A stretch of DNA of 64,000 bases from an uncultured Acidobacteriota bacterium (GTDB taxonomy: Bacteria > Acidobacteriota > Blastocatellia > Pyrinomonadales > Pyrinomonadaceae): the NCBI GenBank assembly GCA_963708055.1, contig OY970193.1, forward strand, positions 5,135,869-5,199,868. Direction: 5' to 3'. How positions within the stretch are numbered: the first letter of the stretch is position 1; every line of letters starts with the position of its first letter. A program made the translations under genes and the position numbers. This document shows positions 1 to 64,000 of this stretch, piece by piece. The notes beneath the pieces are model-generated. The model searched no databases. It was given only the letters and a program-made list of their open reading frames with translations, and was not told the origin of the DNA.

Positions 1-2
1 CT

Positions 3-152
3 GTGGCGTTATTACTTGGGACCGGTTTTTGGGTGCTGCTCACTTCGCTCCCGTATGTGTGGCCCTTTATGGCAACCTTTATACTGATTATCAGCTTCGG
101 ATTGGCTTTAACGGCTCGTTACCGGGTCGGCTGGGGCGTCAGTCAGGGTTAG
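3..152 (+). CDS. 3' end of a membrane-protein gene entering from upstream (partial)
   Basis: Frame 3 is open from the window edge to TAG 150-152. It translates to a strongly hydrophobic TM-like tail (VALLLGTGFWVLLTSLPYVWPFMATFILIISFGLALTARYRVGWGVSQG). The competing frame-2 ORF 29-232 looks less protein-like. Confidence 0.35.
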   Translation: MALLLGTGFWVLLTSLPYVWPFMATFILIISFGLALTARYRVGWGVSQG

Positions 153-305
153 CGAAGGCCCCGGCAGGCAAAAATCTCAAAAAGTTATTAGAAAGTTTTC
201 AAAGGATTCGGAGTTCCCCTTTGAGATTTTGACCGAGAATCGGGATTTGGCGGTCATAAATTTGAGTTTTGTGGTGTTCACTTAGCAGACAGAAAGGGAC
301 GAGGA

Positions 306-1550
306 ATGCGTAAGTTCGTTTTCGCGGCGGCGGTAGGATTAATCACAGTGTTGGCTTCAAACCCGGCGGCATTTGCCCAGCCCGCCCAGGATCCTAATAT
401 CGCTGCCAAACACGCAATTGGCGAGGTTAAAACCATCGATGCCACGGCAAAGCAGTTGACCATCAAGACCGATGCCGGGTCAGTAGTCACCGTTTCGGTT
501 AACGATAAGACGGCTTACAAGAAGTTGGCGCCCGGTGAGCAGAGTTTGACGAACGCCACTGACGTTACTTTGACGGACCTTGCCGAAGGCGATCGCGTGA
601 TGGCCCGCGGGACCGTTTCCGAGGATCGAAAGTCAGTGCCGGCCACGATGGTGATCGTCATGACTAAAGGCGATCTGGCCAAGAAGCAGGAAGCAGAGCG
701 ACTCGAGTGGCGCCGCCGGGGCATTCTTGGAGTGATCACTGCGCTGAAACCGGATACTAAAGAGATCACAATCTCGAATCGCACTATGGCCGGAACACAG
801 TCAGTAGTGATTCCGGTTTCGGATAAGACTGAGATGCGGCGTTATGCTCCTGACTCGATCAAGTTTGGAGATGCGAAGCCCAGCGAATTTGGCGAGTTGA
901 AGGTGGGCGACCAGTTACGCGCACTCGGCGACCGTACCGACGACCCGCTTCGATTTAATCCCCAAAAGGTTGTGACCGGCAGTTTCCGCACCGTTGGCGG
1001 CGTTGTTACCGGAGTTGATCCGGCGACTGGCGAGGTCAAGATCAACGAATTAGAGAAGAAAACACCGCTCGTCATCGTGATCAAGCAGGATGCGGTACTG
1101 CGACGATTTCCTGCTGACATCGGCGCAATGATGGGTGGCTTTGGACGCGGACCGGGCGCTGGTGGTCCAGGTGGTGCGGCTCCGGCAGGTGGTGGAGCTC
1201 CAGCCGCGGGTGGTGCACCGCAGGGGGGGCAGGGACGACCGCAGGGAGCCGGTGGACCGGCTGGTGGACCGGGAGGTCCCGGCGGACCAAGGCCGGGCGG
1301 CGGCTTCAACATCAACGACATGCTCGAAAGATTGCCAACAATTTCGATCGCAGATGTTAAGGTCGGCGACACTATCATCGTTTCCAGTACGCAAGGTGTT
1401 GATCCGGGGCGTTTGACAGCCATATCGCTGGTTGCCGGAGCCGACACCCTGCTCGCGATGCTGGCGCCACGTCCGCAGGCCGGTCAGGCGCCTAACCCGT
1501 CAGCGGGTTTGGGCGGCGGCGGCATTTCATTCGGAATCGGCCTGCCGTAA
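306..1550 (+). CDS. secreted hypothetical protein with repeated beta-rich modules and a Gly/Pro-rich linker
   Basis: Signal peptide MRKFVFAAAVGLITVLASNPAAFAQ. Recurring ...GD.V.ARG / VGDQLRALG / VGDTIIVSS modules. A roughly 60-aa G/P low-complexity block lies at nt 1128-1307. GAGGA lies 5 nt upstream of the ATG. Confidence 0.75.
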   Translation: MRKFVFAAAVGLITVLASNPAAFAQPAQDPNIAAKHAIGEVKTIDATAKQLTIKTDAGSVVTVSVNDKTAYKKLAPGEQSLTNATDVTLTDLAEGDRVMARGTVSEDRKSVPATMVIVMTKGDLAKKQEAERLEWRRRGILGVITALKPDTKEITISNRTMAGTQSVVIPVSDKTEMRRYAPDSIKFGDAKPSEFGELKVGDQLRALGDRTDDPLRFNPQKVVTGSFRTVGGVVTGVDPATGEVKINELEKKTPLVIVIKQDAVLRRFPADIGAMMGGFGRGPGAGGPGGAAPAGGGAPAAGGAPQGGQGRPQGAGGPAGGPGGPGGPRPGGGFNINDMLERLPTISIADVKVGDTIIVSSTQGVDPGRLTAISLVAGADTLLAMLAPRPQAGQAPNPSAGLGGGGISFGIGLP

Positions 1551-1585
1551 CCGTTGAATCATTGGCCGTAACCGTTGAATCATTG
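1544..1585. repeat. perfect 21-bp tandem duplication (gccgtaaccgttgaatcattg x2) spanning the stop codon of the 306-1550 gene
   Basis: Direct reading gives copy 1 at 1544-1564 and copy 2 at 1565-1585. Copy 2 merges into the left end of the REPIN-like element. Confidence 0.95.
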
Positions 1586-1738
1586 TAGGGGCGGCCCTCC
1601 GTGGCCGCCCTAGCGTTCGAATTTCTTTGACTCACATCACGAGAGTCACGGAAGAGCGCCTCTATCGGATCGCTCCAGGGGAGACGATTTTGAGTTCCTG
1701 ACTAGGGCGGCCACGGAGGGCCGCCCCTACAATGATTC
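1577..1738. mobile_element. REPIN-like element, family A copy 1 (two inverted REP-like units)
   Basis: Left end is gaatcattGTAGgggcggccctccgtggccgccctag (1577-1613). Right end is its exact reverse complement (1702-1738). Each end is itself a palindrome (ggcggcc/ggccgcc) preceded by GTAG. The 88-bp spacer is homologous to copy 2. Confidence 0.85.
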
Positions 1739-1935
1739 CCAGTGTGGACGCCAGAAGTGCCGGAGAAATCCGGAAACTTCTAAAACGCCTAAAGCGTTAA
1801 AACCCTGTTCGCGAAGAACTCCTTCAGAGTTCAAACGTAATCCTGCTCAGTTGCTCCCCGGAGTTCGCCATCTCCGGAATCCATGTAGAACAAACGCCTT
1901 CGGCGTGTTACCCAGTCCTTTTGAGGTCCCAAATA

Positions 1936-4900
1936 ATGAATTTCTTTAGAAATTTCCCCCGCCAGACTGCCAATATTTGTCTGATTATTTTAATGGCCGC
2001 TGCGCTTGTCGCCGCTCAACAAGCGCGTGGCACGTTGCGAGGTCTGATCACCGATGAACTGGGCGCCGCCATCGTCGGCGCTAACGTAACTCTGACCGAC
2101 ACCTCCGGCGTCCAAAAAAAGACCACGACCAACGGTGAAGGCGTTTACAATTTTGCCGGACTGGCTCCCGGCAAATACACGTTGCAGGCGATTGCACCAG
2201 GCTTCGCGCCATCAGACACTAAAGAAGTTGATATGGCTGCGACGCGCCAGAGCGTAGATCTCACTCTGCGCGTGACGATCGAAGAGAAAGTCACCGTTTC
2301 CGAAACTCCAGTCAGCATCGACTCCAATAACAACGCCAATCAAACCGTGATCTCAGGAAAAGATCTCGACGCTTTGCCTGACGATCCGGACGAACTGGCA
2401 GCAGCGCTCCAGGCTTTGGCTGGACCATCAGTGGGACCAAACGGCGGCCAGATCTTTATCGACGGTTTCACCGGCGGCAACTTGCCCTCAAAAGACTCGA
2501 TTCGCGAGATTCGCATCAATCAAAACCCCTTCGCCGCTGAGAACGATCAACCATCCGCGCGCATCGACATTCTCACGCGTCCCGGCACTGACAAGTTTCG
2601 CGGCGGCGCGTCGTTGAATTTCAACGACGAAAGCCTCAACTCGCGTAATCCATTTGCCACCACTTCCAGCAAGCGGACGCCATTTCAGATTCGCCAGTAC
2701 GACATGAATCTGAGTGGTCCACTGGTAGCCAAGAAGGCGTCGTTCTTCGTCAATTTCGGTCGCATTGAAACTGACGATAACGAACTCGTTCGTGCCACCT
2801 TGCTTGACGAAGATCTTAATCCCGTCGAGTTTGGTCAAACGTTTGTTAATCCGAAGCGCAACTTGTTCTTTAGTCCACGTTTCGACTACGCGATTAACGC
2901 CAACAACACGCTCATTGTCCGTTACAACTACAATCGCTCCCTTACCGAGAATCAGGGTCTCGGCGGCTTTAATCTTCCCGAGCGAGCTTACAATTCTTTA
3001 TCCGTTAACCAGAATGTCCAGTTGACTGAAACGGCGATCCTGAATCCCACCACGATCAACGAAACGCGTTTTCAGTTTTCGCACAACAGATCCGAGCAAG
3101 AGGGAAGCAACGCGACGCCGGCATTGGACGTGAGTGGTGCATTTGGATCCGGCGGTTCACAGGTGGGCCATTCAACGAGCGAACGAAGCAGCTGGGAGCT
3201 GAACAATTTCACTGCGCAACAGCGAGGTACACACGCGATCAAGTTTGGCGGACGCGTCCGTCACATTGGGGTTGACGATATCAACGAAGGAAATTTCGGC
3301 GGCTACTGGACCTTTACCGGTGGTTACGGTTTGTCCAGTATTGAACGTTACCAACTGACGTTGAGACTTCAGGAGCAGGGAAAGACGCCGGAGGAGATTC
3401 GCGCGGCTGGTGGTGGCGCCACTGCATTCAGACTTCACACCGGAAATCCTTTTGCCGATGTCAGTCAAACCGATTACGGCGTGTTTATCCAGGACGACTG
3501 GCGCATTCGGCCGAACCTGACTTTCAGTTATGGTCTCCGTTACGAGACGCAAACTAACGCGCACAGCAAATACGACTTCGCACCGCGATTGGCGATTGCA
3601 TGGTCACCGGGAGCAGCAAACAGCGCCCGCCCGCCAAAGATGGTGATTCGCGTGGGCACTGGCTTCTTTTACAACCGCTTTAATGAAAATCAAACACTTC
3701 AGGCGAATCGCTACAACGGCGTTACTTTGATTCAAACCCTCGTTAGCGAACCGACCAAGGGACTGCTTCCGCCGAGCGTAAACGAACAGCTGTTTTCCGG
3801 CGACGCTTCCGTTTACGCGGTGCTGAACCAGTGGAGCCCCACGGCCGTTCCCTCGGTAGCCAATCTTTCTGCGACACAGGAATCAATTTGGCAGGTTGAC
3901 CCCAACCTTCAGATTCCCACTGTGTTTGTGATTGGCACGCAAGTGGAGCGACAGTTGCCGCGCAACATGACGATGGTTTTTGGTTTCTACAACATTCGCA
4001 TCGTTCACGTGATCCGCGCGCGCGACGTCAACGCGCCGTTGCCGGGCACGATCACTAACGCCACGCCAAACGGGATTCGTCCGGATCCGACCAGGGGTGA
4101 GATTAATCGCTACGAAGCCAGCGGCCAGTTTAATCAACGGCAGTTCTTTGTTGGTTTCAACAGCCGGTTCAGTCGTACTTTTCAGCTCAACGGCAACTAC
4201 TCTTTCAGCAAGTCGACTAACGATACGGATGGACAAGGCGGCCAGGTGTTCCCGATGAATTCGTATGATCTGACAGGCGAGTTTGGGCGCAGCTCTTTCG
4301 ACATTCGTCACCGGTTTACAGTTTTTGGAACCATCAATCTGCCGTGGTGGAAAGTGGTGCTGAATCCATTTGTGGTAGCGAACACTGGCCCAGGATTCAA
4401 CATCACCACCGGAGAGGACCGGAACCTCGACCGTCAATACAATGAACGCCCCAGCTTCGCAGCTGCGAATGCCAACTGTGACGCTCCAAACATCAGGTGC
4501 ACACGTTTTGGCAACTTCAATCTGACGCCCTTACCAGGCGAAAAGATCGTCCCCCGCAATTACGGTCAGGCGCCGGGATCATTTGTGGTTAACCTCCGTA
4601 TCAGCCGCACCTTTGCGTTTATCGACAAAGGCAGAGGTGGTGCAGCAGCCGCGGCGCCGGCAGGCCCCGGACCAGGTGGTCCGGGTGGCCCAGTAGCGGT
4701 TGCCGGAGGTGGTGGTCCGAGAATGGTGGCGGTTGGACCAGGTGGACCAGGCCCGCAAGGTGCTCCGCAGAGTGAGAAGCGATTCAATCTCAACGTCTCG
4801 ATCAACTTCCAAAACCTGCTTAACCACGTGAATCTTTCCGCGCCGGTGGGTAACCTGTCGTCGCCGAGTTTCGGTGAGTCGTTGGCATTGGGAGGAGCGT

Positions 4901-4980
4901 TCGGTGGGTTTGGTGGGGGTGGCGGCAACTCCGGCGCCGGTAACCGCAGGATCTACGCTCAACTACGCTTAAACTTCTGA
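1936..4980 (+). CDS. CarboxypepD_reg-domain TonB-dependent-receptor-like outer membrane protein
   Basis: Signal peptide, then GTLRGLITDELGAAIVGANVTLTD...GEGVYNFAGLAPGKYTLQA (carboxypeptidase regulatory-like fold). A plug-like segment follows, then a long beta-rich region ending in ...YAQLRLNF with a terminal aromatic. The track ORF starts at TTG 1921; ATG 1936 is preferred. Confidence 0.8.
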   Translation: MNFFRNFPRQTANICLIILMAAALVAAQQARGTLRGLITDELGAAIVGANVTLTDTSGVQKKTTTNGEGVYNFAGLAPGKYTLQAIAPGFAPSDTKEVDMAATRQSVDLTLRVTIEEKVTVSETPVSIDSNNNANQTVISGKDLDALPDDPDELAAALQALAGPSVGPNGGQIFIDGFTGGNLPSKDSIREIRINQNPFAAENDQPSARIDILTRPGTDKFRGGASLNFNDESLNSRNPFATTSSKRTPFQIRQYDMNLSGPLVAKKASFFVNFGRIETDDNELVRATLLDEDLNPVEFGQTFVNPKRNLFFSPRFDYAINANNTLIVRYNYNRSLTENQGLGGFNLPERAYNSLSVNQNVQLTETAILNPTTINETRFQFSHNRSEQEGSNATPALDVSGAFGSGGSQVGHSTSERSSWELNNFTAQQRGTHAIKFGGRVRHIGVDDINEGNFGGYWTFTGGYGLSSIERYQLTLRLQEQGKTPEEIRAAGGGATAFRLHTGNPFADVSQTDYGVFIQDDWRIRPNLTFSYGLRYETQTNAHSKYDFAPRLAIAWSPGAANSARPPKMVIRVGTGFFYNRFNENQTLQANRYNGVTLIQTLVSEPTKGLLPPSVNEQLFSGDASVYAVLNQWSPTAVPSVANLSATQESIWQVDPNLQIPTVFVIGTQVERQLPRNMTMVFGFYNIRIVHVIRARDVNAPLPGTITNATPNGIRPDPTRGEINRYEASGQFNQRQFFVGFNSRFSRTFQLNGNYSFSKSTNDTDGQGGQVFPMNSYDLTGEFGRSSFDIRHRFTVFGTINLPWWKVVLNPFVVANTGPGFNITTGEDRNLDRQYNERPSFAAANANCDAPNIRCTRFGNFNLTPLPGEKIVPRNYGQAPGSFVVNLRISRTFAFIDKGRGGAAAAAPAGPGPGGPGGPVAVAGGGGPRMVAVGPGGPGPQGAPQSEKRFNLNVSINFQNLLNHVNLSAPVGNLSSPSFGESLALGGAFGGFGGGGGNSGAGNRRIYAQLRLNF

Positions 4981-4991
4981 GCGAAAGGTTA

Positions 4992-5750
4992 ATGATGAAA
5001 AGATTTTATTTTTCAGTCGCATTGCTAATCTGTCTGACCGGATTTGAGGTTTCGGCGCAGGAACACGGGAATCCGAAGAACGGTTCGTCCGGCAATGCGA
5101 CTGGTCCAGCGGCGGTGACGATCACTGCCGAAAGTACTCCGATTGATCTGGCCCGCGCGGCTTTCACGGCACAGGGCGGCGAGAAGTTTCGCCAGGTGCA
5201 GAACATGATGCTGCGCGGTTCAGTTTCACTTTATCCGCCCAACAGCCCGCAATCGATACCAGGTTCGTTTTCGATCGTCACGGCAAACGACAGATTACGG
5301 ATGGAAATCGATGCGCGACCGATTATTGTCTTCAAGCAGATTTACGATGGGCAGCAATCGTATAGCTCGATGCCTGGAGTTGAAGTGCCGCCGTTGTCGA
5401 AGTTTGGACTTTCGGCGCTCAGCAAGTTTGACCAGCCCGGTTATAAAGTGTCAACGATTCCGAACAAGAAGAAGCTGCGTGGCTTTCGCATCACCGATCA
5501 AGACGGCTACGCCACTGACTTTTATATCGATGCAACTAACGGTCGGGTGATGGAGTTTTTTCTGACTTACAACGGCTTTACTTTTGGGACTGCCAACAGC
5601 AAGTTCAAAGATGTCGATGGAGTTTTGATCCCCTTCAGCTTCTCGCAACGCTTCGAAATGCCTCAAGGACCATTCTTCGCGGAATACAACGTCAAGGAAG
5701 TAAAACTTAACCAAACCCTCGGCGAAGACGCTTTCGCGATCCCGCGCTAA
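4992..5750 (+). CDS. secreted hypothetical protein (LolA-like size and beta pattern)
   Basis: Signal peptide MMKRFYFSVALLICLTGFEVSAQ. It lies 11 nt after the preceding OMP gene. No recognisable catalytic motif. Confidence 0.65.
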   Translation: MMKRFYFSVALLICLTGFEVSAQEHGNPKNGSSGNATGPAAVTITAESTPIDLARAAFTAQGGEKFRQVQNMMLRGSVSLYPPNSPQSIPGSFSIVTANDRLRMEIDARPIIVFKQIYDGQQSYSSMPGVEVPPLSKFGLSALSKFDQPGYKVSTIPNKKKLRGFRITDQDGYATDFYIDATNGRVMEFFLTYNGFTFGTANSKFKDVDGVLIPFSFSQRFEMPQGPFFAEYNVKEVKLNQTLGEDAFAIPR

Positions 5751-5756
5751 AACTAG

Positions 5757-5800
5757 CCACGGATGAACACGGATTGTTTACTGATCAGTGTTCATTCGTG
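5757..5800. repeat. family C hairpin (CACGGAT-type words) between convergent genes
   Basis: Arm cacggatgaacac (5759-) pairs with gtgttcattcgtg (-5800) at 12 of 13 positions. It fills the 52-nt gap between the stops at 5750 and 5803. Confidence 0.8.
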
Positions 5801-5802
5801 AC

Positions 5803-8757
5803 CTAAAACGCCGACAACAAAGCCTCAACATCGACAACGCCAAATCCCTGTCCGCGATCCCACTTGGAATTGTAATTCTGCGTTTTCTGTCGCAAAGCTG
5901 AACTGATCTGAGATGCAGCAGGCAGCGCCTGTCCTGAGCCCGCCACCCGAGAGAGTAGCAAGGCGATGGCGCCCGTTACATGCGGCGCCGCCATACTCGT
6001 ACCATCCATAGATACGGCGTCTTCAGAGGTGCCGGCGAGCGCGGCATTCACCCCTACTCCCGGCGCCGCCACTTCGGGTTTTTTTCGCTGGTCCCTGGTT
6101 GGTCCAAAGGAGGAAAATTTTCCAACCTGCAGCGGGGCAATTCCCACTGCGCCCACGGTGATGACGCTTTGGGCGGTGCCGGGAATACTCAACGTCATCT
6201 CCAAATCTATGAAATCTTCAAACGAGCTGGGATCACCGCCTGCCCGCTCGATCCAGGCGTGAATATCTCCGCCCTCACAAACCTTCTGACTTTGAATGTT
6301 GAGTTCCCATGGGCCATGCGGTACCGCAACGCCAGCGGTCCCAATCTCAATCCTAAGCAGGCTATCGCCATTGTCGATGTGGCGACGAGTAAATTCCATG
6401 GTATAGGCGGTGCCGTCAGCAAAGTTACTTTTCAGAGTTGGATTGATGGTGCTGAGCCAGGGTGTCCAATCACCGGCGGGATGATGAAGCCGAAAAGCAA
6501 ACTCGTCGGCTGAGTTCCACCAGAGTTCGAGCCGTTCTTTGCCCTTGGCGTTCGGATACCGTTGCCAGGGCAGAATTTCCTCTGCGCCGTCTCCCAGGGT
6601 TACTTTGGCATGGCCTTTCTTATGCCGCTCGTTTCCAGCCGACTTCACGATTACGCGGCCACCTGTCCGTCCGCCACCGGTGAAGGCGTCGAATCCTACC
6701 TCGAGCGCCGATTTTCCATCATGCGCGCCGGCATTCATTCCCTGGCTAACGTTGACCACAACCGGCAGCCCTAGTTTTGTTGCCATTTGGTCGATGAACG
6801 AGAGCGCATCAAGGTGACTCTTGGAGTAACCGATAGAACTACGACCGTCGGCGATGACCACTAGTAACCGTGCTTCTGGCGCAACTCCTCCAGCAAACTT
6901 ACCGGGCTTGTCTATCTTCCTGCCCGCCGCAATGCTGGCCACGTGCGTACCGTGGCCTGTCAGGTTTCGTCCGAGCGCCTGGGGGACTTTTTGGACCCGA
7001 ATATATTCGGCAATCATGTTTTCATCGTGATACGTGCCATAGCCGAATCCATTCGGAAATGTTCCAGTGCCATCTTTCTGGTCCCAAATGCCGACGATTC
7101 GCGAATTGCCGTTTGCGTCCAGAAAGGCTTTATGGAGTACATCTATGCCGTTATCGATGATCGCGATCAGCGCGCGTCCTCCCTCTTCTTCGTATGGACC
7201 ACCCGCACTCGGATAACTTTTTGCCACTTTGATGAATGGTATGGATCGATCGCAGTCTGATATACCAACCTGAGCACTTTCGTTAACTGAGATCACGTCA
7301 GGATCGGTGAGAAGCGCTTTCACGGTTTGCTCGGAACCCTGAGCGGAAATGATCGTGCCTAGCCGCGTTTCCAGCACCAAATCGGTCACGGGCCCTGGTT
7401 GCCAGTTAGGATCCGCTACGCGAATTAACAGTGGGCGTAGTGACGTTTCGCCGCTCTCTTCTGATGCCGGGTATTCATCGGCAAAGCCCATCCCGCGCGA
7501 ACGGCGCACGGCTTCCCAGAGCTTCTCAAAAATCGGTCGTGCCAGCGGATTCTCGCCGAGCTGCAAAAGTTGATCGAACTGGCGGTAAGTTGACGACACT
7601 GCAAACGCGTCTAAATCGGGATGGCAGATATATCGATCGAGGGCGGTCATGGCTTCGTCGTAACGCTCGAGTATAACCAGTGCTTCGACGCGCGTAGCAT
7701 AGTCCCAGACTTTAATCTCTTCGGTTTCCTCGAGGCGTTTGATCTCTTCCAGTAACCGAAACGCCGTTTCGCCGGCCTCGCTTAACTGCACGTCTTTGAT
7801 ACCATCGCGATGAGCACGCACAATACAACTGGCCATGTTGACCCCATGCCAGATTTCCTTCTGATCCTTTTCGTAGACGGAGCGATAGGCTTGGATGCTG
7901 AGCAACAGCAATGCATGTGATTCGATAGATTCAGGCGCGTCAAGATACTGTTGCTTATAATTTCGTCCTATCAGCCCATAAGCTTCTACGACTTCGCTTG
8001 GTTTGGAGGTTGGATCCTCCACGATTGAGTTAAGCACCTTGAGAGCTTCCTCAAACTCTCGCTGCTCGATCAGCGCTTGCGCATATTGCCGCCGGACTTT
8101 TTCGTTATGCGTTCCGGAAGCAATAACAGCAGCGCCGTAACTTCGCATCAACCGAAACTGCCGGTCCGATCGTAATGCCGCAAGATCGTTATTTGCATGT
8201 TTTTCAGGATAGGGGTAGGCCCGCTTTTCGATGTGCGTGGTGAACCGGTTTATGAGAGTCCTTGCCCGGTTTTGATCGTGCACTTTCAAAACATCGCGCA
8301 ACGCTTCCGAGAAGATCTCCTCGTTCCATTCGATCGGCTCCGCTAAGCCTTCAAGGGTAGTGCCCGACTCTTCCCTGGACGATGGAAGTAAAGCGGCGAG
8401 TTCTTGTCGTGCGTTTTGATCCACCTCGCGCCGGTCCCAGAATGGCAGCAGCCAGACATCGAGCGCGAAGAGTTTGCGTTCGTCATCACTGAGATTCTCC
8501 GCCAGAACCGCGATTGTCGGAGTTGGGCTCATACGTGCGACTGCGATCTGATCGTGGACGAGGGGTGAGTCGGCTGCCTTCCGCGATAACACGGCCAAAA
8601 TCACCTGACACTGAGCCATGAATGGTTGAGGGTCTTGATCCGGCAATGACTCGGAAGAAATCCAGCGATCAAATCCGTTGACCGGCAGCGGACGGATGAG
8701 AGTTTCTTTAACGAAAGAAAGATCGGCTTCAGCGTGAATGATGTAAGCGATAGACAT
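5803..8757 (-). CDS. cytoplasmic multidomain protein: TIR-like N-terminus, helical TPR-like region, I9-propeptide-like segment, S8 subtilisin-family peptidase
   Basis: No signal peptide. aa 1-110 show an alternating beta/alpha pattern (AYIIHAE..., VILAVLSRKAADSPLVHDQIAVA) typical of bacterial TIR. aa ~150-430 are helical repeats. The S8 catalytic residues are D535 (AIIDNGID), H602 (GHGTHVAS), N709 (SAGNE) and S921 (GTSMAAPHVTG). GGAGG lies 6 nt upstream of the ATG. Confidence 0.8.
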   Translation of the reverse strand: MSIAYIIHAEADLSFVKETLIRPLPVNGFDRWISSESLPDQDPQPFMAQCQVILAVLSRKAADSPLVHDQIAVARMSPTPTIAVLAENLSDDERKLFALDVWLLPFWDRREVDQNARQELAALLPSSREESGTTLEGLAEPIEWNEEIFSEALRDVLKVHDQNRARTLINRFTTHIEKRAYPYPEKHANNDLAALRSDRQFRLMRSYGAAVIASGTHNEKVRRQYAQALIEQREFEEALKVLNSIVEDPTSKPSEVVEAYGLIGRNYKQQYLDAPESIESHALLLLSIQAYRSVYEKDQKEIWHGVNMASCIVRAHRDGIKDVQLSEAGETAFRLLEEIKRLEETEEIKVWDYATRVEALVILERYDEAMTALDRYICHPDLDAFAVSSTYRQFDQLLQLGENPLARPIFEKLWEAVRRSRGMGFADEYPASEESGETSLRPLLIRVADPNWQPGPVTDLVLETRLGTIISAQGSEQTVKALLTDPDVISVNESAQVGISDCDRSIPFIKVAKSYPSAGGPYEEEGGRALIAIIDNGIDVLHKAFLDANGNSRIVGIWDQKDGTGTFPNGFGYGTYHDENMIAEYIRVQKVPQALGRNLTGHGTHVASIAAGRKIDKPGKFAGGVAPEARLLVVIADGRSSIGYSKSHLDALSFIDQMATKLGLPVVVNVSQGMNAGAHDGKSALEVGFDAFTGGGRTGGRVIVKSAGNERHKKGHAKVTLGDGAEEILPWQRYPNAKGKERLELWWNSADEFAFRLHHPAGDWTPWLSTINPTLKSNFADGTAYTMEFTRRHIDNGDSLLRIEIGTAGVAVPHGPWELNIQSQKVCEGGDIHAWIERAGGDPSSFEDFIDLEMTLSIPGTAQSVITVGAVGIAPLQVGKFSSFGPTRDQRKKPEVAAPGVGVNAALAGTSEDAVSMDGTSMAAPHVTGAIALLLSRVAGSGQALPAASQISSALRQKTQNYNSKWDRGQGFGVVDVEALLSAF

Positions 8758-8975
8758 GACAATCCTCCAACGTGCGGGAGTGTGGAGACGTTAAGGACCT
8801 ATACTGATGTCGCTCTGAAAGCGAGGATCGACGCTCGAAGTTTAGCGCGGTTGCGTTTATCGATTGAATCGGATCTTCTAAAGGCGCAATTGCCCGCCAG
8901 TTTACCGTTATGCTCGTTGAGGTAACGCTGTTGCTGAGCGCGCCCGTTGACTAAACAAAATACAAATACCAACCA

Positions 8976-9536
8976 CTAAACGCTCATGATCTCGTGTTCT
9001 TTGCTCTTCGCTAGTTCGTCGATTTTGGTGATGTAGGTGTCGGTGAGTTTTTGGATCTCTTGCAAGGCGTCGCGTTCGGAGTCTTCGGAGATGGCTTTGT
9101 CTTTGAGCATCTTCTTGAGACGGTCGTTGGCGTCGCGGCGGTGAACGCGCACGGCGGTGCGGTGATCTTCGGCGACGTCGTGGATCTGCTTCGCCATTTG
9201 CCTGCGACGTTCTTCAGTAAGCGGAGGAATCGGAATGCGAACGAGTTTGCCGTCGTTCGAAGGGTTCAAACCCAGATCAGAAGAGCGAATGGCTTTTTCC
9301 ACCGCGCCAAGCTGAGTCAGATCCCAGGGCTGCACCGTCAACAACTGCGGCTCGGGTGCGTGCACTGAGGCCATCTGGTTTAGAGGCGTCGGAGTGCCGT
9401 AGTAATCAACTGTCACGTTGTCGAGAATGCTGACTGCAGCACGTCCGGTGCGAATACTGGCGAGCTTGCGCTTGAAGTCGTCGACTGCACCTTCCATTCG
9501 GGGCTTTGCTTCTTTGATTACGTCCTTTTCACTCAT
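8976..9536 (-). CDS. frr: ribosome recycling factor
   Basis: 186 aa. Full-length match to the Frr pattern (...IRTGRA...LL..V.V.YYG...PL.Q.A......). Conserved position after pyrH. Confidence 0.95.
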   Translation of the reverse strand: MSEKDVIKEAKPRMEGAVDDFKRKLASIRTGRAAVSILDNVTVDYYGTPTPLNQMASVHAPEPQLLTVQPWDLTQLGAVEKAIRSSDLGLNPSNDGKLVRIPIPPLTEERRRQMAKQIHDVAEDHRTAVRVHRRDANDRLKKMLKDKAISEDSERDALQEIQKLTDTYITKIDELAKSKEHEIMSV

Positions 9537-9565
9537 CTCGTTTTTGACTCCACTGAAGTGACTAG

Positions 9566-10297
9566 TTAACCAACCTTGGTGCCTACGCCCTTCTCACCGG
9601 TAACCACGCGCCTGATGTTTCCCGCTTCGCGCATGTTGAAGACAATGATAGGCAGGTTGTTATCCATGCACAATGAGATGGCCGAGGCATCCATCACCTT
9701 GAGCTGTCGTTCGAGAACCTGACGATAACTGATCTCGTTGAAAAATTCTGCCGTCGCGTCAGTCATCGGATCGGCAGAGTATACGCCATCAACTTTGGTG
9801 GCTTTCAAGATGATGTCAGCCTTGATCTCCAATGCTCGGAGGGCTGCCGCCGAGTCGGTGGTGAAATACGGATTGCCGGTGCCGGCGGCGAAAATAACCA
9901 CTCGTCCCTTTTCCAAATGACGGACGGCGCGCCGGCGAATAAACGACTCGGCTAACTGCGGAATATCAACGGCTGACAACACGCGCGTATCGACGTCGAT
10001 CTTCTCGAGCGCGTCCTGCAAAACGACGGCATTCATTACCGTCGCCAGCATCCCGATGTAGTCAGCCGACGAACGGTCCATGTTGCCGGCGCTTTTGGAA
10101 ACGCCGCGGAAGATGTTGCCGCCACCAACGACGACGGCAACCTGCACACCCATTCGATGGACCGCCTTCAGCTCTTCGGCAACACTGCGCGCAACGTCAA
10201 CGTCGATGCCGTAGTTTTGCTCGCCCATCAGGGCTTCGCCTGAGATCTTCAACAACACGCGGCGATAGGCGAGATTGGAGATGTCGATCGTCGTCAT
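9566..10297 (-). CDS. pyrH: UMP kinase
   Basis: [13 protein letters not shown]...[10 protein letters not shown]...[17 protein letters not shown] motifs. Sits in tsf-pyrH-frr synteny. Confidence 0.95.
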
Positions 10298-10303
10298 TGA
10301 GTT

Positions 10304-10966
10304 TTACTTCAGCATCGAAGCAACTTCGTTACCGAAATCTTCGCTGCGACGCTCGAGACCTTCACCCATTTTGTAACGAGTAAATCTGCGTACCGTAATG
10401 CGCTCACCGGTCTTGGCAACTTTCTCCGTTACCAGTTCGCCGACAGTCTTCGCCGGATCCTTAACAAACGGCTGATCCACCAGCACAGTTTCTTCATAGA
10501 ACTTGTTTATGCGGCCATCGACGATCTTCTCGATCACCTGTTCCGGTTTGTTTGCGTTCTTGGGCTCGTTCATCGCCTGTGCGCGCGCGATTTCGCGTTC
10601 TTTATCGAGCAGGCCGGCAGGAACTTCTTCGCGAGTGACGAACCTGGGCTCGGCGGCCGCGATATGCATCGCAATGTCTTTTACGAGTTGTTGAAACTCG
10701 TCACCGCGCGCCACAAAGTCGGTTTCGCAGTTTAACTCGACCAGCACTCCGACTTTTCCACCCATGTGGATGTAGGAACCGACGATGCCTTCGGCCGCGA
10801 TTCGACCTTCGCGCTTCTTCGCTGACGCCAATCCGCGCTCGCGCAGGATGTCGATTGCTTTCTCCTCAATGCCACCTGCTTCGGTGAGTGCGTTCTTGCA
10901 CTCCATCATTCCTGCTCCGGTCTTCTCCCGAAGCTGCTTGACTGCTGCTGCTGTAATTTCAGCCAT
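10304..10966 (-). CDS. tsf: elongation factor Ts
   Basis: The canonical N-terminus [27 protein letters not shown] begins at ATG 10966. The track ORF extends 14 codons further upstream. Confidence 0.93.
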
Positions 10967-11074
10967 GATTACCAGTATCTCCGCTTGCGTAAAATTAGTT
11001 GCCTTCAATGAAAAACGCAGCCCGGCGGGGTGTCCGCTTGAAGGCTGCGCTCACCGATGAGTAAGGAATATCGC

Positions 11075-11986
11075 TTAGCTCGCCGCCACGACAGATTCAG
11101 TGCTTTCAGCAGGCGCGGGTTCGGGTTCCGTGGTTTCTGCCTGTGGTGTCATGGATGCGGATTGCTCCTCCCCGCCACTGACGCTGCCGACGTCATCACG
11201 TGTAAGTTCTGACGCTGCCAGTTCACCTGCCGCACCTTCGCCGGCAGCAGCTTCGCCGTCTTCACCTGGCGCACCACTGACAACGCCGCCTTCGGTTGCG
11301 ATCTGATTGCCTTCGACGATCGCGTCAGCGATACGCGAGGCAAACAGGCGAACGGCGCGCAAAGCGTCGTCGTTGCCGGGAATCACGTAATCGATTCCTT
11401 CGGGTGAACAGTTTGTATCGACTACTGCAACGATGGGGATTCCGAGTCGATTCGCTTCCGCGACTGCGATCTCTTCCTTCTTCACATCGATAATGAAGAT
11501 GGCATCCGGAAGGCGAGTCATCGACTTGATACCGGAAAGGTTCTTGTTAAGACTTTCGCGTTCGCGATCGAGTTTGATGCGTTCTTTCTTGGTCAGTTTC
11601 TCGTAACGACCGTCAGTTTGCATGCTCTCGAGATCCTTGAGTCGTTTGATCGACTTCTGGACCGTTTGAAAGTTGGTGAGCAAACCACCGAGCCATCTTT
11701 GATTGACGTAATACTGGCTGCACTTTTCCGACTCTTCGCGAATGGCGTCCTGCGCCTGTCGCTTAGTGCCGACAAAGAGAACTGTTTTGCCCCTGTCCTC
11801 AGCGATCAGGTTGGTGACGAAGGCAATTGCCTCGCGAAACATGCGCTGAGTTTTTTGCAGGTCGATGATGTAAATGCCGTTGCGCTCGCCAAAGATGTAT
11901 TCCTTCATCTTTGGGTTCCAGCGCCTTACCTGGTGGCCGAAGTGAACACCGGCCTCCAGTAGCTCTTTCATGGTAACCGAAACCAA
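11075..11986 (-). CDS. rpsB: 30S ribosomal protein S2 with acidic Ala/Glu-rich C-terminal tail
   Basis: [19 protein letters not shown] motif. TTG 11986 has AGGAG 7 nt upstream and gives [10 protein letters not shown], which resembles E. coli MATVSMRDML. ATG 11971 is the alternative start. Confidence 0.92.
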
Positions 11987-12096
11987 ACTAAAGCTCCTTC
12001 TGTTAATTGGTTTAATGTACTCGCCGCAACCAGTCGAACTTCCAACGAAGGCAACCAATTGTGCTGCGGCAATGGACTTTGATTATTTCCGATTTT

Positions 12097-12169
12097 CAAT
12101 TGCCGATTGCCAATTTCAACCGATCAGCCATCAATTCAAATTGGCAATCGGCAATTGGCAATCGCCAAT
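12097..12169. repeat. family B hairpin (7-nt GGCAAT[CT] words) between rpsI and rpsB
   Basis: caattgccgattgccaattt (12097-12116) and aaattggcaatcggcaattg (12138-12157) are perfect 20-nt inverted arms. A further gcaatcgccaat unit follows. Confidence 0.95.
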
Positions 12170-12174
12170 GCAAA

Positions 12175-12567
12175 CTATCGTTTCGAAAACTGGAACCGCT
12201 TCCTCGCGCCCTTTTGTCCGTACTTCTTACGTTCCTTGATGCGCGGATCGCGGGTAACGAGACCGGCGTGCTTGAGCGCTGGGCGCAAGTCGGCATTGTA
12301 TTCGAGCAGGGCTCGCGTAATGCCGTGTCGGATAGCTCCTGCCTGACCCGCAGGACCGCCGCCGCTAACGTTAATGAGGAGGTCGAATTTGTTTGTGGTC
12401 TCAGTCAGTTGTAACGGCTGACGAATGATCATCCGCAACGTTTCGTTGGGGAAATAGCGATCAAAGGCTTTGTGGTTAACCTTCACTTCGCCGGCGCCGG
12501 GTCGCAAATAAACGCGGGCTGTTGCCGATTTGCGTCGCCCGGTTCCGTAATACTGAATTTCAGCCAC
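12175..12567 (-). CDS. rpsI: 30S ribosomal protein S9
   Basis: 130 aa ending ...[16 protein letters not shown]. Directly downstream of rplM. Confidence 0.96.
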
Positions 12568-12596
12568 AGTAATCTTCCTCTATCTTTCAGCTAATC

Positions 12597-13052
12597 TTAT
12601 TTTGAGTTGGTTTTGTGAGTCAGGTCGAAGGCTTGCGGGCGCTGGGCTGAGTGCGGGTGCTCGGCATCGGCGTAAACCTTGAGCTTCTTCGCCATCGCCT
12701 TGCCGAGCTTTGACTTCGGCAGCATGCCCTTGATGGCGAGCTCGATGACTCGCTCCGGGCGCTTGGCCAACATCTCCTTCGCGGTGGTCTGTCTCAGACC
12801 TCCCGGATAAAGTGTGTGATGACGGTAAAGTTTCTGCTCGACTTTGTTTCCCTTCAACACCGCTTTACGCGCATTGATCACGACCACGTGATCACCGGTA
12901 TCGAGGAAGGGAGTCCATTCCGGACTACGCTTGCCTGTCAGAATCGAAGCAACCTCAGAAGCCAGATGCCCGACGGTTTGCCCGTCCGCATCGACCACGT
13001 ACCATTTTCGTCTTCCAGCGAGTTCCTTACCGCTGGGGAAGTATGTCGACAT
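12597..13052 (-). CDS. rplM: 50S ribosomal protein L13
   Basis: KWYVVDA.GQ.VG.LAS.VA..L.GK...TP..D.GD.V.VINA pattern. 151 aa. Confidence 0.96.
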
Positions 13053-13165
13053 AGTTAACTATCTCTGTTTTCAGCGAATAAAACGCGAACGGCTAGGATA
13101 CCGAAGGGTTCAAAATGTTGTCAACCCGAGGCGAGCCGAGTGGCGTCCTAAGTCGAGGTTTCTTG

Positions 13166-13292
13166 ATCCACAGATTTACTCAGAGTCTATTAATTAATCT
13201 GTGAATATAATTAATCTGTGAATAATTAATCTGTGAAATTAATTAATCTGTGAAATCTGTGGATAACTAATTAATCTGTGAAATCTGTGGAT
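13166..13292. repeat. family C-derived tandem array (ttaatctgtgaa x5) bracketed by atccacagattt / aaatctgtggat inverted ends
   Basis: Copies at 13194-13205, 13211-13222, 13226-13237, 13243-13254 and 13271-13282. atccacagattt is at 13166-13177. atctgtggat is at 13255-13264 and 13283-13292. The array lies 114-240 nt upstream of the rplM start. Confidence 0.9.
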
Positions 13293-13299
13293 ACACATT

Positions 13300-13330
13300 A
13301 AAAGGCCCTTCGGGAAGCCGAAGGGCCTTC
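13300..13330 (-). terminator. intrinsic terminator downstream of the M48 peptidase gene
   Basis: A 12-bp GC-rich stem, aaggcccttcgg (13302-13313) with ccgaagggcctt (13318-13329), and a GAAG loop. On the minus strand it is followed by TTTTAAT. Confidence 0.7.
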
Positions 13331-13352
13331 GTGGTCAAGGTAACACAAGTTG

Positions 13353-14543
13353 CTACGGCTTGTCGGGAGTTTTCGTGGTCCCGGTGTCGTTTTTCTTAAG
13401 CTTCGGCGGAGCTTCCGTTGATTTGGGCTGCTCGCCGTCAGGCGTCGTGGTGGTTTCGTCAGGTGTCGGTTGGCGACGTTTCAAAGTCGGTCGTCCCGGT
13501 GCTCCACCTTCATCACCGGCGGCAATTGCTCCAGCCGTCGAAGCGCGAGCGTTTGAAAGTCTCAAGAGCCGGCCTTTTACTCGCTGAAACTCGGAACTGC
13601 TGATCACATATTCTTCATTTTCCGGGAAGCGTGCTGCGAGTGCGAGTGATGAAGCTCTGCGATCCGGGGGCGCCGGGTGCGTGGCGAAAGCGCGCGCGAT
13701 GAATCCCGGTTTCTTCTTGTTCTTGGCTTCCAGCTTCTCAAACATCGTGGCCATTGCGCCCGGGTCGTAACCGGCAGCGTACATGTACTGAACGCCCAGT
13801 TTGTCAGCCTCTTCTTCGGCGCCACGACTAAACTTCATGAAGATTCCCAGGAGACCAATGCCCGCGGTGTTCTGGTAAATCATTCCCGGAATGCCGCCGA
13901 GGAAAATCGAGCCGCCGAGGGCTGCGTATTCGAGCAAGCTGGCCTTGGTCTGGTTTTCAACCGCGTGACGCGCTGCGACGTGCGCAATCTCGTGGGCCAT
14001 CACGCCTGCGAGTTCCGCTTCGTTGTCAGCCGCCAGGATCAAGCCTTTGTTGACGTAGAAAAATCCGCCCGGCAGAGCGAAAGCGTTAACCTCGTCAGAA
14101 TCAATAACCTTGATAGTGAACGGAACCTTGGAGTCAGAGTGAAGCACGATGTTCTGGCCGACGCGGTTGACGTATTCGGTAATTACCGGGTCGTCAACAA
14201 ACTTGGCTTGGCGATCCACTTCCGCTGCGGCTTCACGGCCGAGGCGAACCTCTTTTTCAATCGAGCCGCTCATCTTGGCGATCAGGCCGGAGTTGATATT
14301 CCGTTTGCCGATCATTGCCGGATCTTCGCTCGTTGAAAGTGGCTTATTGGATTTCGCGGTGGTAGTGGTAGCCGCCGGCTTCTGCTCTGGTTTAGCTTCT
14401 TTGGCTTCCGTCTTCGTGGAGCTGGTTTTCTGAGCTGAATCAGCAGGTTTGGTGGTTGGCGTTTGCGCCATCGCAGCCACTGAGCTCCCCAGCAGTGATG
14501 CGGTCAATACAAAAGCACTCGTCGCACGGGAGAAGTTGTTCAT
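13353..14543 (-). CDS. secreted M48-family zinc metallopeptidase
   Basis: HEIAH zinc motif (GVMAHEIAHVAARH). Signal peptide present. Lys/Thr/Pro-rich low-complexity N- and C-terminal extensions. Confidence 0.85.
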   Translation of the reverse strand: MNNFSRATSAFVLTASLLGSSVAAMAQTPTTKPADSAQKTSSTKTEAKEAKPEQKPAATTTTAKSNKPLSTSEDPAMIGKRNINSGLIAKMSGSIEKEVRLGREAAAEVDRQAKFVDDPVITEYVNRVGQNIVLHSDSKVPFTIKVIDSDEVNAFALPGGFFYVNKGLILAADNEAELAGVMAHEIAHVAARHAVENQTKASLLEYAALGGSIFLGGIPGMIYQNTAGIGLLGIFMKFSRGAEEEADKLGVQYMYAAGYDPGAMATMFEKLEAKNKKKPGFIARAFATHPAPPDRRASSLALAARFPENEEYVISSSEFQRVKGRLLRLSNARASTAGAIAAGDEGGAPGRPTLKRRQPTPDETTTTPDGEQPKSTEAPPKLKKNDTGTTKTPDKP

Positions 14544-14735
14544 CTCAAAAAACCTCCAAAGTAATTCGAATAATCTGAGGGAAGGATTCTCGCTGTTATT
14601 TCGCTAATCCAGACGCGCAGTCTATGATGCACGGGTCCGGTATCTGGTTGTGTCGCCGGCGACAACTTCCCTGGCCTGGAGGATTGGACTTTCGCGGCCT
14701 ACTAACCAGCGTCGTTAACACCTGCAAATATACCT

Positions 14736-15605
14736 ATGCCCGCCCCGAAAAGAAAGCAAAAGCCGGAAGTTTCGATCATTGGAAGCGGTCGCCTTGGAAC
14801 GGCGCTGGCCGTGGCCCTGGAACGTAAGCGATATCCAATCGGTTCAGTTGTCGCCCGCCACGCGCAAAACGCGCGCAAAGCCGGAAAACTATTGGACGCG
14901 CGAGTGCAGGTTTTAGCTGCAAAAGATATGCACCGATTGAAGCCCGCCGAGCTCTTTTTAATCACGACTCCTGACGACCAGATTGCCGAAACAGCCGCGA
15001 CTCTGGGCCAATTGAAATTTGCCGATGCGCCAACCGCCCTTCATACCAGCGGCGCACTCTCAGCCGATGTCCTCTCGCCACTCCGCGAGCAAGGATGGCA
15101 CACCGGCTCAATCCATCCATTGATCTCCATCAGCGATTCTGCTGCCACTCTTCGTGGCGCATTCTGGAGTGTCGAAGGTGATCAGGCCGCCCTGCGATTA
15201 GGGAAATCCATCATCAAGGATCTCGAGGGACAAAGTTTCTCTCTCAAATCTGAAAACAAAGCCCTTTACCATGCCGCTGCTGTCATGACGTCAGGCAATG
15301 TCGTCGCTTTATTTGACGTGGCGTTGGAGATGTTGCAGCACTGCGGTCTAACAAGAAAAACCGCTCGCAGCATTCTTCTGCCGCTACTTGCCAGCACAGT
15401 CCGGAGTTTGGAAACTAAGACTCCCGAGCAGGCGTTAACTGGAACGTTCTCGCGTGGCGATCTGGAAACAGTCAAACGCCATGTCGACACGCTCAAGCGA
15501 AATCAACTCGGAGAGGTCTTGGAGCTGTATCGTATACTCGGAAGAAGATCGCTAAAGCTCGCAAAAGAGCATCCACAGATTAAAGAGATTCTTGATTCAG
15601 TTTAA
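14736..15605 (+). CDS. Rossmann-fold NAD(P)-binding protein of the DUF2520 type
   Basis: VSIIGSGRLGTALAVAL dinucleotide-binding motif. The C-terminal half resembles DUF2520 (from memory). The 3' end carries a family C-like half-site. Confidence 0.65.
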   Translation: MPAPKRKQKPEVSIIGSGRLGTALAVALERKRYPIGSVVARHAQNARKAGKLLDARVQVLAAKDMHRLKPAELFLITTPDDQIAETAATLGQLKFADAPTALHTSGALSADVLSPLREQGWHTGSIHPLISISDSAATLRGAFWSVEGDQAALRLGKSIIKDLEGQSFSLKSENKALYHAAAVMTSGNVVALFDVALEMLQHCGLTRKTARSILLPLLASTVRSLETKTPEQALTGTFSRGDLETVKRHVDTLKRNQLGEVLELYRILGRRSLKLAKEHPQIKEILDSV

Positions 15606-15607
15606 TT

Positions 15608-17035
15608 ATGCAACCAACACCCAGCGCGAGTTACAGTTTGACACTGCGCGTCAGGCTCTCTTCACGTGCCGGATCGCTTGGTGAGTTGACGATGGCCATC
15701 GGTCGCGCCGGTGGCGACATCGGCGCCATTGACATTGTCACTGTCGGAAACGACTACATCATTCGCGACATCACGGTCAGTTCGATTTCCAGTAAACACG
15801 GCGAACAGATTGTTGATGCGGTTAAGAATATTGATGGCGTCGAGCTGCTCCAGGTTTCAGATCCGACCTTCCTGATGCACCTGGGCGGCAAGATCGAAGT
15901 AGTTTCCAAGGTGCCCTTGAAGACTCGTGCCGATCTTTCGATGGCCTACACTCCGGGCGTCGCCCGCATCTGCGAGGCCATCTACAACGATCCTGAAAAA
16001 GCATTCACGCTCACGATCAAGAAGAACACGGTTGCCGTAGTTACTGACGGAACGGCCGTGCTTGGCCTCGGCGATATTGGTCCAGCCGCGGCGCTGCCGG
16101 TCATGGAAGGCAAGGCGATGTTGTTCAAAGAGTTTGCCGGTGTCGATGCCTTTCCGATCTGTTTGAACACTAAAGACCCGGACGAGATCGTGCGGACTGT
16201 GAAGGCGATCTCCGTTGTGTTTGGGGGTATCAACCTCGAAGACATCTCGGCGCCTCGTTGTTTTCAAATCGAAGAACGACTCAGAGAAGAGCTCGACATT
16301 CCTGTTTTCCACGACGATCAGCATGGCACGGCCGTGGTTGTCCTCGCGGCGTTGATCAACGCGGTCAAGCTGGTTGGGAAAAAGTTGAGCGACGTCAAGG
16401 TGGTCGTGAACGGCGTCGGCGCCGCGGGTGTCGCGTGCACGAAGATCATCATGGCCGCGGGTGTGCAGAATATTGTCGGTTGCGATCAATCCGGCGCGTT
16501 GTATCGCGGCCGCATCGGAAACATGAACTGGATGAAAGATTGGTATGCGCAGAACACCAATCCTCACGAAGAGAAGGGGACTGTGCATGAGGTCATTAAA
16601 GGCGCGGACGTTTTTCTTGGTCTATCCGTGCCGGGTGTGATTGATGTGAACGACGTAAAGGCAATGGCGGAGAAACCGATTGTGTTTGCGATGGCGAATC
16701 CGGTGCCGGAGATCATGCCTGAGGATGCGGCGCCGTATGTTGCGGTAATGGCGACGGGCAGATCTGATTATCCAAACCAAATCAACAACGTTTTGAGTTT
16801 TCCGGGAATCTTTCGCGGCGCGCTCGGGTGCCGCGCGGCGCGTATAAATGAGGAGATGAAGTTGGCGGCGTCGCACGCGATCGCCGGGATTATCACCGAC
16901 GCCGAGTTGCATCCGGAATACATTGTTCCTTCAGTGTTCGATAAAAGAGTGGCGGAGGCAGTCGCGCGCGAGGTTGAAGCGGCGGCTCAGAAGACAGGAG
17001 TGGCGCGACGGAGAAACGAGGTCGACGCATCATGA
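15608..17035 (+). CDS. NAD(P)-dependent malic enzyme with N-terminal ACT-like domain
   Basis: Short-type malic enzyme motifs (LSMAYTPGVA, VVTDGTAVLGLGDIG, FHDDQHGTA, NGVGAAG). The start lies 2 nt after the upstream stop. Confidence 0.88.
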   Translation: MQPTPSASYSLTLRVRLSSRAGSLGELTMAIGRAGGDIGAIDIVTVGNDYIIRDITVSSISSKHGEQIVDAVKNIDGVELLQVSDPTFLMHLGGKIEVVSKVPLKTRADLSMAYTPGVARICEAIYNDPEKAFTLTIKKNTVAVVTDGTAVLGLGDIGPAAALPVMEGKAMLFKEFAGVDAFPICLNTKDPDEIVRTVKAISVVFGGINLEDISAPRCFQIEERLREELDIPVFHDDQHGTAVVVLAALINAVKLVGKKLSDVKVVVNGVGAAGVACTKIIMAAGVQNIVGCDQSGALYRGRIGNMNWMKDWYAQNTNPHEEKGTVHEVIKGADVFLGLSVPGVIDVNDVKAMAEKPIVFAMANPVPEIMPEDAAPYVAVMATGRSDYPNQINNVLSFPGIFRGALGCRAARINEEMKLAASHAIAGIITDAELHPEYIVPSVFDKRVAEAVAREVEAAAQKTGVARRRNEVDAS

Positions 17036-17466
17036 ACGAGATTGTCGTCTCGTCAAAGGTGATCAGGCATCATCCGCAGTTTTCCAGGCTCGTTACGATT
17101 CCGTTGGAGAAGGTTGAGCCATGGAAGCTGAGTAGCACTACGACGGTTGAAGGAACAATCAACGATACCGAACTCGGACGGCGTAGTTTGAAGCGTTGGG
17201 ATGATCGAAACTGCTGGTGGATCGATCTGCCGGACCCGCTTTGTAAGAAAGCGAAGCTCGAGGTTGGGGATACTGTGAAGCTGAAGATCCGTCTGGCGTC
17301 TGAAGATTTACCGGGGGAGTTGCAGCAGTTGTTGAAAGCGAACGCGGAGGCCAAGTCGCGTTGGGAGAAGCTGACGCCCGCGCAGCAGAGGATGTTACGA
17401 GAAGAGATCTTCGCGGCGAAGACACCGGCAACGCGTATGAAACGCGCGGCGAAGGTGTTGACCTAA
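17032..17466 (+). CDS. DUF1905/YdeI-like small protein
   Basis: ATGA start/stop overlap with the malic enzyme gene. The C-terminal ...W..L.P..QR....I..AK.P.TR..R pattern is typical of the YdeI family. Confidence 0.6.
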   Translation: MNEIVVSSKVIRHHPQFSRLVTIPLEKVEPWKLSSTTTVEGTINDTELGRRSLKRWDDRNCWWIDLPDPLCKKAKLEVGDTVKLKIRLASEDLPGELQQLLKANAEAKSRWEKLTPAQQRMLREEIFAAKTPATRMKRAAKVLT

Positions 17467-17476
17467 ACAAATGCTT

Positions 17477-17622
17477 GTAGGGGCGGCCCTCCGTGGCCGC
17501 CCTAGCGTACGAACTTCTTTGTGTTCCGATAAGAGAGCCACGAAAGGCCGTCCCCATCGTATCGCTCTAGGTGAGACGATTTTGAGTTCAAGACTAGGGC
17601 GGCCACGGAGGGCCGCCCCTAC
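17477..17622. mobile_element. REPIN-like element, family A copy 2
   Basis: tGTAGgggcggccctccgtggccgccctag (17477-17505) and ctagggcggccacggagggccgcccctac (17594-17622). The spacer is about 75% identical by eye to copy 1. The right end overlaps the stop of the 17619-18596 gene. Confidence 0.85.
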
Positions 17623-18596
17623 GATCGAATTTCTTTGGCAATCAATGGCACGATTTGCCGCGGGGTGTCGATCGCCGCTTTGATGTGTCGCGCATGTGTG
17701 AAGTGCCCTGCGACGTAGACGCCGCGCACGTTTGTCTCGAACGTCTCAGGATCGTAAACCGGCACCTCCGCGAGTTTCCCCGCCTCAGTCTGCACGCCAA
17801 GATTTTTCAACAACGTCAGATCGGCATCACTTCCAACCAGCACAAACACCACATCGTTCGCCAACGTCACCGACTCGCCAGCCTCGGTCGTTAACCTCAC
17901 CTCTTGCTCACGAATCTCCTCCACGTGTTTGTAAAGCACGACCTTGAGACGTCCGGCATCGACCTCAGCCTCGAGCGGCGCCCGCACCCAGTGTTTCATC
18001 GCCCCAGCTTTCGGATCGCGGTTTTCCCAATCTTCTCTCCAAATCGCGAGCGTGGTCCGCGATCCCTCTTCTGATAGAAACAACGCCGCCTCTGCCGCAC
18101 TGTTCCCGCCACCGACTACGAGCGCCTCTTTTCGCACATACGCGTACGGCTCAACGAAAAGATGATGCACCTTTGGTAAATCTTCACCCGGCACATTCAA
18201 ACGCCGCGGAAACTCCATCGCTCCAATCGCAAACAACACACGTCGCGCCTGATACTCAGCGACGTCAGTTTTGATAACGAATCCTTCGTCGATGTTTCCA
18301 TCAACAGCGACGACAGTTTCACCGGTGTTGACTCGCAGATCGAGATCGAGGACGAAGTGGATGTAATGCGACAGCATCTCCTCGCGCGTCGGCTTCTCGC
18401 GCACCGGTTTCAAAGTGCCTTCATGCATCGCCACTTCATTGGGCGTGGAGAACATCGTCCGGCCAACCGGATACTGGCGGATCGTATTGGCGATCGTGCC
18501 TTTCTCTATGACGAGGTAATCGAGACCAGCTTGCGCCGCCGCCTCCGCGGCCGATAGTCCCGCTGGACCAGCTCCGATGATCATCAGATCAAGCAT
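17619..18596 (-). CDS. FAD/NAD(P)-dependent disulfide oxidoreductase, YpdA (bacillithiol disulfide reductase)-like
   Basis: IIGAGPAGLSAA...LVIEKG...N.I..YP....FS, VPGEDLPKVHH.F and VVGGGNSAAEAA motifs resemble B. subtilis YpdA. Confidence 0.7.
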   Translation of the reverse strand: MLDLMIIGAGPAGLSAAEAAAQAGLDYLVIEKGTIANTIRQYPVGRTMFSTPNEVAMHEGTLKPVREKPTREEMLSHYIHFVLDLDLRVNTGETVVAVDGNIDEGFVIKTDVAEYQARRVLFAIGAMEFPRRLNVPGEDLPKVHHLFVEPYAYVRKEALVVGGGNSAAEAALFLSEEGSRTTLAIWREDWENRDPKAGAMKHWVRAPLEAEVDAGRLKVVLYKHVEEIREQEVRLTTEAGESVTLANDVVFVLVGSDADLTLLKNLGVQTEAGKLAEVPVYDPETFETNVRGVYVAGHFTHARHIKAAIDTPRQIVPLIAKEIRS

Positions 18597-19544
18597 CTAA
18601 ACAAACCTTAAAAAATAACTTCCACGCGCCACCAGCACGGCTGGACCACCAACTCGCACTTCTTCCACACGCCCTGCCTCGCCTTTCACTTCGAGGTTAA
18701 TGCGGCTCGGGCGATTGATGAAGTCGCCTTGTTCGATCACAAATTTATACTTCCCGTCTTCCGGTTCCAAAGTCAACCCGCCATGATGAACGAGGTACGC
18801 ACCGAGCGCACCGCAGGCACTCCCAGTCGCAGGGTCTTCAGGAATGTTGTCAGCCGGAGCAAAGAAACGAGCATGCGCGCGCGACGCGCCCACATCGATC
18901 GTTTCGCGAGTGAACGCGTGACATCCGGTGCCGCCATGACGCGTGTAAATCTCGGAAAGCAATGACGTATTGATACGCGTGTCGCGCAAATCGGCAAGTG
19001 AACGCACCGGAACCGCCAAACACGACAGCCCGGTGGTGATTACCTGGATCGGTAAACTCTCGTCGAGATCCTCGCGATTGAGACCAAGAGCGCGAGCCAC
19101 TTCCGCTTGCTCCTGTGCGTCGTCGATCTCGTCGATGATCTCAAACTTGCCCTGAGTCATCACAACCTGCACGGGCTTGCCGTCGTTAAATTCAATGTCG
19201 AGCGGCAAAACTCCGATTCCGACTTCGTGAAAGATTCGTTGCCAGCCATTGCCTCCATCCGGAGGTGGGACCACGCCTTCCTGGGCCAGTGCGGCCCACG
19301 TGCCAACAATCGGATGTCCGGCAAACGGGATTTCGCGCATCGGTGTGTAGATACGCAGCCGCCGCAACGCGTTGTCGGAAGCTTCTTTCAGCACGAAAAC
19401 CGTTTCGGAGAGATTCATCTCACGCGCGATCTTTAGTTGCTGATCGTCGGTGAGCCCTTCGGCTTCGGGAAAAACCGCGAGCGGATTGCCGCAAAACGCG
19501 CGGTCAGTAAATACATCTAATTGGAGAAATCTATAATTCGGCAT
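18597..19544 (-). CDS. PhzF-family isomerase-like protein
   Basis: F.QLDVFTD..F.GNPLAVF...L.....Q.IA.E.NLSETVF pattern. Start taken at ATG 19544 (MPNYRF...). The stop abuts the downstream gene start. Confidence 0.85.
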   Translation of the reverse strand: MPNYRFLQLDVFTDRAFCGNPLAVFPEAEGLTDDQQLKIAREMNLSETVFVLKEASDNALRRLRIYTPMREIPFAGHPIVGTWAALAQEGVVPPPDGGNGWQRIFHEVGIGVLPLDIEFNDGKPVQVVMTQGKFEIIDEIDDAQEQAEVARALGLNREDLDESLPIQVITTGLSCLAVPVRSLADLRDTRINTSLLSEIYTRHGGTGCHAFTRETIDVGASRAHARFFAPADNIPEDPATGSACGALGAYLVHHGGLTLEPEDGKYKFVIEQGDFINRPSRINLEVKGEAGRVEEVRVGGPAVLVARGSYFLRFV

Positions 19545-19557
19545 AGAAAGTCCTTTG

Positions 19558-19617
19558 CACAAGATTTACAAGATTAAGACAGGATTTACGGGATCGATCT
19601 TAATTTTGTTCATCCTG
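19558..19617. repeat. family D repeat (ACARGATT-type 9-nt words), degenerate copy
   Basis: cacaagatttacaagattaagacaggatttac, followed by the partially complementary gatcttaattttgttcatcctg. It lies in the divergent promoter region. Confidence 0.65.
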
Positions 19618-19672
19618 GCATTGAGAACCTCCGTTTTAGGATGAAACCGTGGTAGTGCCCGAATTCAACTTC

Positions 19673-19772
19673 TTCTCTGTGCAGCCTTTGTGTTCTCTGT
19701 GGCTCTGTGGTTATAGGAATGTACGATACAACAACCACAGAGACACAGAGAACACAACGGTTGCACAGAGAA
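19673..19772. repeat. family F long hairpin (40-nt arms, CACAGAGA words)
   Basis: ttctctgtgcagcctttgtgttctctgtggctctgtggtt (19673-19712) pairs with aaccacagagacacagagaacacaacggttgcacagagaa (19733-19772). Three mismatches and a 20-nt loop. Confidence 0.92.
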
Positions 19773-19958
19773 ATCCAAATTAGGGCACTGCCCAAGATTT
19801 CAGTTGGAACGTCTCACGCGCTTTTAAACATAGTCATTGAAGAAAGTTTGCAGATCTAATATGGTAAGCGCCGTCAGACGCAGTTGACCTTCATTATCAC
19901 CTCGCTCGTTTAGCATTACCTTGTCTCGAGTTTTTCGACTTTCCCCCTAGGAGTGCTT

Positions 19959-21581
19959 ATGGATCTGGGTATCCTCAACACGATAATCGCCTTGGTAGTT
20001 GTGCTGTTGGTTCTGAGTCTTTTGGTCCAGGCGATTCAAACGCTGCTCAAGAAACTACTGAAACTCAAATCGCGCCAGATCGAAGATTCATTGAAGGATC
20101 TTTATGAACAGGTGGTCAGCACGCCGTTGCCCGCAAATGCCTCCGGAGCGAACCTGCCCGTATTGTCCAGGACGTCTTTACTGGCGAAAGTGTGGGCATG
20201 GATACGCAGAAAACCGTTGCTGACGACACAGGCCGACGACTTCAAAGATAAAGTTCTTGAACAGTTTAAAAGCATCGGCCGAAAGACGCTCTTTGGCAAT
20301 GCCGTACTCGACTCACTCTCCAAAGGCGATCTTTTCAAAGTCATGGGCAAACTCGAGTCGGAAGATTTTTTACCCGACTATGTGGTGAAATTTCAGTTGC
20401 TCTGTAACCGCGTCAACGATCTCCGCAAAGCGATTGACGCCATCACCGACGATCCGGCACTGCGCGGCGCTGCCGGTACCAAGTTTGCCGAGATTCGATC
20501 CATCCTCGCGCCGATTTTCAACAACGTGGCGGCGATTCTCGATGGCGAGCAGGTCAAGTCCAAAGTGCTGTTTGCCGATCTGATCCAACTGAGCAGACTC
20601 GACGTCCATGCGCTGCTCGAATTGCTTGATAAAGCACAGGAGGCAAACCGGAAAGAGACGGAGTTGGCGGTTGCTGCCGGTAATACCGGTGAAGTGGCGG
20701 CCTTGCAGAAGTTATCGGATGCCATGGCACAGGTGGCGAAACTTATTGGCGACCTGAGCCAGAAATTTGTGGATGCAGTTTCACCGCTCCGTAACAAGAT
20801 CGATCAGGTTGAACTCTGGTTCGACACCGTCACGCAGAGTTTTGACGAGCGTTATGCGCGTCACATGCGCACCGTTTCAATCATCATTAGCATCCTGGTC
20901 GTGGTTTTCCTGAATGCAAACTTCTTCCAGGTCTACAAGAGTCTTTCGCAGAATGAGATTCAGCGAAACATGATTGCCGATGCGGGCGTGGGTGTGTTGG
21001 CCGAACTAAAGAAGGCGAACGATGCCTCGGCTCAACCGGCCGCGTCGCCATCGCCAAGACCAGCGGCGAATCCTGCTGCAGCCAGGGCCGCTGCTGCAAC
21101 GGCTACCCCAGCCGCAAGTCCATCTCCGGATGCATCTCCGACACCGAACACGGTGGCCGAACTAAGAAAGAACCTTCAGGAGATCGATTCGCTGGTCGGC
21201 ACTTATGAAGGCTTCGGCTTCAAGCCACTCAGCCTCGAACAATTTAAGGCGTTTCTCTGGAGCACCGGCATCTGGACCAAACCGTTTGCTGACGACAACA
21301 ACAACCACAGTTGGGCCGGAATGAACTTCAGCAAAGAAGTAAAAGACGGTAAGGAGATTGTTCACTGGCAGGCACAAAACGGGGAAGAGTGGTGGCAGGA
21401 CCGAAAACAAAATGTGGTGACTCTGGTTGGTTGGGCCATAATGGTGATGCTTTTGAGTGTGGGCGCGCCGTTCTGGCAGGATGTGTTGGAGTCGTTATTC
21501 GGTATCAAGAACCTGCTGCGACAGAAGAGCGGAACTCAGAACATCGAGTCGAAGAGTGGCGCCGGCCAACCGAAAGAGTGA
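19959..21581 (+). CDS. hypothetical membrane protein (about 3 TM segments, long helical region, Ala/Pro-rich linker)
   Basis: AGGAG lies 5 nt upstream of ATG 19959. TM segments are ILNTIIALVVVLLVLSLLV, VSIIISILVVVFL and LVGWAIMVMLLSVGAPFW. No enzymatic motif. Confidence 0.7.
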   Translation: MDLGILNTIIALVVVLLVLSLLVQAIQTLLKKLLKLKSRQIEDSLKDLYEQVVSTPLPANASGANLPVLSRTSLLAKVWAWIRRKPLLTTQADDFKDKVLEQFKSIGRKTLFGNAVLDSLSKGDLFKVMGKLESEDFLPDYVVKFQLLCNRVNDLRKAIDAITDDPALRGAAGTKFAEIRSILAPIFNNVAAILDGEQVKSKVLFADLIQLSRLDVHALLELLDKAQEANRKETELAVAAGNTGEVAALQKLSDAMAQVAKLIGDLSQKFVDAVSPLRNKIDQVELWFDTVTQSFDERYARHMRTVSIIISILVVVFLNANFFQVYKSLSQNEIQRNMIADAGVGVLAELKKANDASAQPAASPSPRPAANPAAARAAAATATPAASPSPDASPTPNTVAELRKNLQEIDSLVGTYEGFGFKPLSLEQFKAFLWSTGIWTKPFADDNNNHSWAGMNFSKEVKDGKEIVHWQAQNGEEWWQDRKQNVVTLVGWAIMVMLLSVGAPFWQDVLESLFGIKNLLRQKSGTQNIESKSGAGQPKE

Positions 21582-21635
21582 GACAAGTTCAGACAATAAG
21601 TGTTAAGTCATATTTTCGTGGGAGAAGGAGTAAGT

Positions 21636-22022
21636 ATGGCGACAACTTCAAAGCCAGCCAAGGCAACTATCATCAAATTGAAAATTCAGTTTGAACTGAA
21701 CACACCGAACGGGCTGCGAAAAGTTATCTTCGGGCTCGAAAAGGATGCGACTGCGGCTAACGTCGTTACCTGGAAAATCAATTTTCAGCTTTTTGAACGC
21801 GCCAAGAAGAGCGATCCGTTTGGCGACCCGATCGTTAGTTTGCAGGTTGAAGTCGATAAGGCCCTGAACGCGAGGGCCGAAAGAGCTTCGCAGGGACTAT
21901 CGGCGGGGCAAAGTGCTCACGCCCTCGGGCCGGCAGCCGACGACGCGCGCGCTGCCCAGGACGGCGAAATCGATCAGGGTGAGGCTGACCAGACAATTCA
22001 GAACACGCTGAAGAAGAAATAA
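21636..22022 (+). CDS. small hypothetical protein (128 aa)
   Basis: GGAGAAGGAG lies 6 nt upstream of ATG 21636. It is co-directional with and close to both neighbours. No recognisable motifs. Confidence 0.55.
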   Translation: MATTSKPAKATIIKLKIQFELNTPNGLRKVIFGLEKDATAANVVTWKINFQLFERAKKSDPFGDPIVSLQVEVDKALNARAERASQGLSAGQSAHALGPAADDARAAQDGEIDQGEADQTIQNTLKKK

Positions 22023-22035
22023 CTCTATCCGCGAC

Positions 22036-22145
22036 TGTAGGGGCGGCTCTCCGTGGCCGCCCTAGTGTGGAACTAAGCGTCTGAGAATTTGAGTTTAGAA
22101 TTTTTGAATTCAAGACCAGGGCGGCCACGGAGGGCCGCCCCTACA
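22036..22145. mobile_element. REPIN-like element, family A copy 3 (short spacer)
   Basis: tGTAGgggcggctctccgtggccgccctag (22036-) and ccagggcggccacggagggccgcccctaca (-22145). It sits between two co-directional genes. Confidence 0.85.
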
Positions 22146-22187
22146 ATGCTCCCCGTTCTCCCAAAAGCGCTACGGCGTAAAATACCC

Positions 22188-24737
22188 ATGATTTCAAAGC
22201 TCTCTCTGCGTCTTTGCGCCTTTGCGTGGAAGATCTGTTTGCTTCTCCTCATCGGTGGCGCACAGATTTGCTTCGCACAAACAGACCGGGCAATCGAATC
22301 CACTCAGGTCGCCAATCTACAAAACTACTACGCCACCAAGGATCCTCACTACGCGAACATCGTCGCGAAGCTTCCTGACATTCAAGCTGCACTTAACGAC
22401 CTGAAAAGTTCGCAAGGTCAAACATGTCTGCCGGCCATTGAGGTCGCTTTGCGACGAACCAACAGCGCTATCCAATCGTCAGAACAACCTCAATACGGAA
22501 ACATTCGCGCCCTCGTTACAATAGCCGGCGAAGAAGATGAAAACCGTTTAGCTAAAGTGCTCGCCTGCGTTGGCTCGGGCGCGTCACGTCTACAAACCCT
22601 CACACAAACGGTTCAGGAAGAATTCGATCAGATCGATCTCGCGAGTGCTCACCGAAAAGCCAAAGCGGCGCTCGGTAGAGTAGTTGAAACAGATCAGGCT
22701 GCCGGATCCTGCGAAGGCATTGATCTCGAGACGGCGGGTTTCAGAGTTAGAAACACGCGCATCGAGGATCCGTTCAAATTCCTGCCCTGGGTGAAAGCCC
22801 GACAACAACGCGCCTTCGATCAGATCAACACACTCATCAAAGGCAAACCGTTCACTTACACCGACGCCGCTGCCAAAGCACTCGACATCATTGATAAAGA
22901 AAACTTCCTGCCTGACACCAGCGACCGCCGCGTAAAACTTCGCATCGAGATCGTGGCTGTCGAAAACTGCACTGGCGGTGAGGTCGATCTCGTCTATCGC
23001 ATTTACTCAACGCAGATCATGCCGGTATTGAGTGCGCGTCCTGAAGAACGAGTCAAGGAACGCGAAACTCCGCAAACTCCCGCCGGTCAAACTACTGTCG
23101 TCACCCCGGACGCGAGTCCTTTTCATTTCAGTCCGGCGGGCGGCTACGATCTGACGAATTTATTCTCCGGTGGCGGGCGTTTTGAGATCAGACCGCGAAA
23201 GTTTTGGAAGATTCCGTTCAAGTCGGCAATCATCAAGGGCCAGGCATCGTCGCGAATGCACACCGTTTCCGGGTCACTGGAAGGCGCTTACGACTCGGAA
23301 ACTGCGACCACCGGCTGGTTAGCCCACGCCGAATGGTTACTCGACTTCTCACACTATTCACTCCCAACCGGCAACGGCGACATTCGTGGTGGACATTTGA
23401 TTGCGCAATTCTCAGGCGTAACAAAACCCCTCGCCAATGGCAATCTCACGCTTCGCTTTGGCGCCGCCCTTTCGGGTGGTAATCGCCAGACCGAACCCGG
23501 CAGCTTGATACTTGCTCCCAACACGGTTACCGATGCGGGCTTTGGCACGTTGAAACTTTACGGCGGGTTCGATTCGCGTTTCGCTCGGAATATTTTTTCT
23601 GCGTCTTACGGGCTCGAACTGGGCTCGGTTGGACCAGCCACGCGCGTCGATTGGCGCAAACACATTCTGGATGCGCGACATCAATTCTGGTACTCGCTCG
23701 GCAATCATCATCTGCTGGATCTGGAATCACGTTTCACTCTCGGAAAGCTCGAGATACCGGGAAGAGTCCCCTTGCCGACCCGCTTCTTTGGCGGTAACAA
23801 CGAGGAATGGCTGATTGCGAGTGAGGCCTGGCAGATCCGCGCGAACCCGACCATTCGGGCGATTCCCGGAAGCAAATTTTTTCAAACTGCGGAAGGCGCC
23901 GGCGGCAAGGAGTTTTTCAGTTACAACTTCACGGCTGCTTACGGTATCTGGCGCAAAACCCTCGTTCCGGAAGAACTCACCACCGACGACGATTTCAAAT
24001 CGGAACTCGAAGGTTCGATTACTACTGTTACCAGCACGCTCCAAAATTATTACGCGGCCAAGGACGCGCATTACGCGAACGTCGTGAAACAACTGCCGGA
24101 CGCGAAAACGGCGCTCACGGATTTGAAGAATGCCGTCACGGCGGCGCAGGCAGCGCGACCCGGAGAGTTCGCAGCTCTGTTCACAGCGTGCACAAGAGCT
24201 GTGAATGGCGGATTACGTCGCATTAATAGTGCAATCGACCCACAGGCTGCGGATCAGTTTGGCTTGCTCGCGTCGGTTCTTTCCGACGATCCTGATGAGA
24301 TTCAACTGCTGAAAGTCACGAAGGCGTGTACAACCGATCTTAATGCCGCGCTGCAAGACGCGACCCTTGGCGGCGCGGCGAATCGAGTGGAGCAGCTCCG
24401 CCAAACAATGACGACGGAATTCAACCTGATTGACGCAAATGCGGCGCAGAAGCGAGCGGCTGCTGATATGGCGTTTACGCGTCGCACGCTTAAAACGCTC
24501 TTCAACGACGTGAATATCTACTCGCTCAGTCCGGTGGTTGTGTTTGACGTTGCGCGTATTGGACCACGTACCGGATCGCTTGGTGGAACCCGTTATGGTC
24601 CAGGCGCAGGCATCCGCCTCGAACTCGCTACCACCGCACACTTCACGCTTGGCTACGCCTGGAACGTAAAAGGAGCTCCAGGTGAAGGTCGTGGCAACGT
24701 GTTTTTCAGTATCGGAATTCGTGACCTGTTTTATTAA
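22188..24737 (+). CDS. Omp85-family-like outer membrane protein with duplicated helical module
   Basis: Signal peptide (MISKLSLRLCAFAWKICLLLLIGGAQICFAQ). A POTRA-like segment follows. The beta-barrel-like C-terminal half contains RFFGGN and ends in ...VFFSIGIRDLFY. The module at nt 22305-22685 is repeated at 24020-24490. Confidence 0.65.
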   Translation: MISKLSLRLCAFAWKICLLLLIGGAQICFAQTDRAIESTQVANLQNYYATKDPHYANIVAKLPDIQAALNDLKSSQGQTCLPAIEVALRRTNSAIQSSEQPQYGNIRALVTIAGEEDENRLAKVLACVGSGASRLQTLTQTVQEEFDQIDLASAHRKAKAALGRVVETDQAAGSCEGIDLETAGFRVRNTRIEDPFKFLPWVKARQQRAFDQINTLIKGKPFTYTDAAAKALDIIDKENFLPDTSDRRVKLRIEIVAVENCTGGEVDLVYRIYSTQIMPVLSARPEERVKERETPQTPAGQTTVVTPDASPFHFSPAGGYDLTNLFSGGGRFEIRPRKFWKIPFKSAIIKGQASSRMHTVSGSLEGAYDSETATTGWLAHAEWLLDFSHYSLPTGNGDIRGGHLIAQFSGVTKPLANGNLTLRFGAALSGGNRQTEPGSLILAPNTVTDAGFGTLKLYGGFDSRFARNIFSASYGLELGSVGPATRVDWRKHILDARHQFWYSLGNHHLLDLESRFTLGKLEIPGRVPLPTRFFGGNNEEWLIASEAWQIRANPTIRAIPGSKFFQTAEGAGGKEFFSYNFTAAYGIWRKTLVPEELTTDDDFKSELEGSITTVTSTLQNYYAAKDAHYANVVKQLPDAKTALTDLKNAVTAAQAARPGEFAALFTACTRAVNGGLRRINSAIDPQAADQFGLLASVLSDDPDEIQLLKVTKACTTDLNAALQDATLGGAANRVEQLRQTMTTEFNLIDANAAQKRAAADMAFTRRTLKTLFNDVNIYSLSPVVVFDVARIGPRTGSLGGTRYGPGAGIRLELATTAHFTLGYAWNVKGAPGEGRGNVFFSIGIRDLFY

Positions 24738-24806
24738 TCTTGTGAATCATGTTAATCATGTAAATCCTGTTAACAAGATGGACATGATTAACAAGATTCA
24801 CAAGAT
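24737..24806. repeat. family D hairpin filling the whole intergenic gap
   Basis: atcttgtgaatcatgttaatcatg... pairs with ...catgattaacaagattcacaagat. It runs from the last base of the upstream stop to the base before ATG 24807. Confidence 0.9.
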
Positions 24807-25706
24807 ATGACGCTATCTACTAACGACCTTAAAGGCATTCTCCTGCCTACCACCACGCCGTTCGATCGCAACGGTCAGATTCTTACCAGCGACATCAGCT
24901 CAAATCTGAAATCCTGGTCCGCAAAGGGCGTGATTGGATTTGTCGTCCTCGGTTCAACCGGCGAACGCGTGCATCTCGACGAACGTGAATATCTCGAGGT
25001 GATCGACGTTTCGCGAGCGGCGATAAATAGTGATTCAGTCTTGATCGCCGGCGCTGGACAACAAAGCACCGCCGGCACCATTCGCGAGATCAAAAGCGCC
25101 GCGCGCGCCGGTGCGGATGCGGTGCTCGTAATCACACCGTATTTCTATCGACCCGCCATGACGCAGGAGACGCTCATCGACTACTACACGGCCGTTGCCG
25201 ATGAAGCGCCCGTGCCGGTGCTGCTTTACAGCATGCCGCCGCTGACGGGAATCAAGATCGAACCGGAGACGATCGCGCGTTTGAGTGAACATCGAAACAT
25301 CATCGGTGTGAAAGACAGCTCAAACGACGTCGCCGGTTTCAAGCAGACCGTCGATCTCTGTCCGGCTGACTTTGCGGTGATGACGGGTAACGGCACTGTT
25401 TTGCTCGATACCCTCCGCGCCGGCGCAACCGGGGGAATTCTTGCGGTCGGATGTGTCGTCCCGGAAGTTTGTGTGGATGTATTTCGTGCTTTCAAGAGTG
25501 GAGAAGAAGAACATGCCGCCAGCCTTCAAACAAAACTCACCCCGCTGGCCGCGGCGGTCACGACTCGTTTTGGTATCGGAGGCTTAAAAGCCGCCCTCGA
25601 CCTCGCCGGCTATCGTGGCGGGGAGGTGCGCGCTCCGCTACGGGGGCCGGATCAGAATGCCCGTAACGAGATAGCCGCTTTGGTAAAAGAAATGAGCCAC
25701 GGATAA
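24807..25706 (+). CDS. dihydrodipicolinate synthase/N-acetylneuraminate lyase family protein
   Basis: DapA-family pattern (TPF...G......L......G..G.vvlGsTGE). 299 aa. Paralog assignment not attempted. Confidence 0.8.
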   Translation: MTLSTNDLKGILLPTTTPFDRNGQILTSDISSNLKSWSAKGVIGFVVLGSTGERVHLDEREYLEVIDVSRAAINSDSVLIAGAGQQSTAGTIREIKSAARAGADAVLVITPYFYRPAMTQETLIDYYTAVADEAPVPVLLYSMPPLTGIKIEPETIARLSEHRNIIGVKDSSNDVAGFKQTVDLCPADFAVMTGNGTVLLDTLRAGATGGILAVGCVVPEVCVDVFRAFKSGEEEHAASLQTKLTPLAAAVTTRFGIGGLKAALDLAGYRGGEVRAPLRGPDQNARNEIAALVKEMSHG

Positions 25707-25756
25707 CACGGATTTAAGCCGGATTTAATCCGTTCCAGATTCGTGTAATCCGTGGC
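25696..25756. repeat. family C hairpin overlapping the last 3 sense codons and the stop codon of the DapA-family gene
   Basis: gccacggataacacggattt (25696-25715) pairs with agattcgtgtaatccgtggc (25737-25756). The CDS ends ...cac gga taa inside the left arm. Confidence 0.88.
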
Positions 25757-25813
25757 CCTGTTTTGTTCCGTTGCTGGAGACCTGTAGAATGACGCGCAGG
25801 GAGCCCGAAGAAA

Positions 25814-27499
25814 TTGAGTACAGCCGAAGCCGCTTGTTATAGCACCCCCGAAGAGTCAGGACTGCGCGTAGAAACCCTGCCGTTCGATCAAATCCCAAGT
25901 CAATCGCGATTGTTTCTCGACTACCTGAAAGATCCGGTTGCATTACGCAGGTTTTATCCTTCCGCCATTCGTTTTCATCACGAATTAGCGCAACGGGTGC
26001 CTGAAGTGCTTGCGGCTTATCGAGTCGATCGCAACGCCGTGTGCGATGCGCTCGCGGTACTGAACCAGCGCTGGGGTGCGCCGGAAGCAACGTTGAAAAA
26101 TATTCAGTTGCTGCGCGAGGATGATTGCATCGCCGTGGTTTCGGGCCAGCAGGCAGGTTTGTTTACCGGGCCGCTCTACACGATCTACAAAGCAATCTCA
26201 GCGATAAAACTGGCCGGCTGTTTGAACCAGAGAGGCACGAAGGCGGTGCCGGTTTTCTGGATTGCTTCAGAAGATCACGACTTTGCGGAGGTGGCTAAAG
26301 CGGAGTTGATTGGTCGTGATTGCCGGCTAAAGAGTGTGGAAGTTTCCACCTCGTTGCATCGCGAAGGACAACCCGTTGGCGGCGTTGTGCTGGACGAGTC
26401 GATCGACGCGGTGGTGGACCAGCTATTCGAGTTGTTGCCCGCCTCGGAATTCGCCGACGACATCAAGGCGTTGGTGAAGAACGCCTGGCAACCCGGTCGT
26501 GGTTACGCCGAATGCTTCGCGATCATGATGACGCAGTTGCTTGGTCAATATGGTCTGATCTTTCTCGACCCACTCGATCCGGCATTGAAACAACTGGCAG
26601 CTCCGCTTTATTCCGAGGCTGCGCGGCGCGCGCCCGAGATCGCAACGGCGATCGAACAGCGAAGCGCGGAGCTTGAAAGTGCCGGCTATCACGCACAGGT
26701 GCTCGCGTCAGCAAATTCATTCCCGTTGTTTCTATATGACGAAGCCGGCGGCCGCCGTGCTGTCGTTCGCGTTGCGAACGGAAAATACCGCGCCAAAGAC
26801 GGCGAGCAGGAATACACGAACGACGAGCTCGCCGCGATGGCCCAGGAGCACCCGGAACGTTTTAGTCCGAATGTGACGCTTCGTTCGGTGGTCCAGGATT
26901 ACCTGTTACCGACGATTGCTTATTACGGCGGCGCTGCCGAGGTGGCGTATTTCGCTCAAACTGCCGAAGTCTATCGCGTGCTCGAACGACCGGCGACGCC
27001 GATCCTCGCGCGTTCGAGTCTGACGATGATCGAGCGTCACACTGGTCGGGTTCTTGAGCGATATCAGCTTTCACTCGCGAGTTTCTTTGACGGGCTCGAA
27101 CCGGTGATCAAGCGAGTAGTGGAAGAGCATCTCGGCGCGAATACCGCACGAATGTTTTCGAACACCGAGCAGAATATGAACCAGGAACTCGATCGTTTGC
27201 GTCAGGAGTTGGAATCGATCGACCCGACACTCGCGAACGCACTCGAAACCGGGCGCAAGAAGATCAACTATCAACTCGAAGGCTTGCGGACGCGGTTTGT
27301 GCGCGCCCAGATGGGACGCGATGAGGCGGCGCACCGGCAACTGCAACGTGCTTCCGATCAGCTCTATCCAAACAAAGATCTTCAGGAACGTCACATAAAT
27401 CTCACTTCGCTGCTGGCCCGCCACGGTACTTACGTGATGGAGTGGATCTTCAACGCCGTCAACATCGGTTCGAACGAACACCAGATTATCTCTTTGTGA
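25814..27499 (+). CDS. bshC: bacillithiol biosynthesis cysteine-adding enzyme BshC-like
   Basis: VVSGQQAGLFTGPLYTIYKAISAIKLA and PVFWIASEDHDFAEV match my recollection of BshC signatures. About 560 aa with a coiled-coil C-terminus. The TTG start at 25814 is uncertain. Confidence 0.75.
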   Translation: MSTAEAACYSTPEESGLRVETLPFDQIPSQSRLFLDYLKDPVALRRFYPSAIRFHHELAQRVPEVLAAYRVDRNAVCDALAVLNQRWGAPEATLKNIQLLREDDCIAVVSGQQAGLFTGPLYTIYKAISAIKLAGCLNQRGTKAVPVFWIASEDHDFAEVAKAELIGRDCRLKSVEVSTSLHREGQPVGGVVLDESIDAVVDQLFELLPASEFADDIKALVKNAWQPGRGYAECFAIMMTQLLGQYGLIFLDPLDPALKQLAAPLYSEAARRAPEIATAIEQRSAELESAGYHAQVLASANSFPLFLYDEAGGRRAVVRVANGKYRAKDGEQEYTNDELAAMAQEHPERFSPNVTLRSVVQDYLLPTIAYYGGAAEVAYFAQTAEVYRVLERPATPILARSSLTMIERHTGRVLERYQLSLASFFDGLEPVIKRVVEEHLGANTARMFSNTEQNMNQELDRLRQELESIDPTLANALETGRKKINYQLEGLRTRFVRAQMGRDEAAHRQLQRASDQLYPNKDLQERHINLTSLLARHGTYVMEWIFNAVNIGSNEHQIISL

Positions 27500-29418
27500 T
27501 GTCCAAAATTCGCGTCCTCGCAGATCACGTCGCTAATCAAATCGCTGCTGGTGAGGTTGTTGAGCGCCCGGCTTCAGTCGCAAAGGAGCTGGTCGAGAAT
27601 TCTATCGACGCTGGGGCTACGCGCATCACGATCGAAATTGAATCCGGCGGACGGCGTCTGTTGAAAGTATCTGACGACGGCGAAGGTATGGTGCGGGACG
27701 ATGCGGTGCTCGCGTTTGAACGACACGCCACCTCGAAGATTCGCGAAACGGACGATCTCGCCGCGATTGGGACGCTTGGTTTCCGTGGCGAAGCGCTCGC
27801 ATCGATTGCTTCGGTTGCGAGGATAGAACTAACAACCTGTGTCGAAGGCGCAAGTGCAGCAACGCGCGTCACGATTGATGGCGGGCGCATGCGTGACGTC
27901 AAAGACGCAGCTCATCCACGCGGCACCACCATCGCTGTCCGCGATCTGTTTTTCAACATTCCGGCCCGACGAAAATTCCTGCGAGCGGAAGCGACTGAGA
28001 CCTATCACCTCACCAACCTCGTCACGCATTATGCGTTGGCCCATCCGGAGATTGCTTTTAGTTTTGTGAACAACGGCAGGGAAGTGGTTCGCGCGGCGCC
28101 GGCCAAGGATCTTCGTGAACGTGCCTACCAGATCTTTGGCGCGGAGTTTCTGGAGAATCTGCTTGAAGTGAATGGAGGCGATCCGAACCTCGCCCGCGTA
28201 ACGGGTTACGTTTCGGCCCCGCGAGATCGGCGCACGTCGCGCGATTCGCAGTACTTGTTTGTCAATCGGCGGTTTGTGCGTGATCGCATGATTGGCCGCG
28301 CGCTTTCGGAAGGCTATCGATCGATTCTGCCGCACGGTGTTTATCCGGCCGCGTTGCTGTTTATTGAAACACCGCTCGAGGAAGTCGACGTCAATGTTCA
28401 CCCGGCGAAGACCGAGGTGCGTTTCCGTCGTCAGGCAGCAGTGGCTGATGTTGTCAGAGAGGGTGTGCGAGCGGCGCTTGCAAATGCCGGATACGCGCGT
28501 CCGGAGGAACGTGAAGCGCTGGGGTTTGAGATGCCTGAACGAATTGTATCGGCAAGCGCGGGCGTGAGTTCGAGTGCGGCGGATTTTAGTTTGTCGGCTT
28601 ATTCTGCACCGGTGGATCCGCAGCCGCGGATTGAGTTTACGCCGCCGCCTCCAGCTCCGCCGCGAATCGTCGAGGAACTTGTAGTCACGGATTCAGTTTT
28701 GGAAGTTTCCGGTGATGAGATTGCGCGCGACATCGATGAGATGATCCAATCCGCGCAAATCATGCAACCGGCGAAACCGGTGTTCCCGCCGCTCAATTCA
28801 GCGGAGAAGTTCGCGCGTGAAGTCACTCCCGAAACGCTCTCGACCAACATTCGACCATTGGGCCAACTCGAAGAGAGTTTCATTATTGCGACTGATGATG
28901 ACGGATTGTTGTTGATCGATCAGCACGTTGCGCACGAACGCATACTCTTCGATAAGTATCGGGCTTTGGAAGCCGAGCGACGCACCGAGTCGCAGCAGTT
29001 GCTGGTACCGGAAACTTTCGATCTCACCCCAGCGCAGGCAGCGGTGTTTGACGATCTGGCGCCGGAACTGGAGAAGTATGGGTTTGAGTTAATGCGACTT
29101 TCGGGGCGCACCGTTGCGATCAAAGCGATTCCCGGCGACCTCCCGACTGGCGAAGCGCGCAACATGTTGTCGGAATTGCTTGAAACAGTTGATCCGGAAA
29201 AGAAGAACTCCGCGCGCGACACGATGCGCGACGAGATCGCTGCCTCGCTCGCATGTCACGCCGCGATCAAAGTCAACATGCCGCTAGCGCCGGAGAAGAT
29301 GCGCTGGCTGATCGATCGGTTGTTGCAAACGTCGTCGCCGACAACTTGCCCGCATGGGCGGCCGGTGATCCTGCGACTAAGAACGAAAGATATACTGAAG
29401 GGCTTTCATCGAATATAG
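27499..29418 (+). CDS. mutL: DNA mismatch repair protein MutL (endonuclease-motif type)
   Basis: N-terminus MSKIRVLADHVANQIAAGEVVERPASVAKELVENSIDAG. The C-terminal DQHVAHERILFDKY fits the DQHAxxExxxxE nuclease motif. Its ATG overlaps the bshC TGA by 1 nt. Confidence 0.93.
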   Translation: MSKIRVLADHVANQIAAGEVVERPASVAKELVENSIDAGATRITIEIESGGRRLLKVSDDGEGMVRDDAVLAFERHATSKIRETDDLAAIGTLGFRGEALASIASVARIELTTCVEGASAATRVTIDGGRMRDVKDAAHPRGTTIAVRDLFFNIPARRKFLRAEATETYHLTNLVTHYALAHPEIAFSFVNNGREVVRAAPAKDLRERAYQIFGAEFLENLLEVNGGDPNLARVTGYVSAPRDRRTSRDSQYLFVNRRFVRDRMIGRALSEGYRSILPHGVYPAALLFIETPLEEVDVNVHPAKTEVRFRRQAAVADVVREGVRAALANAGYARPEEREALGFEMPERIVSASAGVSSSAADFSLSAYSAPVDPQPRIEFTPPPPAPPRIVEELVVTDSVLEVSGDEIARDIDEMIQSAQIMQPAKPVFPPLNSAEKFAREVTPETLSTNIRPLGQLEESFIIATDDDGLLLIDQHVAHERILFDKYRALEAERRTESQQLLVPETFDLTPAQAAVFDDLAPELEKYGFELMRLSGRTVAIKAIPGDLPTGEARNMLSELLETVDPEKKNSARDTMRDEIAASLACHAAIKVNMPLAPEKMRWLIDRLLQTSSPTTCPHGRPVILRLRTKDILKGFHRI

Positions 29419-29494
29419 ATACAGGATTAACAAGATTTACAGGATGAACAGGATTTATCTTGTGAATGTTGTTAATCCTGTAAAATCCTGTATC
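29418..29494. repeat. family D hairpin between convergent mutL and HAD genes
   Basis: Four tandem 9-mers (acaggatta acaagattt acaggatga acaggattt) face ttgttaatcctgtaaaatcctgtatc. The repeat spans stop to stop. Confidence 0.88.
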
Positions 29495-30206
29495 AAAGCT
29501 GGTCGAACGTTTTCAGCACCAACTCGGTGTCGGATAAGTCAGGCAAAAGCGCATCAGGCTTGCACTCGAGAATCTCTTCACGCGAATAAAATCTCCCCGT
29601 TCCCACAGCCACAGCTCGGGCGCCGAAGTGACGCGCGCAGTCGATGTCGTTTGGTGTGTCGCCAATCACGATGAACTGCTCCGGTTCGAGATCCATTTGC
29701 AGATGTTTACGAATACGCTCAGCAGCGCGGGCCGGAAGATCGCGACGGTTGTGCGACTCATTCCCGAAAGCACCCGGAAGCGTAAAGAATTCTTCGAGTC
29801 CCACCAGCTCCATCTTTAAATACGCCATCGACTCGATATTGCCCGTCAAAAGCGCTGATCTGTAGCGCGGATGTTTGTCGAGAGCCTCCAACGTCTCGCG
29901 CACACCCGGCAGGAGTTCAAAAAACTTCACACCGTTGCCGGTTACTTTCCGCGCTTCTTCAGTCATGCGAGCCGCGAGCAATTCAACCTGCGCGAGGATA
30001 TCTTCCTGGCTGATCCCTTCCTCCCTCAACGCTTCATAAACGATCTGCAAGTCGGTCATGCCTGAAACGCGCATGTCGCGGAGCCGACCAGACGTGCCAA
30101 AGATCTCTTCGAGCACTGGGATCGTGTATTCCTTGTACCCGCCGGTTTTCAGGGAGCGAATAAGAGTACCGTCGATGTCCCAGAGGAGTATGCGTAGAGA
30201 ATTCAT
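29493..30206 (-). CDS. HAD-superfamily hydrolase
   Basis: DxDGT motif (LLWDIDGTLI) and a distal GDTPNDI motif. Confidence 0.85.
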   Translation of the reverse strand: MNSLRILLWDIDGTLIRSLKTGGYKEYTIPVLEEIFGTSGRLRDMRVSGMTDLQIVYEALREEGISQEDILAQVELLAARMTEEARKVTGNGVKFFELLPGVRETLEALDKHPRYRSALLTGNIESMAYLKMELVGLEEFFTLPGAFGNESHNRRDLPARAAERIRKHLQMDLEPEQFIVIGDTPNDIDCARHFGARAVAVGTGRFYSREEILECKPDALLPDLSDTELVLKTFDQL

Positions 30207-30712
30207 TCAATCACCGCCAGCACGTCGCCTGCGTTAACAGTGTCGCCGGGTTTTACATTTATTGATACGAGCACACCGGCGCGCGGTGACTTCATTTCGT
30301 TTTGCATCTTCATAGCTTCCACGACGATCACGCCGGCGCCTTTTTCAACCGCGTCGCCGGCTTGCAAGTGCACGCGAACCACTTTGCCGGGCATCGGCGC
30401 CAGGATCTCGGCTGCGCCGTGCTGATGGCGATCCGAATCCTGCCCGCTGCGCAGTCGCTTTGGATCGACGATAGTTACTGCATAACTGCGCCCGTGAATA
30501 CTGACGTCGAAGGCTGACGCGCGCTGGTCCACGCGACACTCGTGCACATTTGTATTCAGGAAAAACAAATAACTATCCGGAGCGGTTTCACGAACGTCGA
30601 GAGTGTAAACACGGTCGCCGATCTCCGCTTGCACTCGCCCGTCCTCGAGTTTCAGCAGCAGCTCTTCCTCACGCTCGCCAATCACGGCTTTGAGTTTCAC
30701 GACTGCCTCCAC
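30203..30712 (-). CDS. biotin carboxyl carrier-type protein (biotinyl domain)
   Basis: VVEAMKMQNEM biotinylation motif. 169 aa. The GTG start overlaps the upstream BC gene by 16 nt. Confidence 0.85.
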   Translation of the reverse strand: MEAVVKLKAVIGEREEELLLKLEDGRVQAEIGDRVYTLDVRETAPDSYLFFLNTNVHECRVDQRASAFDVSIHGRSYAVTIVDPKRLRSGQDSDRHQHGAAEILAPMPGKVVRVHLQAGDAVEKGAGVIVVEAMKMQNEMKSPRAGVLVSINVKPGDTVNAGDVLAVIE

Positions 30713-32241
30713 TTTGCTGAAGTAGAGCGAGCTTGCGAACGCAAGCCGGCGTTTCTGCCCGCCATTTTCCAGCGATTCGGAATCGTGCTGGTCTTAGTTG
30801 ACGAAGAACCTTGCTGTCGCAACGCGAAACTCAGTCCGGCAGCTATCGCCGCGAGATCGCTCTCGATCTGCGTATCCGGTTTCACTTGCAAAGCATGACG
30901 CTCGTTGAACCTTGCGATGAAGCCGGTATCGAGCCGAGCGGAAATAAACTCTTCGTCTCTTACAACGTCGCGGAAAAACGGCAGCGTCGTCGTGATACCC
31001 GTCACTTCATATTCAGCGAGGGCGCGCTTCAAGCGATCGATAGCTTCATCACGCGTGCGTCCCCAAACAGCGAGTTTGGCAATCATCGGGTCGTAATGAA
31101 TTGAAACTTCCGAGAGACGCGTCACGCCACTGTCGATCCTGATCCCTGGTCCAGCAGGTTCGTGTAGATGCGTGATCGTGCCGGGACTCGGAAAGAAATT
31201 GTTAGCCGGATCTTCGGCGTAGATGCGGCATTCGATTGCATGTCCCTGCCACTGCACCTCATCCTGTGTGAACGACAAACGCTCACCACTCGCCACCAGA
31301 AATTGTTCGCGCACCAGATCGCGACCGGTTACGAGTTCCGTCACCGGATGTTCAACCTGGAGTCGCGTATTCATTTCGAGAAAGTAAAACTCGCGGGTAG
31401 CGTCGGCGAGAAGAAATTCGACTGTGCCGGCGCCGGTGTAATTCACGGCGCGCCCAATCTTGACCGCCTCCTCACCCATGCGTCGGCGCAAGTCGGGATC
31501 GTTGATCGGGGAAGGGCACTCTTCGATCACTTTCTGATGCCGGCGTTGAATGGAACACTCGCGTTCGCCGAGGTGGACCACATTGCCGTGAGCGTCGGCG
31601 AAGATCTGAATCTCGATATGACGCGGTCTTTCGACTGCTTTTTCGAGATAAAGAGAGGAATCAGCAAAAGCCGCGGCCGCTTCGGTTTGGGCCGTTTCAA
31701 ACGCTGAACGAAGCTCGCTGCTGTCGGCGACGAGGCGCATGCCTTTGCCGCCGCCTCCGGCTGCTGCTTTCAACATCACCGGATAGCCAAACTTTTCAGC
31801 GGTCGCGCTTGCTTCCTCGAATGAAGCCAGCGGTTCAACAGTTCCCGGAACGATTGGCACGCCCGCTTCAGTTGCCGCGCGGCGCGCGCTCGTCTTCGAG
31901 CCCATGATCTCCATTGCCTCAGCCGTTGGACCAATAAACGTGAGACCGGCATTGCTAACCGCGCGCGCGAACTCAGCGCTCTCCGCCAGAAAACCGTAAC
32001 CCGGATGCACGGCCTCGGCGTTAACTGCTTTAGCGGCTTTGACAATCGCGTCGATTTTCAGGTAACTCTCACTCGACTGCGCTGGTCCAACACAAACGGC
32101 TTCATCAGCCATCCGCACGTGCAAACTCTCGACGTCTGCTTCCGAATAGATCGCGACAGCACGAATGCCCAACTCGCGACAACTGCGAATGATGCGGACG
32201 GCGATTTCGCCACGGTTAGCGATCAGAACTTTACGAAACAT
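30697..32241 (-). CDS. accC: acetyl/propionyl-CoA carboxylase biotin carboxylase subunit
   Basis: MFRKVLIANRGEIAVRIIRS N-terminus at ATG 32241. ATP-grasp motifs present. 514 aa, including the start of a BT-like segment. Confidence 0.92.
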   Translation of the reverse strand: MFRKVLIANRGEIAVRIIRSCRELGIRAVAIYSEADVESLHVRMADEAVCVGPAQSSESYLKIDAIVKAAKAVNAEAVHPGYGFLAESAEFARAVSNAGLTFIGPTAEAMEIMGSKTSARRAATEAGVPIVPGTVEPLASFEEASATAEKFGYPVMLKAAAGGGGKGMRLVADSSELRSAFETAQTEAAAAFADSSLYLEKAVERPRHIEIQIFADAHGNVVHLGERECSIQRRHQKVIEECPSPINDPDLRRRMGEEAVKIGRAVNYTGAGTVEFLLADATREFYFLEMNTRLQVEHPVTELVTGRDLVREQFLVASGERLSFTQDEVQWQGHAIECRIYAEDPANNFFPSPGTITHLHEPAGPGIRIDSGVTRLSEVSIHYDPMIAKLAVWGRTRDEAIDRLKRALAEYEVTGITTTLPFFRDVVRDEEFISARLDTGFIARFNERHALQVKPDTQIESDLAAIAAGLSFALRQQGSSSTKTSTIPNRWKMAGRNAGLRSQARSTSAKWRQS

Positions 32242-32257
32242 TTTTTGTTTAGGTGTT

Positions 32258-32375
32258 TGCCTTGGTACTTCGTACTTTGTACTTGGTTCTTGGCAGAAAG
32301 ACCAAGTACTAAGCACAAAGTACTAAGCACAAAGTACCAAGCACAAAGCACAAAATACCAAGCCCAAAGCACCAA
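32258..32375. repeat. family E-related hairpin/tandem array (gcacaaagtac[ct]aa words)
   Basis: Left arm is tgccttggtacttcgtactttgtacttggttcttggc. The right side is gaccaagtactaagcacaaagtactaagcacaaagtaccaagcacaaagcacaaaataccaagc, with three 14-nt tandem units. Confidence 0.88.
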
Positions 32376-32377
32376 TC

Positions 32378-32665
32378 TCACACCACAATCGAATTCGCTG
32401 GTTGCCGCGGATCGTAACGCACGACGATCTGCTTTCCGGGGGCATAGTCGTTCGAACGCTCTTGCTGGCGCAAGCTGAGCGTTTGCGAGGATTCATATTG
32501 AACCCCGGCAAGAATGTAGGTGTACGTTACCTGGGAGATGCGACCTTCGTTGTCCGAAACTGCGTCGATGATGCGGCCGTCAGTCATGCGACCGGTCTTC
32601 GAGAGACGCTCAATTCGTGAGGCTTCGTCTTCAGTGCGTTTACGGAAACGATCGAGAAACGACAT
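32378..32665 (-). CDS. small hypothetical protein (DUF3592-like beta domain, no TM)
   Basis: 95 aa. Lies 7 nt downstream of the preceding gene. The pattern ...VTYTY...G..Y.S.......Y..G..I.V.YDP..P..S resembles DUF3592 (from memory). Confidence 0.5.
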   Translation of the reverse strand: MSFLDRFRKRTEDEASRIERLSKTGRMTDGRIIDAVSDNEGRISQVTYTYILAGVQYESSQTLSLRQQERSNDYAPGKQIVVRYDPRQPANSIVV

Positions 32666-32672
32666 TGAGTCG

Positions 32673-33584
32673 CTATGGTTTCAATGCTCCTGCCGAGACC
32701 GAACTGCCGACGCCGCCTTTGGCAACGTCAGACTGTTTCATGACCATGCCGTCACGCACGATCCAGTCATCTTCAGTGTTGGTGATTTTGTCTTCACCCG
32801 CAAGCCGGAACTGGTAGCTGGTAAACGCCAGGCCGCCGGTCGGGGTGTCGTCGGTTTCAAGCGGGAATGATGCTTTCTGAATGGTCACCCGGCGCATTGG
32901 GCGCGGTTTTTCAGTGGTAACTGCCGCAAATTCGGCACTCGGATAATATGAGCCAGGAGTGATACTGCCGAGTGCGGCTGCCAGCGACCCGTCAGGATCC
33001 GGAAGACGTACCAGCAGATCATTGAGTTCGGCCGGATAAGTCTGATACTTGATCTTGTATTCAGCTAAAGCCTTCTCGATCACGTAGCCATTTACGCGGA
33101 TGGCCGCTTCTTTTGCCAATCTGCGGTGTTGCAAACGCGCCGGTACAGTCACGCCGATCAGCACCGCGAGCAACATCGCCACCGTCGCAGTAGCAATCAG
33201 TCCACGACGCGCGTACTTAAGTCCACAAAACCTCTCCGGTTGCAGACGGATGGACCGGTACAGTTTTCTTCCAAACCAGAGCGCAACGAACAAAATCGGA
33301 ATCGAGATCCACTTCAAACGCCAGGCAGCAGTTTCGCCCGCAGCCACCCAGGACCAGAAGCCCCAGTCACCAGCAGCGCGTTGGAAAAACGCGACTATCG
33401 TTTGCACGAGAAAAATCAGGACTGCCAATGAACCGGTGACAGTTAAAACTAATGACCGTCCATAGGATGGGAGTTGGTGGGCTGGTTTGGGAAGCGGCTC
33501 GCCGACGGCGCGTGCGCCACATTGTTTGCAACCACTGCTCAAGGCGCCGTGGAATTTAGAGCCGCAGCACGGACAGGTAGTCAA
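32673..33584 (-). CDS. zinc-ribbon membrane protein with pseudopilin-like C-terminal domain
   Basis: CPCCGSKF...CKQCG ribbon. About 4 TM segments. The following AKEAAIRVNGYVIEKALAEYKIKYQTYPAELNDLL resembles the GspG/pseudopilin core. Confidence 0.6.
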   Translation of the reverse strand: MTTCPCCGSKFHGALSSGCKQCGARAVGEPLPKPAHQLPSYGRSLVLTVTGSLAVLIFLVQTIVAFFQRAAGDWGFWSWVAAGETAAWRLKWISIPILFVALWFGRKLYRSIRLQPERFCGLKYARRGLIATATVAMLLAVLIGVTVPARLQHRRLAKEAAIRVNGYVIEKALAEYKIKYQTYPAELNDLLVRLPDPDGSLAAALGSITPGSYYPSAEFAAVTTEKPRPMRRVTIQKASFPLETDDTPTGGLAFTSYQFRLAGEDKITNTEDDWIVRDGMVMKQSDVAKGGVGSSVSAGALKP

Positions 33585-33604
33585 GCTTTTACCTCAATTA
33601 ATTT

Positions 33605-33747
33605 CCAATTGCCGATTGCCAATTCTTTAATTGCCGATTTCCAATTGCCGATGGCCGATTTGCGAATCTCGTTCGGCACTGCCTTTGGCCGTCGAAGCCA
33701 CGCTTTTTACCGGATCAATTGGCAATTGGCAATCGGCACTTGGCAAT
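33605..33747. repeat. family B inverted heptad arrays with a 55-nt spacer
   Basis: The left array ccaattgccgattgccaatt...ttgccgatttccaattgccgatggccgatt spans 33605-33660. The right array caattggcaattggcaatcggcacttggcaat spans 33716-33747. It overlaps the last ~40 codons of the 33627-34367 CDS. Confidence 0.9.
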
Positions 33748-34367
33748 GATGTTTTGGTCAGTTCGCGCCACGTGTGATACATGCGGTGGGCGAAGGTCCA
33801 ATAAGAGCCAACAGCAAGCACCCAGAGAACGGCCGGCATGCGGTTGGCAAAGTAATTAGTCGAATTTGGAAACGTACTGAGCGCGCCGATGATAAAGAGT
33901 ACAACCCGCTCTGGGCGCCGCAAAAAGCCCACGTCACATTTGGGAATGAGGCTCTCTGCTCGGGCGCTCGCGTAGCTTACCATAACCGAGCCCATTAGTC
34001 CGGCGCCCGCGAGAAAAACATTAAGAGTGGAGTGCCACTCAGTATCGCGAGCGTAAAAGACCATCAGGCCCACAAAAACCACCATGTCCGAGAGGCGGTC
34101 CAACGAAGAGTCAAGAAAGCCTCCAAACCGTGTCACACGGCCGGAAAGACGGGCCACCTGGCCATCGAGCATGTCAAAAAGATTGGCGACAATCAGGGTA
34201 ATACCGGCATAGAAAAACATGCCCATCCCAAAGAGAAGACCGCAACCGACGTTTAAAGAGACGCCGATAACGGTCAAAATATTGGGATTGATATGTCCCA
34301 TGGCGAGCCAGCGAACAATCGCGTCGATGATTCGCTGCGCTCCACGTCCGATACTAGCCCCGAACAT
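33627..34367 (-). CDS. CDP-alcohol phosphatidyltransferase family protein
   Basis: The D(x)2DG(x)2AR...G(x)3D(x)3D motif is present (FDMLDGQVARLSGRVTRFGGFLDSSLDRLSD). The C-terminal ~40 aa are encoded by the family B repeat. Confidence 0.85.
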   Translation of the reverse strand: MFGASIGRGAQRIIDAIVRWLAMGHINPNILTVIGVSLNVGCGLLFGMGMFFYAGITLIVANLFDMLDGQVARLSGRVTRFGGFLDSSLDRLSDMVVFVGLMVFYARDTEWHSTLNVFLAGAGLMGSVMVSYASARAESLIPKCDVGFLRRPERVVLFIIGALSTFPNSTNYFANRMPAVLWVLAVGSYWTFAHRMYHTWRELTKTSLPSADCQLPIDPVKSVASTAKGSAERDSQIGHRQLEIGN

Positions 34368-34427
34368 CTGTTAGGTTCGTTTCTCCTCGCTGCATTATGC
34401 CCTAGGCAGCGGCCGGGTTAAAAGGTT

Positions 34428-34477
34428 ATCCACAGATTACACAGATTCATTTATAGAAATCTGTGTAATCTGTGGAT
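34428..34477. repeat. family C hairpin (perfect 20-nt arms, 10-nt loop) downstream of greA
   Basis: atccacagattacacagatt (34428-34447) pairs with aatctgtgtaatctgtggat (34458-34477). Confidence 0.97.
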
Positions 34478-34507
34478 GAACAGTCTCAATCCAAGGGATC
34501 TACCCCA

Positions 34508-34987
34508 TTACTTCGCTTCAAGTTCGTCGTGTAACGTACGCAACTGCCGGATCTCAAAGTTCCGTGCCCCTGAGGGTGTTCGGACCACCACTTCGTCGCC
34601 TTCCTGCTTGCCCATCAGACTTCTGCCGACCGGTGAGGTGGTTGAAATCAGCCCCTGTGGCGGATCACTTTCCTCGGGCGTCACGAGCCGATACGTAACT
34701 TCCTCGTCCTTTTCACTATCAAATAACACCAGGGTCGAGCCATACGACGCCTTATCACGCGGCACTTTATTGGGATCAATCGACGTGATTTCACTGATTC
34801 TCTGCCGCAATTCCACGATCCGGGCCTTCACCACGTTTTGCCGGTCGAGCGCGGCGCGATACTCCGAGTTCTCCCGCAGATCGCCAAATTCAAGCGCGCG
34901 CTTAATCTCTTTCGGCAAATGAATGCGCAGTTCTGATTCCAGTTCGTCGAGTTCGCCCTGGAGTTTTTCCTTGATTGCCTGTGACAC
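34508..34987 (-). CDS. greA: transcription elongation factor GreA
   Basis: 159 aa with an N-terminal coiled coil. ...GDLRENSEY.AA...Q......I..L and the C-terminal S..SP.G..L.G motif are present. Confidence 0.93.
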   Translation of the reverse strand: MSQAIKEKLQGELDELESELRIHLPKEIKRALEFGDLRENSEYRAALDRQNVVKARIVELRQRISEITSIDPNKVPRDKASYGSTLVLFDSEKDEEVTYRLVTPEESDPPQGLISTTSPVGRSLMGKQEGDEVVVRTPSGARNFEIRQLRTLHDELEAK

Positions 34988-35066
34988 CGCTCAATTCCTT
35001 TTCCGGCAAGCCATACGGCCAAGCCTCAACTAGCTGGCAACTACAATGCCAACTGTGGTGCAAACT

Positions 35067-36179
35067 TCATAGTTGTTTATGATAACTGGCCTCGTCAGGA
35101 GCACCAAAGCTGATTCCGGTATCGCGGGCGGTCCGGACCAACTGCCCATTAGGAGGCACTGTCTTGATTCCCTTAATCGCCTCCGTGAGGGGAACGGTGA
35201 CGACGTCTCCTGCCTGTAAAGCGACCATTACGCCCGTTTCACCTTTTGAAAGTGCACGAACGGCGGTTGAACCATAGTTCGTTGCGAGCATCCGGTCAAA
35301 CGCATTGGGCCGGCCACCTCGTTGCAGGTGTCCCAACACTACGCATCGAGTTTCCCGGCCGGTAAGGCTTTCGAGATCCTGTTGCAGGTGTTGGCCAATG
35401 CCGCCCAGCCGGGGTGCACGAAGTCCATCACCCTTGTCTTGATAAACTAGCTCGTGCCCGATCTCGATAGCGCCTTCGGCGACCACGATGATACTAAAAT
35501 TCGATCCACTGCGATCCCGGGCGCGGATTTTTTCTGCTACGACCTCGATTGAAAATGGAATCTCCGGGATCAGGATCACATCCGCTCCACCGGCGATGCC
35601 CGAATGCAGCGCGATCCATCCGGCATGCCGTCCCATTACTTCGAGGATCATCACGCGATCGTGTGATTCGGCCGTCGTATGCAAACGATCGAGCGCTTCG
35701 GTGGCGATATCGAGAGCTGTGACAAAGCCGAACGTCAGTTCCGTACACGTGAGATCGTTATCGATGGTCTTGGGAACACCACACACCGGAGTGCCGCGTT
35801 TATCAAACTCCGCGGCGATTGTGAGTGTGCCTTCACCACCCAGTACCACGAGCGCGTCGATACCAACAATCTTCATGTTGGAGATCGCTTCCTGGTAAAC
35901 ACTTTCCACGTCTCTCGCGGTGCCTTCGCAGGCGCGCTCTACAAAGTGCCCGCGATTGCGTGTGCCGAGAATAGTGCCGCCGCGTGGCAATAGCCCGCGC
36001 ACGTCGCTCGGCGATAGCAGCCTGGTTCGTGTCTCGCCCAGTAGACCCTCGAAACCGTCTTCAATACCGATGACGCGCATGCCGTATTCGCACGTGGCAG
36101 TTTTGACCACGGCGCGAATTACAGCGTTCAAACCAGGTGCGTCACCGCCGCCTGTCAGGATTCCAATCGTTCCAAACAT
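35067..36179 (-). CDS. pfkA: 6-phosphofructokinase (PfkA family)
   Basis: GILTGGGDAPGLNA, GGEGT and PKTIDNDL motifs. Confidence 0.9.
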   Translation of the reverse strand: MFGTIGILTGGGDAPGLNAVIRAVVKTATCEYGMRVIGIEDGFEGLLGETRTRLLSPSDVRGLLPRGGTILGTRNRGHFVERACEGTARDVESVYQEAISNMKIVGIDALVVLGGEGTLTIAAEFDKRGTPVCGVPKTIDNDLTCTELTFGFVTALDIATEALDRLHTTAESHDRVMILEVMGRHAGWIALHSGIAGGADVILIPEIPFSIEVVAEKIRARDRSGSNFSIIVVAEGAIEIGHELVYQDKGDGLRAPRLGGIGQHLQQDLESLTGRETRCVVLGHLQRGGRPNAFDRMLATNYGSTAVRALSKGETGVMVALQAGDVVTVPLTEAIKGIKTVPPNGQLVRTARDTGISFGAPDEASYHKQL

Positions 36180-36199
36180 AGGCCAAGTTTAACACTGCT

Positions 36200-36214
36200 A
36201 ATTGCCGATTGGCA
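36200..36214. repeat. isolated family B half-site
   Basis: aattgccgattggca lies in the pfkA upstream region. No inverted partner seen. Confidence 0.4.
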
Positions 36215-36247
36215 TTCTTTCAAAACTGTCGTAGCATACCAACAAAA

Positions 36248-36520
36248 ATGGAAATCGATGACGACGCAAAAGAGATAGTTCGCGAGATTGGTACTGCGAT
36301 CAACGAATCGGTTGAGAATTCGACGAAGGTTGCAGAAGCCATTGAGCGTCTGCGCGAAGCCGGATATGAAATGGAACTAACACTTCGGCTCGAGATTGGC
36401 CTCAGACCTCACGCCGGAGATGACGACGAACCCTCGCTTGAAAACGCCGACCTCGATCTTACTGAAGAAGATCTCCAGGTGCTTCAGCGAATGAAGATCC
36501 GGATCGACCCGGAAAAATAG
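36248..36520 (+). CDS. small acidic hypothetical protein (90 aa)
   Basis: ATG 36248 (MEIDDDAKEIV...). Helical and Glu/Asp-rich. The stop TAG overlaps the start of the downstream hairpin. Confidence 0.5.
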   Translation: MEIDDDAKEIVREIGTAINESVENSTKVAEAIERLREAGYEMELTLRLEIGLRPHAGDDDEPSLENADLDLTEEDLQVLQRMKIRIDPEK

Positions 36521-36608
36521 CCACAGATTACACGGATAAAACGCGGATCAAATTTCTTATTAGTTCTGATCTGTGTTTATCCGTGTAATCTGTGGCTGCT
36601 TTTTGTGG
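36519..36608 (+). terminator. family C long hairpin plus T-run (terminator-like)
   Basis: agccacagattacacggataaaacgcggatca (36519-36550) pairs with tgatctgtgtttatccgtgtaatctgtggct (36567-36597). It is followed by gcTTTTTgtgg. Confidence 0.7.
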
Positions 36609-36644
36609 TTCTTTGCGGCCTGTGGTATCTTATCCAGCTTTTAA

Positions 36645-38225
<1,581 letters not shown>

Positions 38226-38230
38226 GAGTT

Positions 38231-38638
38231 ATGGCGGAAAAGATTCAACTCGAAGTTGTAACTCCGGAGCGACGCGTTCTGGCCGAGCCGGTCGACATGG
38301 TGACGGTGCCGGGATTGGGTGGCGAACTGGGAATTCTCCCGGGGCACACGCCTTTGATCTCGCAGCTTCAAACTGGCGTGTTGACGTACGTGCAGGACGG
38401 GAAGAGTGCTTCGATGCATGTCTCGGGCGGCTTTGTTGAGGTGCGGGACGATCACGTGGCAGTGTTGGCGGAAGTCGCCGAGCGCCCCGATGAGATCGAC
38501 GCCGCTCGCGCGAAGCTGTCGCGTGACAAGCTCGAGAAGCAGTTGAGCGGCTGGACCGGAAGCGAAGAGGATTTCGAGACTACTAAGATGAAGCTTGATC
38601 GGTCGGTTGTCAGACTCCAGCTAGCTTCAGGTCGTTAA
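38231..38638 (+). CDS. atpC: F1 ATP synthase epsilon subunit
   Basis: 135 aa, 5 nt after atpD. Has the ...V.VP...GE.GILPGH.PL pattern. Confidence 0.93.
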   Translation: MAEKIQLEVVTPERRVLAEPVDMVTVPGLGGELGILPGHTPLISQLQTGVLTYVQDGKSASMHVSGGFVEVRDDHVAVLAEVAERPDEIDAARAKLSRDKLEKQLSGWTGSEEDFETTKMKLDRSVVRLQLASGR

Positions 38639-38645
38639 AGGGGAT

Positions 38646-38737
38646 TTCTCACGCAGCGACGCAACGGCGCAGCGAAAGCCATCAAGGAACAACTACATTG
38701 ATGGTTTCCGCTGCGCCGTTGCGTCGCTGCGTGAGAA
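38646..38737. repeat. family G long hairpin (40-nt arms) between convergent atpC and pdxJ
   Basis: ttctcacgcagcgacgcaacggcgcagcgaaagccatcaa (38646-38685) pairs with ttgatggtttccgctgcgccgttgcgtcgctgcgtgagaa (38698-38737). Two mismatches. Confidence 0.93.
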
Positions 38738-38740
38738 AAC

Positions 38741-39490
38741 CTATTCGTTACTGATCGCCGCACGCATTTCTTTCACTGCCTGGTCCAACCCAACAAATAT
38801 TGCACGCGCCACGATGTTATGGCCGATGTTGAACTCGCTGATCTGCTTGATCTGCGCCACCGCCCCGACGTTTCGGTAAGTCAGCCCGTGCCCCGCCGCG
38901 ACGCTCAATCCGTACTGCATCGCCAGCTCTGCACCTTCTCTCAACCGTCGTAACTCGTGCGCGGCGTGCGCGGCCCCTTCGCCATGAATACTGCGCGCCC
39001 CGAGTGTCGCTTCAGCATAAGCCGCGGTGCACAATTCCACCTGTTGCGCGCCGACATTATGAGCAGCTTCGATCTGTTCCGAATCCGGATCGATAAACAA
39101 GCTCGCGAGGATATTTCCCATTCGCAACTTCGACACGGTAGCACGAACGATCGCGATGTTTGTCTTAACATCGAGACCACCCTCCGTGGTTATTTCGTTC
39201 GGGTTTTCCGCCACGAGCGTGACCGCATCAGGTTTAGCTCCGATTGCAATCCCCAGCATCTCTTCCGTCGCCGCCATCTCGACGTTCAGATAAGTCGTCA
39301 CTGATTTGCGCAGCAGTTCGATATCGAGATCCTGAATGTGCCGGCGATCACCGCGCAGGTGCACGGTTATGCCATCCACGCCGGCTTGTTCACACGCCAT
39401 CGCGGCTGCCAGAACACTGGGCTCGGGCGCGCGCCGCGCTTGTCGCACAGTTGCGACGTGATCGATGTTGACGTTGAGTCGAGCAGTCAT
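38741..39490 (-). CDS. pdxJ: pyridoxine 5'-phosphate synthase
   Basis: L.VNIDHVATVRQAR....P and GITVHLR.DRRHI motifs. Confidence 0.94.
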   Translation of the reverse strand: MTARLNVNIDHVATVRQARRAPEPSVLAAAMACEQAGVDGITVHLRGDRRHIQDLDIELLRKSVTTYLNVEMAATEEMLGIAIGAKPDAVTLVAENPNEITTEGGLDVKTNIAIVRATVSKLRMGNILASLFIDPDSEQIEAAHNVGAQQVELCTAAYAEATLGARSIHGEGAAHAAHELRRLREGAELAMQYGLSVAAGHGLTYRNVGAVAQIKQISEFNIGHNIVARAIFVGLDQAVKEMRAAISNE

Positions 39491-39507
39491 GTTGGGAATT
39501 ATAGAGA

Positions 39508-40281
39508 TTAAACGCTGCGCTTCAACTCGTGCACAGCCCGAATGGCCGTGTCGTAAACGCCGCGCCGCGCCTGCTGCCGGATCAGGCCCACTTCGTTCAC
39601 CATTTTAAAGCTGTCGCTGAACAAAGCGATCTTGCTGCCTTCGTTGTGGTCCCAACGAACCGGAATCTCCTTGAGATTCAAACCGGCGCGAAAAGCGAGA
39701 TACAGCAGTTCGACGTCAAATCCAAACCGGTCAATGGTGGCAGCTTCCACGAGCGGCCGACATACACTCATGCGAAAAGCTTTGAATCCGCACTGTGTAT
39801 CCCAGAACGGTAAACCGGTTGCGACGCGCACGACCAGATTGAAAACGCGTCCGCCCTGCTCGCGTCGCCATGGTTGATGCACACCGATCAGTTTGCGATC
39901 GAGTGCTCGCGATCCGAAGGTCAAATCGCATTGTCCGTTCAGGATCGGTTCGACGAGCTTTGGAGTTTCGGTGATCGGCGTTGAGAGATCGGCGTCGGAG
40001 AAGAGCGTAACGTCACCGCGGGCGGCTAACAGACCCAGCCGGACGGCTCTGCCTTTGCCTAAATTTGATTTGTAACTGATGACCGAGGTACGCACGGGCC
40101 CGGAATCGCTAAGGGCCTCTCGTGCGATGTTTGCTGTGTGGTCTGATGAGCCGTCGTCGACGATGATTAATTCCGATTCCGGCCAGCTTTGACGCAAGTA
40201 GTCGACTGCCGCCCGCAAGGTGTTTCCGAGTCGGGTCGCCTCGTTATAAGCGGGAATAACTACCGAAAGAGACGCGGACAT
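39508..40281 (-). CDS. family 2 glycosyltransferase (dolichyl-phosphate glucosyltransferase-like)
   Basis: LSVVIPAYNE...IIVDDGSSD...DADL motifs. Confidence 0.85.
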   Translation of the reverse strand: MSASLSVVIPAYNEATRLGNTLRAAVDYLRQSWPESELIIVDDGSSDHTANIAREALSDSGPVRTSVISYKSNLGKGRAVRLGLLAARGDVTLFSDADLSTPITETPKLVEPILNGQCDLTFGSRALDRKLIGVHQPWRREQGGRVFNLVVRVATGLPFWDTQCGFKAFRMSVCRPLVEAATIDRFGFDVELLYLAFRAGLNLKEIPVRWDHNEGSKIALFSDSFKMVNEVGLIRQQARRGVYDTAIRAVHELKRSV

Positions 40282-40310
40282 GTTTTTGGTGCACTATAAC
40301 ACAGACCTTG

Positions 40311-40397
40311 ATTGCCAATTGCCGATTGTCGATTGCCAAATTTAAGGCCCGGGCAAAGACCTTATTAATTGGCATTTGGCAATCGGCAATTGGCAAT
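40311..40397. repeat. family B hairpin in a divergent promoter region
   Basis: attgccaattgccgattgtcgattgccaaattt (40311-40343) pairs with aattggcatttggcaatcggcaattggcaat (40367-40397). Confidence 0.92.
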
Positions 40398-40450
40398 CTA
40401 ACGAGACACCGCACTCCAAGGAGGCCCGCTCGGTGTGGTATATTTTGGTC

Positions 40451-42217
40451 ATGGAAGTTGCACGCCAATTCAAGGGAACGCAGGCGCCACGGTACGGCGA
40501 GCTCTGGATCAACAGGAAGTTTGCGATCGGCGCCGCCGTCCTGATTCTGGTAGCGGCAATATTTGGCGGCACCATTGGCACGGGCCGAAATTTCAGCAGT
40601 CTTACCTCCAGTAACACAAAAAATTCTTTCCGCGTCGCCGACGAGATCGAGAAAGACTACAACGAAGCCGTCACCACTATTACGAGCAATTATTCCGGTG
40701 ATATTGATTACGAAAAAGCGACCCAGGCGGCGATTCAGGGAATGCTTACCACGCTCGATCCGCATTCCGCGTACTTCCCTTACAGTGAATTCAAGAAACT
40801 GAAAGAAGATCAGGATTCGCGCTTCTACGGTATCGGCGTGACAATCGTCCAGCATCGCGACGGCGTTTATGTGCAATCGTCGGTCGAAGGCACTCCGGCT
40901 GCAAAGCTTGGACTGAAGTACGGCGACCGGATTGTTGAAGTTGACGGGAAAGACGCGCGCGCGTGGTCAAGCGAACAGGTTTCCAAAAACGTTCGTGGCG
41001 GGCTCGGCGAGCCGGTCCAGATCAAAGTTGAGCGTGCCGGTGCCGAAGCGCCGTTGTATTTCACGATTGTGCGTGATGCGGTGCCGCTGCCGTCGATTCG
41101 CAACGCCTACATGATTCGTTCGGGAACGGGTTATATCGGTCTCACCGGCGGCTTTCAGAGATCCAGTGACGAAGAATTGGTGAAGGCGATGAAACGTCTT
41201 CAAGAGCAGGGAATGCGCCAGCTAATTCTTGACCTGCGCGGCAATCCTGGCGGACTGCTCGATCAGGCGATAGATGTCGCAAGTGAATTCCTGCCTCGCG
41301 GTCAGGTCGTGGTTTCAGTTAAAGGTCGTACGGAATACAGCGAGCCTATTGTTTACAAGTCAACCGGTTCAGATCCGGCAACACTTCCGCTCGTCATACT
41401 CATAAATCGAAACAGCGCCTCCGCTTCTGAAATCGTTGCGGGTGCGATTCAGGATCACGGTCGTGGCCTGATTGTTGGCGAAACAAGTTTTGGCAAAGGA
41501 TTGGTGCAGCGCATCTTTCAATTGCCGTTCAATACCGGACTGACATTAACCACGGCGCGTTACTACACTCCGTACGGACGTTCATTACAGCGCGACTATT
41601 CGAGTGGTTCGATTTACGATTACTACACGCGGCACGAGGAAACCGAGAACCAAACGCCGCCGTCCGCAAATGGACCACACAATCTCGAGAGTCCACTTTC
41701 GCTGGCCTCGCCCACGCCGCATCCGCACACCGGTCCGGCAGTGCAAACAGCCGCGGGTCGAGTGTTTTATGGCGGTGGCGGTATAACGCCGGACATTGAA
41801 GTGAAGGAACTGCCCAACACGCCCGCACGATTGCGAATTGCCGAAGCGGCGTTTCATTTCACCCGACACCTGTCCGCCGGAATTGTTTCCGGCCTGGAAA
41901 CCTATCGTGTTGAAAAGGTTCAATACGGCAAGAGTGCCAAGACGACTGACTACCAGATAACGGATCGCGTGGTCGAAGCCTTTCGTAACTTTGTTCGTAC
42001 CCAACCGGATTTTCAGGTTCAACCCGCGCAGATCGATGAAGAACTGGAATTTGTAAAACTGCGATTGCGCCTGGAAATCATAACTGCTGCATTTTCAAAC
42101 GACGCCGGTGCCCGCGTGACTCTCGATAGCGACGCGCAAGTGTTACGTGCCCTCGAAGCTTTACCCGATGCGAAACGCCTCGCCGACAGTGCGCGTAGCG
42201 GTGTTTGGCAAGGCTGA
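40451..42217 (+). CDS. S41-family C-terminal processing peptidase with PDZ domain
   Basis: N-terminal TM segment. PDZ (GLKYGDRIVEVDG). S41 core (LILDLRGNPGGLL, NRNSASASEIVAGAIQDHGR..VGE.SFGKG). Start chosen at ATG 40451, downstream of the repeat. Confidence 0.88.
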   Translation: MEVARQFKGTQAPRYGELWINRKFAIGAAVLILVAAIFGGTIGTGRNFSSLTSSNTKNSFRVADEIEKDYNEAVTTITSNYSGDIDYEKATQAAIQGMLTTLDPHSAYFPYSEFKKLKEDQDSRFYGIGVTIVQHRDGVYVQSSVEGTPAAKLGLKYGDRIVEVDGKDARAWSSEQVSKNVRGGLGEPVQIKVERAGAEAPLYFTIVRDAVPLPSIRNAYMIRSGTGYIGLTGGFQRSSDEELVKAMKRLQEQGMRQLILDLRGNPGGLLDQAIDVASEFLPRGQVVVSVKGRTEYSEPIVYKSTGSDPATLPLVILINRNSASASEIVAGAIQDHGRGLIVGETSFGKGLVQRIFQLPFNTGLTLTTARYYTPYGRSLQRDYSSGSIYDYYTRHEETENQTPPSANGPHNLESPLSLASPTPHPHTGPAVQTAAGRVFYGGGGITPDIEVKELPNTPARLRIAEAAFHFTRHLSAGIVSGLETYRVEKVQYGKSAKTTDYQITDRVVEAFRNFVRTQPDFQVQPAQIDEELEFVKLRLRLEIITAAFSNDAGARVTLDSDAQVLRALEALPDAKRLADSARSGVWQG

Positions 42218-42237
42218 AGTCGATTACCTCCTTAGAG

Positions 42238-42260
42238 AGCGCCACCTTGGTGGCGCTTTG
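42238..42260 (+). terminator. weak candidate intrinsic terminator after the S41 peptidase gene
   Basis: agcgccaccttggtggcgct palindrome followed by tttg. The T-run is short. Confidence 0.4.
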
Positions 42261-42475
42261 GTCGAAGTAGCGCCTTCCTTGCATCGCACTTTGACTAAAG
42301 CGGTCTCAAGGCACCGCATTCCAAAGAGGCCCCAATTCTTTTGTCGTCCATCATTCTGTACACTCGTACGACTTTTAGTTGCATTCAGAGCCCTTACTTA
42401 TTTATAGTCCCGGACGTTCACCTGGCCTATTTCTGACGGCAATCGATCTATCCCACGTAGTTTAGGCAAACAACT

Positions 42476-45400
42476 ATGTTGAAAGGACCCTTTCGCATGA
42501 AAGACCGGTCGCGCTCCGTTTACGATCTCATTTCGTTGATTGTGATCGTCAGTGCTGTGGCTCTCGCCACCATAACCGTACATTCACAAAATCAAGCAAC
42601 CCCAGCGCCCGGCGCAGCGCCGGCGCAAACCCCACGGGCTCCAAGCCCCAGTCCAACTCCGACTCCGATCAACTGGTCAACTGATCCCGTGCTGAAACGC
42701 TTCGTCTGGCGCAGCATTGGACCAGCGAGTATGGGCGGACGCATTGACGACATCGCAGTCTCGGAACAGAACCCGTTTGTCTGGTACATAGGATTCGCGA
42801 CGAATGGCGTTTGGAAAACAACCAACAACGGCACGACCTTTCAACCGATCTTCGAAACCTACGGCACGCATTCGGTAGGCGACGTTGCCATCGCGCCTTC
42901 GGATCCAAACATCGTTTGGGTCGGCACCGGTGAACCTAACAATCGCCAGAGTTCAAGTTTTGGCGACGGAATCTACAAATCGGTGGATGCCGGCAAGACC
43001 TTTACCAAGATGGGTCTCGAGGATTCACAAACGATTCCCCGCATCGTGATCGATCCTCGGGATCCAAACATTGTTTACGTCGCGGTGTTGGGCCATCTCT
43101 TTGGTCCAAACAAAGAGCGCGGCATCTACAAAACAACCGACGGCGGAAAAAGCTGGAACAACATCAAGTTTATTGACGAAGACACGGGCTTCACCGATAT
43201 GGTGATGGACGCGTCAGACAACAAGGTTCTTTACGCCGCTTCATATCAGCGACGCCGGACTAACTACGGTTTCAACGGTGGTGGTCCAGGAAGTGGAATC
43301 TGGAAGACCATCGACGCCGGCAAGACCTGGAAGAAACTGGAAGGCGGTGGACTGCCGGAAGGAGTGCTGGGTCGCATCGGTATCGATGTGTCGCGCTCAA
43401 ATCCGAATGTTCTCTACGCGCAAATGGAAGTAGGGACCAGCACCGGAACCGGTGGCGAGGAACCGACTTTTGGCGGGCCAACTCCCAGCCCCAGTCCTTC
43501 GCCGTCAGCGTCGCCATCGCCCAGTGCTTCTCCGGCGGCGTCACCAACGCCCGCTCCTCCGGATCCGAAGAAGTCCGGCGTCTGGCGTTCGGATGACAAA
43601 GGTAAGACGTGGCGAATTGTCAGTAACGAAAACAATCGCCCGATGTACTACAGCAAGATTCGCGTTGATCCACAAAACGCGGAAACCGTGTATGTGGGCG
43701 GCTTGAACTTCAGTAAATCGCTCGACGGCGGCAAAACTTTCCGTTCGCTTCAGTCAGGCATCGCGCACAGTGACAACCACGCCATCTGGATCAATCCCAA
43801 AAACGGCGATCAGCTTTTGGTTGGTAACGACGGCGGCCTGAACGCGAGCTACGACCAGGGCGAAACGTGGGAGTTTATCAACACGATCCCGGCTGCTCAG
43901 TTCTACGCGATCGGTGTTGATATGCGTAAGCCGTATTACGTTTACGGCGGCTTGCAGGACAACGGTTCGTGGGGTGGTCCAAGTCAAACGCGCAGCCAGT
44001 TTGGCATCACGAATGCGGATTGGTATCGCGTGGGCGGCGGTGATGGTTTTTACACCCAGATCGATCCCACTGACTTCAACACGGTCTACGCCGAATCACA
44101 GGGCGGCGCAATTCAGCGTCTCGATTTGCGCACCGGCCGCAGCGTGAGTATTCGACCCCGCGGTGTGCCGCGAGGTCGAGGTGGACCAGGTGGCGGAAGG
44201 CAGGGAGGCGGACAACCGGCTGCGAGTCCTTCGCCGGGTGCTTCTCCGGCAGCTTCGCCAACGCCTGATACGGCAGCGCAATTGGCTGCGTTTGCAGCCC
44301 AACAAGGCTTTGGTGGATTTGGCGCCGCTAATCTCCAGTCGAACGTCGTTCCGACGCCACCGGCGAATGAAACGTTCCGCTTTTACTGGAGTTCGCCGAT
44401 TCACATCTCGCCACACAATCCGCGAGTACTCTATTTCGGAGGCAACAAACTCTTCCGTTCGATGGATCGCGGCGACACCTGGACCGCATCACCTGACCTA
44501 AGTAAACAGATCGATCGCAACACGCTGTCGATCATGGGCGTGTCAGGCAAAGATCCGATGGCTTCGAAGCACGACGGTTATAGCGGGTACGGTTACGTTG
44601 TCACTGTGGCCGAGTCGCCGAAACAGCCCGGTATCATTTGGGCGGGAACCGATGACGGCAACGTTCAGGTCAGTAAGGACGGTGGCGCCACCTGGACCAA
44701 CGTCGCCAAGAACATCCCCGGCATCGGCGATACGTATCACATCACGCGTGTCGAACCGTCGCACTACGACGCGGCTACGTGTTATGTGTCGGTTGACGGG
44801 CATCGGCTGGATGACATGAAACCGTACTTGTTCGTCACCAAAGATTACGGTGCGACCTGGACTTCAATCGTCAACAACCTGCCGAAGTGGGGCAACGTCA
44901 ACGTCGTGGTTGAAGACGCGAAGAACAGAGACCTGTTGTTTGTGGGTACGGAGTTTGGGCTCTTCGTTTCGTTGAATGGCGGCGCGGAGTGGAAGCCGAT
45001 GATGTCGGGCATGCCGCGGCTGCGTATCGACGACATTCTCATCCACCCGCGTGATAACGATCTGATTGCAGGCACTCACGGTCGCGGCATCTTCATCATT
45101 GACGACATCAGTGCTCTGCAGCAGATGACGAAGACCATGATGGAGGCAGACACACAGGCGCATTTGTTTGACGTCAGACCAGGAACGATCTGGCAAAACG
45201 ACATACGACTGTCGCGTTACTGGGGAGCCGCGAAGTACTTCCGCGGTCAGAATCCAGCTCCGGGAACAGCGATCAACTACTACCTCAAGGCTGCACCATC
45301 GGGCGACGTTAAACTCACGATTAGTGACTACACTGGAAGAGTAGTGCGGAACATCGTGGGAACGAAGGATATTGGTCTCAACCGTATCCAATGGAACCTG

Positions 45401-45592
45401 CGCGGCGATCCGCCTCCACGTCCGCCGGGGTTTGGCGGTGGCGGCGGTGGTGGCGGAGGCGGCGGCGGTGGTGGTTTCGGCGGCCTGCTCCAGGGCATCC
45501 CGCTCGAAGCCGGCACTTACAACCTGAAGCTGTCGGTAGGTGGTAAGGACTACAACACTCGGGTCGTGATCGAGAACGATCCCGGCATGTAA
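42476..45592 (+). CDS. secreted sortilin/VPS10-like BNR (Asp-box) repeat protein
   Basis: At least 10 Asp-box motifs of S-x-D-x-G-x-T-W type (SVDAGKTF, TTDGGKSW, TIDAGKTW, SDDKGKTW, SLDGGKTF, SYDQGETW, SMDRGDTW, SKDGGATW, TKDYGATW). Signal or anchor segment at the N-terminus. Alternative start at ATG 42497. Confidence 0.85.
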   Translation: MLKGPFRMKDRSRSVYDLISLIVIVSAVALATITVHSQNQATPAPGAAPAQTPRAPSPSPTPTPINWSTDPVLKRFVWRSIGPASMGGRIDDIAVSEQNPFVWYIGFATNGVWKTTNNGTTFQPIFETYGTHSVGDVAIAPSDPNIVWVGTGEPNNRQSSSFGDGIYKSVDAGKTFTKMGLEDSQTIPRIVIDPRDPNIVYVAVLGHLFGPNKERGIYKTTDGGKSWNNIKFIDEDTGFTDMVMDASDNKVLYAASYQRRRTNYGFNGGGPGSGIWKTIDAGKTWKKLEGGGLPEGVLGRIGIDVSRSNPNVLYAQMEVGTSTGTGGEEPTFGGPTPSPSPSPSASPSPSASPAASPTPAPPDPKKSGVWRSDDKGKTWRIVSNENNRPMYYSKIRVDPQNAETVYVGGLNFSKSLDGGKTFRSLQSGIAHSDNHAIWINPKNGDQLLVGNDGGLNASYDQGETWEFINTIPAAQFYAIGVDMRKPYYVYGGLQDNGSWGGPSQTRSQFGITNADWYRVGGGDGFYTQIDPTDFNTVYAESQGGAIQRLDLRTGRSVSIRPRGVPRGRGGPGGGRQGGGQPAASPSPGASPAASPTPDTAAQLAAFAAQQGFGGFGAANLQSNVVPTPPANETFRFYWSSPIHISPHNPRVLYFGGNKLFRSMDRGDTWTASPDLSKQIDRNTLSIMGVSGKDPMASKHDGYSGYGYVVTVAESPKQPGIIWAGTDDGNVQVSKDGGATWTNVAKNIPGIGDTYHITRVEPSHYDAATCYVSVDGHRLDDMKPYLFVTKDYGATWTSIVNNLPKWGNVNVVVEDAKNRDLLFVGTEFGLFVSLNGGAEWKPMMSGMPRLRIDDILIHPRDNDLIAGTHGRGIFIIDDISALQQMTKTMMEADTQAHLFDVRPGTIWQNDIRLSRYWGAAKYFRGQNPAPGTAINYYLKAAPSGDVKLTISDYTGRVVRNIVGTKDIGLNRIQWNLRGDPPPRPPGFGGGGGGGGGGGGGGFGGLLQGIPLEAGTYNLKLSVGGKDYNTRVVIENDPGM

Positions 45593-45599
45593 GTAAATC

Positions 45600-45675
45600 A
45601 GCCACGGATTACACGGATAACACGGATCAAGAAGAAGAAATTGTTTGATCAGTGAAATCCGTGTAATCCGTGGCT
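45600..45675. repeat. family C long hairpin (three tandem cacggatNa words per arm) between convergent genes
   Basis: agccacggattacacggataacacggatcaa (45600-45630) pairs with ttgatcagtgaaatccgtgtaatccgtggct (45645-45675). It overlaps the rlmI-like stop codon. Confidence 0.93.
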
Positions 45676-46840
45676 AAAACACTCTCGCAATCACACACTT
45701 CAAGTAATAAGTCTCCGGCATACCCACCAACACCGGATGATCTGTAGCCTGCATTCGTTTCTCCATGATTTGCACGCGCCGGTGAGCGTCGATGGACGCC
45801 TGGGCCAGGATCTCCAGAAATATCTCCTCCGAAACGTGATACGAACAGGTGCAGGTGATGAGCACGCCGCCTGGGTTCAATAATTTCAGTGCGCGCAGGT
45901 TGATCTCTTTATAACCGCGCAGTGCCGCTTTCAAACTCGCGCGATTTTTAGCAAAAGCCGGTGGATCGAGCACGATCACGTCGAAACGCTCACCGGCCAC
46001 TTCATACTCACGCAACGCGTCGAACACGTTTGCTTCGCGAAACTCAACGTTACCGATCTCGTTGAGTGTCGCATTGCGTTGCGCGGCCGCAACCGCGTCA
46101 GCGGAAATATCGATACCGATCACCTGCTCGCAAACTGAAGTCAGATGCAGTGCGAAGGCGCCGTTGAACGTGAAGCAGTCGAGTGCGCGAAGCTTGCCGG
46201 TAGTTTGCGCTGCCGCGCGTGCTGCCAAACGATTCTCGCGTTGGTCCAGAAATGATCCGGTCTTCTGTCCACCGAGCGGTTCGACGATGAATCGCAAACC
46301 GTGTTGCAGTATTTCCAACTGCGCGGGAGCTTCGCCATGGACGGTTGTCGCGACGAGCGGCAGCCCTTCCAACTGACGCACCCGCGCGTCGTTTCGTTCA
46401 ATCACCGCCAGCGGTTGAAATTCTTCGACCAGTATTTCGCTCAGCATCGACTTGATCGCGTCAGTGCCTTGCGAGAGAGTTTGCAACACGAGCACGCCGG
46501 CGTAACGATCGACGATCAAAGATGGAAGTAGATCTCCCTCGGAGTAGATCAGGCGGTATGCATTTGTGTCTGGCGGGATTGATCGCCGCGCGGCAGCCTG
46601 CGAAATTCGCCGCCGCCACCATTCGCGATCTATCTCTTCGTTACTCAGGCTCAGGAATCGCAGAGAAATCTGTGAAGCATCACTGAAGAGAGCCTGCCCT
46701 ATAAAATTGCCGCGTTCGTCTTTGACGGTGACGACCGAGCCACCTTCGGCATCAATCTCGGCGAGATCGCTGCGATAAATCCAGAGATGGCCGTTTCTAA
46801 CGCGATCCGCGCCCTTTTTCTTAACCCGTACAGTATTCAT
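45674..46840 (-). CDS. rlmI: PUA-domain class I SAM-dependent rRNA (cytosine-C5) methyltransferase, RlmI-like
   Basis: N-terminal ...G.W...S.L........G..V.V PUA-like region. SAM motif [12 protein letters not shown] and [10 protein letters not shown]. Confidence 0.75.
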
Positions 46841-46902
46841 CGGCTAAATCATGTATAGCCTGTAACATATTCTGTCAATTGCGTTATGCTAGGGCCGTAA
46901 AC

Positions 46903-48474
46903 ATGGCGACGAAAACAGAAGAGCTTCCGGTCGATTTCAATCCCCAAAATACGCGCGAGATCGATTACGAAAAGGACCTGGGCGCACCGGGCGAGTTTCC
47001 CTACACGCGCGGAATTTATCCGAACATGTATCGCGGCCGTCTCTGGACCATGCGCCAGTATGCCGGTTACGCGACCGCGGAAGAATCAAATGCGCGGTAC
47101 AAGTATTTGCTGGCGCAGGGAACAACGGGCCTGTCGGTAGCCTTCGATCTCCCGACTCAGATCGGACTTGACTCGGACAATCCGCTGGCGCTCGGAGAAG
47201 TCGGCAAAGTTGGAGTTGCCATCGACTCGCTCGATGACATGGAACGTCTCTTTGCGGATATTCCCCTCGCTGAAGTTTCCACTTCGATGACGATCAATGC
47301 GACGGCGGCGATCCTGCTGTCGTTGTATCTCGCGGTCGCACGGAAACAGGGGGTGCCATTTACCAAAGTTCGCGGCACGTTGCAAAACGATATTCTGAAA
47401 GAATATATCGCTCGCGGAACTTATATTTACCCACCGTCGCCGTCGCTGCGGCTCGTCACTGACATCTTCGCTTACTGCGCTCGTGAAGTTCCCAACTGGA
47501 ATACGATCTCGATCAGTGGTTATCACATTCGCGAGGCTGGTTCGACTGCGGTACAGGAAGTTGCGTTCACACTCGCTGATGGCATTACTTACGTTGAAGC
47601 CGCACTCGCTGCCGGCCTCGCCATCGACGATTTTGCTCCGCGTCTTTCGTTTTTCTTCAATGCGCACAACAACCTGCTCGAAGAGATTGCCAAGTTTCGC
47701 GCTGCGCGGCGTATGTGGGCCAGGATTATGCGCGAACGTTTCAACGCCCGCGATCCGCGATCGTTGATGTTGCGATTCCACACGCAAACTGCCGGCTCGT
47801 CACTGACAGCACAGCAGCCCGAAGTGAACGTGGTCCGCACCACCGTCCAGGCACTCGCCGCTGTCCTGGGCGGCACGCAATCGTTGCACACCAATTCGAT
47901 GGACGAAGCGCTCGCGTTGCCGACTGAGGCGGCGGCCAGAGTCGCGTTACGCACTCAGCAGGTGGTTGCGTACGAGTCGGGTGTCGCGGAGTTCGCGGAT
48001 CCGCTGGGAGGTTCGTACGCGATTGAACATCTGACGGATGAGGTTGAAGCGCAGGCGCTCGAGTATTTGCGGAAGATTGAGGCGATGGGCGGGATGTTGC
48101 GTGCGATTGAAACCGGATACGTGCAACGTGAGATTCAGGAGTCGGCGTATCAATATCAAAAAGCGATCGAAACGCAGGAACAGGTTGTGGTTGGCGTGAA
48201 TCGTTTTCAACTCGAAGCTGAACTGCCTGTGAATGTGCTGCGGATCGACCCGGGGCTGGAGCAGGCGCAGGTCGAACGAGTCCGGGCGCTACGCGAGCGC
48301 CGTGATGCGAAGGCGACGACCGCTGCGCTTGATAAGCTTGCAGAAGCCGCGGGAACAACCGAGAACCTCCTGCCGCGAATACTCGAATGCGTTGAGGCGT
48401 ATGCCACCGTCGGGGAGATTAGCGATACGTTGCGTGGTGTATGGGGTGAGTATCGAGAGACGTCGACTATTTAG
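46903..48474 (+). CDS. methylmalonyl-CoA mutase-family catalytic (substrate-binding barrel) subunit, no B12 domain
   Basis: [40 protein letters not shown] and [11 protein letters not shown] motifs. The ORF ends after the barrel and linker, with no DxHxxG B12-binding domain. Confidence 0.9.
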
Positions 48475-48475
48475 A

Positions 48476-48581
48476 AACAGGATTAACAAGATTTTCAAGA
48501 TTAACAGGATAAGATTTATATTCAAGATTAACCGGATAAGATTCATATCTTGTGAATCCTGTTAATCATGTAAATCTTGTA
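48476..48581. repeat. family D array/hairpin (about 8 tandem 9-nt words plus an inverted arm)
   Basis: aacaggatta acaagattt tcaagatta acaggataa ... tcaagatta accggataa, then atcttgtgaatcctgttaatcatgtaaatcttg. Confidence 0.9.
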
Positions 48582-48595
48582 AAGCTAACCGTTTA

Positions 48596-49621
48596 ATGGA
48601 CCATCTACTCGAAGTCCGAAACCTGCAAACGCACTTCCCCACACGCGGGGGGCTGGTGCGTGCGGTGGATGGCGTCAGCTTTCACCTCGATCGCGGTGAG
48701 TTGCTCGGGCTGGTTGGTGAATCAGGTTGCGGCAAGTCGATGACGGCCCTCTCGGTGATGCGTCTGGTAGCGCCTCCCGGAAAGATCGTCAACGGCGAAA
48801 TACTCTTCGACGGCAAAGATCTACTCAAACTCTCAGACGCCGAAATGCGCGAGATGCGCGGTGACGACATCGCTATGATCTTTCAGGACCCGATGACGTC
48901 ACTCAATCCGGTTTTTACGGTTGGTGAACAGATCAGCGAAGCGCTGCGTTTGCATCGCAAACTCTCGCGTGGCCAGGCCCGCCAGGCGACGATTGAAGCG
49001 ATGCGCGAGGTTGCGATTCCCGATCCGGCGCGACGGGTTGACGACTATCCTCATCAACTCTCGGGAGGCATGCGTCAACGCGTCATGATTGCCATGGCCC
49101 TCGCGTGCAATCCCAAACTGCTGATTGCCGACGAACCAACCACCGCTCTCGACGTCACCATTCAAGCCCAGATCCTCGAATTGCTTGACGAACTCCGAAA
49201 GCAACGCGAGCTGGCGGTGCTCTTGATCACTCACGATCTGGGCGTGGTTGCTGAAGTCGCCGATCGAGTTGCAGTGATGTACACGGGAAGGATCGTTGAA
49301 GAATCACCGGTTGAGGAATTGTTCGCTCGTCCCAAGCATCCTTACACTGAAGGGCTACTGCGGTCCGTTCCAAAACTCACCAGCACTCAAGTAATGCGCC
49401 AGGAACGACTGGAGACGATCGAAGGCGTGGTGCCACGGCCCACCGATTTGCCGCCGGGTTGTCACTTCGCGCCGCGTTGCCGTCATCGTATGCCTCGTTG
49501 CACAGCCGAAGAGATTCCGTTGTATCAATTGGACCACGGCGTTGAAGTGCGTTGCGTGCTTTACGATCTTGCAGCGGCCGTTGCGGCCGACCACGAAGGT
49601 GTTCATGAGCGCCCAAGTTGA
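48596..49621 (+). CDS. oligopeptide/dipeptide-type ABC transporter ATP-binding protein (OppD/DppD-like)
   Basis: Walker A GESGCGKS, signature LSGGMRQR, Walker [14 protein letters not shown]-terminal Cys-rich oligopeptide-type extension. Confidence 0.9.
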
Positions 49622-50657
49622 AACAAACAACCAAGCCGGCTTGCCACCGCATGACGTTGAAACGCGCGAGACGCTGATCAGTGTTCGTGATCTGGTGAAG
49701 CACTTTCCGGTTGAAGGCTCTGACGATGTAGTGCGAGCCGTCGATGGCGTGTCGTTTGAGATCTTTGCCGGCGAGACACTGGGACTGGTTGGTGAATCAG
49801 GTTGCGGCAAGTCGACAGTCGGGCGTTGTTTGCTGCGCTTGATCGAACCAACCCGCGGACAAGTTCATTTTCAGGGCCGGGATATTCTGGCGCTCAACCG
49901 GAAAGAGATGCGCGAGATCCGGAGTGAAATGCAGATTATCTTTCAGGATCCTTACGCTTCGCTCAATCCGCGCATGAAAGTTGGCGACATAGTCGGCGAG
50001 CCCCTCGTGATACACGGGCAGGGAACGAAAACTGAGCGGCGCGATCGCGTCGCCGCGCTTTTGCGACGCGTTGGTCTCGATCCTGATTACGTGAATCGTT
50101 ATGCGCATGAGTTTTCCGGTGGACAACGACAGCGCATTGGCGTCGCGCGTGCCCTCGCGTTGAATCCGAAGTTGATAGTAGCTGATGAACCGGTGTCGGC
50201 GTTGGATGTGTCGGTGCAGGCGCAGGTAGTGAATCTGCTGCAGGAGCTACAAGAAGAGTTTAAGCTCACGTATCTTTTCATTTCGCACGGGCTGGCGGTG
50301 GTCGAGCACATCTCGACACGCGTGGCGGTAATGTACCTCGGGCGAATCGTTGAGATTGCAGGCGCCGATGAGTTGTATGCGCAACCGCTGCATCCATACA
50401 CGCAGGCGCTACTGTCGGCAATACCGATTCCCGATCCCCAACAGAAGCGCAAGCGGATTATTCTTCAGGGCGATGTTCCGACGCCGATCAACCCACCTTC
50501 GGGTTGTCGTTTCCGGACGCGTTGTCCGCTGGCGATCGAAGAGTGTGCGCATATCGATCCGGAGTTACGTGAGGTATTACCGGGCCATCAGGTCGCGTGT
50601 ATTCGAGTGCCCGGTTGGGCTGAAGCGGCACCGCGTGAAACTTTGCCCTCCCGCTGA
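49605..50657 (+). CDS. oligopeptide/dipeptide-type ABC transporter ATP-binding protein (OppF/DppF-like)
   Basis: [17 protein letters not shown] and [17 protein letters not shown] lies 5 nt upstream of ATG 49605. Overlaps the upstream gene by 17 nt. Confidence 0.9.
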
Positions 50658-50711
50658 CCGTATCAGCACCACTATTAAATAAAAACCCTCTTCACTTAGG
50701 AGATTGACTTG

Positions 50712-51719
50712 ATGAGTGCTCAAAACGAGAGTTTTCAGCCACCGCCGCCCCCGTCTGTCGAAGCCGCACCGCGCGCGCCGCGACCGACCAAACTGCGCCC
50801 GTTCGCAATCGCGTTTTTTGTTATCGGACTGATCCTGGTTGGAACCGGCATCGCCCGGGTGATTCCGGGTGGAATTTCCACTGGCGCCATGCTCGCGGTT
50901 TGGGGAATTATTTTGTTTGCGTTCAGTTTTATCCCGCTACCGGTAGTTCCCGAGACTGAGGAAGCGCCGATGTCGTTCCTTGAAAAATTAGCGGGAATCT
51001 TTTTCGAACCGACACGCGTTTTTCGAAACCTGAGAGTGCATCCGCACTGGCTCGGCGCCTTCCTGGTTATCGTCGTGCTGACGACGATCTATTCGTTTGC
51101 TTTTGTGCAGCGGATTACGGCGGATCGCATCGTCGACTACATGACTACGAAGATGGCTGAGATGGGACCGCCATTTGCTCCCCCACCCGAACGACTCGAG
51201 CAAATGAAGACGGATCAGTTGTCGGCATTGAAGGACCCTTTTGAGCGAGCCGGCACCGTGGTGAAAACAGCCGCCGGTCTGTTTATCTGGGGAGCCGCCG
51301 GCGCAGCGCTTTGCTTGCTGGGTGTTCTCGCCTTTGGCGGGCGGATCAACTACTGGCAGGCATTCTGCGTTGTCTTTTATGCGTGGTTGCCGATGTCAGT
51401 GATTCAAAAGGTGCTTGGGCTGGTGATTCTTTATTTGAAAGCCCCCGAAGATTTACATCCAATTCTGCACCAGGAGACTACACTTCAGGATAACCTGGGC
51501 ATCCTTTTTTCGCCCGCGGAGCACCCGGTATTCTTTGTGCTGGCGAGCTTCATTGGATTGACGTGGTTCTATTACATTTGGCTGCGTGCGAAGGGACTTA
51601 ATAACGCAGGTTATCGCGTTGGTAGCGGCGCCGCCTGGGGTGTTTCAATCACGCTCTATCTGGCGTTCATGCTCTTCGTAACAGTCTGGACGTCGCTCTT
51701 CCCAGGCTTCATCTCCTAG
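50712..51719 (+). CDS. Yip1-domain-like polytopic membrane protein
   Basis: About 6 TM segments. The family call is from general resemblance only. AGGAG lies upstream. Confidence 0.5.
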   Translation: MSAQNESFQPPPPPSVEAAPRAPRPTKLRPFAIAFFVIGLILVGTGIARVIPGGISTGAMLAVWGIILFAFSFIPLPVVPETEEAPMSFLEKLAGIFFEPTRVFRNLRVHPHWLGAFLVIVVLTTIYSFAFVQRITADRIVDYMTTKMAEMGPPFAPPPERLEQMKTDQLSALKDPFERAGTVVKTAAGLFIWGAAGAALCLLGVLAFGGRINYWQAFCVVFYAWLPMSVIQKVLGLVILYLKAPEDLHPILHQETTLQDNLGILFSPAEHPVFFVLASFIGLTWFYYIWLRAKGLNNAGYRVGSGAAWGVSITLYLAFMLFVTVWTSLFPGFIS

Positions 51720-51721
51720 TC

Positions 51722-51786
51722 AGCCACAAAAAGACACCAGAAGCACAAAACAGATCATTAGATCTGTTTTTGTGCTTCTGGTGGCT
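51722..51786. repeat. family E hairpin between convergent genes
   Basis: agccac[aaaaagac]accagaagcacaaaacagatc (51722-51756), loop atta, then gatctgtttttgtgcttctggtggct (51761-51786). Confidence 0.92.
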
Positions 51787-53041
51787 ATTCGTAACGGAGA
51801 GATTCGATGGGATCGAGGCCGGCGGCTTTCCATGCCGGCCATATACCGAAAATCAAGCCGATTCCGACGCTCGCGACCAGTCCACCAATGGGCGCCCAAA
51901 GCGGCACATATGATGGCATCAACAACCGCAGTAACAGAGTTAGTCCCCACCCAATTGAGAGGCCGACCATTCCTCCTAATCCGGTAAGTGTTGCTGCTTC
52001 AATTAAAAACTGCCACATGATATCGCTGCGCTTCGCGCCGATGGCTTTTCGCACTCCGATTTCACGCGTCCGTTCAGTCACCGAAACGAGCATGATATTC
52101 ATCACGCCGATGCCACCGACCATCAACCCAACCGAAGAGATAGCTACCATGGCGATCGCCAGCATCGCAGTGATGGATCGGAAGTTGTCGAGAATACTTT
52201 CCGACGTTTGCAAACCGAAGTTGTCATTAGCTGCAAATGGTACTTGCCGCCGTACGCGCAACATGTCGCGTACCTGGTCTTTGGCCTCTTCCATTCGTCC
52301 CACGCGTCCCACTGCGAGAATGAAGATGTCGTCAGCATTCGGCTTCAGTTTCTGAGCCACCGTAAACGGAACATAGATCACGTTGTTCTGATCGTCGCTG
52401 CCGCCGCCAATCAAAAACTGTTCGCGCTTTTCCAACACGCCGATAACTCGAAACTCCTGCGTGCCGATCTTGACTGTTTGCCCGACTGGCGAGCCAATCT
52501 TGAAGAAGTCGTCAGCCACCTTTGAACCGACCACGCAAACTTCCTGATTAGTGTCGTTTTCGGTTTGAGTAAAGAAGCGTCCTTCGGAGATAACCTGCGT
52601 TCCAGCCTTCTCAAAGTCCGGAAGCGTGCCTTGCAGGGCAACCTGCGCCGAGCTCTTGCCACCGCCGGAAACCATCAGTTTGCCGCCAAAGAAATTGTTG
52701 GTGATATCGAGGAAGGGAACTGACAATTCGACGGCCGGCAAAGCTGCCAGTGCCACCGCATCGTCGTAAGTCAGCTCTTTGCGCATTCTCTCTTCGCGAG
52801 ACATGCGGCCAATGCGAATGCCGGGATCGTATTTGCTGATGAAGATCGAACGAGTGCCGAACGACTCAACTTCGCGCGTAACCGAGACGTCAATACCGCT
52901 GATGATTGAGGCGATCAACATCACCGTGATGATGCCGATGACGACGCCGAACACGGTGAGGAACGAGCGCAACTTGTTGGCGAGCAAGGTCGACAGGGCC
53001 ATCTTAAGATTTTCGTAAATGTCGCTTCTAATGATTCGCAT
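51785..53041 (-). CDS. MacB/FtsX-type ABC transporter permease, paralog 1
   Basis: ANKLRSFLT N-terminal TM, large periplasmic domain, and FtsX C-terminus ...TERTREIGVRKAIGA...AWKAAGLDPIESLRYE. Confidence 0.9.
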   Translation of the reverse strand: MRIIRSDIYENLKMALSTLLANKLRSFLTVFGVVIGIITVMLIASIISGIDVSVTREVESFGTRSIFISKYDPGIRIGRMSREERMRKELTYDDAVALAALPAVELSVPFLDITNNFFGGKLMVSGGGKSSAQVALQGTLPDFEKAGTQVISEGRFFTQTENDTNQEVCVVGSKVADDFFKIGSPVGQTVKIGTQEFRVIGVLEKREQFLIGGGSDDQNNVIYVPFTVAQKLKPNADDIFILAVGRVGRMEEAKDQVRDMLRVRRQVPFAANDNFGLQTSESILDNFRSITAMLAIAMVAISSVGLMVGGIGVMNIMLVSVTERTREIGVRKAIGAKRSDIMWQFLIEAATLTGLGGMVGLSIGWGLTLLLRLLMPSYVPLWAPIGGLVASVGIGLIFGIWPAWKAAGLDPIESLRYE

Positions 53042-53044
53042 GAT

Positions 53045-54283
53045 TTACTCTGCTCTCAAGGCTTCAATCGGATCCAGCCGGGCTGCTTTCCACGCGGGGA
53101 AGATACCGGAGGCCACTCCGGCGCCGCCCGAGACTGCCAACGCAAACAAGATCGACGCAATCGACAAGTAGGTTTGAAAGATCCAGGCCGAGACCACAAA
53201 ACCGACCAGCCAAGCCAGGAATATTCCTATTGCACCGCCAATCATCGCCAATGCGACCGCTTCCACCAAAAACTGTTTCAGGATGTCCAGTTGCCGGGCA
53301 CCCAGAGATTTTCTGATACCAATTTCCTTGGTGCGTTCGGTTACTGACACGAGCATGATGTTCATGATGACGATCGCGCCGACCACGAGAGCGATTCCGG
53401 GAACCAAAATCGCCACGAAAAAGATCGTGCCAAAAAGACGATCGCGCAACCCGGTAATCGCGTCGGGTGTGACGATACCGAAGTTGTCTTTCTCGCTTGG
53501 ACCAAGCTTGCGTCTGGAGCGCATCAGGTAACGCGATTCATCGACCGCGTCGTTAAACTGTTCGTCAGTTATCGAAGTAGCTATGAAGAAAAGCGAACGC
53601 TGCCGGATTAAGCCGCCGTAGTTGATGGAGTAAGTCTTGAGGGGAATAATGATGAAGTTGTCCTGCGGCATGCCGAAGACTGTTCCCTTGGCCACTTCCA
53701 CGCCGATCACGCGGTATGGCAGCCCGCGAACAGTTATCTCGCCTCCCACTGCGTTACCTGCCGGGAACAACTTCGATGCGATGTCGGCGCCGACATAAGC
53801 CACGCGCGCCGCGCCTTCGTCTTCGGGATCGGCAATAAAACGTCCCTCGGCGACGTCACGGTTTTCGATGTCAACACAATTGGCGGTGGCGCCCGAAACG
53901 AAAACGTCTTCCAGCACTTCCTCTCCACGTTTGACTTCGGATGGGGTGCCTCTGGCTCGCGCGCCAATTTTGCCGATCAGGGTGGCGCGTTCGCGCAGAT
54001 AGTGAAAATCGTCCATCGTCATCTCTTTGTTGCGTCGTTGAGCCGCGGCGATGGTGTCAGTGTCTTTGAAGTCTTCAAGGGGGTTGAAGCGTTGGATGGT
54101 GAACGATTTGGCGCCGATACCGGCGATCTTCTCATCGACGTACTGATTGAAACCGGCGATGAGCGAGACGACTGTGACAAAGGCCGTGACGCCGACGATC
54201 ATGCCCAGAAGCGTTAGGGCCGAGCGCAGTTTATGCGCCCAGATCGCAGCGACAGCTAGTTTTAACGTTTCGATAAATTTCAC
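53045..54283 (-). CDS. MacB/FtsX-type ABC transporter permease, paralog 2
   Basis: Same architecture, with ...TERTKEIGIRKSLGA...AWKAARLDPIEALRAE. Lies 3 nt upstream of paralog 1. Confidence 0.9.
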   Translation of the reverse strand: MKFIETLKLAVAAIWAHKLRSALTLLGMIVGVTAFVTVVSLIAGFNQYVDEKIAGIGAKSFTIQRFNPLEDFKDTDTIAAAQRRNKEMTMDDFHYLRERATLIGKIGARARGTPSEVKRGEEVLEDVFVSGATANCVDIENRDVAEGRFIADPEDEGAARVAYVGADIASKLFPAGNAVGGEITVRGLPYRVIGVEVAKGTVFGMPQDNFIIIPLKTYSINYGGLIRQRSLFFIATSITDEQFNDAVDESRYLMRSRRKLGPSEKDNFGIVTPDAITGLRDRLFGTIFFVAILVPGIALVVGAIVIMNIMLVSVTERTKEIGIRKSLGARQLDILKQFLVEAVALAMIGGAIGIFLAWLVGFVVSAWIFQTYLSIASILFALAVSGGAGVASGIFPAWKAARLDPIEALRAE

Positions 54284-54327
54284 GGCGTTACTACGGGGAA
54301 GCCTTGATTATGGTTGCATTATGCATT

Positions 54328-54469
54328 AGCCACAAGGAAGCTGGCCACTAAAAGGCACGAAAGCACAATGGTTTTTGATACGACACAGCGATCCTGCTTG
54401 ATGGGAAGGTCCAGCCTCCTTGATAGAAACAGCAATGATTGTTTTGGGCGTTTTGTGCCTTTTTGTGGT
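54328..54469. repeat. family E inverted repeat with a 70-nt spacer, intercistronic
   Basis: agccacaaggaagctggccactaaaaggcacgaaagcacaa (54328-54368) pairs with ttgttttgggcgttttgtgcctttttgtggt (54439-54469). Confidence 0.85.
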
Positions 54470-54472
54470 GAT

Positions 54473-55714
54473 TTATTCCCAACGGAGGGCTTCGATGGGG
54501 TCGAGGCGGGCCGCTTTCCAGGCCGGCCAGAGGCCGAAGATGATGCCCACCGCCGCCGAGATGCCGACGCCGACCGCGATGGCCCAGAGGGGAACGTAGG
54601 CGGGTAAAGGCGAGTATTTGTTCATCACTAAACTAGCCAATTCACCCACGGCAAGCCCAGCGAACCCGCCAATAGCAGTCAAAACAACCGCTTCAATCAG
54701 AAACTGCGACAGGATATTCAGCTTCGTGGCCCCGACAGCTTTGCGGATGCCGATCTCTTTCGTGCGCTCGGTCACCGAAACCAGCATGATATTCATCACG
54801 CCGATACCGCCAATCATCAACGCGACAAAGGAGATCGACGTCAGCACGAGCGCGGTGGCGCCGGTTAACTGGTTGTAAACGTCAAGCAAAGAGTCTTGCG
54901 AAGAGATGCCGAAATTATTTCGCTCATCCACCGGCACCCGACGTCTCCGGCGCAGGATATCAGTGATCTCGTCCATGGCGGATTTCACCTCGGCGCGCGA
55001 ACGCGGGCGCACGACGATAAAAAACACCACTTCAGGAAATGGATGATCCGGATAGTACTTATCAAACGTGGTGATCGGAACGAAGATCGAGTTGTCGCGC
55101 GACTGTCCAAAGAAGTTTCCGAGTGGCTCCATCACACCAACCACGCGAAACGGATTGCCGTTGATTCTGACTTCCTTATCAACCGCGTCTTCGTAAGGAA
55201 ATAGTGCCTGCTTTACGTCAACACCGAGGATCACGATATTGGAGCGGTCCTGCATGTCGATATCGTTCACAAAACGACCATTCGCGACATACTGTGTTTG
55301 CACAAATTCGTAGTAAGGCGTGACCCCGAAAAGTATAGGTGTGTCGGTCTGCTTGTCCTGGTATCTGATAGTTGAGGCGAGCATGCGAGTAGCCGGAGAG
55401 ACGCCAACAATGGAAGGCGCTTCAGTGCGCAGTGCTTCGGCGTCGTCCATCGTGAGATCTTTGCGATGTATCTCTTCCGGCCCAGGCGGTCGTCCAAAAC
55501 TGGGTTCGAATTTCGAGACGAAGATCGTGTTTGAACCAAGCGACTCGATCTGATCCGCAAAAGCTTTGTTGAGTCCCTGAATAATCGACACCATGAAAAT
55601 CACAGTCACGACGCCGACACTCACGCCGAGGATCGTAAGCGTCGAGCGGAGCTTGTTCGCGCGGATGGTATCGAACGCCATCAGGGCCGATTCTTTTATG
55701 TCGTCGAGTCGCAT
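54473..55714 (-). CDS. MacB/FtsX-type ABC transporter permease, paralog 3
   Basis: Same architecture, with ...TERTKEIGIRKAVGA...AWKAARLDPIEALRWE. Confidence 0.9.
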   Translation of the reverse strand: MRLDDIKESALMAFDTIRANKLRSTLTILGVSVGVVTVIFMVSIIQGLNKAFADQIESLGSNTIFVSKFEPSFGRPPGPEEIHRKDLTMDDAEALRTEAPSIVGVSPATRMLASTIRYQDKQTDTPILFGVTPYYEFVQTQYVANGRFVNDIDMQDRSNIVILGVDVKQALFPYEDAVDKEVRINGNPFRVVGVMEPLGNFFGQSRDNSIFVPITTFDKYYPDHPFPEVVFFIVVRPRSRAEVKSAMDEITDILRRRRRVPVDERNNFGISSQDSLLDVYNQLTGATALVLTSISFVALMIGGIGVMNIMLVSVTERTKEIGIRKAVGATKLNILSQFLIEAVVLTAIGGFAGLAVGELASLVMNKYSPLPAYVPLWAIAVGVGISAAVGIIFGLWPAWKAARLDPIEALRWE

Positions 55715-55724
55715 TTTTTAATTT

Positions 55725-55805
55725 CCAATTGCCGATTGCCAGTTGCCAATTTTCAAACCTATGCGACGCGCGTTCTAAACTTGGCAATCGGCAATCGGCA
55801 GTTGG
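55725..55805. repeat. family B hairpin, intercistronic
   Basis: ccaattgccgattgccagttgccaattt (55725-55752) pairs with cttggcaatcggcaatcggcagttgg (55780-55805). Confidence 0.92.
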
Positions 55806-55814
55806 AAGTCACCT

Positions 55815-57101
55815 TCATTCGGCGCGAAGTGCTTCAATCGGATCGAGTTTCGCGGCGCGCCATGCGGGCCAGAGGCCGCTGACAATTCCTACAACCGAAG
55901 AAACACCCACGCCCAGCACCGCTGACGCTATGCTCACCAGTACTGGAAATCCAATCAACGCCGAAATGGCATAAGCCAGGCCAAATCCGGTTCCAACACC
56001 AATCGCACCGCCAATCGCAGTCACGGTCACCGCCTCGATCAAAAACTGCGTCAAGATGTCTTTACGTCGAGCCCCAATCGCCTTCCGAATTCCAATCTCC
56101 TTGGTCCGTTCAGTAACAGACACCAGCATGATATTCATCACTACGATCCCGCCTACCACGAGCGAGATCGCGGCCACGCCGATCGTGACAATGTAGATAT
56201 TTGAAGTCGCGGAACCGTAGAGATTCAGAAACACATCCTGAGTTTCAAGGGCAAAGCCTTCGTCGTCCGCATCGGCCGTTCCGTGACGGCGGTTCCGCAT
56301 GACTGTTCTGACTTGATCTTCGGCGGCTTCAAGTTGTTCCGGCGTTTGCACCTGAACAAATACAACGAGGGAACGCCTGCCGCCATAAGCTTTCTGATAA
56401 GTCGAATACGGAATATAGACCACGTTATCGCGTGAGAATCCGAATATCGATCCCAATGGCTCGAGCACGCCAAGAATCGTGTACGGGCGGCCGTCGATCC
56501 GGATCTCCTGGCCCACTGCGCGATCCGGCGGCGCGTCATTGAACAGATTCTTCAACATGTCAGTCCCGATAACGCAGATATCGCGACCCGACATGCCTTC
56601 GCTTTCGGTCCAGATGCGACCAACGTTGAGCGACACGCCGTCGATATCAAACATGGTGAGTGGATCAACGCCGCGAATGCGAACGTTCTCAGCCTTCTGA
56701 TCTTCGTATTTAACTGTTTCCACCGCATTCGCAGCGATTCCTACGCGCCAGCACGACGGGCACAATCGCTTGATCGCCTCGGCATCTTCGTTCGTTACAT
56801 CCTTGCGGCGATTCGACTTGATGAACTCCTCGCGCGATTTAATGATCAGAGGGTTTTTTGAAATTGAGAAAACTGTGGAGCCCTGTGAAGAGAAGGTTTG
56901 GGCCACTGTTTGATTGAGGCCCTTGATGATCGTCACTACCGATATAACTGCGGCGACGCCGACGACGATTCCGATCAGGGTGAGGGCAGTGCGCAACTTA
57001 TTCGCCCGCAGACTGGCGGTGGCGACGCGAAACGCTTCCCAGATCGCCGTGAGACGAAAGAGTGAAGTTGATCGTTGGCCACTAAAAAGCACAAAAAGCA
57101 C
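55815..57101 (-). CDS. MacB/FtsX-type ABC transporter permease, paralog 4 (start uncertain)
   Basis: Same architecture, with ...TERTKEIGIRKAIGA...AWRAAKLDPIEALRAE. The only in-frame starts are GTG 57101 and GTG 57092. Both lie inside the family E repeat arm and neither has an SD. Confidence 0.85.
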   Translation of the reverse strand: MLFVLFSGQRSTSLFRLTAIWEAFRVATASLRANKLRTALTLIGIVVGVAAVISVVTIIKGLNQTVAQTFSSQGSTVFSISKNPLIIKSREEFIKSNRRKDVTNEDAEAIKRLCPSCWRVGIAANAVETVKYEDQKAENVRIRGVDPLTMFDIDGVSLNVGRIWTESEGMSGRDICVIGTDMLKNLFNDAPPDRAVGQEIRIDGRPYTILGVLEPLGSIFGFSRDNVVYIPYSTYQKAYGGRRSLVVFVQVQTPEQLEAAEDQVRTVMRNRRHGTADADDEGFALETQDVFLNLYGSATSNIYIVTIGVAAISLVVGGIVVMNIMLVSVTERTKEIGIRKAIGARRKDILTQFLIEAVTVTAIGGAIGVGTGFGLAYAISALIGFPVLVSIASAVLGVGVSSVVGIVSGLWPAWRAAKLDPIEALRAE

Positions 57102-57182
57102 AAAACAAAAGACACGATGGAAATCAGTGCATTAGCGTTAAAACAGTAATTTCTTTTGTGCTTTTTGTGCCTTTTTGTGGCC
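57077..57182. repeat. family E hairpin (gcacaaaaa words), intercistronic
   Basis: ggccactaaaaagcacaaaaagcacaaaacaaaag (57077-57111) pairs with cttttgtgctttttgtgcctttttgtggcc (57153-57182). Confidence 0.93.
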
Positions 57183-57186
57183 TGCT

Positions 57187-57948
57187 TTATCTGATTCTTT
57201 CGTCTTTCTCGATTTGACCGTCGCGAATCGAGATTACGCGGTGAGCACGTGACGCGATGTCATGCTCGTGCGTAACGACGATGATGGTATTGCCTTCCGA
57301 GTGAAGACGCTCAAAGAGATCCATGATCTCCATGCTGGTGTGCGAATCGAGCGCGCCGGTTGGTTCGTCGGCGAGCAGGATCGACGGATGATTCACGAGC
57401 GCCCGCGCAATCGCAACGCGCTGGCGCTGACCGCCGGAAAGCTCATTTGGCTTGTGAGTCATGCGTTCCGTGAGATCCACGGCACGGAGCGCCGTCTTTG
57501 CCATCTCGTGCCGTTGCGACGCACCGACGCCACCGTAGATCAACGGCAGTTCGACGTTGTGAAGCGCAGTCGCTCGCGCAAGCAGATTAAACGTTTGGAA
57601 AACGAAGCCGACTTCCTGATTACGAATTCGGGCCAGTTCGTCGTCGTCCATTTCGGAAACGTTTTTGCCGTTGAGCCAGTACTCGCCCTGCGTCGGAGTA
57701 TCGAGGCAGCCGATGAGATTCATCAGCGTTGACTTGCCTGAGCCCGATGGACCAATGATTGCGATGTACTCGCCTCGCGGAATATCAAACGAGACGCCGT
57801 GCAGCGCATGCACCTTCTCGGTACCCATCTGGTAAGTCTTCCAGATGTCGCGCATCGAGATGAGCATCTCTGGATCATGCCCGTTCTTTTCAGTCCGCGG
57901 CTTGATCTCATTCTGCGGCGGAGTAATCGTAAGCGTAGCGTCACTCAT
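57187..57948 (-). CDS. MacB/LolD-type ABC transporter ATP-binding protein
   Basis: Walker [10 protein letters not shown], signature LSGGQRQR, Walker [12 protein letters not shown]. Confidence 0.93.
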
Positions 57949-59469
57949 CTAGCTGGCCTCGTTTCCAGGCGCGCCACCAGGTTTCTTGGTCTGGCGCTTA
58001 ACGGTCATGCCTTCTTTCAAGGTTTTCAAAACACGGCTTGGCCCACGCACTACTTCCATATCCTTATTAACACCACTGGTGATCTCGATATCTGCTTCAC
58101 CGGTGATGCCAGTGGTTACTTCGATAAACCGGACCTTGTTGCCCTCGATCACGTAAACACCCTTTTGGGCTTTCGGTCGCTCACTATTTGGTGTTGCAGC
58201 CGGAACGCTGCTCGCAATTGAAGCGGCGGGCGAAGCTGACGCTGTGGCCGCTTTCTCCACGATTGCTTCAAGCGGTACTGCCAGCACGTTGTTCTTGGTG
58301 TCGGTCGTAATCGTAGCGGTTGAGCTCATACCCGGGCGCAAGGAAGTCTGAACTTCTTCCGGCAACTCCTGGAGCTCGAGTGTGACTTTGAACTCTTTCG
58401 CTTCCTGAACGTTGACGCGATTCGATAAACCGCCGGTAGCGTCAGACTTGGAGATTGCGAGCGGATTCTTTTGCGTGACGACGGCTCTGATTTCTTTGTC
58501 ACCAAGCGCGTCGACTTTAACCATCGCTGCCTGGCCCACCTTGACGTTATTGATCTCAGTCTCGTCAACGTTAACTTCGACGTTGATCTGCGACATGTCG
58601 GCGATGGTCATCAACGGCGTTGTTGATAGACCAGCCACGGCAAACTCACCCACGCGAGTGGGGATGTCGGCGACCACGCCGTTTAACGGCGAGAGCTGAG
58701 TGGCCTTGGAACGCTGGCTCTGCTGGCCACGCAACATAGCCTGTTGCTGGCTGGCGCGCATTTCTGACGACTTGATGCTGGTTTGCGCGTCCTTCACCGC
58801 GATGCGTTGCTGGTTCGCGCGTTCGGTGGCTTCTTTTACCGCGATTTTCTGTGCTTCGAGATTTGCCCTGGCGGTTTCGAGTGCGATCTTGGCCGTTTCG
58901 AACCGGTCGCGTGCGTTGTCGTACTCGACGCGCGATGAAACGCCGGCTTCGATTAGTTCGGTGTAGCGTTTGAGCTCACGTTGCGCGGTGTTGACTTCGA
59001 CCTGGGCCCTGTCCACGTTGGTTTGCATGGCGACCACCTGCTGTCGCGCGGCCGCGACTGACGCTTCAGCGACTATCAGCGACTGTTGCGCCGAGGTCAC
59101 CGCGTTGCGGGCGTTTTGCACTTCGTTGAGCGAAGCTTGGGTGGCGGCCCATTGGGCTTCCTGGTTCGACTGCAATTGTGTTGGGTCGACGCGAACGAGC
59201 GGTTTGCCTTTGGTGACCATGTCACCGGCAGTCACGTAGATCTCCTCGATGCGCCCGGGGACCTCGCTGGTCAGCTTGATATAACGTATTGGGCGTACTT
59301 CGCCCGAGGCGGTGACTGTCTGTTTCAGCTCAGGTCTGACTTCGAGCTTCACCGTAACGACTTCTGGTTCGTCCTTACGGGTAGCAATAACTGATATAAC
59401 TACGGCAATAATGGCTACAACCGCCACCGTGACGCCGATAATAATCTTCTTTTTCCGACTCAATGCCAT
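57949..59469 (-). CDS. HlyD/MacA-type periplasmic adaptor (membrane fusion protein)
   Basis: N-terminal TM segment, long coiled-coil hairpin, and beta-barrel/MP domains. Its stop abuts the ATPase start. Confidence 0.88.
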   Translation of the reverse strand: MALSRKKKIIIGVTVAVVAIIAVVISVIATRKDEPEVVTVKLEVRPELKQTVTASGEVRPIRYIKLTSEVPGRIEEIYVTAGDMVTKGKPLVRVDPTQLQSNQEAQWAATQASLNEVQNARNAVTSAQQSLIVAEASVAAARQQVVAMQTNVDRAQVEVNTAQRELKRYTELIEAGVSSRVEYDNARDRFETAKIALETARANLEAQKIAVKEATERANQQRIAVKDAQTSIKSSEMRASQQQAMLRGQQSQRSKATQLSPLNGVVADIPTRVGEFAVAGLSTTPLMTIADMSQINVEVNVDETEINNVKVGQAAMVKVDALGDKEIRAVVTQKNPLAISKSDATGGLSNRVNVQEAKEFKVTLELQELPEEVQTSLRPGMSSTATITTDTKNNVLAVPLEAIVEKAATASASPAASIASSVPAATPNSERPKAQKGVYVIEGNKVRFIEVTTGITGEADIEITSGVNKDMEVVRGPSRVLKTLKEGMTVKRQTKKPGGAPGNEAS

Positions 59470-59641
59470 CTTGGAGTTCCTTTGGAAGGGGCCTTAAATT
59501 CTCGAAGTAGCTTCTACGTGGAAACTTATCAAACAGTTTCAATTTAGGGCAAACCCGAGCGAGCCAACTTCCTAACGCTAAACCGCGCATTTTATTAACA
59601 GTTATTAGACACCGTAAAGCGCCAAAGGTTCAAAAACAGTT

Positions 59642-59690
59642 ATCTACAGATTACACAGATTCTATTGATTAATCTGTGTAATCTGTGGAT
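59642..59690. repeat. family C hairpin in a divergent promoter region
   Basis: atctacagattacacagatt (59642-59661) pairs with aatctgtgtaatctgtggat (59671-59690). One mismatch. Confidence 0.95.
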
Positions 59691-59776
59691 AGAAGGAAAC
59701 TCAGTCACTACCCTTCGTTAAGATGCGTTGGCGTGGCGGGCGCGTTCGCGTTAAAATGATTTGCTTTTTTGACGAT

Positions 59777-60337
59777 ATGATTACGTGCGACAGGTGCAAA
59801 ACAGAAAACCTTGATGGCTCGCAGTATTGCGACGAATGCGGCGCGCCCTTGAGGCCTAACGGCCGGCCCAACCCAGTCACTCGGATACCGGTGAATGGCG
59901 GCGGTAACGGCAACCATGCCCCGGTCCCAGGACCACATCCTGAATTCGCCGGTGGCCACGTATCTGCGAATCTTAGTTATCAAGCCCTGCGTACGGCTGC
60001 TAAACCGCATGCCCGCCTCGTTATTGAAAAGGGACGCTCGACCGGAAAGCAGTTTATGTTGAGTGATGTCGAAGCTCAGATCGGACGTTGGGATGCCGAC
60101 GGCGGTATCTTTCCCGATGTCGATCTCGACACTGACGACCCGGAAGCAAAGGTCTCGCGGCGTCATGCTCGCATCACCCTGAGCAACGGCCAGTACTTTC
60201 TTGAAGATCTCGGATCGACAAATGGTACATTCATTAATCGTGGCAAAAGATTACCCCCGGGACAGCGTCAGGCTTTATGTGATGGAGACGAGATCATCGT
60301 CGGAAAAACATTTCTGCGCTTCCACATTGTAAAATAG
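59777..60337 (+). CDS. zinc-ribbon plus FHA domain protein
   Basis: CDRCKTEN...YCDECG ribbon. FHA core (IGR......D.DL.......VSRRHARI...G.YFLEDLGSTNGTFIN). Start chosen at ATG 59777; the ORF is open from 59723. Confidence 0.8.
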   Translation: MITCDRCKTENLDGSQYCDECGAPLRPNGRPNPVTRIPVNGGGNGNHAPVPGPHPEFAGGHVSANLSYQALRTAAKPHARLVIEKGRSTGKQFMLSDVEAQIGRWDADGGIFPDVDLDTDDPEAKVSRRHARITLSNGQYFLEDLGSTNGTFINRGKRLPPGQRQALCDGDEIIVGKTFLRFHIVK

Positions 60338-60417
60338 GTGCCTGCGACGTTCGTCTTCTTCGGTAGAGCCGCTATTTAGTCTAGTTAGATCTGGTTAGAG
60401 TGGTAAAACGTTAACAG

Positions 60418-62181
60418 ATGACTCAGTGTCAATCATGCGGCGCGCAGGTATCGCTCGGTGAGCACTTCTGCGGTAATTGCGGCGCGCAACTCCCCAGTTC
60501 CGCGGAACTGCGGATGGAGTCTGCCCCTGTAGTTGAAGAGGAACCAACGCCGCCACGTGAAGGCCGGGAATGGGCCACCACGCTCGAACCTTCAGACGAC
60601 ATCCCAGTAGAACCGGAACCATCCGTGCACGAGACTTCAGCGGACGGAACTGCTGTGGCTGAGGCGCGTGAGCCTTCCGGCAGCCTTGAAACGACGGTCG
60701 TTACTCCTGACAGTGTTGAGTCTTCCGCTCTAATCTCTTCAAACTCCCTCGGCGGTTCGTTTACCGACAACGTAGCAGTGGGCACTTCAACACCGCCAAA
60801 GGAAGGCACGACCGGCGGTAAGCGTCCGAACGTAAAACAACTCGCTTCCAACACTGTGCTGAATGGTCGCTATGAGATCGTGCGACGCATCGGTGGTGGA
60901 GGTATGGGCGCGGTTTATCTGGCTAAAGATCGGAACCTCGGCGACGCACCGCGCGCAGTGAAAGAGATGGTCGAGTCGCATCTCGATCCGACTCAGCACG
61001 AGAAAGCCATCGGCGACTTCAAACGCGAGTCGCTGTTGTTAACCTCGCTCGAGCATCCTTCAATCCCTACGATCTACGATTATTTCTACGACGAGCCCCG
61101 GTTTTATCTCGTCATGAAATATATTTCGGGTGGCGATCTGGCTTCACGCTTGCGCGCTGCGCTCGGCGGCAGAATCGATGAAAAGACGGTCACTGACTGG
61201 GGCATGCAAGTGGCCGACGTGCTCGATTACTTACACTCGCGACCAAAACCGATCATCTATCGCGATCTGAAGCCGGCGAACCTGATGATCGACGGAAACA
61301 CCGGCCGGGTGATGTTGATCGACTTCGGCATCGCGCGTTGGGTGTCGCAGCAGGAGAAAGGCGTAACCGCGGTCGGCACGATGGGATATGCGCCACCGGA
61401 ACTTTTCAGCGGACGCGTGCAGCCTGCTTCAGACGTTTACAGTTTGGGCGCGACGATGTTTCACCTGCTGACCGGTTCCGATCCGCAGGACAATCCGCTG
61501 CTGATTTTCGACTTCTCGAAGAACCCACGGCCACGCCAGATAGCTCCATCAATCTCATCCGAGATGGAGCAGATCTTGATGCGAACGGTGGAATACAAAC
61601 CCGAGGATCGTTTCCGCACGGCTGGTGAACTGCGAAACGAACTCGCGATCCATCTCGAGAAACTTTTATCAGGACGCGTTAGTTATGGTCTGCCTGCCCC
61701 GGCACTCGGCAACGAGACGGTCCAGGTCCAAACTGTTTACTGCGGTTTTTGCGGCGGCCGAATTGCTGCTGATGACGTTTTCTGTGCTCACTGTGGCGCG
61801 CGGCAGCCGCTCGCCGGTGTTGGCTCAAGCGCAATGCTGCATGCGGTGAGGCCCACGGCCAAACTCGTTGTCGCCGGAACCACGGAGCTCGACGCGTCGT
61901 TCATTCTCCAGAAGGACAGTAACCTGCTTGGTCGCACGGATCCGCATTCAAATATCTTTCCGGAGATCGATCTTTCGCGCTTTGATCCGGAGACCAAGGT
62001 TTCACGACGTCATGCGCGCATCTGGCTCGAAGGAGAAACGTTTCTCGTCGAAGATCTCGGTTCGGTAAACGGAACTGTGATCAACGACTCCGTGCGACTG
62101 GCGCCGCGCCAACCTCGCGTACTCGATAGTGGAGATAAGTTGCGAGTTGGTGAAACGACATTGCATTTTCTGGTTGGATAA
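60418..62181 (+). CDS. Ser/Thr protein kinase with N-terminal zinc ribbon, second zinc ribbon and C-terminal FHA domain
   Basis: CQSCG...CGNCG. Kinase motifs GGGGMGAVY, AVKE, YRDLKPANL, DFGIA and GTMGYAPPE. CGFCGG...CAHCG. FHA (LGR...VSRRHARI...FLVEDLGSVNGTVIN). Confidence 0.9.
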   Translation: MTQCQSCGAQVSLGEHFCGNCGAQLPSSAELRMESAPVVEEEPTPPREGREWATTLEPSDDIPVEPEPSVHETSADGTAVAEAREPSGSLETTVVTPDSVESSALISSNSLGGSFTDNVAVGTSTPPKEGTTGGKRPNVKQLASNTVLNGRYEIVRRIGGGGMGAVYLAKDRNLGDAPRAVKEMVESHLDPTQHEKAIGDFKRESLLLTSLEHPSIPTIYDYFYDEPRFYLVMKYISGGDLASRLRAALGGRIDEKTVTDWGMQVADVLDYLHSRPKPIIYRDLKPANLMIDGNTGRVMLIDFGIARWVSQQEKGVTAVGTMGYAPPELFSGRVQPASDVYSLGATMFHLLTGSDPQDNPLLIFDFSKNPRPRQIAPSISSEMEQILMRTVEYKPEDRFRTAGELRNELAIHLEKLLSGRVSYGLPAPALGNETVQVQTVYCGFCGGRIAADDVFCAHCGARQPLAGVGSSAMLHAVRPTAKLVVAGTTELDASFILQKDSNLLGRTDPHSNIFPEIDLSRFDPETKVSRRHARIWLEGETFLVEDLGSVNGTVINDSVRLAPRQPRVLDSGDKLRVGETTLHFLVG

Positions 62182-62185
62182 CGTT

Positions 62186-62270
62186 ATTGCCAATTTCCGA
62201 TTTCCTATTGCCAATTTGTTATGCCCGTTCGGTTAGAGAAATTGGCAATCGGCAATCGGAAATTGGCAAT
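62186..62270. repeat. family B hairpin downstream of the kinase gene
   Basis: tattgccaatttccgatttcctattgccaattt (62186-62217) pairs with aaattggcaatcggcaatcggaaattggcaat (62239-62270). Confidence 0.92.
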
Positions 62271-62303
62271 ATACGTTAGGTAATTTAAGCTGCTAAACAA
62301 ACG

Positions 62304-62792
62304 ATGACAGCCGCCCAAGGTTTGCCCCGGTCCCAGGCAAAAGGCCGCGCCGCTAGACATGCTGGTCAACGACTCAGAGCCCCATTCTCTCTACGCTGCG
62401 GTGCTCTGCTAATCGACTACATTGCGCTCATTTCTCTGGTGGTGTTAGGCACTCTCGTGGCGCGTATGCTCGGCGGCGGCGCGCGCACGGCTGGAAACTC
62501 CGCCGAAACTGCCGGAATCATTCTCGCCGTTTTAATGGCTCTGCTGAATCTGGTTGTGCTTCCCGGCTTCACCGGGTTGACGCTCGGTAAATGGGCCACC
62601 GGGCTGCGCATTGAACGAAACGACGGCGGAAACGTCGGCATCGGACGCGCTTTGTTGCGTCATTTCGTTGGTTATCCCCTCTCATTCGCGCTTCTGGGTC
62701 TTGGTTTTTTAATCGCTGCGGTGTCCGTGCATGGCAGAGGTTTGCACGATATTATAGCCGGCACCGTTGTTGTCCGTGAGGGTTCTATCTAG
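62304..62792 (+). CDS. RDD-family membrane protein
   Basis: 162 aa with 3 TM segments. The R..A.LIDY........ and ....GL.D.I.GT.VV patterns are typical of RDD. Confidence 0.7.
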   Translation: MTAAQGLPRSQAKGRAARHAGQRLRAPFSLRCGALLIDYIALISLVVLGTLVARMLGGGARTAGNSAETAGIILAVLMALLNLVVLPGFTGLTLGKWATGLRIERNDGGNVGIGRALLRHFVGYPLSFALLGLGFLIAAVSVHGRGLHDIIAGTVVVREGSI

Positions 62793-62830
62793 TTGAGGCT
62801 TCCGTTTGCGCCGCCTAAAATCGTCTAAAA

Positions 62831-64000
62831 ATGTCAGAGCTGATAGTTAAATACCCCGACCGCGTCCCCGACCATTTTCCACTCGGCCGGCTTCGTATAA
62901 CTATAGGCCGTTCCGCTCGGAACGATCTCTGTATTCCCGATCCATTCGCTTCGCGTGTTCACGCTGAAGTGCGCCGTGAAGGTGATGAGTACATATTGCA
63001 GGATCTCGGATCTGCAAACGGCACACTCTACAACGGTGCGACTGTCGATGGCGCCGTTCATCTCACTACCGGTGGACGCATTCAAATCGGAGAGACTGAG
63101 ATCGTCTTCGACGATGGCACGTACAACTCCAGCATGGGCGCGACGATGATCACCGACAACTCGGGAGCATCGCTGCCCGAGGCGACGATTGCCCTCGCTT
63201 CCGGCGACCGCACCACGTCAGGCCTGCTCGAAGCGATCGAAGGCGCGCGCACGCAACCGGAAGAGATTGCGTCGACTGTTACCACCGTCACTCCTAAAGC
63301 AAAACACGGCGACTTGCTGGCCCTGATCAGCAAAGTGGGTATCACGCTGCTGGCTTCAGCCACGCTCAATGAAACACTCGAACAGATCGTTTCGCTCGTG
63401 TTTGAAGCCGTGCCGGCGGATCGTTGTCTCATCATGATGCGCAACGAAGGCAGTGAAGACCTGCACGTCGCAGTTGCGCGTTTACGAGACCGCGTTGGTG
63501 AAGTCGGCGAAATTCGCGTCAGCCGTAACGTGCTTGATGAAGTGGTGATCCGTGGCAAGTCAGTGTTGACTTCCGATGCGCAACACGATCCGCGTTTCGC
63601 AAGCGGCACGATGGTGTTACAGGGCGTCAGATCGGTCCTGGCCGTTCCCCTTGGCGTTTCTGAAAAAGTGTTTGGAATCATTTATGCCGACTCGCCGATC
63701 GCTGAAGGTCGGTTCACGGAAGATCACTTGAAAGTGTTGACCACGCTCGCGTCGGTCGCGGCTATTCGCGTGGAGAATGCGCGCCTCGTTGAAGCTCGAC
63801 TCGAGCGTGAACGCCTGGAACGTGAATTGGCGTTGGCGAGTGAGATTCAACAGCGCTTTCAACCTACCGCGCCGCCACAGGTAAATGGATACGAATTACA
63901 GGGCATCAGTTTCCCCTGTTACGAAATCGGCGGCGACTACTACGACTTTATCGAGCGTGAAGATGGTCGTTTGGTGATTGCCCTTGGCGATGTCTCGGGC
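62831..64000 (+). CDS. FHA-GAF-PP2C (SpoIIE-type) phosphatase, 3'-truncated by the window edge
   Basis: Not in the supplied ORF track because there is no stop in the window. My translation from ATG 62831 is open to 64000. It gives FHA (ITIGRSARNDLCI.D...SR.HAEV......YILQDLGSANGT). GAF follows (SATLNETLEQIVSLVFEAVPADRCLIMM...). The PP2C start is SEIQQRF.P......Y.....F.PCYEIGGDYYDF...DGRLVIALGDVSG. Confidence 0.85.
   Translation, partial: MSELIVKYPDRVPDHFPLGRLRITIGRSARNDLCIPDPFASRVHAEVRREGDEYILQDLGSANGTLYNGATVDGAVHLTTGGRIQIGETEIVFDDGTYNSSMGATMITDNSGASLPEATIALASGDRTTSGLLEAIEGARTQPEEIASTVTTVTPKAKHGDLLALISKVGITLLASATLNETLEQIVSLVFEAVPADRCLIMMRNEGSEDLHVAVARLRDRVGEVGEIRVSRNVLDEVVIRGKSVLTSDAQHDPRFASGTMVLQGVRSVLAVPLGVSEKVFGIIYADSPIAEGRFTEDHLKVLTTLASVAAIRVENARLVEARLERERLERELALASEIQQRFQPTAPPQVNGYELQGISFPCYEIGGDYYDFIEREDGRLVIALGDVSG

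Follow-up and report, generated by a model that had tools for sequence, protein, structure and literature searches.

REP and REPIN elements (PMC3733652, PMC3116915) are short, extragenic sequences of high copy number that occur as several families per genome, prefer the 3' ends of genes and leave no target duplication. They form inverted doublets whose arms are conserved above the spacer, undergo compensatory changes and also occur as solo units. The unit itself is self-complementary and carries a GTAG tag; Acidobacteria were not among the groups for which GTAG repeats were described in 2013, namely Proteobacteria, Cyanobacteria, Chloroflexi and the PVC group (PMC3733652). Cyanobacterial STRR sequences consist of tandem 7-nt words that lie between genes or cistrons, for example hupS-hupL, and are capable of forming hairpins; transcript stabilisation or translational coupling has been suggested as their role (PMC2670836). 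Heptamer arrays of the GGGAATC type in Xanthomonas and Nostoc occupy the same gene gaps in related species while varying widely in length and sequence (PMC4692102). MITE and Foldback-type elements are non-autonomous, with terminal inverted repeats, sharp outer ends and variable middles. The inverted ends of Foldback elements are composed of short tandem subrepeats and enclose heterogeneous loops. The uptake-signal sequences of Neisseria and Haemophilus are short over-represented words, often found as inverted pairs behind genes.

In the literature on hairpins or repeats of Acidobacteria and Pyrinomonadaceae, no description of the elements reported here was found, and a terminator survey of 13 genomes left out the Acidobacteriota for want of RNA-seq data (PMC8355165). 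Here, we analyse a 64-kb stretch of DNA (the window) from the genome of a soil acidobacterium of the Pyrinomonadaceae (Acidobacteriota), for which a sequence-only reading had described long hairpins, built from short tandem words, in nearly every intergenic gap above approximately 60 bp.

Results

Long hairpins occupy most intergenic gaps

The hairpins were recovered at their reported positions by a repeat search, by folding of each gap and by a separate inverted-repeat scan (arms of at least 20 nt, at least 80% complementary). The scan returned 20 loci in the window and none in each of 30 dinucleotide shuffles, and the 18 hairpins tested by folding gave z-scores of -5.3 to -15.8, with no shuffle folding equally well. 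The hairpins are thus not a product of chance. RNALfold applied across the whole window was uninformative, because any 140-nt window of this 55% GC genome reaches -30 to -60 kcal/mol; long near-perfect stems were therefore taken as the criterion. The curated list comprises 25 elements spanning 1577-62271 (Table 1), close to the 27 or so loci counted originally. Of the 28 intergenic gaps that measure 60 bp or more, 22 contain a long hairpin, so that 'nearly every' gap amounts to about four in five, and two further hairpins lie in gaps below 60 bp (5758 and 33601). All four contexts named by the sequence-only reading were confirmed, namely convergent, co-directional and divergent gaps as well as stop-codon overlap (24737, 25704 and 36518). 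Rfam covariance models at gathering score gave no match in the window. CRISPR, uptake sequences, attC sites and known Rfam families were rejected as identities on the basis of the inverted layout, the many families, the exclusively intergenic location and the lack of Rfam matches. The sequence was found in soil DNA metagenomes only (relatives of approximately 90-94% identity), and no RNA-seq or metatranscriptome run matched it.

Table 1 Repeat elements of the window; strand is not assigned for any element.
Position	Element	Context	Remarks
1577..1738	A, GTAG REP doublet		37-nt arms, 100% complementary; 88-nt spacer
5758..5800	C hairpin (CACGGATGAA words)	convergent gap	T-run behind on minus strand
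12085..12169	B hairpin (ATTGCCR / GGCAATY)	between co-directional minus-strand genes
13166..13289	C words (AATCTGTGAA)		mainly direct tandem array; pairing only partial
17477..17622	A, REP doublet	convergent gap	29-nt arms, 100%; 88-nt spacer homologous to that at 1577
19560..19617	D hairpin (ACAAGATTT words)	divergent gap
19673..19772	F hairpin (CACAGAGAA words)	divergent gap	40-nt arms, 93%
22036..22145	A, REP doublet		spacer shortened
24737..24806	D hairpin	whole gap between two plus-strand cistrons; begins at stop codon	arm order reversed, pyrimidine-rich arm first
25696..25756	C hairpin	overlaps stop codon of gene 24807-25706	T-run next
29420..29482	D hairpin	convergent gap
32261..32388	7-nt word arrays		(CTTGGTA)n pairs with a portion of the (GCACAAA/GTACCAA) array, which has about 12 units; family C hairpin instead at orthologous site in L001
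33600..33747	B arms, 99 nt apart	flank ancestral 3' coding tail of gene 33627-34367(-)	last codons and stop codon of this gene supplied by B words
34428..34477	C1 unit hairpin		20-nt arms, 100%; 10-nt loop
36513..36603	C hairpin	overlaps stop codon of 36209-36520; upstream of atpD	both arms altered together in L001 orthologue
38642..38741	G hairpin	convergent gap after atpC	GC-rich; 44-nt arms, 93%; -80.6 kcal/mol; textbook terminator at this site in L012
40310..40398	B hairpin	divergent gap	23 unrelated nt in its place in related metagenome strain
45600..45675	C hairpin	convergent gap	3 words per arm; compensatory changes in L001 orthologue
48476..48583	D hairpin	between co-directional genes	arm multi-copy in metagenomes, sharp ends at 48477 and 48510
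51726..51792	E hairpin (GCACAAAA words)	convergent gap
54345..54468	E arms		75-nt loop
55723..55807	B hairpin	between co-directional minus-strand genes	missing or halved in related metagenome strains
57077..57182	E hairpin		33-nt arms, 91%
59641..59691	C1 unit hairpin	divergent gap	arms near-identical to 34428, loop different
62185..62271	B hairpin	3 nt past stop codon	33-nt arms, 94%

Family A is a GTAG REP doublet

Family A is a GTAG-tagged, self-complementary REP that forms an inverted doublet around a conserved 88-nt spacer. The arms start with GTAGGGGCGG, which places GTAG at the unit end, and contain GGGCGGCC-ctccgt-GGCCGCCC, an imperfect palindrome as is characteristic of the REP unit. 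Between two copies, the arms are 100% and the 88-nt spacer about 75% conserved; the spacing is 88 nt in two copies and 36-54 nt in one. As judged from sequence, family A bears all the marks of a GTAG REP doublet, and the original label of 'non-REP' hairpins is therefore only partly right, being wrong for family A. Families B to G lack both GTAG and palindromic arms; in behaviour, with many copies, arms conserved above spacers, solo arms and no target duplication, they resemble REP/REPIN-type dispersed repeats.

Arms of the remaining families are built from short words

The existence of several repeat families was borne out. When each arm was compared with shuffled arms (p<=0.01), significant periodicity, mainly of 7 or 9 nt, was detected for 15 of the 25 elements. 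All five family B arms have period 7, confirming the 7-nt word (ATTGCCR / GGCAATY) ascribed to this family, as does the E2 arm, while period 9 was found in four of four family D arms. Family C is periodic in 5 of 8 arms (period 9, with 11 in two). The test was not significant for families A, F and G, three E arms and two C arms; Tandem Repeats Finder reported 8-10-nt units in families E, F and G. The 9-nt words are as common here as 7-nt words. Direct reading of the sequences confirmed a proposed core resemblance between the words of families C (CACAGATTA), D (ACAGGATTA) and F (CACAGAGAA). The window contains at least six word families that are unrelated to one another and nearly all intergenic, and direct arrays lacking a partner occur at 13191-13289 and 32293-32388.

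The two arms of a hairpin co-vary. Third words match their own partner at 5.86 of 9 positions versus 4.66 of 9 for the partners of other copies (permutation p<1e-4). Pairing extends to 92.8% of cells in eight family C hairpins, and changes on both sides were counted in 11 cells, compared with 4.7 in shuffles (none of 500 reached 11). The sequence-only reading had stated that a failure of the arms to co-vary would argue against selection for pairing; as they do co-vary, this objection falls away. The number of words varies between arms and between orthologues.

The hairpins are dispersed as polar units

Soil-metagenome read depth at 34428-34477 is about 390, as opposed to about 9 in the flanks (approximately 40-fold), and reads diverge exactly at both ends. 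Elevated depth with sharp ends was likewise observed for D and C1 arms. The 20-mer ATCCACAGATTACACAGATT, corresponding to the C1 arm, was found in at least 120 metagenome stretches with unrelated flanks. The C1 unit is polar: the partner arm was located downstream 108 times and upstream twice, and 35 arms are solo. Partner arms differ at approximately 1 in 20 positions, and the loops, most often 9-10 nt long but varying from 0 to 158 nt, are unrelated in sequence. Across hairpins, purine-first arm order outnumbers pyrimidine-first by 71 to 26. Families B and E also present the same arms with different loops in metagenomes, and some long loops hold other hairpins. The insertion of a compact hairpin explains neither these nested hairpins nor the B arms located around coding sequence (33600-33747).

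Direct repeats of 2-5 nt are no more frequent at the ends of 87 C1 hairpins than expected by chance, so there is no target-site duplication, and an ordinary DDE-type MITE was rejected for this reason. The C1 neighbours are unrelated housekeeping genes with no common function and no recurring transposase; clustering of 633 ORFs around 120 C1 loci yielded no gene linked to C1, only common paralogous families (histidine kinase, short-chain dehydrogenase, ABC ATPase, TonB-type receptor and TPR). The window contains no RAYT gene, and no RayT homologue was found in approximately 1.9 Mb of related sequence, a search of low power because less than one such gene is expected in a sample of this size. 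Within these bounds, the lack of a mobilising gene speaks against a REPIN-like reading. Among the presence/absence cases described below, none is an excision or insertion with clean ends, extra flanking sequence being involved.

Hairpins turn over between related genomes

Periodic-arm hairpins reach a density of 17.2 per 100 kb in the window, against 7.2 for Pyrinomonadaceae, 2.6 for other Acidobacteriota (where most hairpins use 7-nt words) and 0.1 for other phyla. The density, which had been called unusually high, is so relative to both the shuffles and other phyla. The same families recur across species and metagenome loci. The pattern is a trait of the Pyrinomonadaceae and, more thinly, of the Acidobacteriota, and is not peculiar to this genome.

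The atpD-atpC junction measures 5-8 bp in the window and in L001, and 55-214 bp in 15 other genomes, where it mostly contains a hairpin composed of different words in each genome. Hairpins vary in presence or absence (L106 versus L200) and between the full form and a solo arm (L161 versus L127), and in related strains whole hairpins are swapped for unrelated short sequence. The comparison of related genomes proposed by the original description thus reveals hairpins that were gained, halved and replaced. At orthologous sites, the arms stay recognisable amid adjoining intergenic DNA that is unalignable; a sequence-specific function, as an alternative to mobility, could account for this.

Hairpins are biased towards gene ends

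In a pooled set, gaps of at least 60 bp were found to be occupied in 67/87 convergent, 99/233 co-directional and 33/102 divergent cases. The median distance is 9 nt from the upstream stop codon to the beginning of a hairpin and 24 nt from its end to the next start (63 vs 36, p=0.009). G.U wobbles favour the sense strand in the pooled set (51 vs 29, p=0.018), with the window alone yielding a non-significant 16 vs 9; the asymmetry could stem from transcription-coupled C-to-T mutation and not from selection.

The short GC-rich stem and 7-9-nt U-tract of a canonical intrinsic terminator are not found in the hairpins, and matches to canonical terminators in a consensus scan of the window were no more frequent than in shuffles. 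At least five T in the next 10 nt are present in 20% on the sense and 25% on the antisense strand, with no sense-strand excess, and several family C copies have T-runs. The earlier statement that most hairpins lack a U-tract therefore holds for strict tracts, but needs to be qualified by a T-rich flank on both strands (3.96 T vs 2.94 A in 12 nt, p=3e-10), which is highly significant while weak and symmetric, and extends to divergent gaps. Hairpins also lie inside the atp operon, at the atpD-atpC junction of related genomes. The weak symmetric T flanks, the hairpins within this operon and the occupancy of a third of the larger divergent gaps speak against a transcript-end role.

Discussion

The elements share the general features of REP/REPIN sequences listed above, to which family A adds the GTAG tag and self-complementary unit. 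Families B to G differ in having arms that are arrays of 7-9-nt words without GTAG; since these arms are not self-complementary, the palindromic unit of a REP is absent. Spacing is also variable here (0-158 nt), and no RAYT was found. The likeness to STRRs extends to the 7-nt words of family B, E2 and most hairpins of other Acidobacteriota. The phylum and the words are different, and because C and D have period 9 the STRR heptamer is matched only partly. An inverted, polar, dispersed-family organisation is documented here for the acidobacterial hairpins, and we know of no equivalent analysis for STRRs. The Xanthomonas/Nostoc arrays resemble the present elements in their junction turnover, but are G-rich direct arrays studied for quadruplexes and not inverted hairpin pairs. 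In contrast to MITE or Foldback-type elements, there is no target-site duplication, a lack shared with REP/IS200-type elements, and no parent insertion sequence, and sizes go down to 40-50 nt; internal sequence that is shared or derived from a parent IS, as in MITEs, is replaced by unrelated loops with no recurring transposase. The comparison with Foldback elements is offered as an analogy only. Uptake sequences consist of one word that is frequent inside genes, as opposed to the six or more, nearly all intergenic, families found here.

On balance, we lean towards the reading that the families are dispersed repeats of the REP/REPIN type, small and non-autonomous, which form hairpins and whose arms (except in A) are arrays of a 7-9-nt word in 2-4 copies. 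Each family would be copied into gene-free DNA as a polar unit consisting of a word arm followed by its reverse complement, with a typical loop of one word. We infer that the copying is a transposition carried out by an enzyme, for which a RAYT/TIRYT-type single-strand transposase is a possible candidate. New copies would settle preferentially in convergent gaps and directly after stop codons. The arms of an established copy may then gain or lose words by slippage; compensatory change or copying from one arm to the other would keep them complementary, whereas the loops are free to drift. Loss of one arm would leave a solo arm, and whole hairpins would give way to other families on the time scale of species divergence. 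The position bias suggests that the cell makes use of the RNA hairpin: the repeats have probably been co-opted as transcript-end structures, and stem-loops at transcript ends or between cistrons might act as a read-through barrier, as protection against 3' exonucleases or as an insulator.

A more far-reaching proposal, which we put forward tentatively and consider rather unlikely, is that the Acidobacteriota, chiefly the Pyrinomonadaceae, possess a class of polar 'foldback' repeats not described before. An enzyme system, perhaps the acidobacterial TIR-associated tyrosine transposases, would lay down inverted word arrays, sometimes around pre-existing sequence; the repeats would supply the host's main transcript-end or inter-cistronic RNA structures instead of canonical terminators, with the purine-first order a functional requirement.

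Three other explanations dispense with REPIN-like copying or give the hairpin a different role. A local origin without mobility would involve in-place slippage and template switching between arms, in an STRR-like manner, with retention for a useful stem-loop and similar words arising through shared mutational bias or convergence. Heptamer repeats are over-represented in bacteria generally, which has been ascribed to polymerase slippage (PMC4692102), and the differing word numbers of arms and orthologues, the separate words of each genome at the atpD-atpC junction, the partnerless direct arrays and the failure to find either target duplication or a linked gene all agree with such an origin. We nevertheless regard it as improbable: convergence to the 20 identical letters of the C1 arm at 120 or more sharply bounded loci with unrelated flanks is implausible, and neither the fixed arm order (108 vs 2), nor the near-identity of partner arms around unrelated loops, nor the sharing of families across species and metagenome loci is expected. 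At least six unrelated word families in one 64-kb window and different words at one junction in related genomes would require many rapidly exchanged proteins if the word arrays were DNA or RNA sites for a nucleoid/gyrase-type factor (as at REP/BIME) or an RNA-binding regulator, laid out for cooperative binding with the hairpin secondary. Compensatory changes that preserve pairing while the sequence shifts, and neighbouring genes without a common function, also make protein binding an improbable primary role, despite short tandem words, arms kept at orthologous sites where flanks are not and conserved far above loops, hairpins in divergent promoter regions and the purine-first bias (71 vs 26).

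It appears very unlikely that the hairpins are ordinary intrinsic terminators that are merely long, with the repeat families a by-product of terminator duplication. The word structure, polarity and family-wide identity would be left unexplained, hairpins also occur in divergent gaps and in the atp operon, and a run of at least five T follows only 20-25% of them without sense-strand excess; in vitro, hairpins without a U-tract failed to terminate mycobacterial RNA polymerase (PMC3993855). Features that do fit are the maximal occupancy of convergent gaps, the median position 9 nt past stop codons, the T-rich flank on both strands, the T-runs of several family C copies, the canonical terminator at the orthologous site in L012 and the lack of enrichment of canonical terminators elsewhere in the window.

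Acidobacteriota are among the commonest bacteria of soil, and hardly any work exists on the signals that govern their gene expression. If fast-evolving repeat hairpins, instead of classical terminators, do mark most gene ends in this lineage, the consequences would reach operon prediction, annotation (a gene can be extended or terminated by an arm, as at 33627) and MAG assembly, in which contigs break at hairpin repeats. The fixed arm order and the absence of target duplication provide handles for finding the copying enzyme. The elements offer a natural system in which slippage, arm-to-arm correction and dispersal seem to combine in building and replacing RNA or DNA hairpins, and a hairpin built from words may withstand mutation better than one of unique sequence.

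Long hairpins in the intergenic gaps

The analysis covered a 64-kb stretch of the source genome together with fragments from relatives, with genes crudely called as longest ORFs. Among the proteins encoded in the window are a TonB-type receptor carrying a carboxypeptidase-regulatory domain, an S8 peptidase, ATP synthase beta and an FHA-domain Ser/Thr kinase. A repeat search of the window returned 41 inverted pairs within 120 nt, and folding of every gap between long ORFs gave a dominant stem-loop in most. A scan for inverted repeats with arms of ≥20 nt, complementarity of ≥80% and loops of ≤110 nt found 20 loci, against none in 30 dinucleotide-preserving shuffles. The z-scores of 18 folded hairpins ranged from -5.3 to -15.8, with no shuffle folding equally well. 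This confirms the long hairpins described in a sequence-only reading, while its statement that nearly every gap over ~60 bp is filled becomes "most": hairpins occupy 22 of the 28 gaps that measure 60 bp or more. The curated list holds 25 elements from 1577 to 62271. Rfam yielded no matches in the window at gathering thresholds.

Each arm of families B-G consists of 2-4 tandem words, and the opposite arm mirrors it down to the order of word variants. Significantly periodic arms were found in 15/25 elements: the period is 7 in family B and the E2 arrays, and 9 (or 11) in family D and most members of family C; Tandem Repeats Finder also reported units of 8-10 nt in families E, F and G. The arms had been described as built from tandem words, which holds for these elements and fails for family A, whose arms are not made of words. 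The proposed kinship of the C, D and F words is visible on inspection.

Repeat families and other features of the window
Feature	Positions	Word or sequence	Remark
Family A copies	1577, 17477, 22036	GTAG-initial arms
Tandem duplication	1544-1585	GCCGTAACCGTTGAATCATTG x2	exact, 21 bp
Family B		GGCAATY
Family C		CACRGATWA
C1 (family C unit hairpin)	34428-34477, 59641-59691		20-nt arms
C words in direct tandem	13191-13289	16-17-nt unit x4	without full inverted partner
Family D		ACARGATTW
Family E		GCACAAAAA
E2 (7-nt word arrays)	32261-32388		at 32293-32388, ~12 copies of the 7-mer in direct tandem, without full inverted partner
Family F		CACAGAGAA
Family G		8-mers, e.g. GCAGCGAC
Short GC-rich hairpins	13303-13331, 42240-42262		ordinary terminator type, outside every repeat family
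Triplet repeat	45433-45484	GGC/GGT	glycine run in a 1038-aa BNR/sortilin-like ORF; also multi-copy in soil metagenomes

Family A resembles REP doublets

Every family A arm is a small palindrome in its own right (GGGCGGCC..GGCCGCCC). The layout is an inverted doublet with identical arms and an 88-nt spacer that is ~75% conserved between the two copies compared, matching the description of GTAG REP doublets or REPINs (PMC3733652, PMC3116915). As the sequence-level tests of palindromic unit, GTAG end and inverted doublet were passed, family A is assigned as a putative GTAG REP doublet or REPIN, and the earlier label "non-REP" does not extend to it. A solo family A unit lies at the atpD-atpC junction of one relative (L005). 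The 21-bp duplication, within which gene 306-1550 has its stop codon, runs directly into a family A left arm and may reflect the arrival of this copy.

Word hairpins are dispersed, polar and co-varying

The 50-nt C1 hairpin at 34428-34477 reaches a depth ~40x that of its flanks in soil metagenomes, with contigs diverging exactly at both ends; a second metagenome comparison likewise showed raised depth and sharp ends for D and C1 arms elsewhere. The sequencing runs that contain the sequence are soil DNA metagenomes from relatives at ~90-94% identity; no RNA-seq or metatranscriptome run matched. A contig scan located the 20-nt C1 arm in at least 120 metagenome stretches. Among the matches listed, 143 occurrences were scored for the partner arm (downstream 108, upstream 2, missing 35), which diverges by ~1 letter in 20. 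Arm spacing in these matches, anywhere from 0 to 158 nt, peaks sharply at 9-10 nt, the length of one word. The loops are mutually unrelated, and neither a target-site duplication nor a recurring neighbouring gene was found at the C1 copies. Some long C1 loops contain a second hairpin of other words. Such hairpins (L102 6084, L130 1787, L143 2407 and L160 1451; words GTGGTCA, GATCGGTCT, GATGACT and CAGGAG) are nested in family C loops or adjoin family C hairpins.

The purine-rich arm comes first rather than second in 71 to 26 non-C hairpins, in 37 to 10 across the related loci L001-L018, and in 9/9 word hairpins at the atpD-atpC junction, the exceptions being window families B and F. Because an inverted repeat reads alike on both strands, arm order represents an intrinsic polarity and not gene orientation.

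Arm co-variation was assessed over the 9 nt adjoining the searched 20-mer, which were unused in finding the C1 copies. Here, 5.86 of 9 positions matched the copy's own partner versus 4.66 for partners of other copies (permutation p<1e-4). Aligning eight family C hairpins, taken from the window and L001, gave 16 consensus pairs, with 92.8% paired cells versus 87.3% when the 3' letters were shuffled, and 11 cells changed on both sides versus 4.7; 0/500 shuffles reached either observed value. Between the orthologues at window 45600 and L001 18696, words 1 and 2 show pairs exchanged from G-C to A-U. The two arms do co-vary, where the sequence-only reading had held that a failure to do so would argue against selection for pairing. 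This fits RNA-level selection, DNA-level pairing or arm-off-arm copying alike.

Turnover at orthologous sites

The atpD-atpC junction measures 5 bp in the window and 8 bp in L001; 15 further genomes have 55-214 bp there, most of them with a hairpin whose words (AAGGATG, GGGTGTA, GGGGACGC, GAGGTCA, CGGAATG, ATTACGA) differ from genome to genome. The AAGGATG word (L007 11533, L008 3688) resembles a ribosome-binding motif plus ATG in tandem, and atpC in these loci starts 8-10 nt past the hairpin without an obvious Shine-Dalgarno; both features may be relevant to any translational coupling across it.

Family C is present in both the window and L001 at three junctions (34368, 36521 and 45593), and L009 has family C words at 34368; word content varies between genomes. 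The 32317 junction holds E2 in the window versus family C in L001. At 38639, the window has G, L001 a hairpin of reversed C type, L002 and L003 a third family, and L012 a terminator. The latter (~9900-9935) is a textbook intrinsic terminator (GC stem and T run) at the exact site of the window's 100-nt G hairpin (38639-38740), and the two may be interchangeable here.

Comparison of related genomes, as had been suggested, reveals presence/absence differences: metagenome locus L106 has a hairpin in an intergenic spacer that exceeds the 16-nt spacer of L200 by ~74 nt, and 20-23 unrelated letters replace whole B hairpins in related strains within soil metagenomes. L161 has a full hairpin versus one arm and an extra word in L127, while L086 and L135 (78% identical) have nearly identical arms beside unalignable intergenic DNA. 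Two B arms at 33600-33747 enclose 99 nt that still code for a CDP-alcohol-phosphatidyltransferase-like protein's ancestral C-terminal tail. In gene 33627-34367(-), B words encode both the final residues (..GHRQLEIGN) and the stop codon, and the second arm lies within the variable tail of its product, 8 residues longer than that of five orthologues. Arms can therefore come to surround pre-existing sequence, which a simple model of compact hairpin insertion leaves unaccounted for.

Lineage distribution

An AtpD scan using one genome per species assigned the window to Pyrinomonadaceae (Acidobacteriota, subdivision 4) and gave 18 related loci (L001-L018) and 62 control loci from other lineages. 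For the nearest locus, L001, protein identity is 97% and DNA identity only 76-81%. Hairpins with significantly periodic arms number 17.2 per 100 kb in the window, 7.2 in Pyrinomonadaceae/subdivision 4, 2.6 in other Acidobacteriota (mostly heptamers) and 0.1 in other phyla (one case in 738 kb). They are a lineage trait, and the density is as unusual as had been claimed. Short-read MAGs probably under-count them, as contigs tend to break at repeats.

Position relative to genes

A set of 984 kb was pooled from the window, L001-L018 and metagenome loci, the latter all picked for the C1 arm (one arm, one family); 220/286 of its hairpins are intergenic. Hairpins occupy 67/87 convergent, 99/233 co-directional and 33/102 divergent gaps of 60 bp or longer. 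Co-directional hairpins start a median 9 nt past the upstream stop and end 24 nt before the next start, itself over-extended by longest-ORF calling; 63 are nearer the stop and 36 nearer the start (p=0.009). G.U mismatches favour the sense strand (51 versus 29 antisense, p=0.018), for which transcription-coupled C-to-T change could be an alternative source.

The 12 nt past the hairpin on both strands contain more T than A (3.96 versus 2.94, p=3e-10). Only 20-25% of hairpins have at least 5 T in 10 nt, and consensus terminator matches in the window (19, 29 and 27) show no excess over shuffles (24.5, 25.4 and 23.6 expected). The observation that most lack a U-tract and are not canonical terminators thus stands, qualified by a T excess that is weak, symmetric and also seen in divergent gaps. 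Gene ends here have these hairpins in place of classical terminators; the hairpins themselves are not classical terminators, and also occur within an operon and in promoter regions.

Origin and possible role

With moderate confidence, we favour REPIN-like, non-autonomous dispersed word-array repeats, probably used as transcript-end structures; the dispersed-family part is held more firmly than the function. Such hairpins would be copied as polar units and reshaped by slippage and by compensation between arms, would break down to solo arms and give way to other families, and would probably serve the host at transcript ends. A purely local, STRR-like origin accounts for changes in word number but not for the sharply bounded, identical 20-mers (at least 120) or their constant arm order, and we consider it unlikely. 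No more probable are protein-binding arrays: these account for conserved arm sequence, yet fit poorly with six or more families per window, differing words at one junction and compensatory change. That the hairpins are ordinary terminators is very unlikely given the U-tract result, the divergent and intra-operon sites and the family structure.

Dispersed repeats of this kind share their behaviour with REPINs, but families B-G have neither the defining palindromic unit nor the GTAG tag. The target duplication expected of a MITE is absent at the C1 copies. Tandem heptamers and hairpins recall cyanobacterial STRRs, whereas the window repeats occur in another phylum with other words, often 9-mers. 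Full-text literature searches found no account of these repeats in Acidobacteria. Genomes of this phylum are known to code for a distinct group of TIR-associated tyrosine transposases, including one with a repeat family in Koribacter (PMC3733652); as a lead, this group is a candidate for the copying enzyme.

For STRR hairpins, coupling of adjacent cistrons has been proposed (PMC2670836). A predicted role in 3'-end protection/insulation or cistron coupling is at least as likely as termination, since most of the hairpins lack the U-tract that mycobacterial RNA polymerase requires (PMC3993855).

Follow-up and report, generated by a model that had tools for sequence, protein, structure and literature searches.

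A TIR/TPR-S protein with a Csp-type subtilase beside the rpsB-tsf-pyrH-frr genes of an uncultured Acidobacteriota bacterium

Described protease systems and the locus

Csp proteins are spore proteins of Firmicutes of about 550 residues that cleave pro-SleC, and it is CspB that activates pro-SleC in spore germination. The window analyzed here, a 64,000-nt stretch of DNA from an uncultured Acidobacteriota bacterium, encodes a protein whose subtilase resembles the Csp proteins (CspB, CspA, and CspC; 4i0w, 9pr8, 9pr9, 6mw4, and 9sj6) in having a jellyroll between the oxyanion Asn and the catalytic Ser. Csp proteins have an N-terminal prodomain, the window protein has a prodomain-like unit, and a zymogen and processing-protease logic would be common to both. 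Unlike the Csp proteins, the window protein occurs in an acidobacterium, carries a 430-residue extension made of TIR and TPR-S domains, and is found outside any SleC context, with no SleC-like gene as a neighbor.

Protease-centered immunity is a recent theme joining bacterial and eukaryotic innate immunity, exemplified by gasdermins with caspase-like proteases, the caspase-like effector of type IV Thoeris, and the fungal HET-Q2 subtilases. Repeat-sensor proteases that activate gasdermins have been published, and the window protein shares with them (bGSDM operons; fungal HET-Q2-like S8 or CHAT proteases with TPR, ANK, or WD40) the fusion of a protease to repeats. In gasdermin systems, the protease adjoins an effector of about 250 residues that is activated by cleavage, and those relatives of the window protein that have a partner of about 255 residues likewise adjoin it. 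The window protease differs, however, in being of the Csp type with an N-terminal TIR domain, and there is no gasdermin beside the window gene or most of its relatives, whose usual partner belongs to another family, probably a Cyt-like one. We rejected a bacterial gasdermin system at the window locus, where the neighbors are frr and a convergent gene for a 252-residue protein and no bGSDM is adjacent; L018 is the sole relative with a bGSDM nearby, in the same cluster (243 bits).

In the published type IV Thoeris system, the product of a TIR switches on a caspase-like effector, and the window protein resembles it in coupling a TIR domain to a protease output. In contrast to Thoeris, the window TIR has Gln in place of the catalytic Glu, and neither a ThsA-like nor a caspase-like partner is present. 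Thoeris types I to IV were rejected on the basis of this residue (Q70), the lack of a match to any PADLOC Thoeris model, and the lack of an adjoining effector gene. The PADLOC SPARTA model had no match in the window. A STAND/NLR-type receptor was also rejected, since Pfam, NCBIfam, and PADLOC detected no P-loop NTPase (NACHT/NB-ARC) and residues 126 to 145 are only a short linker in the AF2 model.

Kaur, Burroughs, Iyer, and Aravind (2020) described a 'System 3' in which a trypsin and a NucA endonuclease, sometimes with an S8 protease, are predicted to form a proteolytic cascade (PMC7159879). This description (section 32) fits four relatives of the window protein (L006, L016, L018, and L163), which have Trypsin_2, Endonuclease_NS, and the S8 module in one operon or protein. 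The window gene itself was rejected as a 'System 3' member, there being no trypsin and no NucA/Endonuclease_NS in the protein or its neighbors. The text of PMC7159879 makes no mention of a TIR-TPR-S-S8 chain, a Csp-type fold, or the partner of about 255 residues, and no description of a TIR-TPR-S-S8 fusion was found in the literature searched. In PADLOC, the window protein matched only a generic 'subtilase' model (1e-23) and no named defense family matched the locus, which agrees with the initial annotation, where it could be placed in none.

Domain architecture of the 984-residue protein

The gene occupies 5803..8757 on the minus strand, as do all coding features given below, and is an intact open reading frame from an ATG start to a TAG stop. 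According to the ORF list, Pfam, and AF2, its 984 codons specify a TIR domain, a TPR-S helical domain, a prodomain-like unit, and a Csp-type S8 protease. The ribosome-binding site GGAGGA (8763-8768) ends 5 nt ahead of the ATG. No signal peptide and no transmembrane segment were found in the 984-residue protein (acidic N terminus; maximal 19-residue hydropathy of 1.37), and it is cytoplasmic. Thus, the initial description of a 984-residue frame with a good ribosome-binding site and without a signal peptide holds. The full-chain AF2 model had a pLDDT of 85.5 and a pTM of 0.84, and there are about 100 full-length homologues with 42 to 66% identity.

As modeled by AF2, residues 1 to 125 (8383..8757) are a TIR fold with the alternating beta/alpha layout (domain pLDDT 89.9). 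The top Foldseek matches were SPARTA TIR-APAZ, TLR15, MyD88, RPS4, RPP1, TcpB, ThsB, and AbTir, with TRIF and MAL as further TIR matches (TM 0.6-0.73, E down to 9e-5), and the window TIR is closest in fold to SPARTA TIR-APAZ and other immune TIRs. The family profile searched against the PDB gave TLR15 at 8e-5 in a list consisting mostly of TIRs. The Pfam TIR_2 model scored 17.5 bits on the window sequence, below its cutoff of 28, and many homologues carry a precomputed PF13676 match. The TIR-like character first noted in residues 1 to 110 was confirmed by model and structure search.

The residue at the catalytic-Glu position of TIR NADases is Gln70 (codon CAG, 8548..8550). We placed this column by an ungapped profile alignment in which the Glu of the family majority coincides with that of the motif 'SSWCLDEL' of 7xoz, a plant TIR NADase; the window protein reads D69-Q70 there, bearing out the D-Q originally read by eye, while 73 of 103 homologues have Glu. 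Substitution of this Glu with Gln is the standard way to obtain a NADase-dead TIR, and we rejected the window TIR as a NADase because Q70 occupies the SxWCxxEL-equivalent position and the catalytic Glu is absent. The TIR is also the least conserved domain of the protein, with a mean identity of 35% across the 103 homologues. Since Q70 coincides with the absence of an adjacent partner, the sequence suggests that the TIR of the window copy is most likely a non-catalytic scaffold, which would leave proteolysis as the sole enzymatic output.

The same column bears on whether the chain is a fused Thoeris-like unit, in which an NAD-derived signal produced by the TIR would switch on the protease, either in cis or in neighboring molecules. 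This possibility is very unlikely: a TIR and a protease do share one chain, those 73 relatives do keep the Glu, and the signaling from a TIR to a caspase-like protease has a published precedent, but in the window copy Gln occupies the catalytic position, Pfam detects no SLOG, Macro, or SAVED domain and PADLOC no Thoeris model, and the clade with a Metallophos gene directly upstream is entirely without the Glu (missing in six of six loci).

Residues 146 to 425 (7483..8322) form an all-helical domain that matches two Pfam models above their cutoffs, TPR-S (residues 146 to 421; 57.5 bits, 2.3e-15, cutoff 27.6) and MAP3K_TRAF_bd, formerly DUF4071 (32.1 bits, 8e-8, cutoff 24.1), as had been proposed for a TPR-like region at about 150 to 430. 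AF2 predicted thirteen helices with a pLDDT above 90, and the Foldseek matches include ASK1 (8qgy) and designed TPR proteins. A scaffold fold is thus shared with ASK1/MAP3K5, but the window protein has no kinase. The domain is presumed to be a sensor or scaffold; no account of TPR-S function was found in the literature searched. Relatives fused to a lipase do not have a TPR-S domain, and the notion of TPR-S as the sensor does not hold family-wide.

Directly ahead of the catalytic domain is a prodomain-like unit, residues 438 to 495 (7273..7446), which AF2 models as beta-beta-beta-alpha-beta (strands 441-447, 461-466, 469-474, and 488-493; helix 476-483). Foldseek aligned about 580 columns with uncleaved CspC/CspA versus about 473 with mature CspB; judged by alignment length and not by residue-level superposition, this would fit a prodomain of the Csp type. 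The initial annotation had proposed an I9-type propeptide at about 440 to 500; a prodomain-like unit does precede the S8 domain, but Pfam Inhibitor_I9 has no match in the protein, and the unit appears to be of the Csp type instead. The linker that follows, residues 496 to 524 (7186..7272), is conserved but structurally unconfident: the pLDDT is below 50 at residues 496 to 510, and S494, S505, P507, F508, Y515, G520, and E524 are kept in 90 to 103 of the 103 homologues. By analogy with Csp and subtilisin zymogens, it is a candidate autoprocessing or pseudosubstrate segment.

The S8 domain consists of an N-terminal part, residues 525 to 715 (6613..7185), that Pfam and PDB matches define and that contains D535, H602, and N709; a beta-rich insert, residues 716 to 840 (6238..6612); and a C-terminal part, residues 841 to 984 (5806..6237), with S921 in a GTSMAAPHV motif. 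Pfam Peptidase_S8 matched at 9.6e-33 (114 bits; best C-terminal stretch 854-973). The Asp-His-Ser triad and the oxyanion Asn are present in subtilase order, and D535, H602, N709, and S921 are kept in 102, 103, 103, and 102 of the 103 homologues, respectively, so that the protease at 525 to 984, its intact catalytic set, and the insert between N709 and S921 stand as initially assigned. DSSP placed strands in the insert at 716 to 836 of the AF2 model, and the region is colinear with the Csp proteases 9sj6 and 9t7m in the sequence alignment. The S8 part matched PDB Csp proteases with sequence E values of 1e-28 to 3e-34 and a structural TM of 0.80-0.83 to CspA/B/C. The subtilase is of the structural type of the Csp germination proteases, with their jellyroll, and not a generic S8 protease with an I9 propeptide. 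Membership in the functional Csp family was rejected, the NCBIfam scores being far below the cutoffs (CspBA, 156 bits versus 1250; CspC, 108 versus 675), the host an acidobacterium, and the neighbors free of SleC-like genes. The protein matches no characterized housekeeping family.

Distribution and selection at the frr locus

Upstream of the gene is frr (8976-9536), itself preceded by rpsB-tsf-pyrH, and downstream is the convergent gene (4992-5750), whose 252-residue product has a signal-peptide-like N terminus; both neighbors are as first described. The 218-nt gap to frr (8758..8975), which contains the ribosome-binding site, harbors neither a partner open reading frame nor a remnant of one, as searched with a partner HMM and the intervening open reading frames of orthologous loci, and no sigma-70 consensus promoter was found in it. 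On the other side, a short spacer to the convergent gene (5751..5802) contains a terminator-like hairpin (5757-5772, matched on the minus strand), and in relatives with an empty site, a similar hairpin is all that lies between frr and the convergent gene. The convergent gene is also present at these empty sites and is thus not a partner of the S8 gene.

Sequence downstream of frr was available for 44 close relatives, of which only one has the gene at this site and 43 lack it; about 15 relatives have the same flanks around an empty junction. The flanking genes are 84 to 97% identical to those of Pyrinomonadaceae MAGs, and the gene is 57 to 60% identical versus 67 to 97% for the flanks in the same genomes. 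Full-length relatives were found at about 25 loci among 185,579 reference species (species representatives), spread over five or more phyla (Acidobacteriota, Bacteroidota, Actinomycetota, Betaproteobacteria, and Thermodesulfobacteriota). Far from being a universally conserved core gene at this position, the gene is an optional, fast-evolving accessory insertion beside a housekeeping operon. The insertion has no mobile-element hallmarks and no composition anomaly. The six orthologues at the frr locus are all intact and all partner-less although their synonymous divergence is saturated, and where dN/dS is measurable, it is 0.18 to 0.24; purifying selection maintains the gene.

Could it be a regulated housekeeping or developmental protease, activating an unlinked substrate in a Csp-like manner on a physiological signal, with the TIR and TPR domains as interaction modules only? 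Its closest solved relatives are germination proteases, it has been kept at one site by rpsB-tsf-pyrH-frr in at least six genomes under purifying selection, the surrounding genes are ordinary, and about 30% of the family does without the TIR Glu. We nevertheless consider this unlikely given the gene's absence from the frr junction in 43 of 44 close relatives, the scatter over phyla in about 25 of 185,579 species, a divergence much faster than that of the neighbors, the NCBIfam Csp score of 156 against a cutoff of 1250, and the swappable lipase, trypsin, and EEP modules and nuclease, phosphoesterase, and Cyt-like neighbors of the relatives.

The missing partner raises the alternative of an orphaned remnant, which would be left over from a two-gene system after the loss of the partner and of the catalytic TIR residue and would now do little or nothing. 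Along with the lack of a partner gene or remnant in the window, the protein has Q70 where most relatives, including the L002, L003, and L164 orthologues, keep Glu; it has Gln at linker position 496 versus Pro in 92 of 103 homologues; and among the six frr-locus orthologues it has diverged furthest (58-64% identity). But its 984 codons are intact, with a good ribosome-binding site and a complete D/H/N/S set, and six intact solo orthologues with low dN/dS indicate long-term selection on the solo form, which makes a remnant unlikely. The window system may nonetheless be crippled, since the partner and the TIR Glu are both missing.

Exchange of modules, effector-like neighbors and the proposed role

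Across the wider family, the constant part is the Csp-like protease, while the N-terminal module is swapped among TIR, trypsin, lipase, and EEP. The module corresponding to residues from about 440 to 984 is fused elsewhere to Lipase_3, Trypsin_2, or Trypsin_2 plus Exo_endo_phos, and P0102 and P0106, with Trypsin_2 in place of the TIR, have TIR-NucA neighbors. Most relatives have an adjoining effector-like gene encoding a probable Cyt-toxin-like protein of about 255 residues, a metallophosphoesterase, or NucA nucleases; accordingly, the early view of a self-contained system without a partner fits the window copy but not the family. In the TIR branch, the gene for the partner of about 255 residues precedes the protease gene; in the lipase branch, it follows the protease gene and overlaps its stop codon. 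Its family (at least 622 clusters) is fused elsewhere to caspase, trypsin, or NucA domains, and as its only PDB matches were Cyt1Aa (3.7e-5) and Cyt2Aa, the partner is probably a Cyt-toxin-like protein.

Cyt toxins are offensive, protease-activated cytolysins. This property, the Lipase_3 fusions, and one VgrG3-like neighbor among the relatives would suit a protease that serves an exported toxin system by maturing a secreted Cyt-like cytolysin or lipase, aimed at other organisms and not at self-defense. However, a signal peptide was seen neither in the protease nor in the aligned partner sequences, the associations with TIR, NucA, caspase, and gasdermin are characteristic of suicide systems inside the cell, and the window copy lacks any toxin partner, so that we regard this role as highly improbable.

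We favor, with moderate confidence, the view that the gene product is a cytoplasmic accessory sensor-protease of the conflict type (anti-invader or abortive-infection), with a zymogen-style Csp-like subtilase as its constant core. A putative defense or abortive-infection function is suggested only indirectly, by the patchy accessory distribution, the exchange of modules, and the effector-type partners of relatives. Swapping of N-terminal modules is typical of conflict systems, and repeat-sensor proteases with gasdermins, trypsin/S8/NucA cascades, and TIR-to-caspase-like signaling follow the same logic. Some relatives have conflict-type neighbors (the bGSDM at L018, a TIR-TM protein at L026, CHAT, patatin, and transposases). 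The conflict module proposed initially thus gains comparative support, although the window copy and several relatives are outside defense islands: the window gene, L162, and L163 sit among ordinary metabolic and housekeeping genes, and these surroundings, with the lack of mobile-element hallmarks, of a composition anomaly, and of any system recognized by PADLOC, count against a conflict role.

In such a sensor-protease, the protein's own prodomain-like unit, together with the conserved linker, would keep the subtilase inactive. The TPR-S/MAP3K_TRAF_bd domain would bind a trigger or release an inhibitory contact, and the N-terminal TIR would drive self-association. The subtilase would then autoprocess at the junction of prodomain and catalytic domain and cleave its targets. 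In most relatives, the target or co-effector would likely be the product of the next-door gene (the probable Cyt-toxin-like membrane protein, a calcineurin-type phosphoesterase, or NucA), and the Glu present in about 70% of them would confer NADase activity on the TIR. The window copy would act by proteolysis of unlinked host or invader proteins.

A more speculative proposal, which we put forward only tentatively, makes the window gene a partner-less member of an undescribed cell-suicide class in which a cytoplasmic Cyt-cytolysin homologue of about 255 residues would be armed by proteolysis, through a Csp-like subtilase in some cases and through a caspase or trypsin in others. Homologues of the Cyt proteins of Bacillus thuringiensis could then conceivably be a second, gasdermin-independent family of membrane-permeabilizing effectors under sensor proteases. 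The TIR, lipase, and nuclease modules might likewise be add-on effectors, and the solo TIR(Q70)-TPR-S-S8 protein might act by proteolysis alone.

The family extends the theme of protease-centered immunity in several ways. The constant engine of its modular system is a subtilase of the Csp type, which so far is known only in the germination of spores; its TIR alternates between catalytic and non-catalytic forms; and it brings in a large uncharacterized partner group, probably Cyt-toxin-related, linked to three unrelated protease classes. If confirmed, this would offer an effector-activation pair that is new and open to direct testing, and nature's own experiment on the role of a TIR that is not an enzyme. 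For the window gene, the analysis provides a corrected annotation and a clear accessory status beside a core operon. Many of its homologues are annotated as 'endonuclease G' or just as 'S8 peptidase'.

Domains of the fusion protein

The 984-residue fusion protein is encoded at 5803..8757 on the minus strand (ATG to TAG in the ORF list), where the initial annotation had placed it. Its Shine-Dalgarno sequence, GGAGGA, ends 5 nt before the ATG, and a search for a sigma-70 consensus promoter found none for the gene. The N-terminus is acidic and hydropathy does not exceed 1.37 in any 19-residue stretch; the protein therefore has no membrane segment and, as had been claimed, no signal peptide. An AlphaFold2 model built from 36 homologues (pLDDT 85.5, pTM 0.84) contains a beta/alpha domain (aa 1-125), thirteen helices (aa 146-421), a small beta-beta-beta-alpha-beta unit (aa 441-493), and a subtilase (aa 525-984) whose insert, at about 716-840, is beta-rich; the linkers at aa 427-437 and 496-510 are of low confidence. 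Three Pfam profiles matched above cutoff: Peptidase_S8 (9.6e-33), TPR-S (57.5 bits, aa 216-311), and MAP3K_TRAF_bd, the former DUF4071 (32.1 bits, aa 217-375), the last of which agrees with the helical region recognized earlier. No STAND NTPase was found in the protein.

The Pfam TIR_2 profile scored only 17.5 bits against the window sequence, for a cutoff of 28 bits. When modelled alone (pLDDT 89.9), the N-terminal domain superposed on SPARTA TIR-APAZ, TLR15, MyD88, RPS4/RPP1, TcpB, ThsB, AbTir, TRIF, and MAL with TM scores up to 0.73, and the PDB matches of a profile of the family's N-terminus were nearly all TIR chains (TLR15, 8e-5). Because the superposition and the profile search both lead to solved TIR domains, the TIR fold proposed from the sequence is established. 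By ungapped alignment, the family's majority Glu falls on the catalytic Glu of the SSWCLDEL motif in 7xoz, a plant TIR NADase; at this position the window protein carries Gln70 (codon CAG), so that the catalytic Glu is missing, as first read by eye. Glu-to-Gln is an inactivating substitution in TIR NADases (SARM1, ThsB, and AbTir). Judged from its sequence, the window TIR cannot be a canonical NADase. That the protein acts as a fused Thoeris-like signalling unit would suit a TIR and a protease in one chain; with Gln70 in place and the defining components of Thoeris absent in the window, we consider it very unlikely.

Both by sequence and by structure, the last 540 residues correspond to CspA, CspB, and CspC, the Clostridial germination subtilases. 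The sequence alignment, with E-values of 1e-28 to 3e-34, stays colinear through the insert, and the structures superpose with TM scores of 0.80-0.83. The insert of about 150 residues noted previously in the S8 domain is thus present, and it is the Csp jellyroll, which makes the domain a Csp-type S8 peptidase; a Csp germination protease itself is excluded by NCBIfam thresholds and context. The alignment to uncleaved CspC and CspA is about 100 columns longer than that to mature CspB. On the basis of this alignment length, aa 438-495 are a putative prodomain, consistent with the Csp type. Of the I9-type propeptide suggested initially, the prodomain-like unit remains and the I9 assignment does not, as no Pfam Inhibitor_I9 match was found in the protein. 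The following linker (aa 496-524) is poorly modelled but strongly conserved, with S494, S505, P507, F508, Y515, G520, E524, and G526 kept in 90-103 of 103 homologues. By analogy with subtilisin and Csp zymogens, we infer that it is a candidate autoprocessing or pseudosubstrate segment. At residue 496 (window 7270-7272), adjoining the invariant S494, the window protein has Gln where 92/103 homologues have Pro. With Gln496 in the proposed autoprocessing segment and Gln70 in the TIR, the window allele is atypical for the family. Structurally, the protein belongs to the TIR superfamily (non-catalytic here), the TPR-S/MAP3K_TRAF_bd group, and the Csp-type S8 branch.

A constant protease with exchangeable modules

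About 100 full-length homologues, 42-66% identical, were recovered from metagenomes and MAGs. The protease residues are nearly invariant across 103 homologues (D 102, H 103, N 103, S 102). Conservation is lowest in the TIR, which averages 35% identity to the window against 63-67% for the S8 core and whose Glu column is mixed (E 73, A 7, Q 6, D 6, L 4, others). In this comparison the protease forms the constrained core of the family, and the TIR has repeatedly lost its catalytic capacity. In databases the homologues are labelled "S8 family serine peptidase", "TRAFs-binding domain-containing protein", or, misleadingly, "endonuclease G". The last label (JGI annotation) is carried by many full-length homologues that have no nuclease domain (P0005, P0006, P0011, P0016, P0020, and others), probably by annotation transfer from relatives fused or adjacent to NucA.

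The module comprising the prodomain-like unit and the Csp-like S8 domain (aa ~440-984) recurs behind other N-terminal regions: Lipase_3 in many Rhodobacterales, Planctomycetota, and others, Trypsin_2, or Trypsin_2 plus Exo_endo_phos. Within the TPR-S branch, Trypsin_2 takes the place of the TIR in some members (P0102 and P0106), each of which is paired with a convergent TIR_2-Endonuclease_NS fusion (L016:10389-11825 and L163:11630-12907, both on the minus strand) within ~10-170 nt of the Trypsin_2-TPR-S-S8 gene. The TIR of these nuclease fusions closely resembles the window's N-terminus, and therefore the TIR cassette moves between protease and nuclease chains. In six loci from Actinomycetota and Acidobacteriota, a calcineurin-type metallophosphoesterase of ~430 residues lies directly upstream (L013:1589-2878, L014:8675-9967, L019:8522-9991, L021:8694-9971, L028:8647-9987, and the fragmented L027). 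The TIR Glu is lost in all six linked members (R, A, A, A, Q, Q), which suggests that the phosphoesterase replaces the TIR's enzymatic role there.

The pattern of the family is thus a constant zymogen-type processing protease combined with variable effector-type enzymes, in cis or next door. This matches published protease-centred conflict systems, among them the gasdermin operons with repeat-fused proteases, type IV Thoeris, in which a TIR product activates a caspase-like effector, and "System 3" (trypsin/S8/NucA), proposed to work via a proteolytic cascade (Kaur et al. 2020; PMC7159879). We class the fusion protein with such modular systems. The defining components of the gasdermin system and of "System 3" are absent in the window, and PADLOC assigns no system to the protein, in line with the earlier statement that it fits no named defence family. 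Among PHROGs it matched only generic protease families. Literature searches found no paper describing the TIR-TPR-S-S8 architecture or the ~255-residue partner family considered below; nothing on TPR-S with conflict or TIR terms; nothing relevant on DUF4071 with TIR; and, for TIR with subtilisin-like, anti-phage, and TPR, only a fungal cell-death review.

A putative Cyt-like partner and a proposed mechanism

A protein of ~255 residues without a Pfam domain is encoded directly upstream of the gene in six loci of relatives (L005:9124-9915, L009, L012:8990-9991, L017, L026:5287-6069, and L162:6164-6958). In Rhodobacterales loci, among them L048:11794-12609 and L050:11833-12612, members of the same family sit directly downstream of a lipase-S8 fusion gene and overlap its stop codon. 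Clustering of this uncharacterised family at 50% identity gives at least 622 representative clusters; elsewhere, its members are fused to a Peptidase_C14 caspase, Trypsin_2, or Endonuclease_NS. Neither a partner nor a partner remnant was found in the gap between frr and the fusion gene or across the whole window.

Searched against the whole PDB, the family profile matched only Cyt δ-endotoxins (Cyt1Aa, E = 0.004, or 3.7e-5 when the profile was deepened; Cyt2Aa, 0.27). A profile-profile alignment to Cyt genes from Bacillus plasmids kept this register over 93 columns (P = 2.8e-4), with an hhalign probability of only 41%. Single sequences of the family matched nothing in Pfam, its Cyt family included, at any E-value up to 10, and no homologues were recovered in a search that started from a Cyt1Aa fragment. 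Cyt toxins are membrane-damaging proteins of ~250 residues that are activated by proteolytic trimming, properties that fit a protease-armed effector. From these profile comparisons we regard the partner as probably Cyt-like; by analogy, the family may be a protease-armed membrane effector, gasdermin-like in role. A gasdermin proper was rejected, since no PADLOC bGSDM match was obtained for the partner. That the fusion protein is a maturation protease for an exported toxin would also suit a trimmed neighbour; with the window gene standing alone, we hold this to be highly improbable.

We scanned 105 ORFs around 20 non-syntenic loci. At one Acidobacteriota locus (L018:4721-12597) the first gene is that of a bona fide bacterial gasdermin, which scores 243 bits against PADLOC bGSDM. 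It is followed by a trypsin-like ORF, then by an Endonuclease_NS ORF, and last by a transposon-truncated TIR-TPR-S-S8 gene, which ends prematurely beside a transposase-like ORF (11698-12597). A TIR-TM protein is found in L026, and other neighbours include CHAT and caspase proteases, patatin phospholipases, TPR-S/S8 paralogues, and DDE transposases, as well as ordinary metabolic genes. The context of the relatives is conflict-rich at some loci and ordinary at others. A regulated protease with no part in conflict would be at home in the ordinary settings; with the patchy distribution of the gene and its exchangeable modules, we consider it unlikely.

We hypothesize that the TPR-S domain and the prodomain would keep the subtilase inactive until a trigger made the protein self-associate through its TIR and process itself at the conserved linker; cleavage of its targets would follow, the target being the adjacent pro-effector where one is present. 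Given Gln70 and the absent partner, the output of the window copy would have to be proteolysis of unlinked substrates, and this copy may represent a stripped-down form of a protease-centred conflict system. Taken as a whole, this accessory, conflict-type sensor-protease mechanism is in our estimate somewhat better than an even bet. The architecture and the Cyt-like partner were unexpected, and they give a directly testable hypothesis.

The fusion gene at the frr junction

Upstream of the fusion gene, on the same strand, the ORF list places rplM, rpsI, rpsB, tsf, pyrH, and frr; downstream lie a convergent gene for a 252-residue protein with a signal-peptide-like N-terminus and, beyond it, a TonB-dependent-receptor-like OMP. 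This frr synteny is restricted to a small Pyrinomonadaceae-like clade (the window, L002, L003/L001, L080/L081, L105, and L164), in which identity to the window is 67-97% for the flanking genes and only 57-64% for the fusion protein. In a scan of 185,579 species-representative genomes, the full architecture was found at only ~25 loci, scattered across Acidobacteriota, Bacteroidota, Actinomycetota, Betaproteobacteria (Piscinibacter), Thermodesulfobacteriota, and a Steroidobacter MAG.

The comparison of the junction covered 80 metagenomic loci with an frr 77-88% identical to that of the window; 44 of them have at least 1.5 kb of sequence downstream. The fusion gene follows frr in only one of these 44. 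In about 15, frr is followed after 7-134 nt by the same convergent 252-aa, TonB-like, and 414-aa genes as in the window, with only a hairpin terminator between frr and the convergent gene (for example L086, L093, and L110), and a few carry other inserts of 1-2 kb. Variable-junction sites lie at window 8758-8975 and 5751-5802 and also in L102, L111, L115, L150, and L160. Three syntenic loci have ORFs between frr and the fusion gene (L002:3852-4340, L003:9123-9797, and L080:6866-7846); these encode two predicted secreted proteins and one 326-residue multi-TM protein, and, being unrelated to one another, they were rejected as a conserved partner. The convergent 252-aa neighbour was likewise rejected as partner, as genomes without the fusion gene also have it, flanked in the same way. 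With the site mostly empty, sometimes otherwise occupied, and its gap ORFs mutually unrelated, the junction is a variable spot and the fusion gene an accessory insertion, not a universally conserved core gene of the lineage. No base-composition anomaly, target-site duplication, mobile-element gene, or other such hallmark was found at the insertion, and no IMG/VR viral contig encodes a relative.

All six frr-locus orthologues are intact, with dN/dS of 0.18-0.24 where dS is unsaturated, which indicates that the solo form is maintained by selection, though loosely. A functionally orphaned remnant would be in keeping with the missing partner and Gln70; set against six intact reading frames under constraint, it appears quite unlikely.

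Two of the proteins encoded beyond the fusion gene, a predicted secreted protein of 414 residues (window 306-1550, plus strand) and the TonB-receptor-like OMP of 1019 residues (window 1921-4980, plus strand), contain long Gly/Pro/Ala-rich low-complexity stretches, for example GGPGGAAPAGGGAPAAGGAPQGGQG, which give rise to long spurious antisense ORFs on the opposite strand.
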